Shown here: positions 1-64,000 of the stretch, piece after piece
Numbering within the stretch: the first letter of the stretch is position 1
Layout of the letters: each line of letters starts with the position of its first letter
From: Candidatus Marinacidobacterales bacterium
Lineage (GTDB): Bacteria; Acidobacteriota; Vicinamibacteria; Marinacidobacterales; DATDRI01
Assembly: GCA_965226495.1 (NCBI GenBank)
Contig: OZ245365.1
Span: 640,001-704,000, forward strand
Length of the DNA: 64,000 bases
Direction: 5' to 3'
The notes under the pieces: model-generated
The model's database searches: none
Told to the model about the DNA's origin: nothing
The model's input: the letters and a program-made list of their open reading frames with translations, nothing else
Made by a program: the position numbers and the translations under genes

Positions 1-2
1 TG

Positions 3-3000
3 GCAGGTGTTGCGGCTACGAGTGCCACGCATACGTCGGATTGCCCCTTCAGCTTCTCGAGGCCGATTACCATCGACTACACCAAGGTCGGCGTGGACAA
101 CACCGGCTCGATACCCAATTTCCCCTTCCTGGTCAGTCTCACGCGGGACTACCTCAAGAGCTCCGGCAACGGAGGGGACGTCCAAGATATCAACGGCTAC
201 GACATAACTTTTCGGGCCGCGGACATGATGACGCAGCTCGACCACGAGGTGGAGACCTACAATCCGGTAACGGGTGAGCTAGTGGCTTGGGTGAGGATCC
301 CGATTCTCTCGAAGTCCGCCGACACCGTCATTCACATGTTCTATGGCAGCGCCTGCGTGAGCTCATCCCAGGAGAATCCCGCCGGTCTGTGGGACGCATG
401 CTACAAGGGTGTCTGGCATCTCCCCGAGGAGCAGGCAGGGATCGGCAACCTCGATCTTTATGTCGACTCGACTTCCCCTTCTTACGACGGTGACGACTAT
501 GTCGTGGCAACCGGGCAAAACGGGCAAGTAAACGGTGGGCAAGAGTTCGATGGCGTGGGTGACTATATCGACACCGGTGCCGATGATCCACTGGATATCA
601 CAGGGCCGCTGACGATGTCTGCGTGGGTGTATCGTCGAAGCACTGTCAACACTCACCATATCGGATCAAAAAACACTGGGCCCCTTACCCCTTGGCAGTT
701 CGCCATGGTGTCGTCGACTAATGTCCTGAGACATTTTGTTGCGTCAGGCCCCGGTGGCCAAGGCGTTGGTTGGGAATCCCTCGATTCGAACGATCCGGTG
801 GCCCTTGATGAATGGCACCACGTGGCGGTCGTGAGAACTCTGACCGACGTCACGTTCTATATCGATGGTGTCCAAGATTCGGGCGGGTGGCAGGCAATGA
901 CAATCTTTCCGACCGCCAATGCTACTACTGCGAAGCTGGGCGCTCATGCGGATGTCACCGTGAGTTTCTTCGATGGGTTCATGGATGAGATCCGGATTTC
1001 CTGTGAGGCGCGCTCCGCGGACTGGCTCCGGACGTCTTACAACAACCAGAGCGGCCCCAATGGCTCCTTTTCAGTGGGCGAGTGTCCCGACTTGTCGGTC
1101 GCCGATGCCGGGAACACCATCACCGTCACCGCTCCCAACAGCTTCGAGATGACCTTCGACACCTCCGCGGGAGGTGCCATCAAGACTTTCTATGACCTGG
1201 CAGAGGGACCCTCAGGAGTGAACGATCTGGCAGGTGACTTGAATACCGTCCAGGGGCTCCACAACTCCGGGGTGAGATTTTCCAGCACCAATTACAACAC
1301 TTCGAAGAACAGTACTGCGAAACTGGACCTGCTCGAGGCTACTGCGACGCGAGTAAAGGTTCGCCAGGAAGCGTTTTACGAGTCCAACGCCGGCGTCATA
1401 CTCGCTGGCATCAAAGGCCGTGGTGACTACAGTATTTACCCGTCCGGAAGGCTTGCGCTTCGTTGGAACCGACGGACCACAACCGCGTGGACATACGACA
1501 CCGAATACCATGAGCTAGTCGCCCACTACATGACCACTCCGCCACTCGACTCTTGGGCTTCTTCCAGCGATACGGACGATACGCCAGATAACGCGGGAAC
1601 GGATACTTTTCTGCTGCATCAGAATGAGGTGGTCGGAGCGAGGACTGACTTTCTCGACATCATTTATCAGGACTGGATCTTGGGCAACGGCTACCTCGGT
1701 GACGCCGACATAGCCGGCTGGGGTACGAACGGCCCCAATGAACGTCTGAACGCCTATTGGGATGATTTGACAAGCACCCCGCTGCCTGCCAACCGAAGTG
1801 ATCTCTGGAACTTCCTGACTTACTTCAAGCCGGTGAATTTGGGTAGAACGCCAAACCCGTGGGAAGACACCGAAGTCAAGGGTCGTCGAGATGACTATCG
1901 GGTCACCGGCGCCTGTCCGACTTGTGGGCCCGACAACCTGGCGAGTCCCGCCGTTCCCATCGCGGGCGGCGGCTGGTTTCATCCAAGCGAGAATACTACC
2001 GGGCCGTCCGATTTCTTCAATGAGTCGGAAGCCGTTTACACGTTGGAATTCGACATGTCCGCGGGCCTTGAATTCGACATCGACGGTGGCACGGGAACAC
2101 CTCCTACACGGTACTCGCCGGTGCTGAAGATCCGCCACTGGCGTTCGTTCCAGGATCCGGAAACGGTGACGCTCGAGGGCACAACGTTAACCAACGACGT
2201 CGACTTCAAGGCGGATGTCAAGCCGATTGCCCGCGCACACTTTGCGGACGAACTCACCTGGTACTCGACGCTCCAGAGCGCGGCGGTCACTTCGACTCCC
2301 ACGGTGGGCACGACGACGGCTGTCTCTGGCGGGATCAGTTTCGTGGGTGCCAAGTACGGCAGCGGCGCGTCGATCGACGCAAACGGCGACACCATCACGT
2401 TCCCGGCGGCTCAGAACTTCAATGCGAGCGAGGGCACGGTGGAGTTCTGGTACCGGCCGAGCTACGAGTGCCAGCCGGCCCCGGGGACCTGCGACGGCGC
2501 GAGCCACGTATTCTGGCATATGCAGCAAGTCCCGACGGACTACTTCGCCTTCCGCAAGTCGGCCAGCAACGCGCTCGATTTCGAGACGCGCAACAATTCG
2601 AGCGGTCTCACCACGACCAAGACGGTTGCGCTGGCAGACTTCGGGTGGAGGGCCGAGGACTGGGTGCACCTGCGCGTGACCTGGGACAGCTCGGCCCCGG
2701 TGGCGAGCGACCGTCTCATGATCTACGTGAACGGCATGGCGCCCACGCAGTCGATCGCCGGCGGACCTTTCAACGGGGCTGGCCTAACAGTCGGCCCGAA
2801 CTACATCGGCACGACCTCGTCCGGGGGCAATCATGCTTCCGGCATCCTCGACGAGTTCCGCGTCTACAGCACGGCGAATGCGCCGACGCCACTCGCTCAC
2901 GGGGGGCTGACGTCGAGCGCAAACGAGTACTTGGCGAGCACAAGCCAGAACTTCCAGCTCGCGTTCGATGGGGTGGACGTGGACCGGCGAGGCGAGTACG

Positions 3001-6000
3001 CGTACTTTGGCGCGGACTCGCAGTTCCGTGGTCTGAACATAGGTCTGAGTGTAGTGGGAACGGGTGTGGGTGCCGGCGATTTGGTGTGGGAGTACTGGAA
3101 CGGAACGACGGGTGCCTGGGATGATCTGGAAGCGGTGTTGAACTTCACCGACGAGACGGACTCGCTGACGAAGTCGAACGGCACGGTGTACTGGGAAGAG
3201 GACCCTCCGAACTGGGCGGAGTACTCTGTTAACGGAAGCCCCGATCTCTACTACATACGGGCGCATCTCGTGAACGGGGCGAGCTACGGTACGCCGCCGA
3301 CTGAAGCTTTGATAAAAACCGACATTCTGTTGTTCCAGTACTGCAGCGATATTACCCAGGCCGCGCAGACTTTTAACTTCGCGGTACCGCTCGCGACAGC
3401 GGTGGAGCTGGTGTCGTTCGACGCTCCCCAAGACGCTCAGCCTCTCGATGGGGCCGTGGCTTTGGAGTGGACGACCGGCTCGGAGCTTGACAACCTCGGG
3501 TTCCATCTCTACCGAGCGGAATCGGAGGAAGGCCCGTTCACGCGGATCACCGCGAGCGTGATACCCGGACTCGGTTCTTCCCCGCAAGGAGCCACGTATA
3601 GCTATAGGGATTCCGGGCTCACCAACGGCGTGACCTACTACTACCAGCTGGAGGACATCGAGACCACAGGGAAGAAAGAGTTTAATGGCCCGGTATCGGC
3701 GACGCCCACAACAGAAGTTGTAGTGGAAGGGGACCCTGACGGCGAGGAGGGTTCGTCTGGAGCCGAGCTCGGCGAGCTGTCGTCTCGCATCACTTTTGGA
3801 GATCCATCTGCGAACGAGCTGAAGGTACGCCGCCGCGGTAAGAAGTGGATGGAGCTAACGCTCATCACCGAAGGCTTCTACGCGATCCCTCAAGAAGATG
3901 GCTCGGTACTGCTCGAGGTCCCGGGGTTCGAAGACTTCGGTGGTCCAGACTTGCCCGATGTCCCTGCCTACCGCACCTGGCAAGACGTCCTGGCGGGCCG
4001 GAATGTAACTCTAGTTTCGGTGAAGACTTTCGACGTCACCGAGTTTGCGAGCCTGCGCCCGAGCTCGTCCGAGCTGATTGTGGTGGCCAGCGGAGATGGA
4101 ACGGTCCAGACCAGACGTCGCCGCAAGAAACGCCGCAAGCCCCCGCACGTGTACTACCCAGAGAAGTGGGCCCAGTTGATGAGTGTGGGTTTCCAGGGAG
4201 CGGCGAAGAAGGCGCTGGTCGAGATGGCCCCGCTGCGTTGGGATGCGACGGCGGAGCGTCTGGTACTAGCTCGACGTGTAGTAGTTCGGATCTCGTTCAA
4301 GGGCAAGGACAAGGCAGAGCTGAAGCTAGGTAAGAGCCACCGAGAAGTAGGAAGCCACGCCAACCGGAGCGTCTACGCCCGGATAGCGGTGACGGGGCCT
4401 GGCCTCTATGGGGTGAGCTACGAGTCGGTATTCGGCCAAATAGGTAAGACGAGAAAGGCCATCAAGACCAGCTCTTTGAGGCTGAGCCGTCAGGGCGAGC
4501 CGGTGGCGTTTTTCGTGAGCCCGAACTCGAAGAAGTTCAAGAAGAAGTCGGTGCTGTACTTCCTGAGCGATGGTGCGGACTTGAACCCCTATGGCCATGA
4601 AGCGGTCTACGAGCTCGAAGCCAGCCAACAAGGACTCCACATGGAATCCCTGAACGGAGCTCCGGTGGGAGCCCCGACCACCTTCTACTGGAAGACGGTG
4701 GAGCGGGAAGAGAATCTGCTCTACCAGGCTGCCTTTGAGGGCGAAGAAGACATCTGGCAGTGGGATTGGCTGTTCGGCCCGATGACGAACGGCTACCCCT
4801 TCGAAGTCACGAACCTGTCGCCGGTGGCCGAAAACTCGAAACTGAGAGTGTGGCTCCACGGAGCGAGCGATTTCCCCGAAGATCCGGACCACCACGTCAG
4901 ACTCTACATAAACGGGATTCTCGTTAATGACACGTGGTGGGACGGCGAGACGCCTCACTTCGTCGAAGCGGAGCTGGGTCCTGGATTGCTCCTAGAGGGT
5001 GAGAACACTCTAGAAATAGAAGAAGTGGGGGACACGGAAGCTCAGTACTCGATGGTGATGCTGGACCGTTTCGAGGTGAGCTACCCATCGCAACTAATCG
5101 ACGAACTGGACGGAAGCTTCACCCAATCAGGGTTAGCCATCATCTCCGGCGGAGCAGGACACCTTTTCGACGTGACGGAGGCCCAACCGAAACGCTTGAG
5201 CGGAGTGCAAGCAACTCAAGACGGATTGAGCTTCGGTGCGGCGTCGGCCCATCGCTACCTATTGGCGAGTTCGGTGCTGACTCCAGAGGTAAGACCGGCG
5301 CAGTCGACGGGTCTGAAGAAGGCGTGGAGTCGAGCGGAGTACCTGGTCATCGGTCCAAGGGAGTTCCTTGATGCTGCGGAGCCTCTGCTGGCCCACCGGA
5401 GAAACGAGGGCTTGATCGCAGGAGCGATTGCGACGGAAGACATCTTCGATGAGTTTGGATATGGAGAGTCGACCCCGGAATCGATCAAGGACTTCCTGAG
5501 CTATGTGTACCACCACTGGAGTGAGCCGACCCTGCGGTACGTCGTCTTACTAGGAGATGGTACCTACGATTTCAAAGATTACCTAGCGACGGGCGTTGCG
5601 AGCTATGTCCCAGTGAAGATCGTGGAGACTCGCTACATGTGGACGGCGTCGGATCCCTGGTATGGCGCGATCAATGGAGATGACATCCTACCGGACGTCG
5701 CCATAGGGCGACTTCCAGCTGCATCGGTCGGCGAAGTGCAAGCGTTGGTGCAGAAGATCCTCGACTATGAGTCTGGAGAAGGGGACCCGGGGGCTCCGAT
5801 CGTTCTTATAACGGATAACCCGGACGTTGCAGGGAACTTCGACGCGGATGCTGAGGAGATAGCATCAACGTTGCTGACCGAACAAGGCGTCGAGAAGGTC
5901 TACCTGAGTCAGCTTGGACCCGCTGTCGCGCGCGGAGCCATCCTCAATGCTTTCGACGACGGTGCCTCGATCGTGAGTTACTTGGGTCATGGCGCAATCC

Positions 6001-6377
6001 ATTTGTGGGCTCAGGAAAACTTGCTCGACATCTGGCAAGTGGGTTCCCTGGCACCACAGTCGCAGCAACCGCTCTTATTCACGATGAACTGCCTGAATGG
6101 GTACTTCCACTTCCCGTATCACAACTCGCTTTCGGAAGAGCTCTTGAAGGCAGAAGGGAAAGGCGTTATCGCTGCCTTTTCGCCGACCGGGTTGAGTTTG
6201 AACAGTCCGGCACATCGTTTCCACAAGGCGCTTCTCCAACAAGTCGTGCACAGCGACCATGAGCGATTGGGAGACGCGATACTTGCCGGTCAAGGAGTTT
6301 ACGCGCACACTGGAGCCTTCCCCGAGCTTCTGAGCATCTATCATCTATTAGGTGATCCTGCCCTCAGGCTTCGCTAA
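3..6377 (+). CDS. Giant modular secreted protein 1 (5'-truncated by window): DUF2341 + LamG + unnamed domain X + LamG + domain Y + Ig/FN3-like + C25 propeptide + C25 cysteine peptidase
   Basis: Frame is open from position 3 (…SFSRPITIDYTKVG…NFPFLVSL, DUF2341-like start). LamG motifs WHHVAVV…FYIDG…GFMDEIRIS. C25 motifs EYLVIGP…EDIFDEFGYG, YVVLLGD, DVAIGRLP, SYLGHG (His 5988-5990), MNCLNG (Cys 6090-6092), LLGDPAL. Confidence 0.85.
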   Translation, partial: AGVAATSATHTSDCPFSFSRPITIDYTKVGVDNTGSIPNFPFLVSLTRDYLKSSGNGGDVQDINGYDITFRAADMMTQLDHEVETYNPVTGELVAWVRIPILSKSADTVIHMFYGSACVSSSQENPAGLWDACYKGVWHLPEEQAGIGNLDLYVDSTSPSYDGDDYVVATGQNGQVNGGQEFDGVGDYIDTGADDPLDITGPLTMSAWVYRRSTVNTHHIGSKNTGPLTPWQFAMVSSTNVLRHFVASGPGGQGVGWESLDSNDPVALDEWHHVAVVRTLTDVTFYIDGVQDSGGWQAMTIFPTANATTAKLGAHADVTVSFFDGFMDEIRISCEARSADWLRTSYNNQSGPNGSFSVGECPDLSVADAGNTITVTAPNSFEMTFDTSAGGAIKTFYDLAEGPSGVNDLAGDLNTVQGLHNSGVRFSSTNYNTSKNSTAKLDLLEATATRVKVRQEAFYESNAGVILAGIKGRGDYSIYPSGRLALRWNRRTTTAWTYDTEYHELVAHYMTTPPLDSWASSSDTDDTPDNAGTDTFLLHQNEVVGARTDFLDIIYQDWILGNGYLGDADIAGWGTNGPNERLNAYWDDLTSTPLPANRSDLWNFLTYFKPVNLGRTPNPWEDTEVKGRRDDYRVTGACPTCGPDNLASPAVPIAGGGWFHPSENTTGPSDFFNESEAVYTLEFDMSAGLEFDIDGGTGTPPTRYSPVLKIRHWRSFQDPETVTLEGTTLTNDVDFKADVKPIARAHFADELTWYSTLQSAAVTSTPTVGTTTAVSGGISFVGAKYGSGASIDANGDTITFPAAQNFNASEGTVEFWYRPSYECQPAPGTCDGASHVFWHMQQVPTDYFAFRKSASNALDFETRNNSSGLTTTKTVALADFGWRAEDWVHLRVTWDSSAPVASDRLMIYVNGMAPTQSIAGGPFNGAGLTVGPNYIGTTSSGGNHASGILDEFRVYSTANAPTPLAHGGLTSSANEYLASTSQNFQLAFDGVDVDRRGEYAYFGADSQFRGLNIGLSVVGTGVGAGDLVWEYWNGTTGAWDDLEAVLNFTDETDSLTKSNGTVYWEEDPPNWAEYSVNGSPDLYYIRAHLVNGASYGTPPTEALIKTDILLFQYCSDITQAAQTFNFAVPLATAVELVSFDAPQDAQPLDGAVALEWTTGSELDNLGFHLYRAESEEGPFTRITASVIPGLGSSPQGATYSYRDSGLTNGVTYYYQLEDIETTGKKEFNGPVSATPTTEVVVEGDPDGEEGSSGAELGELSSRITFGDPSANELKVRRRGKKWMELTLITEGFYAIPQEDGSVLLEVPGFEDFGGPDLPDVPAYRTWQDVLAGRNVTLVSVKTFDVTEFASLRPSSSELIVVASGDGTVQTRRRRKKRRKPPHVYYPEKWAQLMSVGFQGAAKKALVEMAPLRWDATAERLVLARRVVVRISFKGKDKAELKLGKSHREVGSHANRSVYARIAVTGPGLYGVSYESVFGQIGKTRKAIKTSSLRLSRQGEPVAFFVSPNSKKFKKKSVLYFLSDGADLNPYGHEAVYELEASQQGLHMESLNGAPVGAPTTFYWKTVEREENLLYQAAFEGEEDIWQWDWLFGPMTNGYPFEVTNLSPVAENSKLRVWLHGASDFPEDPDHHVRLYINGILVNDTWWDGETPHFVEAELGPGLLLEGENTLEIEEVGDTEAQYSMVMLDRFEVSYPSQLIDELDGSFTQSGLAIISGGAGHLFDVTEAQPKRLSGVQATQDGLSFGAASAHRYLLASSVLTPEVRPAQSTGLKKAWSRAEYLVIGPREFLDAAEPLLAHRRNEGLIAGAIATEDIFDEFGYGESTPESIKDFLSYVYHHWSEPTLRYVVLLGDGTYDFKDYLATGVASYVPVKIVETRYMWTASDPWYGAINGDDILPDVAIGRLPAASVGEVQALVQKILDYESGEGDPGAPIVLITDNPDVAGNFDADAEEIASTLLTEQGVEKVYLSQLGPAVARGAILNAFDDGASIVSYLGHGAIHLWAQENLLDIWQVGSLAPQSQQPLLFTMNCLNGYFHFPYHNSLSEELLKAEGKGVIAAFSPTGLSLNSPAHRFHKALLQQVVHSDHERLGDAILAGQGVYAHTGAFPELLSIYHLLGDPALRLR
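2255..3195 (+). repeat. Intragenic repeat (LamG/domain Y block) shared with gene 2 at ~13358-14295
   Basis: Direct comparison at offset ~11100; 2874-3195 is nearly identical to 13974-14295. Confidence 0.85.
4362..5770 (+). repeat. ~1.4-kb near-identical block shared with gene 2 (15472-16880)
   Basis: Offset 11110; few differences, clustered around 5448-5475. Confidence 0.9.
5477..6097 (+). repeat. ~620-bp near-identical block shared with gene 3b (26881-27501)
   Basis: Offset 21404; includes the GEGDPGAP…QGVEKVYLSQ segment, where gene 2 differs. Confidence 0.9.
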
Positions 6378-6386
6378 CCTTCCCGT

Positions 6387-6404
6387 TGTAGTCGAAACCC
6401 CTCA
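6387..6404. promoter_or_regulatory. Putative enhancer palindrome TGTAGTCGAAACCCCTCA
   Basis: Resembles the YGWRGGG-N4-CCCYWCR motif at four other promoters; 97 bp upstream of the sigma54 box. Confidence 0.45.
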
Positions 6405-6483
6405 CTATCCAATACGCCCCTTCAGCTAACGCTGTAAGTGGTTGACGATTAAACGATTGCAAAGAGGCCCAACTGCGAGGGTT

Positions 6484-6499
6484 CGGCACGACCATTGCA
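6484..6499 (+). promoter_or_regulatory. sigma54 promoter CGGCACGACCATTGCA for giant gene 2
   Basis: GG(6485)…GC(6497) at exact -24/-12 spacing; IHF-like TAAGTGGTTGA at 6435-6445. Confidence 0.7.
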
Positions 6500-6543
6500 T
6501 TACTCCAACCGACCAGAGGGAGAAGTCCGCCCTTGTAGGGTCA

Positions 6544-9500
6544 ATGCCGCGAATCAATATGAAAACGACCGCTCGGATGCCAGGGATGCCACGCCTCGTG
6601 ATGATCTCCGTTCTCGCCGTCGTTTTCGCCACTGTGACGACCGAGGCAGAGTCCCCACACGCCGGTGACCTGGTCAGCTCGTCAGGGGAGCGGGACCTTA
6701 CCCGCGGTGTACTCGCCTTCAATGCGAACAAATCGGTCTACTTGCCGACCGAGACCGCGTACCTTCAAATGGGTGTCGTTGATGAAGACGGGCGTACGAT
6801 TTGCGACGCCGAGCTCGACCTCACAGTTACGACACCCACTGGCGAGGTTGATACCCTCTCCACCGAGAACGGTCGGATTCGGAGAAATCCGGAATGCGGT
6901 CCCGACAACGTGATCGAAGCTCCGGACTACTTTGCCTACTACGCGACGCGGACTACCGGTACGTATGACGTTGCCCTAACGAGCCGCACTTTGGATGGCG
7001 TCAAGGAAACTCGAAATAGTTTCGAAGTTCGGGAAGACAGGCCCTTTGACATCGAGCGCATAGGCCCATCCCGAGTCTATCCTGTGGCCGACTACAGGAT
7101 GCAACTTCGAGTCAAGGCCAACCAGGGGTACCAGGGCACACTCCGTGAGTACGTTCCAAGCGGTTTCGTCATTCGGGACCATCGTCTCAGGGTCAAGAGT
7201 CACGGAAGGGCGCAATTCGCACCGATCGATCGACCCTTGTCGAACCACGAAACCAGCGATGGCCGGATGGCTCTAACGTGGAAGGACATCGCCCTAACCC
7301 CTGGTGACGAACTGGAGGTCACGTACACGTTCAATACACCCAACACGTCTCCAGAATTCTACCTCTTGGGTGGAGTCGAGTTGGCCGATTTCGTCGAGGC
7401 GCGGTCGTGGCAGATTGCGGTGGATTCCACCGCGGTTTTCGATACATTCACCGAGACAGTCGATACGCCCATCACCGCTCACACACCCGATACGGGTTCC
7501 GGGTGGACGACAGTGTTCGACGATACGGGGGGTACTGAAGCCGAGATATCTGAAACGACGGATATCTTTCAAGCAAGTCAGATTCAGAACAATGTGGGGC
7601 AAGCTTACACCGCGCAGCCCACACCCACCACTGTCAACCAAAACGTCAGCATAACGCTAAAAGTCTTGGACACCACGTCGTCGGACAGGTCGGTGGGAAT
7701 ATTCGCCCGGAGAGCGGACAATAGCAACTTCTATCACGTACAGATCTTACCGAACGCTCACACTAACCCGAGCATTACCCTCTACAAGTTCGAGGGCGGC
7801 GTTCCTACGATTCTAGGAACCTTCGATGCGATCCTCGCGGTGGGGACGGTTATCAAGCTGGAAGTAAGAGACGTAACCAAGAAAGTCTTCGTGGACGGTG
7901 TGGAACGGATCAGTTCCTCAGACAACTCTCTGACTGCGGCCGGCACTTGGGGAGTCTATTTCGGAAATTTTAATGGCGCGGGAATTGGAGGCGATATACG
8001 GGGGACCTGGGACCTTGACGATTTTCTCGCCGAGGACGGCAATTTCCCTGACCCGCAGTCCTGCGCCCGCATAACGACAATTGGTGCGGGCGACGAACAG
8101 GCCTTCGACATGATCGTCCAGCCCGACGGCAGGTTCATTTTGGTGGGTTACAGCAACAACGGCAGCGACGAGGATATCGCCCTAGCCCGTTACCACCCGG
8201 ACGGGCGACTAGACCTCAGCTTCGACGGCGATGGCATCCGGACCGACGACATTGGAACGAGTAACGAGCGGGCTCGCGCGGTGGCTCTCCAGTCGGATGG
8301 GAAGATTGTGGTCGCCGGTTACACGGACGACCCCGGTAACGAGGATTGGTTCGTGGCGCGGTACGATACCGACGGAAGTCTTGACCCGAGCTTCGGCGGC
8401 GGGATCGTAACCACTGCTATTAGCGGCCTCCAGGACCGACCCGCAGCCTTGGCTATCCAGCCGGATGGAAAAATTGTCGTCTCCGGCTATGGTGTTGCTG
8501 GAGGCGACGACGTGGCAGTGGTTCGCTATAACACCGACGGGAGCGTCGATCCGACCTTTAGCGGTGGAATCGTGACCACTGACGTCGCGGTCACAGACCG
8601 GGCCAATGATGTCAAGATTCAATCCGACGGAAAGATCGTCGTGGGCGGAACTACCACGATTGCTGGTGACCGGGCCTTCCTAGTCATCCGCTACAACAGC
8701 GACGGCAGCCCGGATAATTCTTTCGGCGCGAGCGGAGTCGTAACCACCCAGGTCCCGCTTAGCGACGAATTCGGCGAGGGGCTCGATATCCAGCCTGACG
8801 GAAAGATTGTGCTTGGCGGCTTCACCGACAACTTGACGGGCGACTTCATGGTCGCGCGTTATGACAGCAATGGCACATTGGACTCGACGTTCGGCACCGG
8901 TGGCATCGTGACGACCGACATCCTCGGTGGAGACGACGACGCGGACGATCTCCTGCTGCAACCCGACGGCAAGATCTTGGTGGCGGGGTACGCTCACAAC
9001 GGACTGAATCAAGACTACGGAATCGTCCGGTACAACTCCGATGGCAGTTTGGATACTTCGTTCGGCACCGGCGGCAAAGTCACGACACCGATTGGCAGTC
9101 TCGACGACAACTCCGAAGCGTCGGCCCTCCTGCCGGACGGCAGCTTCATCGTGGCGGGTTTCAGCGCTAACGGCAGCGATTCCGATTTCTCCTGGGCCCG
9201 GCACAATCCGGATGGGAGTCTCGCCACCGGGTGTGGTGTGGTCAACTACCGCTCGATCGGAACCGCAGGAAACTATACTGACGGCACCGGCGTCGCCGCG
9301 ACGAGCGGTTCGACTGTCGTTACGGGTATTGCCGCCGCAACTTGGAAGACCTCAAATCGCGGTCGTGGCGATCTGATCACGATCGACGGTGTGCCTTACA
9401 CGGTCCTCTCGGTCGATTCCGAGACCCAGCTCACCCTGACCTCGCCCTACACCGAAGTGACTGGTTCGGGCAAGGCTTATACCATCGCCCGCAAGTTCAC

Positions 9501-12500
9501 GACGCTTCCGGCATGGGAGGAGTGCGTCGACGCCACCACGGTGGTCCTCCCCTCGTGTCACGACGTCTATACGTCAAGCTTGACGGCGGACGATCGGAAT
9601 GAGATTGGTATCGCCTACGCGGATACCGATTTTGTCGATCACGTCCTCATCCAAGGTGCCAGTACGGATGCCGATCACTTCATCACGCTGACCGCGGATG
9701 CAGGTAATCGTCACCTCGGAATAGCGAACGGCGGCGTGGTTCTCGATCCTTCCTCTACGAACGACCATGCCATCGAGGTGTGGACCGATTACACGCGCGT
9801 CGAGTGGCTCGAGATTACCGGCTGGGAAGGGAACAGCACAGAGGCTGTTCGCATCGACGCGGACTTAACCGAGTACGAGTTCTTGCTCATCCATGGGGGT
9901 CCGGAGACTAGCGACTCCGAGCAAGACGGGATTTACGTGGGTTCCAATCCTAACAGTTACACTGCGACGATTCGAAACACGATCGTCTACCGCGTCCCAA
10001 GAGCGGGAATTCACCTACAGAACCATATGGCTGGCCCGAGTCTCACGCTGAACGTGGAAAATGTCACGCTTTACGACAATGGCTTCGTGGGGATCGACTT
10101 TCAGCGAGGCGGTTTGACCAACCGGGGAGAGGCGGGGGCGATCGCTACAATCAACGCTAAAAATGTTCTTTCAGTGGGGAACACGAACAACGACTACACC
10201 ACGATCGGCCCCGCAGCCTCATGGGGGAGCTCGGATAACAACTTGGATTCCGACGGGACAGCTCAGGGCACGAACCCTGTGAACTCGTCTGTCGCCGCGG
10301 TGATGTTCGTCTCCGATGTCCTAGGCACCGAGGATCTTCACATTCAACCCACGAGCAGCGCCGAAAACACGGGTGCCGATTTGAGCGGCTCCTTCTCGCT
10401 CGATATCGATGGGGGCACGAGGCCGGCGGGTCAATGGGACATTGGGGCGGACGAAGAGAGCGCTGCCGCGAGCTCACTCTCCTTGGCAAATCACGCTTCA
10501 GGCCAAGTCACGAATAAGTTTACCGGGGCTTCGCCCATCACGGACACGTGGTTTCAGTTCCGCCTGACTTCCTCGGGGACGGTCAACGTGGATGCCGTCC
10601 GTGTAGGATTCACGACCCTAACCGGTGTGTTGAACGGGGATGTTACCAACGGTGAGCTCTGGGAGGATACGAACGGAAACGGTACGTGGGATGACACCGG
10701 CGGCGGCGACACCCTCCTGGAGGGGAGCGTGACGCCATCCGGGGGAATATTGACTTTTAGCAACAACTTTCCGCCGGGCGCTGGCGGGACGAACTATTTC
10801 GTGAGGGCGAGCGTTGCCAATCTGGTGGCCGGTAATTCAACCGTCTTTTCGTTGGACAGTGCGGGCATCGACGAGGTGGAAGCGTCGGTGGGTGAGTCCG
10901 GCTCAATCACGAACGCTCTTCACTCGCAGAGTCTGAGCCCCTCGGTGAATTATCGTTCTGTTGGCACCAACAGCGCCATCCTCTATCAAGCGGGAACAGC
11001 CTCTATTTCGGCGGGCTCGAACGCCGTAACCTTCGGCGGTGGTGCCAGCCTACCGGTTCCGACGGCGATCGGTGCAGTAGGCCAAGGCGACAAGCTGGTC
11101 ATCGGAAGCGAGACGTTCTTCATTCTGTCCCGAGACTCGAACACGCAGGTTACGATTCAAGAGATCGCGGTGTCCAACCACGCGGGCGAAGCCTATACCA
11201 TCACTCGCGCCTACAACACATTGCAGGATTGGGAGGACGACTGTGTGGCGGTGCCGGGATGTCTGCCTACTTCTAGCGGTGGTCGAGGGGGCGACCTGGT
11301 CACGGACGATCGCTACGAGATCGGGGTTGCCTATAACGACGTGACGAGCGGTGCCTTCATCGATAATGACGCGGACGGAAGAGTGGTTCGAATTCTGGGC
11401 TCGACGGTGGATGCAACCCATCATAGGGACCTAACCGTCGCGGTGGGTCAGCGGCACAACGGAACGGCAGGAACGGGAGCGGTGGTCGACGGCCAAACGA
11501 CGACTGCTTTTCCCATCCAGGTGAGCGAGAACGACACTCGCGTCGAGTGGCTCGAGGTCAAGAACGGCTACGATGTCGGAGACGGCGGGAGCTCATCCCT
11601 GTATATAGGCAATGGAGCCAGTAGTGTCACGAATGTCGTGCTGGAGTACATGCTGGTCTACGATTACGCCCTGAACTTCAACGCCGGCGCCAGGCCCAAC
11701 AGCGGCGGAGGGAGCGACAGCTTCACTGTGCGCAACTCCATCTTCTATAACGGAGAGTACGGGGTGCGGAGCGTGCAGGCCGGCGACGTGGTGACGGTGG
11801 AGAACTGCACGTCGTACAACATGAGCAGCATTGGATACCACATAGGTGGCGGTGGTGTGATGTCCGTAACCAACTCCATCGCCACTGTCAGTGGCACCGC
11901 AGACTTCTCGGCCGGAATCACGGGTGATTACAATCTGGACCAGGACGGCAGTTCGGCGCCAGGGGCGAACTCGCTCCACGGCATGACGGCGGCTAGCCAG
12001 TTTGTCTCCATCACGCTAGGCTCCGAGGACTTGCATTTGAAAGTGGCAGCTAATGCTATCGACGCGGCGAATCCCACGCCCTTGTCCTTTTGCTGTGACA
12101 TCGATGGAGGGCCGCGCATTGGGAGCTGGGACATCGGGGCCGATGAGTTCGGAGCGGGAGGAGCCGGAGGTTGTGGGCCCGAACTTCAGCTGGCCGAAAC
12201 AGCGAGCTCGATCACTGTCACCGCCCCGAATAGCTTCGAGATGACCTTCGACTTACAGGCTGGGGGCGGGATTCAGAAGTTTTACGATCTCGCCGAGGAT
12301 CCAGGCAGAAACTACGACTTGGCCGGTTCGCTCGAGTCTACGACAAGTCCCCGAAGCCTTCACAACCTCGGCCTGCAAGTCGGTGGGAACTTTCACAACC
12401 TAGGGGAGAACGACGCTGGTTCGACGCTCTCATTGCTCGAGGCGACACCGACAAGAGTGCGTATTCGCCAAGATTCGTTCTACGAGGACGGCGACACTGC

Positions 12501-15500
12501 CACTATTCTGGTCGGTGCGAAGGGTCGGGGCGACTACAGTATCTACCCCTCGGGCCGCCTGGCTCTCCGTTGGAATCGCACGAATACCGCAACAGTCAAT
12601 TATGCGACGGAGATCCACGAGCTGGTGGTCCATGAGGCGGTAGCGCCCCTGGACAACTGGGGGAACTCCTCGAGTACCGACGATACCGATCCGAACCCAG
12701 GTACCGACAGCTTCGTTCTCGCCAAGAAGGATGTCGTCGGTGTCCGAACGGACTTCCTGCACATCATCTCTCAAGACTGGTCGACTGTAAATGGGCATCA
12801 GGACACCGCGGACGAAGTGGATTGGGCCTCATCCGGAGCGAACGAGCGGGTCGTCTTGTGGTGGGCCGAGACCGATGGGCTTTCGCTGAGTAATGGCGAC
12901 AGCGATTCCTGGAGCTTGCTCACGTACTTCAAACCCACGAATTTTGGAAGTACGCCGAACCCATGGCAAGACCCGGAGGTTACCGGACGGCGAGACGATT
13001 ACCGAGTGACCACCGGTTGTCCGACCTGCGGACCCGACGATCTGGCGAGTCCTGCAGCCCCTACCGCGGGAGCCGGCTGGTTCCATGCGAGTGAGAATAC
13101 GGTCGGGCCGAGTGACTTTTTCAACGAGTCGGAGGCCGCGTATACCCTGGACTTCGATATGGCGGCGGGGTTGACGTTCGACATCGATGGCGGGCTGGGC
13201 ACGCCGCCGGTTCGGTACTCACCGTTCTTCAAGATCCGTCAATGGCGCTCGTTCCAAGATCCCGAGACCGTGACCGTCGAGGGGACGACACTGAGCAATG
13301 ACGTAGACTTCAGGGCGGACGTCAAGCCCGTCTCCCGCGCCCACTTCGCGAGCGACCTCACCTGGTACTCGACGCTCCAGAGCGCGGCGGCCACTTCGGC
13401 GCCCGCGGTGGGCACGACGACGAGTGTCTCCGGCGCGATCAGCTTCGTGGGTGCCAGGTACGGCAGCGGCGCGTCGATCGACGCCAACGGCGACACGATC
13501 ACGTTCCCGGCGGCTCAGAATTTCAATGCGAGCGCGGGAACGCTGGAGTTCTGGTACCGCCCGAGCTACGAGTGCCAGCCAGCCCCGGGGACCTGCGACG
13601 GTACAAAGCACGTGTTCTGGCACATGGAGCAAGTCCCGACGGACTACTTTGCGTTTCGCAAGACGACGGGCGACACGCTCCAGTTCGAGACGCGCAATAG
13701 CTCGAGTGGTATCACAACCACCAAATCCGTCGCGCTCGCGAACTTCGGGTGGAGGGCCGAGGACTGGGTGCACCTGCGCGTGACCTGGGACTCCACGGCC
13801 CCCGTGGCGAGCGACCGGCTCATGATCTACGTGAACGGAGTGGCGCCCACACAGTCGATCGCCGGCGGACCCTTCAACGGGGCTGGCCTAACAGTCGGTC
13901 CGAACTACATCGGCACGGACTCAGGTGGGGGGAACCATGCTTCCGGTATCCTCGACGAGCTCCGAGTCTACAACACGGCGAATGCGCCGACGCCACTCGC
14001 TCACGGGGGGCTGACGTCGAGCGCAAACGAGTACTTGGCGAGCACAAGCCAGAACTTCCAGCTCGCGTTCGATGGGGTGGACGTGGACCGGCGCGGTGAG
14101 TACGCGTACTTTGGCGCGGACTCGCAGTTCCGTGGTCTGAACATAGGTCTGAGTGTAGTGGGAACGGGTGTGGGTGCCGGCGATTTGGTGTGGGAGTACT
14201 GGAACGGAACGACGGGTGCCTGGGATGATCTGGAAGCGGTGTTGAACTTCACCGACGAGACGGATTCGCTGACGAAGTCGAACGGTACGGTGTACTGGGA
14301 GGATGACCCCGCAAACTGGGCAGAGTACTCGGTGAACGGAAGTCCGGACCTCTTCTATGTACGGGCTCACCTGGTGAACGGAGCTAGTTACGGCACGCCA
14401 CCAACCGAGGCTTTGATAAAGACCGACATTTTGTTGTTCCAGTACTGCAGCGATATTACTCAGGCCGCGCAGACGTTTAGCTTTGCCGTGCCGCTCGCGA
14501 CGGCAGTGGAGCTCGTGTCGTTCGAGGCTCTGCCGCTCGACGGCGCTGTGGCCTTGGAGTGGAAAACCGGCTCGGAGCTCGACAACCTGGGCTTCCATCT
14601 TTACCGGGCAGAATCTGAGGAAGGCCAGTACACGCGAATCACGACGAGCGTGATACCCGGCCTGGGCTCCTCTCCGCAAGGAGCCACGTACAACTATCGT
14701 GACTCCGGGCTGTCCAATGGCGTGACCTACTACTACAAACTTGAGGATATCGAAACGACGGGGGCGAAGGAGTTTCACGGTCCGGTGTCAGCGACACCGA
14801 CGGGAGAAGTTGCAATTGAGGACGATCCTGAGGGTGAAGACGGAACCGCGGGAGGCGGCACGTCCGGCGAGGAAGAACTTGGTGAGCTCTCGTCCCGGAT
14901 CACCTACGGAGATCCCTCAGCGAACGAGCTCCTGGTCCGCCACCGCGGGAGGAAGTGGATGGAGCTGACGCTTATCACCGAAGGCTTCTACGCCATTCCT
15001 CAAGAAGACGGCTCGGTACTCCTCGAGGTCCCGGGCTTCGAAGACTTCGGGGGTCCGGACTTGCCGGATGTCCCCGCGTACCGTACCTGGCAAGACGTCC
15101 TAGCTGGCCGCGACGTGAAGTTGGCCTCCGTGAAGACCGATGGGGTGGCGGAGTTTGCAAGCCTCCGTCCCAGCTCTTCGGAACTAATTGTCATTGCTTC
15201 CGGAGACGGCACGGTACAGACCGGCCGTCGGCGTAAGAAACGGCGCAAGCCGTCCCATGTTTACTACCCCGAGTCCTGGGCTAAGCTGATGAGTGTGGGC
15301 TTCCAAGGTGCTGCGAAGAAAGCCTTAGTCGAGATGGCTCCCCTTAGATGGGATGCGACGGCTGAGAAACTGGTCCTGGCCCGGCGCCTCGTGGTCCGCA
15401 TCGCGTTCAAGGGAAAAGACAAGGCGGAGCTGCAACTCGGCAAGAGCCACCGAGAAGTGGGAAGCCACGCGAACCGGAGCGTCTACGCCCGGATAGCGGT

Positions 15501-17490
15501 GACGGGGCCTGGCCTCTATGGGGTGAGCTACGAGTCGGTATTCGGCCAAATAGGTAAGACGAGAAAGGCCATCAAGACCAGCTCTTTGAGGCTGAGCCGT
15601 CAGGGCGAGCCGGTGGCGTTTTTCGTGAGCCCGAACTCGAAGAAGTTCAAGAAGAAGTCGGTGCTGTACTTCCTGAGCGATGGTGCGGACTTGAACCCCT
15701 ATGGCCATGAAGCGGTCTACGAGCTCGAAGCCAGCCAACAAGGACTCCACATGGAATCCCTGAACGGAGCTCCGGTGGGAGCCCCGACCACCTTCTACTG
15801 GAAGACGGTGGAGCGGGAAGAGAATCTGCTCTACCAGGCTGCCTTTGAGGGCGAAGAAGACATCTGGCAGTGGGATTGGCTGTTCGGCCCGATGACGAAC
15901 GGCTACCCCTTCGAAGTCACGAACCTGTCGCCGGTGGCCGAAAACTCGAAACTGAGAGTGTGGCTCCACGGAGCGAGCGATTTCCCCGAAGATCCGGACC
16001 ACCACGTCAGACTCTACATAAACGGGATTCTCGTTAATGACACGTGGTGGGACGGCGAGACGCCTCACTTCGTCGAAGCGGAGCTGGGTCCTGGATTGCT
16101 CCTAGAGGGTGAGAACACTCTAGAAATAGAAGAAGTGGGGGACACGGAAGCTCAGTACTCGATGGTGATGCTGGACCGTTTCGAGGTGAGCTACCCATCG
16201 CAACTAATCGACGAACTGGACGGAAGCTTCACCCAATCAGGGTTAGCCATCATCTCCGGCGGAGCAGGACACCTTTTCGACGTGACGGAGGCCCAACCGA
16301 AACGCTTGAGCGGAGTGCAAGCAACTCAAGACGGATTGAGCTTCGGTGCGGCGTCGGCCCATCGCTACCTGTTGGCGAGTTCGGTGCTGACTCCAGAGGT
16401 AAGACCGGCGCAGTCGACGGGTCTGAAGAAGGCGTGGAGTCGAGCGGAGTACCTGGTCATCGGTCCAAGGGAGTTCCTTGATGCTGCGGAGCCTCTGCTG
16501 GCCCACCGGAGAAACGAGGGTTTGATCGCAGGAGCGATTGCGACGGAAGACATCTTCGAAGAGTTCGGGTATGGAGAAGCGACACCGGAATCGATCAAGG
16601 ACTTCCTGAGCTATGTGTACCACCACTGGAGTGAGCCGACCCTGCGGTACGTCGTCTTACTAGGAGATGGTACCTACGATTTCAAAGATTACCTAGCGAC
16701 GGGCGTTGCGAGCTATGTCCCAGTGAAGATCGTGGAGACTCGCTACATGTGGACGGCGTCGGATCCCTGGTATGGCGCGATCAATGGAGATGACATCCTA
16801 CCGGACGTCGCCATAGGGCGACTTCCAGCTGCATCGGTCGGCGAAGTGCAAGCGTTGGTGCAGAAGATCCTCGACTATGAATCCGGCGAAGCAGATCCCG
16901 AAGCGCCCATCGTGCTCATTACGGATAATAACCCGGACGTGGCGGGAAACTTCGACGCGGACGCGGAGGAGCTCGCGTCGACCGTACTGAAGGACGAAGA
17001 CCTCGAGAAAATCTACCTCTCGGAGCTAGGGGCAAGTGGAGCTCAAGGCGCGATCTTGAGTGCCTTCGATCAAGGTGCGTCTCTGATGAGCTACATGGGT
17101 CACGGAGCGATTCACTTGTGGGCTCAGGAAAACTTGCTCGATATCTGGCAAGTGGGTTCCCTGGCACCACAGTCGCAGCAACCGCTCTTATTCACGATGA
17201 ACTGCCTGAACGGCTACTTCCACTTCCCGTACTTCAACTCTCTGTCGGAGGAGCTGCTGAAGGCGGAAGGCAAGGGCGTTATCGCCGCGTTCTCACCAAC
17301 GGGGCTAAGTCTGAATAGCCCGGCACATCGATTCCACAAAGCGCTTCTCCAGCAAGTCGTGCATAGTGAGCATGAGCGACTGGGCGATGCGATACTCGCC
17401 GGCCAGACAGGCTATGCACAAACGGGAGCCTTCCCCGAGTTGCTCACCATCTATCATCTACTAGGTGATCCTGGTCTGAAACTCCGTTAG
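6544..17490 (+). CDS. Giant modular secreted protein 2 (~3650 aa): signal peptide, CPR-type domain, ConA-like domain, delta-60 repeats, two beta-helix modules, Ig-like, X, LamG, Y, Ig/FN3-like, C25 propeptide, C25 peptidase
   Basis: ORF 6442..17490; start more likely ATG 6544 or 6559, downstream of the sigma54 box, giving signal-like RLVMISVLAVVFATVTTEA. QPDGKI.V.G…RYN.DGSLD.SFG repeats at ~8050-9230; WDIGADE module ends; YMGHG and MNCLNG catalytic motifs. Confidence 0.85.
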   Translation: MPRINMKTTARMPGMPRLVMISVLAVVFATVTTEAESPHAGDLVSSSGERDLTRGVLAFNANKSVYLPTETAYLQMGVVDEDGRTICDAELDLTVTTPTGEVDTLSTENGRIRRNPECGPDNVIEAPDYFAYYATRTTGTYDVALTSRTLDGVKETRNSFEVREDRPFDIERIGPSRVYPVADYRMQLRVKANQGYQGTLREYVPSGFVIRDHRLRVKSHGRAQFAPIDRPLSNHETSDGRMALTWKDIALTPGDELEVTYTFNTPNTSPEFYLLGGVELADFVEARSWQIAVDSTAVFDTFTETVDTPITAHTPDTGSGWTTVFDDTGGTEAEISETTDIFQASQIQNNVGQAYTAQPTPTTVNQNVSITLKVLDTTSSDRSVGIFARRADNSNFYHVQILPNAHTNPSITLYKFEGGVPTILGTFDAILAVGTVIKLEVRDVTKKVFVDGVERISSSDNSLTAAGTWGVYFGNFNGAGIGGDIRGTWDLDDFLAEDGNFPDPQSCARITTIGAGDEQAFDMIVQPDGRFILVGYSNNGSDEDIALARYHPDGRLDLSFDGDGIRTDDIGTSNERARAVALQSDGKIVVAGYTDDPGNEDWFVARYDTDGSLDPSFGGGIVTTAISGLQDRPAALAIQPDGKIVVSGYGVAGGDDVAVVRYNTDGSVDPTFSGGIVTTDVAVTDRANDVKIQSDGKIVVGGTTTIAGDRAFLVIRYNSDGSPDNSFGASGVVTTQVPLSDEFGEGLDIQPDGKIVLGGFTDNLTGDFMVARYDSNGTLDSTFGTGGIVTTDILGGDDDADDLLLQPDGKILVAGYAHNGLNQDYGIVRYNSDGSLDTSFGTGGKVTTPIGSLDDNSEASALLPDGSFIVAGFSANGSDSDFSWARHNPDGSLATGCGVVNYRSIGTAGNYTDGTGVAATSGSTVVTGIAAATWKTSNRGRGDLITIDGVPYTVLSVDSETQLTLTSPYTEVTGSGKAYTIARKFTTLPAWEECVDATTVVLPSCHDVYTSSLTADDRNEIGIAYADTDFVDHVLIQGASTDADHFITLTADAGNRHLGIANGGVVLDPSSTNDHAIEVWTDYTRVEWLEITGWEGNSTEAVRIDADLTEYEFLLIHGGPETSDSEQDGIYVGSNPNSYTATIRNTIVYRVPRAGIHLQNHMAGPSLTLNVENVTLYDNGFVGIDFQRGGLTNRGEAGAIATINAKNVLSVGNTNNDYTTIGPAASWGSSDNNLDSDGTAQGTNPVNSSVAAVMFVSDVLGTEDLHIQPTSSAENTGADLSGSFSLDIDGGTRPAGQWDIGADEESAAASSLSLANHASGQVTNKFTGASPITDTWFQFRLTSSGTVNVDAVRVGFTTLTGVLNGDVTNGELWEDTNGNGTWDDTGGGDTLLEGSVTPSGGILTFSNNFPPGAGGTNYFVRASVANLVAGNSTVFSLDSAGIDEVEASVGESGSITNALHSQSLSPSVNYRSVGTNSAILYQAGTASISAGSNAVTFGGGASLPVPTAIGAVGQGDKLVIGSETFFILSRDSNTQVTIQEIAVSNHAGEAYTITRAYNTLQDWEDDCVAVPGCLPTSSGGRGGDLVTDDRYEIGVAYNDVTSGAFIDNDADGRVVRILGSTVDATHHRDLTVAVGQRHNGTAGTGAVVDGQTTTAFPIQVSENDTRVEWLEVKNGYDVGDGGSSSLYIGNGASSVTNVVLEYMLVYDYALNFNAGARPNSGGGSDSFTVRNSIFYNGEYGVRSVQAGDVVTVENCTSYNMSSIGYHIGGGGVMSVTNSIATVSGTADFSAGITGDYNLDQDGSSAPGANSLHGMTAASQFVSITLGSEDLHLKVAANAIDAANPTPLSFCCDIDGGPRIGSWDIGADEFGAGGAGGCGPELQLAETASSITVTAPNSFEMTFDLQAGGGIQKFYDLAEDPGRNYDLAGSLESTTSPRSLHNLGLQVGGNFHNLGENDAGSTLSLLEATPTRVRIRQDSFYEDGDTATILVGAKGRGDYSIYPSGRLALRWNRTNTATVNYATEIHELVVHEAVAPLDNWGNSSSTDDTDPNPGTDSFVLAKKDVVGVRTDFLHIISQDWSTVNGHQDTADEVDWASSGANERVVLWWAETDGLSLSNGDSDSWSLLTYFKPTNFGSTPNPWQDPEVTGRRDDYRVTTGCPTCGPDDLASPAAPTAGAGWFHASENTVGPSDFFNESEAAYTLDFDMAAGLTFDIDGGLGTPPVRYSPFFKIRQWRSFQDPETVTVEGTTLSNDVDFRADVKPVSRAHFASDLTWYSTLQSAAATSAPAVGTTTSVSGAISFVGARYGSGASIDANGDTITFPAAQNFNASAGTLEFWYRPSYECQPAPGTCDGTKHVFWHMEQVPTDYFAFRKTTGDTLQFETRNSSSGITTTKSVALANFGWRAEDWVHLRVTWDSTAPVASDRLMIYVNGVAPTQSIAGGPFNGAGLTVGPNYIGTDSGGGNHASGILDELRVYNTANAPTPLAHGGLTSSANEYLASTSQNFQLAFDGVDVDRRGEYAYFGADSQFRGLNIGLSVVGTGVGAGDLVWEYWNGTTGAWDDLEAVLNFTDETDSLTKSNGTVYWEDDPANWAEYSVNGSPDLFYVRAHLVNGASYGTPPTEALIKTDILLFQYCSDITQAAQTFSFAVPLATAVELVSFEALPLDGAVALEWKTGSELDNLGFHLYRAESEEGQYTRITTSVIPGLGSSPQGATYNYRDSGLSNGVTYYYKLEDIETTGAKEFHGPVSATPTGEVAIEDDPEGEDGTAGGGTSGEEELGELSSRITYGDPSANELLVRHRGRKWMELTLITEGFYAIPQEDGSVLLEVPGFEDFGGPDLPDVPAYRTWQDVLAGRDVKLASVKTDGVAEFASLRPSSSELIVIASGDGTVQTGRRRKKRRKPSHVYYPESWAKLMSVGFQGAAKKALVEMAPLRWDATAEKLVLARRLVVRIAFKGKDKAELQLGKSHREVGSHANRSVYARIAVTGPGLYGVSYESVFGQIGKTRKAIKTSSLRLSRQGEPVAFFVSPNSKKFKKKSVLYFLSDGADLNPYGHEAVYELEASQQGLHMESLNGAPVGAPTTFYWKTVEREENLLYQAAFEGEEDIWQWDWLFGPMTNGYPFEVTNLSPVAENSKLRVWLHGASDFPEDPDHHVRLYINGILVNDTWWDGETPHFVEAELGPGLLLEGENTLEIEEVGDTEAQYSMVMLDRFEVSYPSQLIDELDGSFTQSGLAIISGGAGHLFDVTEAQPKRLSGVQATQDGLSFGAASAHRYLLASSVLTPEVRPAQSTGLKKAWSRAEYLVIGPREFLDAAEPLLAHRRNEGLIAGAIATEDIFEEFGYGEATPESIKDFLSYVYHHWSEPTLRYVVLLGDGTYDFKDYLATGVASYVPVKIVETRYMWTASDPWYGAINGDDILPDVAIGRLPAASVGEVQALVQKILDYESGEADPEAPIVLITDNNPDVAGNFDADAEELASTVLKDEDLEKIYLSELGASGAQGAILSAFDQGASLMSYMGHGAIHLWAQENLLDIWQVGSLAPQSQQPLLFTMNCLNGYFHFPYFNSLSEELLKAEGKGVIAAFSPTGLSLNSPAHRFHKALLQQVVHSEHERLGDAILAGQTGYAQTGAFPELLTIYHLLGDPGLKLR
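10432..12180 (+). repeat. Ig-like + beta-helix module shared with gene 3 (~20772-22529)
   Basis: Offset ~10340; 11081-11342 is nearly identical to 21421-21682. Confidence 0.85.
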
Positions 17491-17508
17491 TCGGGTTAAA
17501 TTAAAAGT

Positions 17509-17526
17509 CGAGGGGAAATCCCCACC
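17509..17526. promoter_or_regulatory. Putative enhancer palindrome CGAGGGGAAATCCCCACC
   Basis: GGGG-N4-CCCC core; 100 bp upstream of the sigma54 box. Confidence 0.5.
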
Positions 17527-17608
17527 AAGCTCGGCGATTCACCCTCAGTCGTACCCCCCAGAAGCTCCCTGCTTTCAGTGATATAGGTGAGTTTCCACCA
17601 TCGACTTC

Positions 17609-17624
17609 GGGCATCGTTCTTGCA
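17609..17624 (+). promoter_or_regulatory. sigma54 promoter GGGCATCGTTCTTGCA for giant gene 3
   Basis: GG(17610)…GC(17622) spacing is correct. Confidence 0.6.
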
Positions 17625-17642
17625 AGATCGGTGGGAATTCCT

Positions 17643-20600
17643 ATGACCAATTGCAGCTCGAAATCCAGGCGACGGGGCCTCAGTACGTCTGGCCTCCTCG
17701 CGCTAACCCTCATCTGGAACCTTTTCGCGGCGGCAACCTCCGATGCCCAGTCGTGCGCAAAGTTGACGCAGATCGGGACTGGTGTTGATCAAGCCTTCGA
17801 CATGGCCGTCCAGCCCGACGGCAGGTTCATTCTGGCGGGTCACACAACCGGTGTCGATGAGGATATCGCTTTAGTTCGCTACCACCCGGACGGGCGTTTA
17901 GATCTCAGTTTCGACGCAGATGGCATTCGGATCGACAACATCGGAGTAGGAAGCAACGAGCGAGCCCGCGCCGTGGCTCTCCAGTCGGATGGGAAAATTG
18001 TCGTCGCCGGATTCACCGATGACGCGGGAAACGACGATTGGTTCGTCGCGCGGTACGACACCGACGGGAGCTTGGACCCGAGCTTCAGCGGCGGGATCGT
18101 GACGACCGCGATTACCGGGGTCCAAGACCGTGCCGCTGCGATAGCGATTCAAGCCGACGGGAAGATCGTAGTCGTGGGTTTTGGCGGGATTGGCGACGAA
18201 GACGTTGTCGTGGTGCGCTACAACACCGATGGGAGCGTGGACCCGAGCTTCAGCGGTGGGATCGTGAGCACGGACGCTGGCAGCGGCGATCGCGTCAACG
18301 ACGTCAAGATTCAGGCCGACGGAAAGATCGTGGTGGGCGGCAATACCAACCTTGCTGGAGATAAGGCGTTTTTGGCTGTGCGTTACAACGGCGACGGTAG
18401 CTTGGACACGTCCTTCGACGTCGACGGAGTTGTAACCACCCAGATCTCTGCAAACGCTGACAACGGCGAAGCACTGGATATCTATCCCGACGGCAGGATT
18501 GTGTTGGCAGGTTTCTACTTCGATGGACTGGACGAGGACTTCGCAGTCGTGCGTTACAACAGCAACGGCAGCTTGGACACGTCCTTCGACACCGACGGCA
18601 TCGTAATTACCGACTTTAACGGTAACGACGACAATGCCGACGATCTCCTACTGCAGCCCGACGGCAAGATATTGGTGGCCGGCTACGCCCATAACGGGAT
18701 TGATCAAGACTACGGGGTCGTCCGATACAATTCCGACGGCAGTCTGGATACCTCCTTTGGCAGCGGCGGCAAAGTCACGACGCCGATTGGCGGTCTAGAC
18801 GACAACTCCGAGGCATCGGCCCTTCTGCCGGACGGCAGTTTCATCGTGGCAGGTTTCAGCGACAACGGCACCGATTTCGACTTCTCGTGGACCCGATACA
18901 ACCCGGACGGCAGCGTGGCCATGTCGTGCGGGGTCGTCAATTACCGCTCGATAGGAACCGCGGGAAACTACACAGACGGCACCGGCGTCACCGCTACCAA
19001 CGGTTCGGTGATCGTTACCGGTGCGGCTACAACGTGGAGGTCTTCGAATCGCGGTCGTGGGGACCGCATCACGATAAACGGCGTACCTTACACGGTTCTC
19101 TCGGTCGACTCCGAGACTCAGCTCACGTTGACCGCTCCGTTCAACGGAGCGACCGGCTCCGGCAAGAGCTACACGATCAGCCGCAAGTTCTCGACGCTGC
19201 AGGGGTGGGAAGATTGCATCTCCTTCGGCACCGTACCAGCGGCGAACGTTGCACTGAGCGATGGGTGGTTCACGGGGTTGGGCGCCTATACCGTCCCCGC
19301 CGGTACCGACAGGGTCCTCGTATTTGCAACCAGCTACGAGGATAACGTATCCACCTACCCAATCATCAGCGACGTGACGTTCGGCGGGGTGTCCATGACG
19401 CGCGCGGTCCAGGCACAAGTCGTTAGTGTGGGAACCGCCAATAACTCCGAGATCTGGTATCTGAAAGACACCGATATTCCGGCGGGAAGCAACTCCTTTG
19501 TCGTCGTGTACGATGTTTCTCCGGACGAGGCGGAGCTCCACGGCTATGCGCTTTTTACCAAGGTCGATCAAGTGAGTCCCATCCTAGATTTTGATTCCGC
19601 AACCACTACTTCGGGTGATGTGGTCGGTCCGACCCCGGCGTTCAACGTTGCCCAAGGAGGCATGGCGGTTGCGAGCGCCGCAAGCGGGAAGGACGGAAAC
19701 TTCAGTGACGGTTCATGGGGAGCCGGTTGGGTAGAGGGGGCAGATCAGCAAGACGGCATTCCTGCGATGACGATGGGAACCGCCAATACGTCGAGTGCCT
19801 ACGGAGCCGCCGGTACAGACACTGCCACTGCCACCTATGTTTCCGGTGCCAATCGCCAGGTCATCGTGGCCGCTAGTCTCAACCCGGCCCCACAATCTTG
19901 TGAGGGTGTTTTCAGCGCCAGCTACATTGCCGACGATCGGTCTGAAGTGGGGATTGCTTACAACGATTCCATCGTTCCCACGGATGCCGACTTCACCGCC
20001 GCGGTTTCGATGGTCGGCTCGGTGACCGATGCCGGTCATGACATCACGCTTACCGCCGATGACGGGAATCGTCATTATGGTCTGCAAACACAAGGGGTCC
20101 TCATCGACAACGGCTCCTCCGGGGCTGACACGATCAGTATCGACGACGACTTCGTCACCGTGGAATGGCTGGAGGTCTTCAAAGGAGGCGGGTCGTCCGA
20201 CGGGGTCTCGGTTCAAAATCAAAGCGCCTCGAATCAGATCGTGATCCGAAACATGTTGATACATGATACCGGGTCGAGCGGTATCTCGTTATTGGGCACC
20301 ACTCCGATCGTCGACGTTTACAACAACTTTGTCTTCCAAACCGGTTCCCGTGGGATTGCCATTCTTGGGAATCCGACCGCGACGATCCGGGTTCTCAACA
20401 ACACGGTGTATAGCAATCCGAACCAGGGCATCGAGGCCGCGTTCGCGGGCGTTTATCCGAATGTGCTCCTTCGGAACAATATCTCCCATACCAGTGGACT
20501 GGATGACTTTAAGGTGGCCGGTTTTAACCCAGCGAGCAGCCACAACTTGGCGAGCGACATGACCGGCACCACACACAGCAATCCTCCGGGCACAGGACAG

Positions 20601-23600
20601 GATAACGTTCCCTTGACCGGCGGCGGGGGCGTCAACTTCGTAGATCCGTTCACGGTCAACATGGAGGATTTTCACATCCAACCGGTGACGAGCGTTGCGT
20701 GGAATGTAGGCGCGGACTTGAGTGGCGTTTTTACAACCGACATCGACAACGGGACGAGGCCCTCGGGCCCTCAATGGGACATCGGGGCGGACGAAGAGGG
20801 AGCCGCTGCCAGCTCGCTCTCCTTGGCAAACCATCCCTCCGGTCAGACGACGAATAAGTTTAGCGGGGCGTCTCCCGTCACCGACACGCTGTTTCAGTTC
20901 CGGCTGACCCCTTCGGGGACGGTAAATGTAGATACCGTCCGGGTAGGGTTCACCACCCTTACTGGCGTGTTGAATGGGGACGTGACGAACGGCGAGCTCT
21001 GGGAGGATACGAACGGCAACGGAACCTGGGATGACAGTGGGGGAGGGGATACGCTCCTCGAAGGAAGCGTAACGCCGTCCGGTGGTGTGCTGACCTTCAA
21101 CAACAACTTCCCACCGGGCGCCGGTGGGACAAACTATTTCGTCAGGGCGACGGTTTCCAATCTGGTGGCCGGTAATTCAACCGTCTTTTCGTTGGACGCC
21201 GCGGGCATCGACGAGGTGGAAGCGTCGGTGGGTGAGTCCGGATCGATCACGAATGCCCTTCACTCACAGAGCATGAGTCCCTCCATCAACTATCGCTCCA
21301 TTGGTACTAATAGCAGCGTTCTCTACCAGGCAGGTAACGCTTCGGTCTTGGCGGGCTCGAACGCCGTAACCTTCGGCGGTGGCGCCAGCCTTCCGGTTCC
21401 GACGGCAATCGGCGCTGTGGGCCAGGGCGACAAGCTGGTCATCGGAAGCGAGACGTTCTTCATTCTGTCCCGAGACTCGAACACGCAGGTTACGATTCAA
21501 GAGATCGCGGTTTCGAACCACGCGGGCGAAGCCTATACCATCACCCGCGCCTACAACACGCTCCAAGATTGGGAGGACGACTGCGTCGCGGTGCCCGGAT
21601 GTCTGCCTACTTCTAGCGGTGGTCGAGGGGGCGACCTGGTCACGGACGATCGCTACGAGATCGGGGTTGCCTATAACGACGTGGCGAGTGGCCCGTTCAT
21701 CGACGATGACGTGGACGGAAGAGTGGTTCGAATTCTGGGCTCGACGGTGGATGCAACGCGTCATCGGGACCTAACCGTCGCAGCGGGTCAACGGCACAAC
21801 GGAACGGCAGGAACGGGAGCGGTGGTCGACGGCCAAACGACGACGGCTTTTCCCATTCAGGTGAGCGAGAACGACACGCGGGTCGAGTGGTTCGAGGTCA
21901 AGAACGGCTACGATGTAGGGGACGGCGGGAGTTCATCCCTGTATGTAGGCAATGGAGCCGTTAGTGTCACGAATGTCGTGCTGGAGTACATGCTGGTCTA
22001 CGATTACCTCGCCGGAAACTTCAACGCCGGCGCCAGGCCCAACACCAACCTTGGAGGGAACGACAGCTTCACCGTGCGCAACTCCATCTTCTACAACGGA
22101 GACTACGGGGTGCGGAGCGGCAATCAGGCCGGCGATTCGGTGACGGCGGAGAACTGCACGACGTATAACGTGCTCAAGGATGGATACCAGCAGGCCGGCG
22201 GTGGTGTGCTTTCAGTCACCAACTCCATCGCCATGGCGAGCGGCACGGGCTCTGATTTCAGCGCCGGAGTCACCGGAGACTACAATCTGGACGAGGATGG
22301 CACCGCACCGGGGGCTAACTCGGTGCACGGTGCAACGATTGCCAATCAGTTCGTTTCCATCGCGCTCGGGTCAGAAGACTTGCACCTGAAGGTGGGAGCC
22401 GACGCTATCGACGTCGCCGATCCTACTCCCTTGTCGTTTTGTTGTGACATCGATGGAGGGCCGCGCATAGGAAACTGGGACATCGGCGCCGATGAGTTCG
22501 GAGCGGGAGGAGCCGGAGGTTGTGGCCCGGACCTTCAGGTAACGGAAGGGTCGGGCACCTTTACGGTCACCGCTCCGGGAAGCTTCGAGATGCGCTTCAA
22601 TGAGGCCACCGGTGGTGGCATCGACCTCTTCTACGACTTGGCCGAGGATCCCGGTCGCACGATCGATCTCGCTGGCGGTACCAACGAGGTCAAGACGCTC
22701 TTTCACGTCAACATGTTCGATGGCGCCACTTTTTTCACGACGAGTACGAATGATTCTGGCGCCCAGGTGGACGTGCTCGAGGTGACGGCGACACGTGTAA
22801 GAGTCCGTCAAAACACGTTCCTTCAAGACCAAGGCGGCCCCACGATTCTAGGCGGAGTGAAGGGGTTCGGGGACTACAGCATCTATCCTAGCGGGAAGAT
22901 GGCTATAAAGTGGAACCTAACGTCGACGACCGCTGTGGCCTATCAGTCCCAGGGGATGGAACTGGGTGTTCACCATAGTTCGGCAGGCGGCAACCCACTC
23001 AACAATTGGACGGCCCACCGCGAGTTGGGCACTACCTTTGGACCAGGGCTTTCGTTCGGTGACGATGATTTCGTCATGATGAAAAACGACTCCGTCGGCG
23101 TAAGGACCGATTTCCTTAACGTTCTCTACCAAGATTGGACAACCCCGACGCACGTGGAAGACGCCGATTACTCGGATTCCGTGCAAAACGGCGCCTTCGA
23201 GTATGCGTTCGTCAACTGGCGCGCGGTCGGAGCCGCGGGTCTGCCCGCGGATTCCGATCAGATCTGGAACTTTCTGAGTTTCTTCAAGCCGACCAACTTG
23301 GTAGACCGACTCGACGCCGCCGTAACGGGAAGGCGGGACGACTATCGCGGGCCCGACGATTTGGCGACACCGGTTGCTCCTACAGCAGGTAGCGGCTGGT
23401 TTCATCCCAGTGAAAACACGGCCAGCCCATCCGACTTCTTCAATGAGTCCGAAGGCGTCTACACGTTGGACTTCGACATGACGAGCGGGCTCAATTTCGA
23501 TATCGACGGCGGCTTAGGCGCGCCGCCGGTTCGGCATTCGCCCTTCTTCAAGATACGTCAGTGGCGCTCACTTCAAGACCCCGCGACAGTAACGCTCGAG

Positions 23601-24950
23601 GGCGTGACGCTCGCGAACGACGCCGACTACCGCGCCGACGTGAAGCCTCTGTCGCGAGTCTACGCGGGGCAGGATCCGATTTGGTACTCGACGCTTCAGG
23701 AAACGTCCTTCGTATCAACGCCCGATATCGGGAGCAGCGGTACCATCCAAGGAACAATCAGCTACGTACCTGCCCTGTACGGGCAGGGTGCCCGGTTTGA
23801 TGGGGTGAGCGACGTGATCACGTTCGGCAGCACCGGGATGGATGTCACCCGAGGCACCGTGGAGTTTTGGGTCCAGCCAGAGTTCGATCACACCGATGGG
23901 GTGCGACATACCTTCTGGTTCAACTCGGGTTCCGGGGGAGATTTCTTCCTCCTCGAAAAAACGGCGGCGAACAACCTGGAGTTCGGCGTCTTCAATGGTA
24001 CGTCGACTCTGGTGAGAATCCTGTCCACCGACTTTAGCTGGAGAAACGGGGACTGGGTGCACATCCGTGCGATCTGGACAGAGGCCGGCATCGTAGGTGA
24101 ACAACTACGACTCTTCGTCAACGGATCGGAGCTCACGCATACCGACGTGGGTATGTACAACTCCACCGGTATGACCGTCGGGAGCAATTTCATAGGGAAC
24201 ATTCAGGCAGGAACCTCGCCCGCCATAGCCGTAATCGACGAGTTCGTCCTCTATGAGGGGGACCACCAGCCCGCGCTGCGCGCGTACGCCGGTCTCACGA
24301 GTCACCCGAAAGAGTTCATGGCGAGCCCGACGAACAATCTCACCTTCGCATTGTGGCCTGCGGACGCGAACGGGCGCACTGACTACTTTTACTTCGGTTC
24401 GGATAGCCAGTTTCGCGGCCTCAATATCGCGCTGGAAACAGCGGGCGTCGGCACGCCACTCCTCAAATGGGAGTACTGGGATGGCGTAAACGGCGCTTGG
24501 GCCGACCTGGATACCCTAGGCACCTTTGTCGACGAGACTAATTCGTTGACCGAACTACATGGGACCGTTTACTGGGAAGAAGACCCACCGAATTGGATGC
24601 CGTACGCCGTGACGGACGGTCCGGAGCTCTACTACGTCCGGTTGCATGCACTAATCGGCTCGAATTACACGACCATGCCGAAAGAGGCACTGATCAAGAC
24701 GGACATTCTGTTACTCCAGTTGTGCGGAGACATCACGGCGGCGGCACAGACGTTCAACATTCCTGTGCCTTTGGCGACAGCGGTGGAGCTCGTGTCGTTC
24801 GATGCTCACGGCAAAGACGGTGCGGTCGAGCTCGAATGGAAGACAGGTTCGGAGCTCAACAATCTCGGCTTCCATCTGTATAGGTCGACAACCGCAGACG
24901 GTCTTTATGAACGGATCACAGGTAACGTGAACGGATCACAGGTAACGTGA
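17643..24950 (+). CDS. Giant modular secreted protein 3, N-terminal part: signal peptide, delta-60 repeats, inserted domain, two beta-helix modules, Ig-like, X, LamG, Y, start of Ig/FN3-like domain; ends at a frameshift
   Basis: MTNCSSKSRRRGLSTSGLLALTLIWNLFAAATSDA is signal-like; colinear with gene 2; stops at the 20-bp duplication. Confidence 0.8.
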   Translation: MTNCSSKSRRRGLSTSGLLALTLIWNLFAAATSDAQSCAKLTQIGTGVDQAFDMAVQPDGRFILAGHTTGVDEDIALVRYHPDGRLDLSFDADGIRIDNIGVGSNERARAVALQSDGKIVVAGFTDDAGNDDWFVARYDTDGSLDPSFSGGIVTTAITGVQDRAAAIAIQADGKIVVVGFGGIGDEDVVVVRYNTDGSVDPSFSGGIVSTDAGSGDRVNDVKIQADGKIVVGGNTNLAGDKAFLAVRYNGDGSLDTSFDVDGVVTTQISANADNGEALDIYPDGRIVLAGFYFDGLDEDFAVVRYNSNGSLDTSFDTDGIVITDFNGNDDNADDLLLQPDGKILVAGYAHNGIDQDYGVVRYNSDGSLDTSFGSGGKVTTPIGGLDDNSEASALLPDGSFIVAGFSDNGTDFDFSWTRYNPDGSVAMSCGVVNYRSIGTAGNYTDGTGVTATNGSVIVTGAATTWRSSNRGRGDRITINGVPYTVLSVDSETQLTLTAPFNGATGSGKSYTISRKFSTLQGWEDCISFGTVPAANVALSDGWFTGLGAYTVPAGTDRVLVFATSYEDNVSTYPIISDVTFGGVSMTRAVQAQVVSVGTANNSEIWYLKDTDIPAGSNSFVVVYDVSPDEAELHGYALFTKVDQVSPILDFDSATTTSGDVVGPTPAFNVAQGGMAVASAASGKDGNFSDGSWGAGWVEGADQQDGIPAMTMGTANTSSAYGAAGTDTATATYVSGANRQVIVAASLNPAPQSCEGVFSASYIADDRSEVGIAYNDSIVPTDADFTAAVSMVGSVTDAGHDITLTADDGNRHYGLQTQGVLIDNGSSGADTISIDDDFVTVEWLEVFKGGGSSDGVSVQNQSASNQIVIRNMLIHDTGSSGISLLGTTPIVDVYNNFVFQTGSRGIAILGNPTATIRVLNNTVYSNPNQGIEAAFAGVYPNVLLRNNISHTSGLDDFKVAGFNPASSHNLASDMTGTTHSNPPGTGQDNVPLTGGGGVNFVDPFTVNMEDFHIQPVTSVAWNVGADLSGVFTTDIDNGTRPSGPQWDIGADEEGAAASSLSLANHPSGQTTNKFSGASPVTDTLFQFRLTPSGTVNVDTVRVGFTTLTGVLNGDVTNGELWEDTNGNGTWDDSGGGDTLLEGSVTPSGGVLTFNNNFPPGAGGTNYFVRATVSNLVAGNSTVFSLDAAGIDEVEASVGESGSITNALHSQSMSPSINYRSIGTNSSVLYQAGNASVLAGSNAVTFGGGASLPVPTAIGAVGQGDKLVIGSETFFILSRDSNTQVTIQEIAVSNHAGEAYTITRAYNTLQDWEDDCVAVPGCLPTSSGGRGGDLVTDDRYEIGVAYNDVASGPFIDDDVDGRVVRILGSTVDATRHRDLTVAAGQRHNGTAGTGAVVDGQTTTAFPIQVSENDTRVEWFEVKNGYDVGDGGSSSLYVGNGAVSVTNVVLEYMLVYDYLAGNFNAGARPNTNLGGNDSFTVRNSIFYNGDYGVRSGNQAGDSVTAENCTTYNVLKDGYQQAGGGVLSVTNSIAMASGTGSDFSAGVTGDYNLDEDGTAPGANSVHGATIANQFVSIALGSEDLHLKVGADAIDVADPTPLSFCCDIDGGPRIGNWDIGADEFGAGGAGGCGPDLQVTEGSGTFTVTAPGSFEMRFNEATGGGIDLFYDLAEDPGRTIDLAGGTNEVKTLFHVNMFDGATFFTTSTNDSGAQVDVLEVTATRVRVRQNTFLQDQGGPTILGGVKGFGDYSIYPSGKMAIKWNLTSTTAVAYQSQGMELGVHHSSAGGNPLNNWTAHRELGTTFGPGLSFGDDDFVMMKNDSVGVRTDFLNVLYQDWTTPTHVEDADYSDSVQNGAFEYAFVNWRAVGAAGLPADSDQIWNFLSFFKPTNLVDRLDAAVTGRRDDYRGPDDLATPVAPTAGSGWFHPSENTASPSDFFNESEGVYTLDFDMTSGLNFDIDGGLGAPPVRHSPFFKIRQWRSLQDPATVTLEGVTLANDADYRADVKPLSRVYAGQDPIWYSTLQETSFVSTPDIGSSGTIQGTISYVPALYGQGARFDGVSDVITFGSTGMDVTRGTVEFWVQPEFDHTDGVRHTFWFNSGSGGDFFLLEKTAANNLEFGVFNGTSTLVRILSTDFSWRNGDWVHIRAIWTEAGIVGEQLRLFVNGSELTHTDVGMYNSTGMTVGSNFIGNIQAGTSPAIAVIDEFVLYEGDHQPALRAYAGLTSHPKEFMASPTNNLTFALWPADANGRTDYFYFGSDSQFRGLNIALETAGVGTPLLKWEYWDGVNGAWADLDTLGTFVDETNSLTELHGTVYWEEDPPNWMPYAVTDGPELYYVRLHALIGSNYTTMPKEALIKTDILLLQLCGDITAAAQTFNIPVPLATAVELVSFDAHGKDGAVELEWKTGSELNNLGFHLYRSTTADGLYERITGNVNGSQVT
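24911..24950 (+). repeat. 20-bp perfect tandem duplication (ACGGATCACAGGTAACGTGA x2) that frameshifts gene 3
   Basis: Seen directly; removing one copy gives …YERITGNVIPGLGSSPQG…, matching the paralogs. Confidence 0.95.
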
Positions 24951-27781
24951 TCCCGGGGCTCGGCTCGTCGCCGCAGGGTGCTACGTATAGCTACCGTGAT
25001 TCCGGTCTCACCAATGGCCTGACGTACTACTACAAACTGGAGGACATCGAGACTGCCGGCGAGAAAGAATTTCACGGCCCCGTGTCGGCGACCCCGACCG
25101 CGGAAGGTGGCTCCGAGGGTGAAGAGGAAACGAGTGGCGGAGTCTCTTCCGGCGAGGAAGATCTCGGCGAGCTAACTTCGCGCATCACGTACGGAGATCC
25201 GTCGTCGAACGAGCTGAAGGTGCGCCGCCGTGGGAAGAAGTGGATGGAGCTGGAGCTCATCACGCAAGGTTTTTATGCCATTCCTCAGGAGGATGGCTCG
25301 GTGCTGCTCGAGGTCCCAGGCTTCGAGGACTTCGGTGGTTCGGACCTGCCGGACGTGCCGGTCTATCGCACTTGGCAGGATGTCCTGGCCGGCCGCAACG
25401 TGACGCTCGATTCTGTGAGTACCGAAGGAGTGGCGGAGTTCGCAAGCCTTCGGCCGAGCTCTTCAGAGCTGATCGTCGTTGCTTCGGGAGACGGAACGGT
25501 GCAGGCGGGCCGTCGACGTAAGAAACGCCGCAAGCCGCCTCACGTTTACTACCCCGAGTCCTGGGCGCAGTTGATGAGTGTCGGCTTCCAAGGAGCCGCC
25601 AAGAAGGCCATGGTCGAGATGGCCCCACTTCGGTGGGATGCCACGGCCGAGCGTCTGGTCCTCGCGCGTCGCCTGGTGGTGCGTATTTCGTTCAAGGGTA
25701 AAGACAAGGCCGAGCTGAAGCTCGGAAAGAGCCATCGAGAAGTCGGGAGCCACGCCAACCGGAGCGTCTACGCTCGGATCGCGGTGACCGAGCCGGGTCT
25801 GTACGAGGTGAGCTACGAATCGGTATTCGGCCAATTCGGTAAGAAGAGAAAAGCCATCAAGACGAGCTCCTTGAGACTGAGCCGTCAGGGCGAACCGGTG
25901 GCGTTTTTCGTGAGCTCGAACGGTAAGAAGTTCAAGAAGAAGTCGAAGTTGTACTTCCTGAGCGAGGGAGCTTCCTTGAACCCGTACGGTCACGAAGCGG
26001 TCTATGAGCTCGAAGCCAGCCAACAAGGTCTCCAGATGGAACCCCTGAACGGAAGCCCGGTGGGAGCTCCGACCAGTTTCTACTGGAAGACGGTGAAGCG
26101 GGAAGAGAACCTGCTTTATCAAGCTGCATTCGAAGGCGAAGAGGACATCTGGCAATGGGATTGGCTCTTCGGCCCGATGACCAACAGCTACCCGTTCGAA
26201 GTCACCAATCTGTCTCCAGTACCGGAGAGCTCGAAACTTAGAGTCTGGCTGCACGGAGCGAGCGATTTCCCTGAGGATCCGGACCACCACGTCCGGCTCT
26301 ACATCAATGGGATTCTCATTGATGAAACCTGGTGGGATGGCGAGACCCCGCACTTCGTAGAAGCACAGCTTGGCCCAGGTCCTCTCCTCGAGGGTGAGAA
26401 CAGTCTAGAGATAGAGGAAGTAGGGGACACCGAAGCCGAGTACTCGATGGTGATGCTGGATCGTTTCGAGGTGAGCTACCCGGCGCAGCTAGTGGCGGAA
26501 GACGGGGAGCTGAGGGGCAGCTTCAGCGAATCGGGAGTGGCGACCATCACCGGCCCAGCGGCCGAGATATTCGACGTGACGGAGGCGGCACCGAGACGAC
26601 TCACGGGAGTCAGTGTCGGCGACAGTATTACAAGCTTCCGTGCGGAGTCTGGTCGTCGTTATCTATCGACTAGTTCGGTGAAGACTCCGGAAGTGAGACC
26701 CGCACCGTCTGCAGGACTCAAGAAGGCGTGGAGCCGTGCGGAGTACTTGGTGATCGGTCCGAGAGCGTTCCTCGCGGCTGCGGAGCCTCTCCTGGATCAC
26801 CGGAGAAACGAAGGTTTGATAACGGGAGCGATAGCAACGGAAGACATCTTCGACGAGTTCGGGTATGGAGAAGCGACACCGGAATCGATCAAGGACTTCC
26901 TGAGCTATGTGTACCACCACTGGAGTGAGCCGACCCTGCGGTACGTCGTGTTACTAGGAGATGGTACCTACGATTTCAAAGATTACCTAGCGACGGGCGT
27001 TGCGAGCTATGTCCCAGTGAAGATCGTGGAGACTCGCTACATGTGGACGGCGTCGGATCCCTGGTATGGCGCGATCAATGGAGATGACATCCTACCGGAC
27101 GTCGCCATAGGGCGACTTCCAGCTGCATCGGTCGGCGAAGTGCAAGCGTTGGTGCAGAAGATCCTCGACTATGAGTCTGGAGAAGGGGACCCGGGGGCTC
27201 CGATCGTTCTTATAACGGATAACCCGGACGTTGCAGGGAACTTCGACGCGGATGCTGAGGAGATAGCATCAACGTTGCTGACCGAACAAGGCGTCGAGAA
27301 GGTCTACCTGAGTCAGCTTGGACCCGCTGTCGCGCGCGGAGCCATCCTCAATGCTTTCGACGACGGTGCCTCGATCGTGAGTTACTTGGGTCATGGCGCA
27401 ATCCATTTGTGGGCTCAGGAAAACTTGCTCGACATCTGGCAAGTGGGTTCCCTGGCACCACAGTCGCAGCAACCGCTCTTATTCACGATGAACTGCCTGA
27501 ACGGCTACTTCCACTTCCCGTACCACAACTCGCTTTCCGAGGAACTCCTTAAAGCGGAAGGGAAGGGTGTCATCGCCGCGTTCTCGCCGACGGGGCTAAG
27601 TCTGAACAGCCCGGCACATCGATTCCACAAGGCGCTTCTCCAACAGGTCGTGCACAGCGACCATGAGCGACTGGGCGATGCGATACTCTCCGGCCAAACG
27701 GTCTACGCCCACACCGGAGCTTTCCCCGAGCTTCTGAGCATCTACCACCTTCTCGGTGATCCAGCCTTGACGCTCCGATAG
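24947..27781 (+). CDS. Giant protein 3, C-terminal part (gene 3b): rest of Ig/FN3-like domain + C25 propeptide + C25 peptidase
   Basis: Colinear with the C-terminal ~940 aa of genes 1 and 2; YLGHG and MNCLNG intact; no signal peptide of its own. Confidence 0.8.
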   Translation: MIPGLGSSPQGATYSYRDSGLTNGLTYYYKLEDIETAGEKEFHGPVSATPTAEGGSEGEEETSGGVSSGEEDLGELTSRITYGDPSSNELKVRRRGKKWMELELITQGFYAIPQEDGSVLLEVPGFEDFGGSDLPDVPVYRTWQDVLAGRNVTLDSVSTEGVAEFASLRPSSSELIVVASGDGTVQAGRRRKKRRKPPHVYYPESWAQLMSVGFQGAAKKAMVEMAPLRWDATAERLVLARRLVVRISFKGKDKAELKLGKSHREVGSHANRSVYARIAVTEPGLYEVSYESVFGQFGKKRKAIKTSSLRLSRQGEPVAFFVSSNGKKFKKKSKLYFLSEGASLNPYGHEAVYELEASQQGLQMEPLNGSPVGAPTSFYWKTVKREENLLYQAAFEGEEDIWQWDWLFGPMTNSYPFEVTNLSPVPESSKLRVWLHGASDFPEDPDHHVRLYINGILIDETWWDGETPHFVEAQLGPGPLLEGENSLEIEEVGDTEAEYSMVMLDRFEVSYPAQLVAEDGELRGSFSESGVATITGPAAEIFDVTEAAPRRLTGVSVGDSITSFRAESGRRYLSTSSVKTPEVRPAPSAGLKKAWSRAEYLVIGPRAFLAAAEPLLDHRRNEGLITGAIATEDIFDEFGYGEATPESIKDFLSYVYHHWSEPTLRYVVLLGDGTYDFKDYLATGVASYVPVKIVETRYMWTASDPWYGAINGDDILPDVAIGRLPAASVGEVQALVQKILDYESGEGDPGAPIVLITDNPDVAGNFDADAEEIASTLLTEQGVEKVYLSQLGPAVARGAILNAFDDGASIVSYLGHGAIHLWAQENLLDIWQVGSLAPQSQQPLLFTMNCLNGYFHFPYHNSLSEELLKAEGKGVIAAFSPTGLSLNSPAHRFHKALLQQVVHSDHERLGDAILSGQTVYAHTGAFPELLSIYHLLGDPALTLR

Positions 27782-27803
27782 CCGCGGGAAAACCCTCCGG
27801 AAC

Positions 27804-27821
27804 CGTAGGGAACTCCCCTCT
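27804..27821. promoter_or_regulatory. Putative enhancer palindrome CGTAGGGAACTCCCCTCT
   Basis: 97 bp upstream of the sigma54 box; IHF-like TAAACCATTGCAT at 27852. Confidence 0.5.
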
Positions 27822-27900
27822 CCTGGGGGGTCCTCAACCGATATAAACCTCTAAACCATTGCATTTAAAACTATTTCGCCATGGGCCCGGCCGCCCCTCC

Positions 27901-27916
27901 CGGCACGGGTCTTGCT
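27901..27916 (+). promoter_or_regulatory. sigma54 promoter CGGCACGGGTCTTGCT for giant gene 4
   Basis: GG(27902)…GC(27914); close to consensus TGGCACGNNNNTTGCW. Confidence 0.7.
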
Positions 27917-27929
27917 CTTCCATTGCCCG

Positions 27930-30290
27930 ATGGACCCGAGAACTGTGCCCACACGCGCATTCATAAGGAAGCCTCTATGCCAGTGGCGCGACCTTGCGAG
28001 TCGAGCGGCGTCCCTCGCCGTAGTCATTGGGCTTTCTTTGTTTGCGGTGGGGGTAGAAGCTGAGGTCATCTACTACTCTGTAGGGACGGACAACACGTCG
28101 CTTTATTCAGATACGGCTTCGGCCGCGAGCGGAACGCTTACCCTGAATAGCCCGGCTGCGGACCGCATCGGGGTGGGTGACGAGATACGGGAAGGGTTGA
28201 ATCGTTACTACATCACAGGGCGTAACTCAACGACCGTGTTTACGATTCAAAACTCCGCGGCCAACGGTGGAACGCCCGGGGATACCAACATTAGCTTCGC
28301 GTCAACCGCGATTACGATTTTCCGGGCCTTCAACACGCTGTCTGACGCCACCCGGAACTCCGACGATGGCACCCACCTGGGCGGCAACGATCTTGTCACC
28401 AACGACATCCAACTCAACTGGCCTTGCTACAACGACGCTGCGGCGGACCCTTCCGCAAGGGTGCAGGTCCGTGAGTCGGGGTCGGAAACGTGGACCACCG
28501 ACGCCACCCGCTACATCAGGATCTACACGCCCACCACCACGAACGAGGTCGGAGTCTCCCAGAGACACGATGGCCGGGCCGGCACGGGGTATCGGATCGC
28601 TCCCACAGGTCCCGCCGGTGTGAATTTCTTCAACTTCATCTACGTCGGCACGGGAAACGTGCGCATCGAGGGGCTCGAGATCGACGGCTCGGGCCTCACC
28701 AACGCAGGGAACATCCGGGGCATCATGGTCAACGAGGACGTCAACCCCATGGCCGACGTCCGGATCTCCCACAACCTCATTCACGACATCACCAACACCA
28801 CCGACTACGACGGGGCGGGCCAGGCCGACCTCATGGGAATGCGGATCGAGGACGTCGACAACGCCACGGTCTGGAACAACATCGTCTACAACCTGACCAA
28901 CGGCTCCCTCCACGCCAACAGCGACACCTCGGGCATCCAGAGCGCGGGCGCCAACGGGAGGACGCACTACGTATACAACAACACGGTCTACAACCTCGAT
29001 GGTGGCCAGCGGCCGGTGCGGGGGATCTTTGACTTCAACATCACGATCAACGCCAGAAACAACTACGTCGGCCTGATGACGAGCACCACGACCAACGAGT
29101 GTTATAACGGCCCTTTCCTCAACGCCGCGGGCGACAACTACAACGTCTCCTCGGACGGGACCGCGTCCGGCACCGGAAGCCAGACCGGCCAGTCGAATTA
29201 CGCCGCCTATTTTGCCGATGTTACGGGCGGAAGCGAGAATCTACACTTGCAGAGCGACTCCGACACCCTGTGGGGCTCGTTCGGCGCCGATCTCGATAGC
29301 GATCCTGACCTTCCCGTCACCGACGATATTGATGGGGAGGCTCGGGATGCGGTGACCCCCGATATCGGCGCGGACGAGTTCTCCGCGACAGAGCTCCACC
29401 GCTCGGTAGGCATCACCCCGACCGACCTCAATACGAGTGCCCGCACGGTGCAGATCTCGGGTAACACCGCCGTCTTTTCGGGTCCGATGCCGGACAACGT
29501 GGGTGTGGGCGACGTGCTCCAGTACCAAGTGGCCTCCACGTTCTACCTAGCTTTTATCCATGGCCGGAGCTCCAACACGGTCTACACGGTCGGAACATCG
29601 GCGGGTGGCACGGCCCAGGCCGCCGCGGCAGGCACCGCCGTCGGCGTCTACCGCGCCTATACGTCTCTCAATAATTGGGAGATCCAGGACGAGAACAACA
29701 CGTTAGATGATTCCGTCGAAAATTTCGACACGTCGAAGGATCTTCTCGGTGATCGGACCTTGATGCTGGTAGCCTGCTACGGCGACGGTACGGATACCGC
29801 TCCGGTTTCCATGCAGAACTTCAACACGGGTCCGGATAACTACATCCGCATTTACACTCCTGTGGGACCGTCAGAAGTCGGCGCGAGTCAGCGGCATAAC
29901 GGGATGTGGGATCCGAGCGCCTACCACATGATCGTTGGCAACGCCACGGGGATTCTCGTTCAGGACAACTACGTCGATATCGATGGTCTGCAAGTTTACG
30001 TCAACAGCGTCAACGCTCCAGATCAAGCGGCTATCTATTATTTCAATATCACCGGAGCCGGAGAGGGTAGGGTATCCAACAACATTCTCCGAGGCATCAA
30101 CATCGCCATAACCAATCACGCTGGAACCGGGTTTTTCAACGTTGGGACGGTGGACCTCTACGTAAACAACAACGTCATTTATGACTTCCGTGGAGATATG
30201 TGGAATAACGGTATCTTCGCGGACGACGCCGAATCCACTCTCTACGCCTACAACAATACGATTCACAACTGTCAGGAAGGTCTTTCGTGA
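27930..30290 (+). pseudogene. Fourth modular secreted beta-helix protein, apparently 3'-truncated
   Basis: Signal-like LAVVIGLSLFAVGVEA; two RAY/F.TL…YIRIYTP…EVG.SQRH.G + beta-helix modules; the second helix stops mid-coil (YNNTIHNCQEGLS*) without the DIGADE cap. Start ATG 27930 or GTG 27945. Confidence 0.6.
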
Positions 30291-33200
30291 GCTCGCACGA
30301 AAAGAGATTGGATACCTCCGCCATGTGCTCCCGCAGCTTCCTCAACCGTCCGACCAAATTGAGGAAGACGAGCGCACGCAGCGGGAGGGAATTTTCATCG
30401 CCCTGGCGCGGTTCATTCCGCGCGCCTTGGACAATAGACCACTGGTGCTCCTGGTGGATGATCTTACCGCCGCGGACGAGGCAACGCTTCTGCTGTTCCG
30501 GTGGCTCGTGCGTTCCACGAACCTAAAAATGCTGGTTTGTGGCACGTCCATGAAGCTCCTCACGCTTGGCGAGGAAGACGAATCACCGCTTCGCCGTTTT
30601 TATGGAACGTACCACGAGGAGCTAGACATCCAAGCGATTCAATTGCGGCCTCTGAAGTCGAAGGACATCGCCGAGTTTCTCAAGGGAGCCTTTCCGGGGT
30701 TGAATCTATCCGAGTCGTTCGCCGAGGAGCTCGAGCGGCTGACCTATGGCAATCCGCTCTTTCTGACGGAGATCGCACGAAAGCTCGTCGCCAACGACAA
30801 GATAAAGCTGGTAGGTCGACAATGGATATTGCAGCCGCTTAGCGCCGGTTACCTTCCTCGGTCTCTCGAGGAGGTCGTTCTGGAAAAGATCTCCGCCCTC
30901 AACGATTCGGATCGCGAGTTCCTCGCCCGAGCGTCGACCCTCGGCGAGGATGTCCCGGTGAGCCTCTTGACGGGGAGCTCTCAAGAGCAGGAAACCGCGG
31001 TCCTGGAGTTCGTGGATCGGGCGGCGGCACTTGGACTCGTGAAACTCGATTTTCAGTTGAACGACGAAACCATGCGCTTTCTTGGAAAACGAGTGCTGGA
31101 GATCAGCTACGGCGCCATTGAGCCAGAGAAGCGGAAGGCTCTCCACGAGAGTATTGGTGATTACCAGGAAGGCTTGGCCAAGCAACACCTGATGTCATCC
31201 GCGTCGGTGCTGGCCTACCACTTCCAACGTTCTGCGAACCAAGAGAAGGCGCGGCGATACGAACAGATGCGACGTGCCTACGGTGAAGCGACCTTCAGCG
31301 GCGAGGAAGCCGTCAATTATTCAGGCGAGTTGCCGGAGCTCGATGCGCAAACGGAACTCCCTTTGGACGAGGAAAGTCTTCGGGTCGTCCATGACCTCCT
31401 GCGCTCCGTGCTGTCCGCGGTGCGTAGTCTCAAGCTGTATCCTGCCGAGAGTCCTGCGATTGCGCGCGCGCGACGTCAGGTCAAGGAAGTCCTGGACCGG
31501 CTTCTGGACCAGAACCCAGTGGTACGGCTTTCCCGCACCCAGCGCACCCTTCGAGTCAACGATCAACCTCTGAAGGTGGCAGAGTATCGGTCGCTCACCA
31601 AGGCCTTCATCGCGCTCATGGACGAGTCAGATTTGGATGCCATTCGATTTCGTAGTCAGGTTCCAGAGGAAGAGCTCGACATCGTGCTGCAAACACTTTC
31701 CGAGCTGGAGCCCAAGAAGATCGGGCGGCGATTTTGGCGGAAACTGCGAGAGGAAAAAGATCTGCGACACGTCGAGCCTCAGCAGTTGCCTTCTGCGGCG
31801 GTTCGCAAAATTCGGAAAGCCAATAAGGGAAAATCGAAACGGACGAGCAAGGGATCATCGGCCCCTCCCGTATTTGGTCCAGAGGAAGAGCTTCGAGAAG
31901 ACGAGCTGACCGCGGTACCCAACATCCTCCGCTCGTTTCTCGGGGCGGCCAAGAACGCACGGTTGTACCCCATTGACAGCCAACCGGTGACGAGAGCCGT
32001 CAAGGAGCTCCACGAAGCTCTGAGAGCCGTCCTCAACAAGCGAGCGATCCTGAACCTAGCGTGTGCCGACGACGCCCTGATCGTAAACGGCGCCAAGGTC
32101 AATACCCACGACTACTCCGAACTCACCGAGAGCTTCCTCGCCTTCGTCGACGGGATGCAGCTCAACACTATCTCGTTCAGTGCCGAGCTATCCGAGCAAG
32201 ATGTCGGGTCGTTCATCGATGCTCTTCGCCAGGTTAGTGCCCGTAGTGGCAGTGACAGCGCTTGGGATGAGCTCATCGACAAACACGAGCTGGCCCACGT
32301 AAGCGTCAATCAGGCGAGCTACGAGCTCGCCTGGCGCCAAGCCGGCGATACCCAGGAGCCGGTCGCCGCGAGTGACGTCGTCGAGCTCGAAGAGAAGAAA
32401 GCCCCGAACAAAATAGAGCATTCGATTGCGAATGCTCCTCACGAGCAGATCCAGAAAGATTTCCCGATCCTCGTTTGGAAGCTCCTGGAGGACCGCCAAT
32501 CGGGCGCTTTTGCGCTTCTTATCAGTCGACTGCTTGAGGATTACGCGTCACGTCGCATCGAGCAAAGGGAGCTCACGATCAAGGCGGTCGCGAACGCGTT
32601 CGAGCACGCGAATCTGGCAAATCGCAGCCACTTTGCACAAGCCGCTCTCCCTAGCCTGCTCGAGTGCCTGCGGTCGGAGCAAGACCCCAAGATCCTGCCG
32701 AAGCTGGTTGCCGTCCTTAACCAGATGTCGATGGAGAGTGTCCAGCTCGGCGACTATCAGTTAGCCGGGTTGGTCGTGCAAGGGATTCGGGAGCGACGAA
32801 AACGTCTGAGGGAGGAAGAGCCCGCGTTGGTCGGCGTTCTCGATAAACTGCTACACGTGGATGTCGATGTTCATGCCGGCTCGATCGTTCAGGAAGACCT
32901 TTGTTCCGATGCGGTGAGCCGTCACCGACGGGCGGTGGAGTTTCTTGGGATTTTGGGTGAGCACGGCGTCCCAATCTCGATCGAGGCCATCAAGCAGGAG
33001 AAAAGCCTCCGGGTCCGCCAGTTAGCGGCACGAATGCTCGCGGACGTGGGGCCGGCCGGTGCGCGTGAACTGAAGCGAGCCCTTGCACTAGAGATCACAG
33101 TGGAGCAGAGGTTTCGCATTCTCGAGGTTATCGACCTCGTCACGCGGGATCTCAAGACGGAAATAACCTACAGCCTGGGAGACGCGAACCCCAAGATCCG

Positions 33201-33792
33201 TCGCGCCGCTTTTCGTCTCGCCGAGCGAATGAAGGACGACGAAATCATGGAAGTCGTAGCTCCGTTCGCTCATCGTGAGGACCTAGCGGTGGTCAAGGGT
33301 ACGATTCGCAGTTTGGCGCACATGGGATCGATCGCCGCTGCCAAGGCGGTCACAGCAATTCTCGATAAGACCGGGGATCCCGAGCTGGCGATTGTGTGTT
33401 GTCAGGCTCTCGGTCAAATCGGAGATCCCGCTTCGGTAAAGGCCCTGGTGAAGGCGCTTGGGCGGCGTCGCCGGCTGGGGCTGGCGCCATGGTGGCCACC
33501 GCAAGTGCGTGCGACCGCGGCATTGGCATTGGCACAGATACGTCATCCCTGGGCGAAGACTGCATTGACGAAGTTTGCGCGAGACCCGGAGGCTCAGGTG
33601 CGGCAGATAGCGACTTCGCAGCCGGCAGCTGCTGCGGCCGCGCCAGAATGGGGATCAGAACTGGAACGCTCCGCAGTCGCCCCGATGGAGTTGGAGCCAG
33701 AAGCTGCGGAGAGTAGCAAGGAAGAATTCGAAGAGGAGGGGGCGGAAGAAGCCCAACCTCAGGTGGTCACGAAGCTGCAAGCCGCTGATTAG
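30270..33792 (+). pseudogene. 5'-truncated AAA/STAND-like NTPase fragment + two LYP-type domains + HEAT repeats
   Basis: Walker-B-like PLVLLVDDL and GNPLFLTE present, but no Walker A or convincing start. AVRSLKLYPAESP and AAKNARLYPIDSQP duplicated domains; HEAT repeats (IRRAAFRLA, VRATAALALAQI). Confidence 0.6.
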
Positions 33793-33832
33793 TGGCCTGT
33801 GAACAGTGAACAGAGAACCGAGAACCGACTAC
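33791..33832. repeat. Degenerate heptamer tandem repeat between convergent genes
   Basis: agtggcc-tgtgaac-agtgaac-agagaac-cgagaac-cgactac. Confidence 0.6.
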
Positions 33833-36744
33833 TGACCGGGCCCGTCGTTTTCGGGCTCAGAGGACTCTTCGGAGAGCGTTTCTCTTCTCGCTATTCTCTC
33901 GTACCGGCTCCAGGTTTCCCGATCCAGCGGCTGATCGAGACTGAACTTGTAACGTTTGGGCTTACCCATTCCGAGAACGTCCGCTTCGTAGGTCTCGATA
34001 ATGACGTTCTTGGCATCCGTTCTCTCCATGACACGAATGGCAGAGAGTTCCCACTTCCATTCGTGGGCATCGGAGTTAAAACCGATCGAGCCGCCCTCCA
34101 GGCTCAGGGAGCCTATGCAGCTGCCAAAGCGGTGTCGGTGCCTCGCCTCGAAGGAAACGGGTAGCGTTTTTTTCCAAATCTCGTCGTCGACTTCGGTGAG
34201 CAATTCTGAGGCACCGGAGAACGTCGGGTTCCGTCGAAGTGCCTCTTCCAGCCTCGCCTTGCTCGTTTCGAAGTCTCCGCTTTCTCGTGCTAGCGTCGCT
34301 TCGTAGAAGAGCTGTGGCTCGCTGAGTGCGGCCGCCTCACGGCCAGTGCGTGGGGGAGCTTTCGTTTCGCCACGGGCTCGAGCGAGCAGCTCAGGAGCTC
34401 CGGCAAAGTTGGGGTTCCTGTCGAGCAGCTCCTCCAACTTGACCCTGCCGGTCTCGTTGTCTCCCCGCTCGAGCGCTTGTTTCGCCTCCCTATAGAGCTG
34501 TGCCTCGGTGCGGAAAACCGGGGGACTGGTCTCATCCGAGATTTCTACGTCCTCCCCGTGAACCATTTCGACCGTCTCTACTCCCCGCTCCGGGTCGCGT
34601 TCGGCCTTGGCCAGTAGGTCGGCGGCACCCGCAAACTCAGGGTCCCTTCGAAGCAGCTCCTCCAACTTGGCTTGGGCGTCCGCCGCGGCTCCGGATTCCA
34701 GGTCCTCGTTGGCCGCGAAGAAGAGCTCACTGTCATCCAGTTGCTCGTATGAAGTCGGCGCTTGGAGCTCCCCCTTCTGGACGGCGTCGTGAAGTTCGAT
34801 TTGCGATGCGGAGTCGCTAATTTGCGGCGGTGGCTCTTCGCCACGCATGCTCGAACGCGGAAGTACTAAGAAGGAGACGACGGCTGCCGCGATGACCGGT
34901 ACAGTTATCGCGGCGTAGAGAAGTCGCCTCGGCGTGGAGTTGGGCGCTTTGGGCTCGACCGGGGGCACGGCACTCTCGAGTGGTCGGGTACCTCCCGAAT
35001 CGTCCATCGCCGTCGCGTCGTAAAGGTCCATATCCGTGTGTACTCCACCGGCCGGACCCCGGGTCGGCGTTTGGGCAGTTTCCGCCGCCGCCCCGGTCCT
35101 CGCCAGGTTCGACATCGGGAGGCCCAACGCATGAGAGGCCAAAGCCTTTTTGACCTCTTCGGCACTGGCGAATCGATCCGCGGGATCCTTGGCTAGGCAG
35201 CGCAAGACGATCCCGCCGAGCGCGGGGGAAACGTTCGGATTGATGCTCTCTGGTGACGCCGGCTTCTCGGTGAGAATCGCTTGGGCGGCGGCGGCGAAAG
35301 AGTCACCGGTAAATGGGAGCTTGCGGGTAAGCAAACGGTAGATCACGACACCGAAGGCGAAGAGATCGGTCCGCTGATCGATGGTCCCTTTCGAAAGCTG
35401 TTCGGGTGCCATGTAATTCGGGCTTCCCAGACTGTGCTCGGTGGGCGTCAATTGAGTACCGACGACGTGGGCGATACCGAAATCCATGATTTTCGGGTGC
35501 AGGCCGGGGGTGACGAGGATGTTTGCTGGCTTGATGTCGCGATGAACGATTCCAAAGGAATGCGCGTAGCTCAGCGCATCGAGAATTTCGTGTGCAACCT
35601 GGACAGTTTCTTCTACCTCGAGCTCTCTTTCCTGCGTGAGGGCGGCGAGGGTGGGCCCCTCTGCATACTCCATGACGATGAACGGGCTTTCTTGGTCCGC
35701 GTGCCCCACATCGAAGACAGTCACGATGCCCGGGTGGATGAGCTTCCCGGCGGCTTTCGCTTCCCGGCGAAAACGGTTTCTGTATCGTTCCTGTTCCCGA
35801 GCGGTCAAGAATGTTGCCGCTTGGATCAGCTTGATGGCTACAACACGCTCGATCGCGGGATCCCTTGCCAGGAAAACCGCGCCCATGGAGCCACGTCCCA
35901 AAAGTTCCTGGACCTCGTACCTACCCAGCCGTTGAGGCAGATGGGTGGATGTGGCGGTTACGACGGCAGACTCGCTACCGTCTGCGGCTTCTTTGGCCGG
36001 CTCTGCGGTTGCTGGATTTTCGATGGCCAGTGCTCCCACCGAAACAAGGCTGCAAAGACAACGGAGAGTTTCGTCCGCATCCAAAGGAGAGATCCCGGCA
36101 AGGTCGAAAACGGTAGATGAGCCGTCCGCACGACTCTGTGCGAGATCGAGCACGACTCGCTCTTGAGCAGAGAGTGCATTCTCTTCAAGGGGAAGGGCCG
36201 CAACGTCCGGTTTGCTGATAACTCTCTTGAGATCACCGAGCAAGCTTTTGATCGTCTCCGGATCTTGAATACCCCTGGTGCCTTCCAGGATGACGTCGAC
36301 CGGGGAGAGGTTCATCGCCACGTCCTCAGCGACCGGATTCTCGAGCTCCTCGAAGCGGTACTTCCCGGATACCCAGCCGAATGACGAGTAGACAATGTGT
36401 TTCATGCGCCGGGCGCTCTGAGCCTCAATTTCTTGCGGCGACATGAACTCCATCTCAATGATGGTCTCCACGAGACTTTGCCCGGTCTTCTTCATGATCT
36501 GCCAGGCGAACTCGAGATCGCTACGTTTGATCTTTCCTTCGCGTACTAGAACCTCACCTAGGCGATCCTCATCATCGTCGGACCCGGCAAAGACGATTGA
36601 GCCTTTGTTGAAATAGATCCGCTTGGATACATTCTTGCTGGAAAGATAGAGAACGCCGCTTTTACCGCCAAGGTAGATGGCGCGGACGATTACCGATAAG
36701 GGGTCCTTGCCCAGGTTCCCGTAAAGAGAGAGGATTCGGCTCAT
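33829..36744 (-). CDS. Membrane Ser/Thr kinase with N-terminal DUF4388-like domain, TM helix and three periplasmic TPR-like repeats
   Basis: LGRGSMGAV, VAIK, HRDIKPANIL, DFG, YMAPEQ; N-terminal KSGVLYL…KRIYFNKG…DRLGEVL; three (Q/E)L…LE(E).L.R.P.F.GA..LL repeats. ATG 36744 preferred. Confidence 0.85.
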   Translation of the reverse strand: MSRILSLYGNLGKDPLSVIVRAIYLGGKSGVLYLSSKNVSKRIYFNKGSIVFAGSDDDEDRLGEVLVREGKIKRSDLEFAWQIMKKTGQSLVETIIEMEFMSPQEIEAQSARRMKHIVYSSFGWVSGKYRFEELENPVAEDVAMNLSPVDVILEGTRGIQDPETIKSLLGDLKRVISKPDVAALPLEENALSAQERVVLDLAQSRADGSSTVFDLAGISPLDADETLRCLCSLVSVGALAIENPATAEPAKEAADGSESAVVTATSTHLPQRLGRYEVQELLGRGSMGAVFLARDPAIERVVAIKLIQAATFLTAREQERYRNRFRREAKAAGKLIHPGIVTVFDVGHADQESPFIVMEYAEGPTLAALTQERELEVEETVQVAHEILDALSYAHSFGIVHRDIKPANILVTPGLHPKIMDFGIAHVVGTQLTPTEHSLGSPNYMAPEQLSKGTIDQRTDLFAFGVVIYRLLTRKLPFTGDSFAAAAQAILTEKPASPESINPNVSPALGGIVLRCLAKDPADRFASAEEVKKALASHALGLPMSNLARTGAAAETAQTPTRGPAGGVHTDMDLYDATAMDDSGGTRPLESAVPPVEPKAPNSTPRRLLYAAITVPVIAAAVVSFLVLPRSSMRGEEPPPQISDSASQIELHDAVQKGELQAPTSYEQLDDSELFFAANEDLESGAAADAQAKLEELLRRDPEFAGAADLLAKAERDPERGVETVEMVHGEDVEISDETSPPVFRTEAQLYREAKQALERGDNETGRVKLEELLDRNPNFAGAPELLARARGETKAPPRTGREAAALSEPQLFYEATLARESGDFETSKARLEEALRRNPTFSGASELLTEVDDEIWKKTLPVSFEARHRHRFGSCIGSLSLEGGSIGFNSDAHEWKWELSAIRVMERTDAKNVIIETYEADVLGMGKPKRYKFSLDQPLDRETWSRYERIARRETLSEESSEPENDGPGQ

Positions 36745-36771
36745 TCTATGGGGTGCCCACCAAGGCAAACT

Positions 36772-36978
36772 TCATAAGGTGACGACTTCTTTCCTCGACT
36801 TGTCTTTTTTGTTCTCGACCACGAGTTTGCCCCCGTCCTCCTGCGCGCGGACTACATAGTTGAGGAGATTCAGGGCTTTTCGCAAAACGTCGGCCTTCGA
36901 CTTGACGCCGAGGGCCTTGATCAGGCCTTGCAGGTCTCTCTCGGCTTCATCCGAAAAATCTATCGTAAATCTCGACAT
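36772..36978 (-). CDS. Ribbon-helix-helix (CopG-like) DNA-binding protein
   Basis: RFTIDFS beta strand, helix, SKADVLRKAL; SD-like GAGTAGGA upstream. Confidence 0.7.
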   Translation of the reverse strand: MSRFTIDFSDEAERDLQGLIKALGVKSKADVLRKALNLLNYVVRAQEDGGKLVVENKKDKSRKEVVTL

Positions 36979-37074
36979 GTCCTACTCTTTGAGCTCCACT
37001 TCCGGCTGGACCTTGGATACCTCGATACAGGCTTTACATAAAAATGATGCTGGAACGACGCCATATCCATGCGT

Positions 37075-37090
37075 AGCAAACCCTGTGCCT
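37075..37090 (-). promoter_or_regulatory. sigma54 promoter AGGCACAGGGTTTGCT for the RHH-kinase operon
   Basis: Exact -24/-12 spacing on the minus strand. Confidence 0.65.
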
Positions 37091-37171
37091 AGATACGGGA
37101 CCGGGGGCGCCTGCGTAAGTCCAAACCGGGGAAAGACTTAATCGCGCTGGCGAGAGGGGAGACCCACGCGG

Positions 37172-37189
37172 TGTAGGGCAACCCCTACG
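37172..37189. promoter_or_regulatory. Enhancer palindrome TGTAGGGCAACCCCTACG
   Basis: Perfect GTAGGG-N4-CCCTAC core; 99 bp upstream of the sigma54 box. Confidence 0.55.
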
Positions 37190-37210
37190 AAGTCCCGAGA
37201 CCGGCGCCAC

Positions 37211-37258
37211 AAAAACAAAAAGGCTGCCGGAGCCCCTTGGTGGCGCCCCGACAGCCTT
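37211..37258 (-). terminator. Rho-independent terminator after pilY1
   Basis: Minus strand AAGGCTGTCGGGGC…GCTCCGGCAGCCTT stem followed by a T-rich tail. Confidence 0.7.
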
Positions 37259-37273
37259 GGACTTACCTGGTTC

Positions 37274-40200
37274 CTAGAACGGAGACAACCGGAATGCATC
37301 CACTAGAACTTGTATCGTTCCGGCAGAGACCATCGGCTGGGGAAATTCATCACTCCCGCGTACCTGGGTTTCCGACGCGCCGTTCAAACCTCCGCTCTTG
37401 CTCACGTAGAGATGCCCGTCGCGGTGGAATAGCCCGGTGATTTTTCCCTCACCGAGATCGGCACTGTCCTGCACGCCTGCCGTGCTGGGGTCGAGGTCGA
37501 AGGAACCTAACCCCGTCGAGACGCCGGCGGCGAACAACGTGCTGAAGAAGTTCGTCTCGCAGAGCACTGGATCCAGATCGGTACGGTGCGTGGCGAAGAA
37601 AACGACCCCGTTGGAAGGCGTATTCCTAGCCATCACCGGCGACACCGACATCCGTTCTTCGGCAGGTAGGTCGAAGAAGAACTCACCTCCGCTATCGAGG
37701 GGCGCCAGGGTGCCCTTGAAGGCCACGTCACTGGCTAAGATGGTGCCGGAGCTGTCGGTGTCTTCGATGCCCGCGATCTTGAAGCGTTCCGGGTCGACGA
37801 GATCCACTCGGCTGTCATCACCGGTTCCAACGAAGACGAGGATTCGGTCCGAGCCGGAGAGTTTCATGACCGCGGCTTGAGTGGCGATGGGCTGATTGTA
37901 GAAGCCTTGAGCCTCCGCTTGGTCGGCCTCGCTCGTTAACTCGAAGAAGACACCGAACTCCCAATTGTCCGGATCGGCGTCGGTGAGATCCAACTTGTGG
38001 ACCACGCCTTGTAAGTCGCCGATATAGGCGCGGGTCACGAAGTCCCTCCCGTCGGCGACTCCCGGGTCGTGCGGGTTGAGAAGAGCCGGTGTGGCGACCA
38101 GGGCATTTTGGTCGACCCCGGGTTCACCCGCACCGCCATCCACCTTGTCGGCGATCGGTCCCATCTTCTTGTAGATGGTTCCGTCCTCGAGCTTGAGAAC
38201 GTAGAAGTATCTCCCCTCGTCCGTTCCGTCGCAGCCGTAGCCGGAGCCTGCGAACATCACCCACTGACCCTCGGGGCTACCCGTGTTGACCCTTCCCAAC
38301 ATCGGGAGCGACCAAGTCTCGCCTAAGCCATCGTAGTTGTGGCCGGCGATGCCGGAGCCGTCGGGATCCGCGACTCCATCACGATTCCCTACTGTGAAGA
38401 GCAGGTCCGGCGCAGCGAATCCAGCAGGGATACTCGCTGGTCCCGGCGCCGGTGTCGTCCCATCCCAATCTCCGACATCCGTGATATCCAGGCCGGTCAG
38501 GAACTTGCCACCTATGCCGCGCCCGAAACCGAGCGTCGTGCGCCACTCCGGACTGCCGCTCGGAGCATCTTGGAGATAGGCGTCCTGGACGATCGCCGCG
38601 GATGCAATGAAGAACTCGTGGTTCAAGATGCCGTTCGCGCCCGCTACTAAGTTCTCGACCAGGTTCGGCAGCTTGGTGATGAGATCGTGAGGGACGTAGC
38701 CGTAGAGCTCATAGCCGTTGTCGGCCCGAAAGGCGTGCAGCATGCCCCCGTTGGCTCCCAGGTAAGCGACGGTCAGTCGATTGACTTGAGCGTCGTAGAA
38801 GGTCCCATATTCCACTGCCGGCTCCGGTGCGTCCGCGTCGGGCGACCGTGGCGGATTGAGCACCAGGGCGGCACCGGACCTCGTCGCATCGCGTAGCTTC
38901 CACGTTCGTGTAAAGCCATCGGTTTCGAACTGTGAGAAGTTCAGGGTGACTCCGTCTGACTTGTAGAATCCGTAGGTAACGTCTTGAACGAGACGCCAGC
39001 CCTGGATCACCTTCTCCACGATCTCGACCGCATCGTCGTCGGTCTTGGCTCCCACATTGATAGGGTCGTAGTTCTTCAGAAATCCGGCCGCGACGCCCAG
39101 ATCGCTCGCCGCCAGACTGATTGTTCCCATGACGGTACTCAACTGGCCGCGCGTTCCATTCGGGAGATCGTAGTAGATTCGCCTCGGGTCTGCGCCATCG
39201 CCGATATCGCGCGTCTGGAGCTCTTCGCCGGCGTCCCAGACCTCCGTGAAGTCGGGGATTCGGCTGTTGTCCGCTTGCACTTCGTAGATGTTGAAGGCTC
39301 GCAGATGCCCGTTGAATTCCGGGGTGTCGACCGACGTTGTGAGCAACACGTTGTTGCGGTGGACTGTTCTCAGGTTGCGCGCCTCGAGGTCGGCCCCGTT
39401 GGCGGCCACCAACTCGGAGGACGTTAGAGACGGGTTGGTGTGACTCGCTACGATTTCTTTTACCGTACCGACCACCGATCCTCCCGCGCTCACGGTGGCG
39501 CTGGGCACACCGATCTGGGCGAGCATGTTGGTCAAAGCGTCCACCAGCTTTTGCTCATCCGTCGCAAAGACCGCCGGTCGAGAGCAGCCGATCCCACCTT
39601 CGGGGCCGCACTCCGGCCGGCTCGTCCAACGGTCACCGGAGGCCTCCCAGGCCCAGTTGTTGGCGGCCTTCGTGGCCGTGTTGCTGTCGTCGAACACGTA
39701 GGCGATGAAGATATCTCCCTCGGAGCCGTCGAAATTAGGGTCGATCCGGGTCAGCGCATGCCGCGCCATGATGCCCGTGTTGTAGGTCTCTATGAAGCTG
39801 CCACCGAAGCTAGCCTTATTCTCGAAGACCGGGGCTCCCGGTGTGTCGTCCACTCTCAGCGTCTCAACATCCTCATCCGGCGACGCCACGTAACCGGGCT
39901 CACCGAGGGGCAGTTGAACGACGTTGTCCTCGCAAGCGCAATCTTCCGCACCGTCAGAAAGATAGATGATGATGTTCTTCTGTCCTGGCGGTCGCGAGGC
40001 TCCCATGTAGTTGTTGGCGATCATGTTGGCGATTTGGTCGAGCGAAGGCGCGTTCGCGGTGCCTCCGCCCTTTTTTATTCCACCTTGATTCTCCGGTCGG
40101 AGCATGTCCAGGATGTTCTGCATGTTGTCGTTGTTGCCGCAAGCTACGGGAAGGATCATATCGCCGAGCTCCAGACCTACACAGTTGTCTTGCCTGGAAC

Positions 40201-40633
40201 CCCCTGGCGGGTTCCCGAAGTCGAACGGGTTACCTTGGGCTGTTATCAGCGAGCCGTCGGGGTTGAACTGCTGCGGCACGGCGCACCCGGGGTCATCGTC
40301 CTCGACATCGCCGTCGTCTTGTTTAGCCGTATAGAAGAAGCCCCAGTTGACCCCCTCGCCCACTCCGTTGATCACGAGCTCCAAGGCGTCCTTGGCAACG
40401 TCCAAACGGCTTCTGCTGAACGGGTCTCCGTCGACCGTGTTGGACATCGAGCCCGAGTTGTCGATCCCGATGAAAACGTTGTGTTTGACCTCGATCTTGA
40501 GAATGTCGAGCGGATCGATGCCTCGTTCGATGAGGCATGATGCCGCGGTGGTCCGGCCGCTGTGGATCCAACTGAGCGATATCATGATCGCCAACACCAG
40601 CAACGCGACTCTCTTAAACGTTGTTTTCAGCAT
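37274..40633 (-). CDS. pilY1: PilY1/PilC-family type IV pilus tip adhesin with vWA domain
   Basis: Signal peptide; MIDAS-like IDNSGSM and LSDG; PilY1 motifs YLGANGGMLHAF…ELYGYVP, LGETWS.P, AYIGDLQG.V.K.DL, FVGTG. Confidence 0.8.
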   Translation of the reverse strand: MLKTTFKRVALLVLAIMISLSWIHSGRTTAASCLIERGIDPLDILKIEVKHNVFIGIDNSGSMSNTVDGDPFSRSRLDVAKDALELVINGVGEGVNWGFFYTAKQDDGDVEDDDPGCAVPQQFNPDGSLITAQGNPFDFGNPPGGSRQDNCVGLELGDMILPVACGNNDNMQNILDMLRPENQGGIKKGGGTANAPSLDQIANMIANNYMGASRPPGQKNIIIYLSDGAEDCACEDNVVQLPLGEPGYVASPDEDVETLRVDDTPGAPVFENKASFGGSFIETYNTGIMARHALTRIDPNFDGSEGDIFIAYVFDDSNTATKAANNWAWEASGDRWTSRPECGPEGGIGCSRPAVFATDEQKLVDALTNMLAQIGVPSATVSAGGSVVGTVKEIVASHTNPSLTSSELVAANGADLEARNLRTVHRNNVLLTTSVDTPEFNGHLRAFNIYEVQADNSRIPDFTEVWDAGEELQTRDIGDGADPRRIYYDLPNGTRGQLSTVMGTISLAASDLGVAAGFLKNYDPINVGAKTDDDAVEIVEKVIQGWRLVQDVTYGFYKSDGVTLNFSQFETDGFTRTWKLRDATRSGAALVLNPPRSPDADAPEPAVEYGTFYDAQVNRLTVAYLGANGGMLHAFRADNGYELYGYVPHDLITKLPNLVENLVAGANGILNHEFFIASAAIVQDAYLQDAPSGSPEWRTTLGFGRGIGGKFLTGLDITDVGDWDGTTPAPGPASIPAGFAAPDLLFTVGNRDGVADPDGSGIAGHNYDGLGETWSLPMLGRVNTGSPEGQWVMFAGSGYGCDGTDEGRYFYVLKLEDGTIYKKMGPIADKVDGGAGEPGVDQNALVATPALLNPHDPGVADGRDFVTRAYIGDLQGVVHKLDLTDADPDNWEFGVFFELTSEADQAEAQGFYNQPIATQAAVMKLSGSDRILVFVGTGDDSRVDLVDPERFKIAGIEDTDSSGTILASDVAFKGTLAPLDSGGEFFFDLPAEERMSVSPVMARNTPSNGVVFFATHRTDLDPVLCETNFFSTLFAAGVSTGLGSFDLDPSTAGVQDSADLGEGKITGLFHRDGHLYVSKSGGLNGASETQVRGSDEFPQPMVSAGTIQVLVDAFRLSPF

Positions 40634-40717
40634 GACCTTCCCCTTCGGCGAATCGAAGACCCCCTCCGTAAACTGGAGGATCTTTAGTTTTTAGTTGTCG
40701 GGAACACCCCCAGTCAT

Positions 40718-40734
40718 TGCAAGCATCAAGCCAA
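40718..40734 (-). promoter_or_regulatory. sigma54 promoter TTGGCTTGATGCTTGCA for pilY1
   Basis: Exact GG/GC spacing; AT-rich IHF-like tract at ~40760-40785. Confidence 0.6.
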
Positions 40735-40867
40735 CGCTCGAGCAAGATGGAAAGATTGTCCAAGTAACTGAAAATAAAAGGGATATCTGGACCCAGTGCC
40801 GCCGGCGGGCGATCACACAGGGCGATCGAGTGTTACCGTCGGTAGCGCTTCAGAAGTGGTGTGAAAC

Positions 40868-40885
40868 TGAGGTAATTTCCCTACA
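40868..40885. promoter_or_regulatory. Putative enhancer palindrome TGAGGTAATTTCCCTACA
   Basis: Same motif family; 152 bp upstream of the sigma54 box. Confidence 0.45.
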
Positions 40886-40961
40886 TCTATAGGGCTCAAC
40901 GAGTTAGGGCAAGGAGGAGAATCGAGAGTAAGCTTATTAAGAGGTTGGAAGCCCTGGCGGG

Positions 40962-42827
40962 TTAGCGCCCGGAGGCTTCCTGACCGCGGCGGAAGCTTTG
41001 GCTCACGCGCCACCGCACGCGGACCCGAACCCCATCTTTTTCCGCCGGCTGGAAGCGCCACGTCCACAGAGCATCGAGAACCGCCCCATCCAGGACCGAG
41101 CCCGCCGATTCGATCACCTGGAGATCCACCGGATGGCCACCCTCGGTGATGATCATCTCGACGACGACGGTGCCTTCTTCTCCCTGCTGGATAGCGTTTT
41201 CTGGATAGGAAGCGAACTCCCCGCGGATTCGCCAGGGTGGGGTCATGTCGGGGCCGAGCTCGACGAGATCTCCCTTACGGGTCGTGGAAACGGGACGCAA
41301 GGATAAAGCGGTCAGGCGCGCTCGGAGGTGAAGGCTTTCACCGGCTTCCGCATCGATGTCGAAACTCCACGGGCGGAACCCTTCTCGCTCTACGACGACC
41401 TCGTGGGCTCCCGGATGGATAGGGAAGTCTTCGATGGGCGAGGCCCCGACGGATTCCCCGTCTATTCTGACCAGAGCTTCTTCCGGTTCGGCGCTCAGAA
41501 ACAGGCTCGTGCGAGCCGGTAGCATTTCAAAAAAAGTAGTGGAGGGTAGAATACCGGCCTGAACATCGAAGTTTTTCTCGACCGGCAAGAACCCTTTCTT
41601 GGCGACTCGAAGCTCTAGTTGGCCATCGGGAACCGGATTCAAGACGACGGGCGAAGTACCCACTTCGTTTCCGTTGAGCCAAACGGTGGCCCCGGAAGGC
41701 GTCGTCTCTACGCGAAGCCCTTCGACTGCGGCTGGCGCGACGGGTGTCGAGGCACCGGCACCTACGAAAACGGCGATAATCGCGGCCCCGGCTGCGGCGA
41801 GAAGAGATGATGTCGCGATGAAGGTTGCGCGCCGGAGGCGCAGTGTGAGGGCGACGGGGTGACTCCGTTTGCCGCCCGCGGTCCTTCTGGCTGGATCACG
41901 TGCGATGACGTATGGCGCCTTCTCGATGCCGGGCAGCCTGACGGTATCGCTTCCCACCGAAGACGAAAACAATTCTGGTCTCGGAGGTGGTTTGGCCCCG
42001 GACGTCGCGAGCTCTATTTTTTCGAGCTTGGTCAAAGACAACGTGCGTGCGAATTCGGCAGCGGTTGCGTAGCGATCAGCCGGCTTCTTGGCCAGGACGG
42101 AGCGGAAGATCTGGTCGTAACGAGCGGGCAGCGCACCGTTCCATTGTCGCGGTGATACAGGATCTTGATTGACGACTCGAAAGAGGATGGAGGGGATTTT
42201 GTCGCCCGAGAAGGGTCTCCTTCCGGTCAATATTTCATACGTCACGACGCCGAGCGAGAAGATATCCGCTTGTGCGGTCGGTTCTTGGCTAAGAACTTGT
42301 TCGGGTGACATATAAGGTGGCGAGCCCAGCGACTCGCCGTCCGTCGTCATGATGGTCGATTCCAAGTGCGCAACACCGAAGTCCATGATCTTGGGCTGGC
42401 CGTCGGGAAGGATCATAATGTTCGAAGGCTTCACGTCCCGATGGATGATGCCATGTTGGTGCGCGAAGTCGAGCGCCTCGGCGATCGGAGAGACGATGTC
42501 GAACACTTCGTCCGGTGGCAGCACGCCTCTTTGGGCAAGCAGGCTCAAGAGCGTCATGCCTTCCAGGTACTCCATCACGAAGTAGTCGTCGCTGACGTCG
42601 TAGATGGTCACAATGTTGGGATGGGATAGAGCACCGGCCGCCCGCGCCTCACGCTGGAAGCGCTGCATGTATTCTTTCGCGTGGGCTTGCCTCAGGTATT
42701 CGGGTCGTACGGTCTTGATGGCTACCACCCGGCGACAGAGTGGATCGTAGCCGCGGTATACCTTTCCCATGGCGCCGCGCGCGATTTCGGCCTGAAGCTG
42801 GTAGCGGCCAAGGGTGCGAGGGATCAT
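40962..42827 (-). CDS. Ser/Thr kinase - TM - 2x PEGA - TonB C-terminal domain protein
   Basis: ARGAMGKVY, HRDVKPSNIM, DFG, YMSPEQ; PEGA-like VETTPSGATVWLNG…G.SP and AEPEEALVRIDG; TonB-C-like YPENA…EGTVVV…LDGAVLDALWTWRFQPA. Confidence 0.85.
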   Translation of the reverse strand: MIPRTLGRYQLQAEIARGAMGKVYRGYDPLCRRVVAIKTVRPEYLRQAHAKEYMQRFQREARAAGALSHPNIVTIYDVSDDYFVMEYLEGMTLLSLLAQRGVLPPDEVFDIVSPIAEALDFAHQHGIIHRDVKPSNIMILPDGQPKIMDFGVAHLESTIMTTDGESLGSPPYMSPEQVLSQEPTAQADIFSLGVVTYEILTGRRPFSGDKIPSILFRVVNQDPVSPRQWNGALPARYDQIFRSVLAKKPADRYATAAEFARTLSLTKLEKIELATSGAKPPPRPELFSSSVGSDTVRLPGIEKAPYVIARDPARRTAGGKRSHPVALTLRLRRATFIATSSLLAAAGAAIIAVFVGAGASTPVAPAAVEGLRVETTPSGATVWLNGNEVGTSPVVLNPVPDGQLELRVAKKGFLPVEKNFDVQAGILPSTTFFEMLPARTSLFLSAEPEEALVRIDGESVGASPIEDFPIHPGAHEVVVEREGFRPWSFDIDAEAGESLHLRARLTALSLRPVSTTRKGDLVELGPDMTPPWRIRGEFASYPENAIQQGEEGTVVVEMIITEGGHPVDLQVIESAGSVLDGAVLDALWTWRFQPAEKDGVRVRVRWRVSQSFRRGQEASGR

Positions 42828-42867
42828 AGATTTAGGCTTGCGTTAGTCGAGCTGAAAATTGTAACCC

Positions 42868-42897
42868 AGTGGAGCTCAACATGTAAAGATTCGCCGA
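42868..42897 (-). promoter_or_regulatory. Possible sigma70 promoter (TTTACA-N18-TACAAT)
   Basis: Motif match only. Confidence 0.35.
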
Positions 42898-42917
42898 AAC
42901 GCTTATTTTGTCAGGGA

Positions 42918-44072
42918 TTAGGCTCTTTCGAGCAACTCGCGAGCGATGACCAAGTGCTGGATCTCGGAAGTGCCTTCGTAAATCCGGAGGGCCCGGACCT
43001 CCCGATACAACCGCTCGACGACCGAGCCTTTGGTGATGCCCCGGCCGCCGTGGATTTGAACGGCTTGGTCAACGATCCGTTGGGCGGCTTCAGTGGAAAA
43101 AAGCTTGGCCATCGCCGACTCTAGTGTCGTGCGACCTTCTTGCGTGTCTCTGGCGTGCGCGGCACGGTAGACGAGGAGCCGCGAGGCGTCAAGCTCGGTC
43201 GCCATGTCGGCCAATTTGAACTGAATCGCCTGAAACTCTGCGATAGGGCTTCCGAATTGCCGTCGTTCCCGAGCGGTGCGCAACGATTCTTTCAAGGCAC
43301 GTCCCGCCAAGCCGCAGGCGGCAGCTCCAACGGTTGGCCGGAATTTGTCGAGAGTCGTCAACGCGATCTTGATTCCCTGTCCCTCCTCGCCGAGCCGTTG
43401 TGATTCCGCCACTTCGCAGTCTTTGAGCTCGATCGAGCCGTTGGGGTGCGGGGCTATCAATGCCGTTTTTTCCTTGAGCTTGAGTCCCGGTGAGGACCCC
43501 TCGACAACGAACGCGGAGAGCCCTTTGCTCCCGGCTCCCGGATCCGTAGAGGCGAAGACGATATAGGTTGCGGCGATCCCGGCGTTCGAGATGAAGCATT
43601 TTGTGCCATTAATAATGTAGCGGTCGGCTTTCTTCTGGGCTCGGGTCGTTATCGCGCCAACGTCACTTCCTGCCTCGGGCTCGGTGAGAGCGAATGCCGC
43701 CACCGCCTCGCCCTCCCCGACCGCAGGAAGATAGCGCTTTCTTTGTGCGTCCGTTCCGGCCAGGGTTATCGGAAAGCTACCGAGGCCTTGGAGTGCGAAC
43801 ATCGAATCGGCCAGAGACGAGCCACGAGCAAGCTCTTCGCGAATGACAGCCAGGGAGCGCGTTTCGACCGTTTTCTCAATGCCACCGAACTGCGCAGGGA
43901 CGACGTATGACGTCCAGCCTCCTTCGGTAACCTTCGCCAGCAGTCTCAGCCCCTCTTGGTCGATATCCTCGTCTTCTTTTCCCGGATCGGAGTAAATGTG
44001 CTGCTCGACCCACGATCGGGCCCGATGCGCAAGCTCGCGCTGAGCATCGGTAAGGAACACATCGACGCTCAT
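42918..44072 (-). CDS. Acyl-CoA dehydrogenase
   Basis: AFALTEPEAGSD, NGTKCFISNA, RQFGSPIAEFQAIQF, QIHGG, IYEGTSEIQ. Confidence 0.92.
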   Translation of the reverse strand: MSVDVFLTDAQRELAHRARSWVEQHIYSDPGKEDEDIDQEGLRLLAKVTEGGWTSYVVPAQFGGIEKTVETRSLAVIREELARGSSLADSMFALQGLGSFPITLAGTDAQRKRYLPAVGEGEAVAAFALTEPEAGSDVGAITTRAQKKADRYIINGTKCFISNAGIAATYIVFASTDPGAGSKGLSAFVVEGSSPGLKLKEKTALIAPHPNGSIELKDCEVAESQRLGEEGQGIKIALTTLDKFRPTVGAAACGLAGRALKESLRTARERRQFGSPIAEFQAIQFKLADMATELDASRLLVYRAAHARDTQEGRTTLESAMAKLFSTEAAQRIVDQAVQIHGGRGITKGSVVERLYREVRALRIYEGTSEIQHLVIARELLERA

Positions 44073-44869
44073 GGGTCTAGCTTCTTGAAGTCAGGCGGGC
44101 GTTTTTCGATGAAGGCGTCGTAGCCCTCGCGAAACTCCGGCCTTTCCATGAGCGTAGCCTGAGCTCGCGCCTCGGCCTCTAGGGCGTCTTCGAACGACAT
44201 CGACGCCTCGCTGTTGATCAACTCTTTCGTAAGACCGATGGCGTGTACCGGTCCTTGGGCAAGCCTCTCGGCGAGCTTGTAGGTTTCCGGCATCAGCTCA
44301 TCGGCCGGTACCACGCGGTTGGCCAGCCCGATGCGGAGCGCCTCTGCCGCGTCTACCGAGCGTCCGGTAAAGAGAAGCTCGGAGGCGATTCCGGTGCCGA
44401 CGAGCCGCGGCAGCATCCAAGCTGCCCCCATGTCCGCCCCTGCGAGGCCGACTTTCACGAAGAGAAAGGCGAACTTGGCGCTCTCGGCGCACACGCGGAT
44501 GTCGCTCGCCAGCGCTAGCACCGCGCCTGCTCCGGCCGCGATGCCGTTCACAGCCGCGATGATCGGTTTTTGGAGTCGCCTCATGTTGCGGATGACGTTA
44601 CATGTCAGAGTAGTGAACTCGTACTTCCGATCAGCATCTTCTTCCAGAAGTTTCTCGATAATGTCCGTGACGCTGCCGCCGGAGCAAAAGCCGCGCCCTT
44701 CGCCGGTCAGCACCACGGCGCGGACGGCACTCTCGTGTTGGAGGTCGGTGAAGGCTCTATCCAGCTCCTCATAGACCTCGAAGGTGAGGGAGTTCAGTGT
44801 GTCCGGGCGGTTTAGCCGTATCGTGGCAATCGAGTCGTCCACCGAGTAGACGAAGCTCTGGTATGGCAT
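44069..44869 (-). CDS. Enoyl-CoA hydratase/isomerase (crotonase family)
   Basis: LNRPDTLNSL, FCSGG, KPIIAAVNGIAAGAG, DMGAAWMLPRLVG; ATGA overlap with the ACAD gene. Confidence 0.9.
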   Translation of the reverse strand: MPYQSFVYSVDDSIATIRLNRPDTLNSLTFEVYEELDRAFTDLQHESAVRAVVLTGEGRGFCSGGSVTDIIEKLLEEDADRKYEFTTLTCNVIRNMRRLQKPIIAAVNGIAAGAGAVLALASDIRVCAESAKFAFLFVKVGLAGADMGAAWMLPRLVGTGIASELLFTGRSVDAAEALRIGLANRVVPADELMPETYKLAERLAQGPVHAIGLTKELINSEASMSFEDALEAEARAQATLMERPEFREGYDAFIEKRPPDFKKLDP

Positions 44870-44881
44870 GCGACTCCTCAG

Positions 44882-45658
44882 TTAGTAAAAGACGGCACCG
44901 CCATCGATGTTGATGGCCTGACCATTGATGCCGAGCGCCTCATCTGAAGCCAGCATGACCGCAACGCGGGCCACTTCTTCCGGCTCGATGAGTCGATCCT
45001 GTGGAGAGAGTTTCTCCAGTCGCGAGAGCGCGTCCGCCTCACTCATCCCGGTCTTCTGCGAAATCTTTGCGATCGACCGCTTCGTCATGTCCGTTGCCAC
45101 ATAGCCGGGACAGATCGCATTGACGGTCACGTGGTGCTGCACCATTTCGAGCGCTAGCGCACGGGTGAAGCCGAGAAGGCCGTGTTTGCTCGCGCAGTAC
45201 GCCGCCGTATAGGGAAACCCAACCTTACCCGCAGTCGAAGCGATATTGATGATCCGCCCCCAGTTCTTGTCGATCAGTCCTGGCAAAAACGCCCTGGTGA
45301 CGTGATAGGCGCCCGTGAGGTTCACGCGCAAGTGTTCATCCCAGAGCTCATCGTCCATGTCGACGGTTTTGGCGCTCTTGGCGATGCCGGCGTTATTGAC
45401 CAGGATGTCCGCCACGCCCAAGGAAGCGGTCGTCTCCTTCATCGCGGCTTCGATGGAGGCTTTGTCGGTGACGTCGAGGGGAACAGTTACCGCGCTGCCC
45501 CCGTGGGATTCGATGGTAGAAGCGAGCTGGCGGAGCTCTTCGAGCGAACGGGAGCAAAGGGCGACGGCCGCCCCCTCACCCGCTAAGGCGAGAGCGATCG
45601 CTCGACCGATGCCCCGACTCGCGCCAGTGACCACGGCGATCTTGCCTTGCAGAGACAT
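44882..45658 (-). CDS. SDR oxidoreductase (3-hydroxyacyl-CoA / 3-hydroxybutyrate dehydrogenase-like)
   Basis: TGASRGIG, NNAG, YCASKHG, ICPGYVATDM. Confidence 0.88.
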   Translation of the reverse strand: MSLQGKIAVVTGASRGIGRAIALALAGEGAAVALCSRSLEELRQLASTIESHGGSAVTVPLDVTDKASIEAAMKETTASLGVADILVNNAGIAKSAKTVDMDDELWDEHLRVNLTGAYHVTRAFLPGLIDKNWGRIINIASTAGKVGFPYTAAYCASKHGLLGFTRALALEMVQHHVTVNAICPGYVATDMTKRSIAKISQKTGMSEADALSRLEKLSPQDRLIEPEEVARVAVMLASDEALGINGQAINIDGGAVFY

Positions 45659-45665
45659 CGGCCGC

Positions 45666-46094
45666 TCACACCTTGCGCTTCTGGGCCAAATGGATGAGTA
45701 CTCCGAAAGCGTCTCGCGGATGGACGAAGGCTTCGTCCCAATGATAGCCCTCGAAGCTGACGTCGGGAGCGTACTGGTGTCGATATGCGATCTCTACGCC
45801 TCTCTTCTTGAGCTCGGCGATGGCGTGTTCGAGGTCGTCGACCTCGAACGAAATGTGATGGACCCCTTCACCGCGTTTCTTCAGAAAACGAGCGATGGGG
45901 CTATCGTCGTCATACGGTGAAAGAAGCTCCAGCTTTTTTCCGCCGAGGGTAAAGGGCCGGTAGCGGAACTTCATGTCCTTGACGTCTTCCGTGTCCTCGA
46001 ACTCGGCGTCGAATGCCTTCTCGAAAAACTCCTGTGCCCGATCGAGATCCTGCACCGCGATGGCAACCCGCTCGATGTTTTTTACGAAGCTCAC
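45666..46094 (-). CDS. VOC family protein (methylmalonyl-CoA epimerase-like)
   Basis: AIAVQDLD…LELLSP…FLKKRGEGVHHISFEV…FVHPRDAFGVLI. Confidence 0.8.
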   Translation of the reverse strand: MSFVKNIERVAIAVQDLDRAQEFFEKAFDAEFEDTEDVKDMKFRYRPFTLGGKKLELLSPYDDDSPIARFLKKRGEGVHHISFEVDDLEHAIAELKKRGVEIAYRHQYAPDVSFEGYHWDEAFVHPRDAFGVLIHLAQKRKV

Positions 46095-46113
46095 TCTCGG
46101 ATATCCTTTCTCG

Positions 46114-47463
46114 CTAGCTGAAGATCTTGCTGATCAGGCCTTGTAACGGACCCCACCATCCATACACGAGAATGACCACAATGACGCTCGGGATCACGTA
46201 GCGGATCCAGAAGATCCAAAAATCCCCGATCTTGATCGAGCTGCCTCGGTTCACCTCTTCGAGGGCCTTACCTCGCGTCACGAACCAACCCAGCGCGATC
46301 AGCGTGAGGGCGCTCCCTACGGGCTGCATGGTGGAGCCCCAGATGAGGTCGCTATACATGAGGTATTGGCTACTCCACATGGGGATCAGGGACAGGAACA
46401 CCTGGACACAAACCAGGCCTACCAGAGCGCGAGCCCGGCTCATCCCGAAGTACAAATGCAACCCATCCACGAGGACTTCAATGGCGGCGACTCCGGATAG
46501 GAAAGCGGCGAAGAAAAGGGCAGCGAAGAAGATGGTTCCCACGATAGTACCGCCGGGGATCTGTGCGAAGACTCCGGGGAGAGTAATAAAGATGAGCGAG
46601 GGGCCGCTACCGGGTTCGAGCCCAAGAGCGAAAACGGCGGGCAAGACGGCGAGGCCACCGAGCATCGCCGCTGTCAGGTCTCCGATCGCAGTCGCCACCG
46701 CCGTTTTTGGGATATCTTCGTCCGCGCGGAGGTAACTCCCGTAGAGAACGAAGAATGTGCCGCCCAGGGACATGCTGAAGAAGACCTGGCCGAGCGCGGC
46801 GAGCAGAGTCTGCGCCGTGATCTTCGAGAGGTCCGGAACCAGGAAGAAGCGTACACCCTCCCACGCACCGGGCAGAGTGACCGATCGGATGATCACCACG
46901 AGTAGAGAAACGAAAACAATGGGCATGACGATGCGAGACACGGACTCGATGCCCCGACGAACGCCGAAGTACAAAACGCCGGCGATGGCTACGAAGACGG
47001 CGAGGGTGCTCAAGATGTTCTCGACCGTAATGCCTTCGAGGTGTTGGCTGAAGAATTCAGCGGGGTCCTGGCCCAAGAAACTTCCCGCGAGCGTGGCCCC
47101 CGCGTAGAAGAGCACCTGTCCGATGATGAGCATGTAGTAGGAGCTGGCCATGAATACGGTGACAAAGAGCAGAATCCCGACGCCTTTTCCGCCTGGCATT
47201 CCCGTCGCCGTGAAGGCGCCAGCCGGTCCCTGTCGCGTGTGTCGACCCAATGTCCATTCCGCCATCATGGCGGGAATGCCGAGAAGGAATGCGAAGACCA
47301 AGTAGACGGCGACAAATGCGGCACCACCGTACGTGCCCGCCATGTAGGGGAAGCGCCAGACGTTGGCCAGGCCGACCGCGACTCCGATCAGTGCCATGGT
47401 CGAGCCGAAACGAGAGGTGAAGGTTTCGCGTGTGGCGCCGGGTGAAGGAGGGAGCTCAGGCAT
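46114..47463 (-). CDS. Sodium-dependent transporter, NSS/SNF family
   Basis: SRFG…GVAVGLANVWRFPY…GGAAF, ALGQVFFSMSLG, GPSLIFITLP; ATG 47463 overlaps the cupin stop. Confidence 0.9.
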   Translation of the reverse strand: MPELPPSPGATRETFTSRFGSTMALIGVAVGLANVWRFPYMAGTYGGAAFVAVYLVFAFLLGIPAMMAEWTLGRHTRQGPAGAFTATGMPGGKGVGILLFVTVFMASSYYMLIIGQVLFYAGATLAGSFLGQDPAEFFSQHLEGITVENILSTLAVFVAIAGVLYFGVRRGIESVSRIVMPIVFVSLLVVIIRSVTLPGAWEGVRFFLVPDLSKITAQTLLAALGQVFFSMSLGGTFFVLYGSYLRADEDIPKTAVATAIGDLTAAMLGGLAVLPAVFALGLEPGSGPSLIFITLPGVFAQIPGGTIVGTIFFAALFFAAFLSGVAAIEVLVDGLHLYFGMSRARALVGLVCVQVFLSLIPMWSSQYLMYSDLIWGSTMQPVGSALTLIALGWFVTRGKALEEVNRGSSIKIGDFWIFWIRYVIPSVIVVILVYGWWGPLQGLISKIFS

Positions 47464-47782
47464 GGGAGGGCGGTGGGGATATGAAGACAAGAAGAATCAG
47501 ACGCTCCGCGTTTGGGTTACGGACACCGTGTGGCTCGCCGGCGGGTGCGAGCACCGCCTGACCGGGTCCGATCTCTTCGTTTTCCTCTCCGACTTGAATG
47601 GTTCCTCGACCTTCGAGAGCGACATAGACTTTGTCGGAGCCATCATGGATGTGAGTCTTCTGCGCTTGGTTGGGTTCCAGGCAATAGAGATCGCAGAAGA
47701 GCCGAGGCGTTTCGAAGATGCCGACCTTTTGCATCTTCTCGGATGAGAAACGGCGTGCTTTTACAAGAGTTCTGATGTCCAT
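47456..47782 (-). CDS. Cupin domain protein
   Basis: HIH…KVYVALEGRG…PAGEPHGVRN. Confidence 0.85.
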   Translation of the reverse strand: MDIRTLVKARRFSSEKMQKVGIFETPRLFCDLYCLEPNQAQKTHIHDGSDKVYVALEGRGTIQVGEENEEIGPGQAVLAPAGEPHGVRNPNAERLILLVFISPPPSHA

Positions 47783-47795
47783 GGTTTCAGTGTTT

Positions 47796-48530
47796 TCACG
47801 CCGAGGCCGGCTTCAGATAGTCTCGGGCCTCGAAGGCTTGTCCGGTGACCGAAGACGACTCATCCGAGGCGAGGTAGACGAAAGCCTCGGCGATGTCCTC
47901 CGGAGTGGGAAGTGTCAAGGGGTCTTCGTCGGGGTAGGCGGCGCCCCGCATCGCGGTACGTGTCGCTCCGGGGTTCACGCTGTTGACGCGAATGCCGTTT
48001 GGGCGGAGCTCCTCCGCCAGTACCTGGGTGAACCCCTCCAAGCCGAACTTCGACACCGCATAGGGACCCCAGTTCGGTTTCCCTTTTCGACCCACGCTCG
48101 AGCTGACATTAATGACCGAGCCGCTCCCTCGACGAATGAGTGCCGGCAAGAGGGGACGGGTCACGTAGAAGAGGCTCGCGGTATTGATACGCAGGACCTC
48201 GTCCCAGGTGGCGATGTCGAGATCGACCAGAAGGGCCCTCCTGCCTAGGATGCTCGCGTTGTTGACCAAGATGCTGAGGTCTGGAAAAAGGGAGAGGGCG
48301 GACTCGACCAGACGCCGAGCTTGCTCGGGGTTGCCGACGTCCGCAGCCGCGAAACCGACCTCGGGTCCAATCTCTTGAAGATCACGGGCCGCATCCGCAA
48401 GGTCCTTTTCTCCACGCGCGCACAGGAAGACTCGGGCGCCTTCCTTCAGGAAGGCGGATGCGATCCCGCGTCCGATTCCCTTGCTGGCGCCCGTAACCAA
48501 CGCCGCTTTGCCCTCGAGTCTTTTACTCAC
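47796..48530 (-). CDS. SDR oxidoreductase (YciK-like)
   Basis: TGASKGIG, NNASILG, YAVSKFG, NPGATRTAMRGAAYPDEDP. Confidence 0.85.
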   Translation of the reverse strand: MSKRLEGKAALVTGASKGIGRGIASAFLKEGARVFLCARGEKDLADAARDLQEIGPEVGFAAADVGNPEQARRLVESALSLFPDLSILVNNASILGRRALLVDLDIATWDEVLRINTASLFYVTRPLLPALIRRGSGSVINVSSSVGRKGKPNWGPYAVSKFGLEGFTQVLAEELRPNGIRVNSVNPGATRTAMRGAAYPDEDPLTLPTPEDIAEAFVYLASDESSSVTGQAFEARDYLKPASA

Positions 48531-48539
48531 GACCGGTGC

Positions 48540-48568
48540 ATTCTATGAGCAGTGGTCCGAGGCATCAA
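48540..48568 (-). promoter_or_regulatory. Possible sigma70 promoter (TTGATG-N17-TAGAAT) for the catabolic operon
   Basis: Motif match; would give a nearly leaderless mRNA. Confidence 0.4.
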
Positions 48569-48633
48569 GGCGGAACTGGGAGGAACTGGACGAATTGGCT
48601 ACGCCGGGACGGTCCAGGTTAAGCTTCTGACGC

Positions 48634-49551
48634 ATGGCGCCGAATCCCGACCTAAGTGTGGTGCTTCCCGTGTTCAATGAGGAGGCCAATATTGGGGAGC
48701 TTCACCAGCGTCTGGTCGGTGTCTTGACCCCCCTCGGGCTCGCGTTCGAGGTCATTTACGTCGATGACGGAAGCTCCGATCGATCCCGCGACCTTATCGC
48801 CAAGTTGGCGACGTCGGATTCGCGAGTGGGTCTCTTGGTTCTGAGTCGCAATTTCGGACACGAGGTCGCTTTGATGGCGGGACTCGATCACGCTAGCGGG
48901 GACGGCGTCGTCCTCATTGATTCCGACCTGCAGGATCCGCCGGAGCTCATCCCCGAGCTGGTGGTGCGCTGGCGGGAAGGCTTCGACGTCGTCTACGCTC
49001 AGCGAAAGGCCCGCCTAGGAGAATCCGGCTTCAAACGGGCGACCGCCTTCGCCTTCTACCGTGCGATTCGCCTCATCGCTCCCCTGGATCTACCACCCGA
49101 CACCGGCGACTTCCGATTGCTATCCCGCCGCGCCGCCGATGCACTCCGCAGTTTCCGCGAGCGGCAGCGATTCTTGCGGGGTTTGGTCGCCTGGACCGGT
49201 TTTCGCCAGACAAACGTTCTCTACGACCGACCGGCGCGAAAAGCGGGAGAGAGTACCTATCGACTCGGAGCGATGATACGGCTCGCGATGACGGCAACCC
49301 TATCCTTCAGTAACTTTCCCATCTCCCTCGTCGGTTTGGCGGGAGCGGCGGTCTGCGCCGCGTCGCTAGTCGGCTGGGGATGGGGGGCGTCGGCGGGTAC
49401 CGCGGCCTTGTTTTTCCTGGGCGGCGTCCAGTTGGTGGGGCTTTGGGTGTTGGGTCAGTATCTCGCCGGAATCGCCGAGGAGGTCAGGCGCCGGCCCCTC
49501 TATGTGGTTCAAGAATCTCTGAACGTGGCGGGCTCTCTCCGAACGAGTTAG
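48634..49551 (+). CDS. GT2 polyisoprenyl-phosphate glycosyltransferase (GtrB/ArnC-like)
   Basis: SVVLPVFNEE, VDDGSSD, SRNFGHE, IDSDLQDPPE, GDFRLLSR, RRPLY. Confidence 0.9.
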   Translation: MAPNPDLSVVLPVFNEEANIGELHQRLVGVLTPLGLAFEVIYVDDGSSDRSRDLIAKLATSDSRVGLLVLSRNFGHEVALMAGLDHASGDGVVLIDSDLQDPPELIPELVVRWREGFDVVYAQRKARLGESGFKRATAFAFYRAIRLIAPLDLPPDTGDFRLLSRRAADALRSFRERQRFLRGLVAWTGFRQTNVLYDRPARKAGESTYRLGAMIRLAMTATLSFSNFPISLVGLAGAAVCAASLVGWGWGASAGTAALFFLGGVQLVGLWVLGQYLAGIAEEVRRRPLYVVQESLNVAGSLRTS

Positions 49552-49556
49552 GCACC

Positions 49557-50048
49557 TCACCGCTCGGGGGGGACCAGGAGCCTTTCGACAGCTTGGACCA
49601 TCTCCTCCCGCGTCATGACCGAGAACGTCTTATTCGCCACTTCGCCATCAGCCGCGAAGAAAAAAGTGGCCGGAATCGCACCGGTCCATTCGGAATCGAT
49701 GACGCGGATGAATGCGTCGATGTTGTCGGTTTGCTTGAGGTAAACAGGAAAGCGCGGTCGATGTTTATCCAGAAAGGGAAGGAGCTTCGAATCAATGTCC
49801 TTAGGAAAATCGGCAGAAACTGAGACTACCACCAAACCGTGGTCGCGGTATGTTTTCTCGAGGGAGACGATCTCCGGAAACTCGACGATACACGGGGGGC
49901 ACCACGTGGCCCAAAAGTTTAGGAGCACGACCTGGCCACGATGCTGGCGAACGATTTCCAGGATGTCGGGAGCATCGACCTGACGCAGAGACTCGCGCGA
50001 CGGCGCTTGGGTCCATGCTAGGCTGGAGACAAGTGCGGCTGCAAGCAA
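49557..50048 (-). CDS. TlpA/ResA/CcmG-like thioredoxin
   Basis: LLNFWATWCPPC..E.P and GAIPATFF; follows ccmD. Confidence 0.85.
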   Translation of the reverse strand: MLAAALVSSLAWTQAPSRESLRQVDAPDILEIVRQHRGQVVLLNFWATWCPPCIVEFPEIVSLEKTYRDHGLVVVSVSADFPKDIDSKLLPFLDKHRPRFPVYLKQTDNIDAFIRVIDSEWTGAIPATFFFAADGEVANKTFSVMTREEMVQAVERLLVPPER

Positions 50049-50065
50049 GAGGGAGATCGGCCGGC

Positions 50066-50200
50066 CTATTTCTTCTCCTCCAGAATTTTCTTCAGGGTCT
50101 CGATCTCGCGGTCGAGTCGCTGTTGTTTCTTAGATAGGCTCACTAAATAAAAGAAGAGTGCTGTCCAAATGACCATGTAAGCGGCGAACAAGTAGCTCAT
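50066..50200 (-). CDS. ccmD: Heme exporter protein CcmD (44 aa; missing from ORF track)
   Basis: MSYLFAAYMVIWTALFFYLVSLSKKQQRLDREIETLKKILEEKK; ATGA overlap with the ccmC stop. Confidence 0.8.
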   Translation of the reverse strand: MSYLFAAYMVIWTALFFYLVSLSKKQQRLDREIETLKKILEEKK

Positions 50201-50877
50201 AGGACCTCGAGCCTTCGGTGAAGGTGCTCGATCTCCTGCTGCGCATGTTCGATTGAGAATCGCCTATCCAGGAGCCAGAGATACAAAAAGAAAAACGCCA
50301 CCAAGCTCATCATGAATGCCCGGAACATCAACGGATCGAGTCCCGAATCGGCACCTCCCATGACGACCGGCTGAGGATGTTGGGTGCGCCACCAGCGGAT
50401 CGAGAAGAAAACGATGGGAACATCGACGAAGCCGATGATTCCGGCCACCGCTGCCAGGTTGGCCCGTCTGGCTTCGTCGGGGACATAGCGCCGGAGCATC
50501 AAATAGGAGACATAAATGAGCCACAGGACTAGCGCCGTCGTTAGTCGCGCGTCCCACGTCCAATAGATTCCCCAGGCAGGTTTCGCCCAGAGCGGGCCGG
50601 TGAAAAGGCCCATGCTAGTGAAGACGACCCCAATTTCCGCAGAGGCCAGTGCCAAGGTATCGTATTGGCGGCGCCGGGTTGCCAAGTAGGCGACGCTTGC
50701 CAAGAAGACGACCGCAAAGGCGAGAAAAGCGATCCACCAGCTGGCGACATGGAAATAGAATATGCGCTGCAAGTCGCCCATCGTTTTTTCTCGCGGTGCG
50801 TAGAGGAACGCTCCATAGAGGGCCAAACCGACTGTGATGAAAGTTAGAATGGGGAGCGTCTTCTTAAGCGTGCGCAT
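50197..50877 (-). CDS. ccmC: Heme exporter CcmC
   Basis: RIFYFHV, WWD motif WAKPAWGIYWTWDARLT, WWRTQHP. Confidence 0.92.
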   Translation of the reverse strand: MRTLKKTLPILTFITVGLALYGAFLYAPREKTMGDLQRIFYFHVASWWIAFLAFAVVFLASVAYLATRRRQYDTLALASAEIGVVFTSMGLFTGPLWAKPAWGIYWTWDARLTTALVLWLIYVSYLMLRRYVPDEARRANLAAVAGIIGFVDVPIVFFSIRWWRTQHPQPVVMGGADSGLDPLMFRAFMMSLVAFFFLYLWLLDRRFSIEHAQQEIEHLHRRLEVL

Positions 50878-50955
50878 GTTGCGTATCTCTGCGTTTTCGA
50901 AGAGCATCATATCATCAGGCTGTGCTAAATTGGCAGCCCGATACTAGCGGGAGAG

Positions 50956-51795
50956 GTGAGAAAGATGACGATCTGGACGAATCTTGCTGCGGCCAGTCTG
51001 TTGGTTGTGCTGCTGAGCCCCTTCGCCAGCGCCCAAGAGAATCTGCCGGTCGGCGCCGACGGAGCACACGACAGACTCAACAACTCACCGCGCCATGGCG
51101 AATGGGTGAAGGTGGAAACGGGCGGGGGCGATGTGGTCAACGCTTGGCTCGTCTATCCGGAGCGGGACGACAAGGCGCCGGTGGTGGTCGTCATCCATGA
51201 GATCTACGGCCTCACGGATTGGATCCGAGCGGTGGCCGACCAACTCGCCGCCGAGGGTTTCATCGCCATCGCCCCCGATCTCTTGAGCGGAAAGGGGCCC
51301 GACGGTGGAGGTTCGGACTCGGTCGATAACGACGGCGCACGGAGATTGGTTCGCGGGCTGGCTGACGAGGAAGTTGTGAACCGGCTGAACGGAGTCGCTG
51401 ACTACGCGATCGGCTTGCCCGCGGCGAGCGACGACTTCGCGGTCATCGGCTTCTGCTGGGGAGGACGAACCAGCTTCGCGTACGCCACCCAGCAGAAGAA
51501 CTTGAGCGCCGCCGTCGTCTACTACGGAACTGCTCCTTCGAAGGAGGCGCTTGATCACGTGCAAGCACCAGTCCTCGGCCTATACGGCGGTGAGGACAAT
51601 CGAGTGAACGCCACCATCGAGCTCACCGCGAACGAGATGCAACGCCTCGGCGGGCAGTACGAGTTCGAGATTTTCGGTGGCGCCGGCCATGGCTTCCTCC
51701 GAGCCCAGGACGGTCAGAACGGAGCTAACTTGAAGGCTACCGAGAAGGCCTGGCCCCGCACGGTGGCTTTCCTTAAGAAACACCTGGAATTTTAG
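50956..51795 (+). CDS. Secreted dienelactone hydrolase family protein
   Basis: Signal peptide; HEIYGL, GFCWGG, GGED, AGHGF. Confidence 0.88.
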   Translation: MRKMTIWTNLAAASLLVVLLSPFASAQENLPVGADGAHDRLNNSPRHGEWVKVETGGGDVVNAWLVYPERDDKAPVVVVIHEIYGLTDWIRAVADQLAAEGFIAIAPDLLSGKGPDGGGSDSVDNDGARRLVRGLADEEVVNRLNGVADYAIGLPAASDDFAVIGFCWGGRTSFAYATQQKNLSAAVVYYGTAPSKEALDHVQAPVLGLYGGEDNRVNATIELTANEMQRLGGQYEFEIFGGAGHGFLRAQDGQNGANLKATEKAWPRTVAFLKKHLEF

Positions 51796-51844
51796 GGGCC
51801 CAGACGCCGGGGCAGACCCCTGTATATTCATGTATAGATTCTAT

Positions 51845-52279
51845 TCACTTCCGGGGCGTTTCTCGGAGCTCGAAATCCTCCCAGCAGCACCAACATGGCC
51901 CCGGCGTGTGGGCGGTGATGTTGCAGACGTCACACCGATAAAAGATGTCGTAGAGCTTGCCGTCGTGGACAGAGTAGAGCTTGATGATCTCGAGCTCGTT
52001 CTCTTCGCGCAACCAACCCTCGATCTCTAACTCCTGGGAACGCACTCGTGGGTCGGTCAGCATCTCGACGCGTTTATCGGTCGGTGAAAAGCGGTAGAGC
52101 CTTTCGTCATGCGCTCGAAAGGCAAAGCCGTTTGCGAGGTCGCAGGACTCTTCGTCCGAAGGCTTGCCCGAGGAGTCGAGGCAAACCGTGCGCCCGCGAA
52201 CTGTGATCTCTTTCGGCTGCGGTGATGGAAAAAGTATGGTCGATAATGAGATCGCGGTGGCGGCGAGATGTCCTAACAC
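51845..52279 (-). CDS. Hypothetical exported protein with C-terminal Cys cluster
   Basis: Hydrophobic N-terminus; YRCDVCNITAHTPGPCWCC; starts 3 nt after the ccmB stop. Confidence 0.65.
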   Translation of the reverse strand: MLGHLAATAISLSTILFPSPQPKEITVRGRTVCLDSSGKPSDEESCDLANGFAFRAHDERLYRFSPTDKRVEMLTDPRVRSQELEIEGWLREENELEIIKLYSVHDGKLYDIFYRCDVCNITAHTPGPCWCCWEDFELRETPRK

Positions 52280-52282
52280 GGG

Positions 52283-52975
52283 CTATTCTTCCAGAACGTA
52301 CTCGAAGGTTAGCCAGGATACCACGACGAAAACCATGGCAAAGACCGCCAGCAACCGGATCCAAGGCCAGGGGCTATTGAACAGGTCGGGTTGCAAGATG
52401 AGCCGCGTAGACTCGGCGGCGCCGATCACCACCGGCACCGCGACCGGGAAGAGCAACACCGGGAGCAGGACCTCGCGCATCGTCGTGTTCGCCGCGATGG
52501 CGGCTAGCGTGGTACCAACCGCCGCATAACCTAGGGTTCCGAGGCCTATCACGAGCAGAAAGGTCATGAACGCGACTGGCTCGAGCTCCGCGAATAGATT
52601 CAAGTTGAAAAAGACCATGAAGAGCGGCAAAAGAAAGACTTCCGCAACCAGCATGAAAATAACGTTGGATGCCAGTTTTCCGAAGTAAAGGGCGCTCCGA
52701 TCCACCGGCGCCAGCATCAGTCCATGGATGGAGCGATTTTCGCGCTCGGAAGCGAAACTGCGATTGAGTCCGAGCGACCCGGCGAACACGAACGCAACCC
52801 AAAGAATGCCCGGCGCCAGCGCGAGCGAGGTCTCTCCATCTAGAGAGAGTGTGAAGTTGAAGATCAATAGGACCAGCACCGAGAAGACGAACATCGATAA
52901 CACCATCTCCTTGGTGCGAAGCTCGGAGCGGATGTCTTTCTTGATGATTGCGACGACAGCAGATAGATAACTCAA
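52283..52975 (-). CDS. ccmB: Heme exporter CcmB
   Basis: KDIRSELRTKE, PGILWV, LNRSFASERE, REVLLPVLLFP. Confidence 0.92.
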   Translation of the reverse strand: MSYLSAVVAIIKKDIRSELRTKEMVLSMFVFSVLVLLIFNFTLSLDGETSLALAPGILWVAFVFAGSLGLNRSFASERENRSIHGLMLAPVDRSALYFGKLASNVIFMLVAEVFLLPLFMVFFNLNLFAELEPVAFMTFLLVIGLGTLGYAAVGTTLAAIAANTTMREVLLPVLLFPVAVPVVIGAAESTRLILQPDLFNSPWPWIRLLAVFAMVFVVVSWLTFEYVLEE

Positions 52976-52981
52976 ACTGCC

Positions 52982-53692
52982 CTACCGTGTCTTTTGGGTA
53001 ACTTCGGTGAAGATCTTCCGAAATTCCTTTGGATCTTGCCTGCCCATTCCTTCGTGAACCACTCGTCCGGATTCCAGGATGGCGACGCGGTCGGCGGCTG
53101 CGAGTCCGCGCTCGAGATCGTGGGTCGTTAGAATGGCTGCGGTCCCTTGTTCTCGGAAGTCGGTAAGCAGACCCGACAGCCGGTCCGCCGACACGGGGTC
53201 GAGGCCGGTGTAAGGCTCGTCGAGTAGTAGCAGAGAGGGTCGGTGCAGTACTGCGCGGGCGATGGTGAGCCGTTGATGCATTCCGCGCGATAGGCTCCTC
53301 ACCGGAGAGTCGGCCCGGGCCGACAGGTCGGAGCGCCGTATTGCCTCATCGACCACAGAACCTGCATCTGAGAGCCCGTACAATTGAGCATAGAACGCGA
53401 GGTTTTCTCGCACGGTGAGATCCGGATAAAGAAAGCTAGCGTGAGAAACGAGCCCGATCCGGCGGCGGACTTCTTCGGCCACCGAGGATCCATCGTCATC
53501 GCCGTAGATAAGCCGTCCCTCGGTGGGCTTCATCAACGTCGCTGCTAAATGAAGGAAAGTTGTTTTTCCGGCGCCGTTTCTACCGAAGAGGGCCAGTACT
53601 TCTCCAGCTGCTACTCGCAGATTGAGATTGACTACCGCCGCGAAGCGTCCGAAGCGTTTGGTAACACCTCGAGCCTCGAGCGCAGTGCTCAG
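52982..53692 (-). CDS. ccmA: Heme exporter ATPase CcmA
   Basis: GRNGAGKTT, LSRGMHQR, LLLLDEPYTGLD; probable start CTG 53692. Confidence 0.88.
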   Translation of the reverse strand: MSTALEARGVTKRFGRFAAVVNLNLRVAAGEVLALFGRNGAGKTTFLHLAATLMKPTEGRLIYGDDDGSSVAEEVRRRIGLVSHASFLYPDLTVRENLAFYAQLYGLSDAGSVVDEAIRRSDLSARADSPVRSLSRGMHQRLTIARAVLHRPSLLLLDEPYTGLDPVSADRLSGLLTDFREQGTAAILTTHDLERGLAAADRVAILESGRVVHEGMGRQDPKEFRKIFTEVTQKTR

Positions 53693-54903
53693 TGCTTCCC
53701 CCCCTTTGCCAGAAGAGCTTGGAGCTCCCGCTTTTCCTTCTTGTAACGCTTGGAAGAGATCTTTCCGGTTGCGTGCTGCTCTTCGAGTCGAGTTATCGAA
53801 TGCCTGAGAGTGTTGACTGGGTCGGTCTTGGTGGCGGCGACATCCCCGCTTGAGGGTGTCGGCACCAAAGCGGCGAGAAGGCCGTACGCCAGGGCTGCTG
53901 CCATCAGGGTAACGATGAGCCATTTTTGTGCGCTTGTGGAGTCGGGAAGGACGGTGATGCGTGGGCCGGAAGGTGGTTGCTCGCCGCCCCCTTCAGAGGA
54001 GGAGGGAATCAAATTGGCAGCGTGCTCACTCCCGCCCCAGAGATCCACCTCGAGCGGCGTTCCGGCTGCGACGTTTTCGCGATAAAGAACCAAGAAACGT
54101 CCGTCCGGATCGGGTCCCCTGTTCTCCCACCCTTCGGCGTCGACCTCAATGTCGGCGGGCGCCACGAGGATCATCGCCTCGGCCAGCGGAAAAAACGCCG
54201 TGTCCCGAAACTCACGTCCCTCCGTCTCCGAGTACTCAACGTCGTACGAGACCGTGAAGTCGGTCGAGCCCGGCTTGAACGCGGTCCGTGTGAAAAAGCC
54301 GGGGCCATCGGGCGCGGGCGAGGCCGGCTGCGGCACTGGCATTCCGCTGCTCGAGGTTGCAGAGACCGAGCGGAGCTCGACCACGTCGGCAGGAAGAGTA
54401 AAGCGAAACGTTCCCTCGGGATCGAAGAGGGTCCTTGGCGGGGAAGTCTTGTTCTCGACCACGAACAACTTGTCCACACGGAGCCGTTCGCCGTCGCGTC
54501 GTAGCAAGTAGCGCGCCGTTGTTATGGTGACGTCCTCCCACTCGTCGGTGGCATCGTAGACGGTGAAAGAAGCGTTGGCCTCGTAGCCTCGCCCGAAGCT
54601 CACCCTTTGGTTGTAGTTCACGCCCCCGAAAGTGACCTGGAGAAGGTAGGGAGCTTCCCCCGCGATCTCGATGTTCTCGAGCACGAACGTTCCGGAGACG
54701 TTCTCCGCCGTTTTGATCGGTTCCATCCCGGAGCTCAGCTTGAAGAGCGTCACCTTCTTGCCACTGCCGGGTCCTCCGGTGGTTCCGTTGACGATGGTCC
54801 CGCGCAGGACACCGCCACGAGGCTGAGCGGAGAGAAGAGAGGGCGCACCCCAGTACACCGTAAAGCCCAATACGATCGCCGTCGCGACAGTGAGGCCGGT
54901 CAT
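53689..54903 (-). CDS. Hypothetical membrane-anchored periplasmic beta-rich protein with C-terminal TM and short helical tail
   Basis: Signal-like N-terminus, GTIVNGTTG domain start, C-terminal TM and LEEQHATGKISSKRY tail; embedded in the ccm operon. Confidence 0.7.
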   Translation of the reverse strand: MTGLTVATAIVLGFTVYWGAPSLLSAQPRGGVLRGTIVNGTTGGPGSGKKVTLFKLSSGMEPIKTAENVSGTFVLENIEIAGEAPYLLQVTFGGVNYNQRVSFGRGYEANASFTVYDATDEWEDVTITTARYLLRRDGERLRVDKLFVVENKTSPPRTLFDPEGTFRFTLPADVVELRSVSATSSSGMPVPQPASPAPDGPGFFTRTAFKPGSTDFTVSYDVEYSETEGREFRDTAFFPLAEAMILVAPADIEVDAEGWENRGPDPDGRFLVLYRENVAAGTPLEVDLWGGSEHAANLIPSSSEGGGEQPPSGPRITVLPDSTSAQKWLIVTLMAAALAYGLLAALVPTPSSGDVAATKTDPVNTLRHSITRLEEQHATGKISSKRYKKEKRELQALLAKGGKH

Positions 54904-54908
54904 TGCTG

Positions 54909-55448
54909 TCAGGCTGGTATAGCTACGCCGCACGAGTTGCAAAAGCGGGCCTCCTCTTGGAGTTGGGCGTCACACTGAGGGCAGTTTGCGGGGCCTGTCA
55001 TCTTGTTCCCACAGTGCATGCAAAACTGTGCTCCGGCCGGGTTCGGCTGCTCGCAGGAGGGACACGACGTTCCGCTCACGATTTCGGTTGATTGCGGGGC
55101 TGATTGTCCGGATTGCCCGACCGCTACCGAGTCCTTTTCCTGTGAGGTCGGCGCAGACACCGCGTCGGCTGCAGAGATTTCATCGAGACGGGCGATGACC
55201 TCGGCGGCCTGAGCGAGAATGTCGGCTCGAATCGACTTGTAGTCAGCGTCCGACAGCTTCCCCGCTTGGTATTCGAAGTCGACGTCTTTGATCGCCTCGT
55301 AAAAACGCTCCTTCTTCTCGCCGAGGCTCTTTCGCTCTTGAGCGATTGCCGTCGGAGGCTGGCTGACTTCCGACGCGCGAGCAAAGATGGGAAAGAGTAC
55401 GAACAACACGACGCCACCCGCGAGCGCCGCCAAAAAGAGAAGGGTCAA
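54909..55448 (-). CDS. CcmI-N-like membrane protein with double zinc ribbon
   Basis: TM, then YEAIKDVDFEYQAGKLSDADY; CPSC…FCMHCG and CPQC…FCNSCG; probable TTG start 55448. Confidence 0.7.
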   Translation of the reverse strand: MTLLFLAALAGGVVLFVLFPIFARASEVSQPPTAIAQERKSLGEKKERFYEAIKDVDFEYQAGKLSDADYKSIRADILAQAAEVIARLDEISAADAVSAPTSQEKDSVAVGQSGQSAPQSTEIVSGTSCPSCEQPNPAGAQFCMHCGNKMTGPANCPQCDAQLQEEARFCNSCGVAIPA

Positions 55449-55452
55449 TATC

Positions 55453-55980
55453 CTAGAAGTCCTGAAGCTCTCGCTCGATGCGAGCTTGTTGCTCGGCGGT
55501 GACCTTCGTCTCCGAGCCTTCACTGCTGGTCTCGGCGGTTTGGCGTTTCCAAGAACCGAGGACACTCTTCGCAACCCATGCCCCGGCGATCAGAACCACG
55601 AAGGGCATGATCCAAGCGGCAAGGTGAAAACCGGAGGTCGGCGGCGCAGATAGAACGATCAGCCCGTAGCGATCGACGAAGCCGGCCAGAATGGCTTTCT
55701 TGCCCTCGCCCTGGGCCAGCTTTTCCTTGACCTCCGCACGCATCGGAGTTGCCGAGTGACAGCCTTGCATTTCACAGGTGCTGAGCATCTTGTGACAACC
55801 GCACTGGCAAATGAGGGAGTCCGCGACTTCCTTGAAGAGGGCCTCCTCGGCGGTGTATTGCTGTGTCGTGTGTGCCGGTGAGCCGAGTAGCAACATCAGC
55901 ATGACGCTCAAGAAGAGCGAGCTGACGAATGTCCTCGAGCTCTTCGACCTCATCAACCCTACCAGGCTCACCAACCTCAT
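55453..55980 (-). CDS. ccmH: Cytochrome c biogenesis protein CcmH-like
   Basis: LICQCGC…LSTC…MRAEV…FVDRYG..VLSAPP..GF.LAAWIMP. Confidence 0.75.
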   Translation of the reverse strand: MRLVSLVGLMRSKSSRTFVSSLFLSVMLMLLLGSPAHTTQQYTAEEALFKEVADSLICQCGCHKMLSTCEMQGCHSATPMRAEVKEKLAQGEGKKAILAGFVDRYGLIVLSAPPTSGFHLAAWIMPFVVLIAGAWVAKSVLGSWKRQTAETSSEGSETKVTAEQQARIERELQDF

Positions 55981-55990
55981 AGGCGGGGCA

Positions 55991-58039
55991 CTAGGCTACC
56001 TCGTGACGACGACCGACGTCGGCTTCGGTTTCGTCACGGGGCGCGGTCTCGGCTTTGTCCTTGCGGGCTAGCTTTAGCTCACGCTTGTTGGGAATCATGA
56101 TGACGATGGTACCCAGGAACATGACGATGCCGCCGACCCAGACCCAGCGGACCAGAGGATTCAAGTAGACCTGAACGGTGGCCTTGTCCTCTTCCGTCAC
56201 CCCACTGAACACCAAGTAGAGGTCTTCACGAAAAGTAGAGTACCTCCGCACCTCCGAAGTAGGTTGTTCGCTGGCGCGGTAGAAATGCTTCTGCGGGTCG
56301 TACTCTCCGATGAGCTCTCCGCTCTTGCTGACCGCGAGGACGGTCGACATCCAATCGTAGTTGGGCGTCGTTCCGTCTTCGAGACGAAGGAGCTCGACTG
56401 TATAGTCTCCGATGCTGATGGACTCGCCCGGCACGAGGTCGGCCTGGCGGTCTACGTTGAAAGCAGATCCTGCGATACCGATGAAGATCAGCACCATCCC
56501 CAAGTGCACGATGTATCCACCCCAACGGCGGGTATTGACCAGGGTCAGATCCACTATCGCCGAAGCATAACTGCCGCCGCGATGGCGTTGGCGCGCAACC
56601 GTCCCCTTGTGAAACTCCTGCACGACGGTGCCGATGACGAAAACCGACAAAATGTAACAAACGAGCGCGTAGAAGTGCCGCATTCCGAAGGCAAACAAGA
56701 TTGCGCCCGCCACGAGTCCCGCAATAGAGGGAGCTAGGAAGTTGCGCCTCAAGCCGTCGAGCGAGCTCTTGCGCCAGGCGAGCAACGGGCCGACCCCGGT
56801 CAAGAAAAGCAGAAGCAGCCCAATCGGCACGTTGATCTTGTTGAAGAACGGCGGTCCCACGCTCACCCTCTCGCCCTGGATCGCCTCCGAGAAGACCGGA
56901 AATAGCGTACCCCATAGCACCGCGAAGCAAGCTGCCAAGAAGAGAAGGTTGTTGAAGAGGAAACTCGACTCTCGCGAAACCAAAGAGTCCAGTTCGTTCT
57001 CGCTTTTGAGCAGGGGTAGTCGAGAAATAATGAGCCATATGCAGAAGACCGCTGCCACGATAATGAATATGAGGAAAATCTGGGCAAACTCAGACTCGGC
57101 GAACGCGTGCACCGAGGAAACGATGCCGCTTCGCGTCAAGTAGGTGCCCAAGATGCACAGCAGATAGGTCGTGAGCACGAGGGACACGTTCCAGACCTTG
57201 AGCATCCCTTTTCGTTCCTGGATCATCACCGAGTGCAGATATGCGGTGGCGGTTAGGTAGGGCATCAGTGACGCGTTTTCCACAGGATCCCACGCCCAGT
57301 ACCCGCCCCAGCCGAGCTCGACGTACGCCCAGCGTCCACCGAGAATGATCCCAGTGCCCAAGAAGAACCAGGAGAAAAGCGTCCACCGCCGGGTGGAGGT
57401 TATCCACGCCGACCCGAGCTGCCGGGAGAGAAGCGCCGCCACGCAGAACGCGAACGGTATGGCGAAGCTCACGTAGCCGATATAGAGAATCGGTGGGTGG
57501 ATCACCATGATGGGATGCTGCAGCAACGGGTTCAGTCCACGTCCGTCCGGCGGAGCAAAGACTTCCGTCGCGCCCGAGGCGGTCACGACCCCGAGCTGGT
57601 GGAAGGGATTTGTCACCCAGTAGTTCATGTAGGTGAAGAAGAGGATGATGACCCCGAGGGTCGCCACCACATAGGGCATCAACTCGCGATTCTTGCTGCG
57701 GTTGGTCCACACCGCGACGGCGCTGAAAACGATGAGCAACCAGCTCCAGAAGAGAAGCGAGCCATCGTTGCCGGCCCAAAGCGAAGCGACCTTATAAAAC
57801 ATCGGCAGTTCGCGGTTTGAGTAGTTGGCGACGTACTCGAATCTAAAATCGCTATTGAAGAGCAGGGTAACGAGCGCAAAGACCGAAGCCGTGGACAGTC
57901 CGGCACAAGCGAGAAGGGAACGCTCGGCGCTTGCCACGAGTCCCGGGCGGCCCTTGCGGGCTCCGAGCAGCGACGCCACGATGGCGTATACGGCCAACAC
58001 GAAGATGGCCATCAAGGAAAAGTTTCCTAAGTGTTGCAT
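55991..58039 (-). CDS. ccmF: Cytochrome c synthase/heme lyase CcmF
   Basis: GLNPLLQ, IHPP, WAYVELGWGGYWAWDPVENAS, TRSG..SSVHAF, NPLVRWVW. Confidence 0.95.
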   Translation of the reverse strand: MQHLGNFSLMAIFVLAVYAIVASLLGARKGRPGLVASAERSLLACAGLSTASVFALVTLLFNSDFRFEYVANYSNRELPMFYKVASLWAGNDGSLLFWSWLLIVFSAVAVWTNRSKNRELMPYVVATLGVIILFFTYMNYWVTNPFHQLGVVTASGATEVFAPPDGRGLNPLLQHPIMVIHPPILYIGYVSFAIPFAFCVAALLSRQLGSAWITSTRRWTLFSWFFLGTGIILGGRWAYVELGWGGYWAWDPVENASLMPYLTATAYLHSVMIQERKGMLKVWNVSLVLTTYLLCILGTYLTRSGIVSSVHAFAESEFAQIFLIFIIVAAVFCIWLIISRLPLLKSENELDSLVSRESSFLFNNLLFLAACFAVLWGTLFPVFSEAIQGERVSVGPPFFNKINVPIGLLLLFLTGVGPLLAWRKSSLDGLRRNFLAPSIAGLVAGAILFAFGMRHFYALVCYILSVFVIGTVVQEFHKGTVARQRHRGGSYASAIVDLTLVNTRRWGGYIVHLGMVLIFIGIAGSAFNVDRQADLVPGESISIGDYTVELLRLEDGTTPNYDWMSTVLAVSKSGELIGEYDPQKHFYRASEQPTSEVRRYSTFREDLYLVFSGVTEEDKATVQVYLNPLVRWVWVGGIVMFLGTIVIMIPNKRELKLARKDKAETAPRDETEADVGRRHEVA

Positions 58040-58060
58040 GGGTTTCCGGACGCGCCGCGG

Positions 58061-58486
58061 TTAGTAACTTTCCGGGCTGCCTTCTTGGGTGCTCTCACCG
58101 TACGCCGCCTCATACTTGGACGCGCACTTCGCTTGAATCATCGAGGCCTCGAAGGAGCCGTTCCGGTAGTGCCCCTCGGCCAGTGCTTGAGCGCGATCGA
58201 CGAGGGTGTCAGGCAGAGGATCCTTGCCGACGTAGCGGACGGTGAGCACGTCATCGTCCTGACTGATCTGAAACTCGACGCCCCCATCACGTCTCACGAT
58301 GGAACCTGGTACCACGTTGCCCCCGACCCGCATCCTGACGCCGTCCGCGCTCGAGCCCATCTCCTTCAGTTCGGAAACCGTTTGGTAATAGGCCTTTCCT
58401 TCCTCGAAACCGGAGATCGCCAGCCAAAGAATGCCTCCGAGAATCAAGAGGATGCCCGCCGCAAACTTGGTTTTCTTGGGTGCCAT
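58061..58486 (-). CDS. ccmE: Heme chaperone CcmE, CxxxY (System I*) type
   Basis: YYQTVSE, RVGG.VVPGSI, PDT…AEG…AKCASKY; ATG 58486. Confidence 0.88.
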   Translation of the reverse strand: MAPKKTKFAAGILLILGGILWLAISGFEEGKAYYQTVSELKEMGSSADGVRMRVGGNVVPGSIVRRDGGVEFQISQDDDVLTVRYVGKDPLPDTLVDRAQALAEGHYRNGSFEASMIQAKCASKYEAAYGESTQEGSPESY

Positions 58487-58526
58487 CGATTCACTCCTCA
58501 ATCTGTGCGCGCTGGACGTCACGCGG

Positions 58527-58535
58527 ATTATACCA
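58527..58535 (-). promoter_or_regulatory. Extended -10 promoter TGGTATAAT for the ccmE operon
   Basis: TGnTATAAT ~40 bp upstream of ccmE. Confidence 0.5.
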
Positions 58536-58593
58536 GTAGACGAGCTTCTCCGCTGGAGGGAGTTAATCCCTTTTGTATCAGATGGTTAACTGG

Positions 58594-59340
58594 CTATTTC
58601 GCCCCGGTCACGAAACGCCAAAGCATTCGTATGGGGTCGTAGCGCCTGTCCGCTACCCGTTCCTTCAGAGGAATGATCGCGTTGTCGGTGATGGTGATCG
58701 ATTCGGGGCAGACTTCGGTGCAGCATTTCGTGATGTTGCAATAGCCGATGCCCCCCTCTTCTCGAAGGTACGACGAGCGGTCTGCAGTATCGAGCGGGTG
58801 CATTTCGTAAACCGCGGCTCGAACCAGGAAGGCGGGGCCGATGAACTCCTGTTCCTTCTCGTGGGTACGGAGCACATGACACACGTCCTGGCAGAGGAAG
58901 CACTCGATGCACTTCCTGAACTCCTGGGGCCTTTCGACCTCGTACTGGTACATACGCCAGGAGCCGTCGGGGAAATCCGGCTTTCGTGGTTGGAAGTAGG
59001 GCAGGCGGCGATTGATTTCATAGCCGCGGGAAACGTTGGTGACGAGGTCCTTGATGACCGGAAACGCTCGCATGGGCGTAATCGTGATCGGTTCATCTTC
59101 GGGATAGTCCGACATGCGAGTCATGCACATGAGCCTGGGATGGCCGTTGACCTCTGCACTGCAACTCCCGCACTTCCCGGCCTTGCAGTTCCACCGGCAG
59201 GCGAGGTCTGGCGCGTGCTCGGCCTGAATGCGAAGGACGACGTCGAGTACGACCATGCCTTCCTCGGCGTTCACCGCAAACTGTTGGATTTCGCCATTCT
59301 CACGCGTCCCGCGGAACACCCCGATCGAACGCACCGCCAT
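58594..59340 (-). CDS. sdhB: Succinate dehydrogenase/fumarate reductase Fe-S subunit
   Basis: NCKAGKCGSC…MC, CIECFLCQDVC, CNITKCCTEVCP. Confidence 0.9.
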   Translation of the reverse strand: MAVRSIGVFRGTRENGEIQQFAVNAEEGMVVLDVVLRIQAEHAPDLACRWNCKAGKCGSCSAEVNGHPRLMCMTRMSDYPEDEPITITPMRAFPVIKDLVTNVSRGYEINRRLPYFQPRKPDFPDGSWRMYQYEVERPQEFRKCIECFLCQDVCHVLRTHEKEQEFIGPAFLVRAAVYEMHPLDTADRSSYLREEGGIGYCNITKCCTEVCPESITITDNAIIPLKERVADRRYDPIRMLWRFVTGAK

Positions 59341-59341
59341 C

Positions 59342-61141
59342 TTAAGCTCCTTCCTCGATGATCTTCTTGAGTTCGTCTGGCAATTCCGGTTGCTCTCGGC
59401 TCATTATGGCCATCTCGTTTCCTTCTTGTTTGATCGCGAGCTCGATCCGCTCCTGCTTGGGATCGCTGGCCTGATAATCCAAACGCGAGTGAGCGCCCCG
59501 GCTCTCCGTTCGCTCGAGCCCGGCTCGCGCCACCGCTTCGGATACGATCATCAGCGACTTCAAATCGATCGCGGTGTTCCACCCCGGGTTGTACTCACGG
59601 TTGCCGGTGACACCAACTTTGGCCACTCGTTCCTTGATCTTTCCGAGATCATCGATCGCTCGCTTCAAGGTCGACGCCTCACGGATGATGCCGGCTTCGT
59701 TTTGCATGACTTTCTGGAGCGCGGCTTGTACCTGGAAGGGATTCTCTTCGGAGTCGCGATCGAAAGGAGCCAGGGCTTGGGCGATGCCGCGGTCGATCTC
59801 CGCTTCGGGGACCTCGGGTGCGGTCCCGTTCTTCTTGGCGAAATCTGCCGCGCCGGCCCCGGCCCGCCGCCCAAACACCAAGAGATCGCTCAAAGAGTTG
59901 CCTCCCAGACGGTTGGCGCCGTGCATTCCTCCCGTGACCTCGCCCGCAGCAAAAAGACCAGGGACGGTGGACTCTTGTGTCTCTGCATCCACCTTGATGC
60001 CACCCATGACGTAGTGGGTCGTGGGCCCAACTTCCATTGGCTCTTTCGTAATGTCCACGCCCGCCAGCTCTCTGAACTGGTGGTACATGCTGGGAAGTTT
60101 CTTCTTGATGTACTCCGCATTCTGCTTCGACGCGATGTCCAGGAAGGCGCCGCCGCGTGGACTTCCTCTTCCCGCTTCCACCTCGGCGAGGATCGCGCGC
60201 GCCACCACGTCGCGGGTCAGGAGCTCCGGTGGTCTGCGATTGTTCACCCGATCGCCGGCGACCCACCCATCGGCTTCGGCCTCGGTCTCGGCGTAGTCTC
60301 CCTTGAACATGTCCGGAACGTTGTCGAACATAAACCGCCTGCCCTCGGAGTTCCTGAGGACGCCTCCTTCTCCGCGGACACCCTCGGTCACCAAGATTCC
60401 CTTCACGCTCGGGGGCGAGACCATTCCGGTGGGATGGAACTGAACGAACTCCATATCGATGAGCTCGGCTCCCGCTTCGTAAGCAAGAGCGTGCCCATCA
60501 CCCGTGTACTCCCAGGAGTTCGAGGTGATCTGCCACGCCTTGCCGATACCGCCGGTCGCGAGCACCACCGCTTTCGCGCTGAAGAAAACAAAGCGGCCGG
60601 TCTCCCGCCAATAGGCGATGGCTCCCGCCACGCGGCCCCCAACGGTTGAGAGCGCCGTGACGGCGCACTCCATGGAGACGTCGATCCCGCTGTGGACGCC
60701 CTTGTCTTGGAGCACCCGGATCATCTCGAGTCCGGTTCGGTCACCAACGTGAGCGAGCCGCGAGTAAGTATGCCCACCGAACGGCCGTTGGTTGATGCGT
60801 CCGTCGTCGGTGCGGTCGAAGAGCGCTCCCCACGACTCCAGCTCGCGGACCCGGTCTGGAGATTCCTGCGCGTGGATTTGTGCCATGCGCCAGTTATTGT
60901 GCATCTTGCCGCCGCGCATCGTGTCGCGGAAGTGAACCTTCCAGTTGTCTTCGGAACGCACGTTGGCAAGGGCCGCCGCCGCACCGCCTTCCGCCATCAC
61001 CGTGTGAGCCTTGCCGAGCAGCGACTTACAGATCAGGCCGACCTTCGCGCCTTTCGCGCTTGCTTCGATGGCGGCGCGTAATCCCGCCCCGCCCGCTCCT
61101 ATCACGATGACGTCGAAATCTCGGCGTTGTATGTCAGCCAT
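59342..61141 (-). CDS. sdhA: Succinate dehydrogenase/fumarate reductase flavoprotein
   Basis: IGAGGAGL, KAHTVMAEGG, QFHPTG, TEGVRGEGG, HYVMGGI, HGANRLGGNSL, ESRGAH; ATG 61141 overlaps the upstream TAA. Confidence 0.92.
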   Translation of the reverse strand: MADIQRRDFDVIVIGAGGAGLRAAIEASAKGAKVGLICKSLLGKAHTVMAEGGAAAALANVRSEDNWKVHFRDTMRGGKMHNNWRMAQIHAQESPDRVRELESWGALFDRTDDGRINQRPFGGHTYSRLAHVGDRTGLEMIRVLQDKGVHSGIDVSMECAVTALSTVGGRVAGAIAYWRETGRFVFFSAKAVVLATGGIGKAWQITSNSWEYTGDGHALAYEAGAELIDMEFVQFHPTGMVSPPSVKGILVTEGVRGEGGVLRNSEGRRFMFDNVPDMFKGDYAETEAEADGWVAGDRVNNRRPPELLTRDVVARAILAEVEAGRGSPRGGAFLDIASKQNAEYIKKKLPSMYHQFRELAGVDITKEPMEVGPTTHYVMGGIKVDAETQESTVPGLFAAGEVTGGMHGANRLGGNSLSDLLVFGRRAGAGAADFAKKNGTAPEVPEAEIDRGIAQALAPFDRDSEENPFQVQAALQKVMQNEAGIIREASTLKRAIDDLGKIKERVAKVGVTGNREYNPGWNTAIDLKSLMIVSEAVARAGLERTESRGAHSRLDYQASDPKQERIELAIKQEGNEMAIMSREQPELPDELKKIIEEGA

Positions 61142-61932
61142 TAGAAAAGCCTCGGGTCGTTGATGATGCCCATCGCGCAGAGTCGGATGTAGACGTCGGT
61201 CAGCGCGACCCAGATCAGCGAGCACCACGCCCATACCATGTGATTCCGATTCAGAAAGCTCACTACGCTCCAGGCCTTGAAACGCGCCTTGCCGAACGAC
61301 GTGCAGGAAAAGCAATCTACGTTTCCGCCCACCAAATGACGAAACGAGTGGCACCCGAACGTGTACCCTCCGAGGAGAATGACGTTGAGGGTCATGACCA
61401 GTGTGCCGACGCCGACCCCGAACTCGTGCGCGCCGGCGAGCATTTCGCCGTTCGCACCAACTCCGTTTACCGGCCAGCTCATGGCCAGAAAGGCGTCGTA
61501 GCCCAGGATGAAGATGAAAAGGATGGCCAAGTACATGAAGAAGCGGTGGAGGTTCTGGAAAAGAAAGAGTTTCGTCTCCCCGCTATAGCTGTGCCGGGCC
61601 TCTCCAACCGCGCAAGCCACCGGGTCGAGGAAGAAGGCCCGATAGTACGCCTTGCGGTAGTAGTAGCACGTGGCTCGGAAACCCAGCGGCGCGCCTAGAA
61701 TCAAAAACGCAGGTGAGAGTGGCCACCAGTCGAACTGCAAGAGTGGTGAGTAGAACGGTGAGAGGTAGGGGCCCCACTCGAAATACTCGCCGATCCAGGC
61801 GGCCCAGGTCGAGTAGATCCCGAACGAACCCAAGACCATCGCGGTTACGAGCGGCTGAACCCACCAGGCATCTCGCCGAACGGTCGCGCCGAGCCTTCGC
61901 TCGGCCAGATCTTGCGCAGTTATTGTACTCAT
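61141..61932 (-). CDS. Succinate dehydrogenase membrane anchor, Rv0249c/Sdh1 (type F)-like
   Basis: RRDAWW, YLSPFYSP, GFRATCYYYRKAYYRAF..DP.ACAV, FQNLHR, GCHSFRH, LNRNHM; recalled similarity to the mycobacterial Sdh1 anchor. Confidence 0.8.
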   Translation of the reverse strand: MSTITAQDLAERRLGATVRRDAWWVQPLVTAMVLGSFGIYSTWAAWIGEYFEWGPYLSPFYSPLLQFDWWPLSPAFLILGAPLGFRATCYYYRKAYYRAFFLDPVACAVGEARHSYSGETKLFLFQNLHRFFMYLAILFIFILGYDAFLAMSWPVNGVGANGEMLAGAHEFGVGVGTLVMTLNVILLGGYTFGCHSFRHLVGGNVDCFSCTSFGKARFKAWSVVSFLNRNHMVWAWCSLIWVALTDVYIRLCAMGIINDPRLF

Positions 61933-61982
61933 TGTTGCTCCCGGATGGTTCTTTCTCGAACAGACGGGCGAACGGTCGAGAG

Positions 61983-62012
61983 ATTGTATTGTCGGGAAGG
62001 TCGGGCTGTCAA
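61983..62012 (-). promoter_or_regulatory. sigma70 promoter TTGACA-N18-TACAAT for the sdh operon
   Basis: Perfect -35 and near-consensus -10. Confidence 0.6.
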
Positions 62013-62028
62013 TGAGTCGTGCGCATCA

Positions 62029-63944
62029 TCACAAGAACACGTAGCGTTCGTAGAAACGCGGTGCCATCTCGGAGAACGCGAGGAGCCCTCCGATAACGAC
62101 CGCCAGTAAGAGGGCGATCGCTGCAAGGAGTCCGACTCGGCCCTTCTTCCGAAAACCTGCCACCCCCGCCATCATGACGCCGGCGCCGACAGCCAACATC
62201 GCGCCCACCCAGTAGAGCTCCTTCTGAAAGTGAAAGAGTTGTAACCAGTAGTAACGGAGCGCGTAGGCGACGGCCCCGGACAAAGCCCAAGCGGCAACAA
62301 TTAATCGGAGTGGCGCCGAGCTCGCTCGCTTAAGGGCATAGGCCACTCCGGCGGTCCCGAGCACGATGACCGAGCCCCCGAGGAACTCGATGGCGCGCGC
62401 CATCGCTGAGGTCAATCGTGACCCCAGAGGGAGCTCGGTCGCGTTCGGGACTTCCACGCCCGCCGGAAGAATCGCCGCGAAGACATTCGACACCGTTTCG
62501 GGATGGTAGGTCATGAGTCCAAGGGCGGCCCCGGTCAGCCCGGCCCCGGCCAACCGAAGCGCTCCTGCTCGACCGAGCCCACCGAGGAGAGGCGCGAGAA
62601 TCAGCAAGGATCCGACGAAGAGGCCTTGATGAATGAATCCGGACGTGTAGACGGCCAGGCTTGCCGCGATGAGCACCATCGTCGTGACGATACGGCGAGC
62701 CGGGAAGAGCGAAAGCGAAATACGAGCCAGGTAGGCGATGACGATCAAATCCAATAGATGACCCAGCAGCGCCGATAGCTCCAAGAGGAGGAGACTGCGA
62801 GTGTAGGCGGGAGTGAAGAGATAGATAACTCCGGCGAACAAGTCGGCCTGCGGCGCGCCGCTGAGCCGCCTGGCAAGATACCCCACCGGCAGCAGTGCGA
62901 GTGCGCTGAGGACGGCGCCGCCGAGCTTCAACCAAAGGACGGGGGCGTGATAGAACGAGTTTCCGAGATGAGCGAGTAGATAGAAAGCTACCGGGTAAGG
63001 GAACGCTTGGTACACACCTCCTACCGGGGCAACTCCAAGGTTGTGATGCATTTGGTACTCGGGGAGTCGATTCCAAAAATCGAGAACGCCCCGGTGGTAG
63101 ACCAACTCCAAAAGAGTCTGGTGAATGGAAACGTCTGTGAAGAAGAAGCTCGGATGAAAGACCAGGAAGCCTTTGAGGAGGAGTGCCACGTAAAGCAAAG
63201 CCAAGAACCAGGGGCTCAGCCGTGGGGCAAGCAGTCTCGCTACTCCGATCACGGGAAGCCCCAGCATCGCCAACGCCGCCCCACGCCGCACGAGATGAAC
63301 GGTGGCAAACGGATCCTGAAAGCTAAGGGCCCAGAGGATCGTCGCGAGAACCAGCGATGCGATGAGAGACGCGGAAATGGAGAGCCCGCCCAAGCCGAGA
63401 ACGAGGAAGGAAAGCACGAGAAGAATCGCGCCTTGCTGTGCGAGTCGCGCCTGAGGCCTCGCCCTGTGCCCTTTCCATTCGACCCTATCGATTCTCAGTG
63501 TGCCGGGCGAGCCGTCTTGCGTCTCCGACCTGAGGCGAATGCTCGCCCTCGCGCGGGTCTCGGGGAGCTCGACGACGATCTCTCGAAAATCCGAGAAAGG
63601 CGGGATCGTCATCTGGCGGGTCGTCCCGTCGTCCAATTCGATCTTGAGAACGACCGCTTCAGAAGCGGGTTGTGTGACGGCGAGCACGACGCTTCCCGGT
63701 CCCTGAACCGTGACCGGAAGTTGAAGCCGAGCGCGCCTTCCCATCTGCCGCCAGGTGCGCTCGCGTCATAGCGCCAGTAGTCGGAAAGACCCTGGACGTA
63801 GTCGGCATCTCCCGGACCAATGTCCATGTTTAGCCGCTCGTGTCGAAGACTGCCAAGGAGAAGGACGTAGGAGGCGAGACAGACAAGCAACGCGGCGAAC
63901 GCCCAGCGAAGCGCGGTGAAGCGGTGGTTTACCTGGGGGCTCAT
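62029..63944 (-). pseudogene. Polytopic membrane protein (possibly GT-C-like) split by a 1-nt frameshift near 63764
   Basis: ORFs 63609..63944 and 62029..63744 join as YWRYD(G)ERTWRQMGRRARL if one base is added; many TM segments. Confidence 0.6.
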
Positions 63945-64000
63945 TTCATGGTGTGTCCGCCCGCCGCTCTTCGTGAACGAGACGGCGGAGCCGCGACATG

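Follow-up and report, generated by a model that had tools for sequence, protein, structure and literature searches.

Why do giant exported proteins with different passengers, encoded side by side in one genome, end in the same cysteine peptidase? This question is raised by the window analysed here, a stretch of 64,000 nucleotides (contig OZ245365.1, positions 640,001 to 704,000 of the forward strand) from an uncultured Acidobacterium whose genome is 94.8% complete. A preliminary description had placed this polymorphic passenger and peptidase system outside Bacteroidota, and the relatives retrieved, titled Candidatus Marinacidobacterales or Vicinamibacteria, agree with such a host.

An array of seven giant mosaic genes

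Seven giant genes on the same strand (+), A1 to A7, span 85,180 bp from a start 55 kb upstream of the window, three extra array genes lying upstream of it (genome 585111-633961). A PorU-like cysteine peptidase ends 6 of the 7 proteins; the seventh, gene 4 (A7), is cut short in this assembly. As first reported, three consecutive forward-strand genes of the window are capped by Peptidase_C25 (245-250 bits, cut-off 23). Gene 1 (A4, the fourth of the array; 1..6377, +) begins roughly 3.5 kb before the window, and its product, initially put at more than 2100 aa, measures 3306 aa from stop to stop, with a signal peptide, DUF7483, DUF2341/LamG repeats, an X-LamG-Y block (999..3386, +) and the conserved chassis. 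Gene 2 (A5; 6442..17490, +) encodes some 3650-3680 aa, in line with the earlier estimate of about 3650: a signal peptide, a delta-60/DUF5122 propeller, two beta-helix modules flanking a 150-aa sandwich, X-LamG-Y and the chassis (FN3 14488-14808, C25 16438-17487, +). Gene 3 (A6; 17631..27781, +) combines a signal peptide, a delta-60 propeller, two beta-helix modules, X-LamG-Y and the chassis (C25 26732-27778); it had been counted as one gene of about 3370 aa but forms two open reading frames in the window (2439 and 944 aa), an exact 20-bp tandem duplication (24910..24949, +) shifting the frame inside the FN3 domain, and without this duplication it encodes 3376 aa. Gene 4 (27912..30280, +) encodes a signal peptide and two beta-helix modules, of which one is whole and the other cut.

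The passengers, as proposed before, differ yet are assembled from shared modules, shuffled in front of a constant chassis. The X-LamG-Y block, which had been counted in that chassis, was found in 3/7 array genes (genes 1-3 of the window) and in 0/3 other C25 genes of the genome, and is therefore a passenger block. The beta-helix module of gene 4 gave an AF2 model with a pLDDT of 87.6, which had no Foldseek match at E<=0.001 and aligned in a wide VIA search with pectin-lyase-like folds (Z about 20, rmsd 3.1-4.8, about 270 residues aligned).

Frameshifts affect gene 3, the upstream gene A1 and both genes of a second cluster in this assembly, and exact repeats within the array reach 899 bp. The duplication in gene 3 was left out, at full depth, in 4/4 independent runs. 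Among the 32 contig pieces listed, the junction that truncates gene 4 (30280..30281) was missing from the contigs of 4/4 runs from four studies; right-hand contigs were preceded there by 2.6-9.7 kb of other sequence (4/4 runs) and left-hand contigs continued for at least 1.9-2.1 kb more (3/4 runs). At least 9.7 kb are missing at this position relative to public contigs, and the junction, which is either a misjoin or a strain deletion, also removes the 5' part of an AAA/HEAT gene (ORF 30181-33792). Since contigs from four studies show neither, the split of gene 3 and the truncation of gene 4 look like assembly defects. Of what had been said about the fourth gene, the beta-helix modules stand and the truncation probably does not; the gene is probably whole in nature, with a chassis predicted at its end, and a single exact pattern used to look for its missing part among metagenome contigs had 0 matches. 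We rejected the readings of gene 3 as a pseudogene and of gene 4 as a silent cassette of natural origin. Independent contigs show gene 3 intact and bridge genes 2 and 3 in 2 runs and genes 3 and 4 in 3 runs, at least half of the words are present in 18 runs, and no RNA run containing array sequence was found among the matches listed. In a same-genus genome, the same flanks enclose nothing but an IS and a remnant of 100 aa.

The chassis was not confined to isolated single genes: it was found in 27/61 genomes searched, often in many copies. As seven multi-copy relatives (at least 3-14 copies) hold same-strand runs of just 1-3, tandem order is not required.

A chassis built on a PorU-like body

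The constant chassis comprises about 990 aa: an FN3-like domain, a gingipain prodomain fold, a body corresponding to PorU residues 24-788, and the protein end. In gene 1 these are the FN3-like (Ig) domain that starts the chassis (3384..3716, +), a prodomain fold with a basic loop (3780..4307, +) and the PorU-like body (4323..6374, +), made of N-terminal beta domains, one of them a CBM-like jelly roll, and the C25 catalytic domain. Copies are 82-93% identical behind unrelated passengers. PF01364 matched over its full length (model 1-374) with 245-275 bits (cut-off 23), which places the peptidase in family C25. The dyad, described beforehand as intact, aligns with that of RgpB, and His876 and Cys910 (codons 5988-5990 and 6090-6092 of gene 1, +) are invariant in 79/79 sequences; Asp818 and Asp821 are also invariant, in a loop resembling PorU and not RgpB. 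No domain follows the peptidase, again as first stated, and 80/81 complete C25 domains end within 15 aa of the stop. No anchor, barrel or RTX repeats were found elsewhere in the array proteins.

RgpA and Kgp with the order reversed had been the initial comparison. PorU replaces them: it was the best Foldseek match of the chassis model (E 8e-28), and model residues 321-1004 aligned with PorU 6ZA2 residues 24-788 (Z 21.4, rmsd 5.6, 560 aligned), indicating that the non-catalytic domains of PorU, which gingipains lack, have been retained. The catalytic domain alone aligned with RgpB (Z 39.6, rmsd 2.1, 318 aligned), the prodomain with the Kgp prodomain 5MUN (Z 15.2, rmsd 3.3, 169 aligned; profile E 0.002), and model residues 443-576 with CBM36/35-like jelly rolls (Z about 10, rmsd 2.8, about 110 aligned). 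True PorU membership was nevertheless rejected, since the array proteins score 187-215 bits with the NCBIfam PorU model NF033707, below its 420 cut-off, and lack Arg722 as well as the PorU C-terminal domains and CTD; the column of Arg722, 32 residues after the Cys, holds Gly in 78/79 and Ser in 1/79 sequences. Gingipain membership was rejected because the protease stands last, no CTD ends the protein and PorU-type domains are inserted. The PorU2 model (NF052324) gave 93-188 bits (cut-off 450). The chassis proteins are members of neither group and probably a new variant; no description of the FN3-prodomain-PorU-body architecture was found in the literature covered, which included few subscription papers and no MEROPS/InterPro notes.

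A conserved border and split versions of the system

Passenger similarity ends at a Thr/Ala-Val border with the FN3-like domain. Among rows with residues there, Thr occupies 69/70, Val 70/70 and Ala 59/70; in an overlapping set of loci the counts were Thr 64/65, Val 64/65 and Ala 57/65. PorU cleavage has been given as X|(G/S/A)(V/L/I) (PMC4560394) and T/E/D/N|G/A/S (PMC10202324), and judged by sequence the near-invariant Thr followed by Ala-Val fits this consensus. In gene 1 the putative site is the Thr codon 3396-3398 (+), followed by Ala-Val. Together with the invariant dyad, the conserved border residues suggest that the putative cut is under selection.

The FN3-like domain, the candidate substrate tag, also occurs away from the chassis. 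Among 29 other Acidobacteriota genomes, each represented by its best FN3 locus, it was fused to a PorU-like body in 7, ended the protein within 20 aa in 11 and was followed by a tail of 49-145 aa in 10, with 1 other case; the fused forms outside the order Marinacidobacterales have no detectable prodomain. In seven other Acidobacteriota genomes, genes for FN3-ended exported proteins lie upstream, on the same strand, of an FN3-less stand-alone PorU-like gene. One split pair, in genome G191, has its substrate gene at C1:1070.3-1071.9 kb and its enzyme gene at C1:1073.4-1076.9 kb. In a family labelled f3, by contrast, 0/28 genomes carry the tag. In 6/10 genomes searched for C25, an FN3 gene and a C25 gene were no more than 7 kb apart, though most of these genomes hold just 1-3 C25 genes; this adjacency was not seen in 3 more of the 10, and one genome (G297) had an FN3-ended protein and no C25 match. 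The host yielded a single weak match for a stand-alone FN3-ended substrate, a lipoprotein-like ORF rejected as support at 21.5 bits. Because the profile also matches ordinary multi-FN3 proteins (77,379 at E<=0.001), the FN3-like domain may be a plain spacer. Among Pfam-named Atlas clusters, the one closest to it is an Ig+CTD protein (0.82), which serves only as a lead.

No array protein matched the T9SS CTD models TIGR04183 and PF18962 (the PF18962 control was silent). TIGR04183 cargo CTDs numbered 0 in the host and 4 in a Bacteroidota control plasmid, with weak partial matches in two relatives; SprA was found in 0/61 genomes, GldM and GldN in 0/4, the controls being silent for these profiles. 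A PorV-family match in the host, encoded at a distance from the C25 genes, reached 58 bits (cut-off 90), and its GspD matches fell below cut-off, making T2SS export only a guess. A Wzc-like gene adjoins 2/3 host C25 loci, one of which also has an O-antigen ligase. Among 79 fused loci of 31 genomes, with neighbours judged by eye, no conserved glycan or transport gene and no partner translocon was seen; the recurrent neighbours were limited to further passengers, IS elements and Ser/Thr kinases.

A self-sorting protein as the favoured explanation

We lean, with modest confidence, towards each giant protein bringing along a sorting peptidase of its own that would remove the chassis. The alignment with PorU, the invariant catalytic and Asp residues, the conserved border, the split versions, the Wzc-like and O-antigen ligase neighbours and the C25 ends close to the stop support this reading. 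Each array protein runs from a signal peptide through a shuffled passenger made of beta-helices, propellers or LamG to the FN3-like domain, the prodomain and the PorU-like body. After Sec export the protein would cross the outer membrane, with secretin systems as a candidate route, while the prodomain would hold the enzyme in a latent state before it is activated. As the T9SS CTD does on PorU, the FN3-like domain would dock on the PorU-like body, and the enzyme, acting in cis or supplied by an adjacent molecule, would cut after the conserved Thr and form an acyl-enzyme with the passenger; either water (release) or an amine on surface glycan (anchoring) could then resolve it. Arg722 of PorU has been proposed as a sortase hallmark (PMC4560394); given its absence, we hold anchoring and release about equally likely. 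The fusion of tag and enzyme would form a portable 3-kb cassette, ahead of which passengers could be swapped by recombination, which would explain why the family has many copies and forms a local array. Counted against the self-sorting reading are the score below the PorU cut-off, the loss of Arg722, the gingipain-type prodomain (a feature of degradative gingipains that PorU lacks), Leu in place of Thr at the border in split substrates of six genomes, Asn-His at that position in the host's remote C25 gene, the many ordinary proteins that the FN3 profile matches, the genomes with no adjacency or no C25 match, and the lack of a conserved glycan or transport gene beside the fused loci.

Alternatively, and in our view doubtfully, the C25 domain may be an ordinary degradative protease displayed at one end of a giant adhesive protein, in the manner of RgpA or Kgp with the order reversed, the passengers binding substrate or surfaces and self-cleavage only stripping the prodomain. 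The prodomain fold, like that of Kgp and RgpB, the missing PorU Arg and the higher Z of the catalytic domain against RgpB than of the whole against PorU speak for it. The acidic pocket (S1) residue of RgpB gives Arg/Lys specificity, and the column paired with it in one pairwise alignment, locally unsure, holds Glu in 50, Asp in 13 and Val in 10 of 79 sequences, so that a putative acidic pocket (63/79) counts on the same side. However, a degradative enzyme fits poorly with the retained PorU N-terminal domains, the near-identical chassis behind unrelated passengers, the split operons that pair an FN3 end with a stand-alone enzyme and the fused forms elsewhere that show no prodomain.

Less probable still is that the chassis mainly serves export, docking or assembly at the surface, with the protein staying whole and held there via its PorU-like body (the CBM-like domain on glycan), with the peptidase acting on other partners or rarely. 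The jelly roll and the lack of another anchor agree with this, as does the fact that PorU itself remains uncut (PMC10202324), whereas the invariant dyad and border residues favour a selected cut, and a separate enzyme for every passenger would be more than needed. An array created by faulty assembly, or a repeat in decay, to which the frameshifts, the possible misjoin at 30280, the exact repeats and the same-genus remnant might point, is very improbable and largely refuted for the window part, as independent contigs bridge its genes and show gene 3 intact, the copies are merely 82-93% identical and 18 runs hold at least half of the words.

Extending the self-sorting reading, we tentatively raise the rather unlikely possibility of an undescribed, T9SS-independent Gram-negative sorting system in Acidobacteriota, in which an FN3-like C-terminal tag would be recognised by a PorU-like transpeptidase linking exported proteins to surface glycan. 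Several classes would have this system in the form of split operons; Vicinamibacteria would have it as one fused, self-sorting cassette that has reached at least 10 genes per genome and yields self-anchoring mosaic adhesins of 3000-6000 aa. PorU has been described as a sortase acting within the Bacteroidota T9SS (PMC4560394, PMC5445135). If self-sorting is true, the peptidase step would be a portable module that predates T9SS or extends beyond it, a phylum very common in soil and sediment would have a new C-terminal tag, and a one-chain construct would be available for testing cleavage and transpeptidation in vitro. C25 counts in metagenomes seem to be taken as extracellular proteolysis; many 'gingipain' genes so counted would then be sorting enzymes, which would call for caution in equating the two. 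If the enzyme only hydrolyses, the result would come down to a new architecture of self-processing adhesins and be of less general interest.

Comparison with known systems

Built-in proteases also free the passenger domains of giant proteins in MARTX toxins, through their cysteine protease domain, and in autotransporters, but those belong to other peptidase families and export routes, whereas the array proteins have a Sec signal and neither barrel nor RTX repeats. Like the T9SS CTD, the FN3-like domain is a beta-sandwich of about 100 aa, and in the split form it stands at the end of many exported proteins; it differs in being FN3-type by sequence and internal in the fused form. PorU2 shares only a partial profile match (about 30-765 of 879), with scores under cut-off and no PorV2 above cut-off in the host. 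With the gingipains RgpA, RgpB and Kgp the array proteins have in common the prodomain fold, the catalytic fold, the dyad and the giant multidomain adhesin-protease layout, but here the protease comes last, about 330 aa of PorU-type domains separate prodomain and catalytic domain, and no Ig, adhesin or CTD follows. Compared with PorU, the chassis is fused behind its presumed substrate, occurs in many copies per genome, has a gingipain prodomain in front, lacks the C-terminal 370 aa including the CTD as well as Arg722, scores about half the cut-off and resides in a host in which no T9SS CTD was found; yet it shares with PorU (6ZA2; NF033707) the N-terminal beta domains followed by C25 in equal order, the His/Cys dyad, a loop of the Asp-Asn-x-Asp type and a candidate site that fits the consensus.

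Layout and assembly of the array

The genome is a single 6.34-Mb contig whose bases 640,001-704,000 form the window, in which five plus-strand ORFs were called (<1-6377, 6442-17490, 17631-24950, 24947-27781 and 27912-30290). A profile search placed a full Peptidase_C25 domain at the end of the first, second and fourth of them. The consecutive giant C25-capped genes of the preliminary description were thus recovered as A4, A5 and A6 (window genes 1 to 3), and the row was found to extend upstream to seven plus-strand genes (A1-A7), starting 55 kb before the window and spanning 85,180 bp. Measured stop-to-stop, A1 (4122 + 1857 aa, with a frameshift between), A2 (4031 aa) and A3 (6188 aa) lie upstream of the window and are followed by A4 (3306 aa), A5 (3686 aa) and the last two genes, A6 and A7 (window genes 3 and 4). 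Outside the array there are three further C25 genes: a pair at 223-247 kb of the genome and a single gene at 5490 kb. A hydrophobic N-terminal stretch, which reads as a Sec signal peptide by hydropathy and eye (no predictor), is present in all 10 C25/array genes. The second cluster (genome 222.8-247.4 kb) consists of two minus-strand chassis genes with a frameshifted C25 part, adjoined by a Wzc-like gene. Unrelated giant ORFs (3596, 6012 and 4032 aa) occur at 3108.7-3137.6 and 4435.5-4447.6 kb.

A6 is broken into two ORFs by an exact 20-bp tandem duplication. The duplicated bases are absent at full depth in contigs of all four runs compared (four studies), and without them the frame counts 3376 aa, matching the ~3370 aa first given for the third gene. 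At junction 30280|30281, A7 is joined to an internal part of an AAA/HEAT gene. Among the pieces listed (at least 32 contig pieces from four runs, one of which may be the source sample), the right-hand contig begins at 30281 after 2.6-9.7 kb of different sequence in 4/4 runs, and the left-hand contig leaves the match at 30280 and continues for 1.9-2.1 kb in 3/4. Since these contigs disagree with the junction, and the 5' part missing from the AAA/HEAT gene is present in a relative's AAA gene, A7 is probably longer than annotated. Both lesions look like faults peculiar to this assembly or strain: the cut that led the fourth gene to be called truncated does exist in the assembly, but a natural truncation is absent from the public contigs of the runs compared. 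Contigs bridge A5-A6 in two runs and A6-A7 in three, so the tandem order of the window genes is real, and the suspicion that the copies were an assembly artefact does not hold for A5-A7, the genes so bridged. In a single run (X2), gene 3 carries an extra base at window 18355 and lacks 6 bases at 19820, through strain variation or contig error. In the same-genus genome G002 (C3:1512-1532 kb) the flanking genes are kept, but in place of the whole array stand only an IS-like ORF and 100 aa left of a passenger (75% to A2); its AAA/HEAT gene is likewise 5'-cut, by real deletion or misassembly (G002 has 9% contamination). Two minus-strand Ser/Thr kinases (33829-36768, DUF4388-kinase-TPR, and 40962-42827, kinase-PEGA-TonB_C) adjoin the AAA/HEAT gene in the window. 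The window also encodes a PilY1-like VWA/propeller protein (37274-40633, minus strand) that has a look-alike at genome 4399 kb.

Conserved chassis and mosaic passengers

The last 990 aa are common to all six complete array genes (82-93% identity among the five compared). In the model of this chassis (pLDDT 88, pTM 0.85), an FN3-like domain is followed by an acidic, flexible linker, then by the fold of a gingipain prodomain (Z 15.2 to Kgp 5MUN by structure comparison) and, as the fourth part, by a PorU-like body. Residues 321-1004 match PorU 24-788 (Z 21.4, 560 aligned), and the catalytic domain matches RgpB (Z 39.6). The C25 His/Cys pair proved intact, His876 and Cys910 being invariant among 79 homologues, and the proteins do end at C25 with no CTD behind it, a stop codon following within 15 aa in 80 of the 81 complete C25 ends (79 loci). 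The X-LamG-Y block, formerly counted into the constant chassis, was found in A4-A6 only. As proposed, the passengers before the chassis differ yet draw on shared modules, in a mosaic. A 400-440-aa module, whose model (pLDDT 87.6) is a right-handed beta-helix, is present in 8 copies in A3, about 7 in A1, two each in A2, A5, A6 and A7 (the fourth gene, as expected) and none in A4; it matches a glycoside hydrolase (Z 20.2) and a rhamnogalacturonan lyase (Z 20.1), with many rows tied, so that only the fold can be read from this. Delta-60 propellers (A5 and A6, profile search), DUF2341/LamG, DUF7483 and unnamed 150-390-aa units complete the repertoire. Overall, the preliminary observation was partly confirmed and extended, and its interpretation partly supported.

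Distribution and origin

Of 61 genomes searched, 27, counting the host's own, carry the chassis: 7/7 of the host family, 15/19 of the sister family and 0/28 of a third, small-genome family. Named loci belong to Ca. Marinacidobacterales, Vicinamibacteria or Acidobacteriota (best 80 of 537), and 2 of the 120 homologues listed are annotated 'C25 family cysteine peptidase'. The homologues' passengers vary by Pfam accession (LamG, beta-helix, DUF5122, FG-GAP, SBBP). Among the rows listed, seven relatives with at least 3-14 copies each hold same-strand runs of just 1-3; seven in a row is therefore unusual and not required for the system. In a quick tree, from which the frameshifted second-cluster genes were omitted, the array C25 domains group together with an SH-aLRT of 90, nested in a 73-row clade (100). 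This single grouping, together with exact repeats of up to 899 bp, fits local duplication and conversion. Another Acidobacteriota family shows a separate C25 expansion (25 and 15 PF01364 matches in G099 and G084). Toxin-antitoxin modules immediately follow incomplete copies of the C25 gene 3' end, both inside the array (genome 633.9-636.3 kb; MNT+HEPN, HepT-like, YoeB+YefM) and at a lone fragment 750 kb away (1387.5-1388.4 kb; Phd+ParE/RelE-like); this 3' end may thus act as a target for recombination or insertion.

A split form in other Acidobacteriota

The FN3 profile matched in 144 of 251 Acidobacteriota genomes, although weak matches may be ordinary FN3. At the best loci of 29 other genomes, FN3 was fused to a PorU-like body in 7, ended within 20 aa of the terminus in 11, carried a 49-145-aa tail in 10 and was otherwise arranged in 1. 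Among ten genomes searched for C25, six have an FN3 gene and a C25 gene no more than 7 kb apart, and most of these hold only 1-3 C25 genes; no adjacency was seen in three, and the tenth gave no match to C25. Seven genomes share a layout in which one or two exported proteins ending in FN3 precede, on the same strand, an FN3-less PorU-like gene; an eighth is divergent. Because one lineage joins tag and enzyme in a single chain and others keep them as neighbouring genes, we infer that the two work together. The split-form neighbours HprK-related kinase, NTP_transf_5 and PqqD/radical SAM reappear, with Wzc and O-antigen ligase, around the divergent C25 gene at host 5490 kb (2630 aa; DUF11 repeats, FN3, PorU-like body, no prodomain), where the radical SAM is of the SPASM type. 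The G191/G259 substrates end in what resembles, by eye, a dockerin motif, and the enzymes of G170, G182 and G134 carry a terminal domain that matches CglD in part; such ends could possibly tether enzyme and substrate. In three genomes a further split type was seen, where the gene after the PorU-like one encodes a small exported protein made up of FN3 alone, without its first strand.

Candidate cleavage site and proposed mechanism

At the passenger/FN3 border, 69 of 70 rows have the Thr, 59 the Ala and all 70 the Val, and the Thr is also kept in seven distant fused forms. Published work gives the PorU cleavage consensus as X|(G/S/A)(V/L/I) (PMC4560394) or T/E/D/N|G/A/S (PMC10202324), and its specificity as low (PMC5445135). 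Against cleavage at Thr count the Leu found there in split substrates of six genomes and the deviating border of the host's remote C25 gene; the border Val/Leu may be merely structural.

The cargo CTD (TIGR04183) gave 0 matches in the host genome versus 4 in a Bacteroidota control plasmid; SprA had no match in 61 genomes, nor GldM and GldN in 4, in searches whose controls were silent. The suggested look for T9SS genes thus found the cargo domain absent and a PorV-like match present below cut-off, 2.8 Mb from the array. This near full-length PorV/PorQ-family match (genome 3517 kb; 58-59 bits) is flanked by kdsB-like and type IV pilus-like genes (named by eye). Several host secretins score under the GspD cut-off.

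From the observed parts, their order and conservation and the split form, we somewhat favour a mechanism whose every step is putative: the 300-600 kDa chains would be exported by Sec and cross the outer membrane, the prodomain would keep the enzyme latent, the FN3 tag would dock, and a cut behind the border Thr would release the passenger or transfer it to a glycan amine. Anchoring would be favoured by the PorU likeness, the lack of another anchor and the glycan genes adjoining two of the host's three C25 loci; release, by the prodomain, by Gly in the column of PorU Arg722 (78/79 homologues) and by the lack of conserved glycan neighbours across 79 fused loci. A degradative protease carried on an adhesive stalk, with the gingipain-type prodomain on its side and the split form against it, seems rather unlikely. 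An uncut docking module, with the lack of another anchor on its side and the invariant His876/Cys910 against it, is improbable, and an array that is itself an artefact, given the bridging contigs, is hardly credible.

Comparison with known systems

The chassis enzyme is a C25 member that would most likely work like PorU, from which it differs in scoring 187-215 bits against a family cut-off of 420, so that membership failed, and in lacking Arg722 and a CTD. Gingipain membership was rejected on architecture. No description of this architecture turned up in the literature listings searched, and the main text of 10.1101/2023.11.21.568195 mentions neither gingipain, sortase nor Acidobacteria. A T9SS-independent self-sorting transpeptidase is a tentative possibility. 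To what is known, the locus adds a version in which all parts are united in one self-contained protein, the expansion of this version across a lineage, a cut predicted at a defined site, and a corresponding split version within the same phylum.
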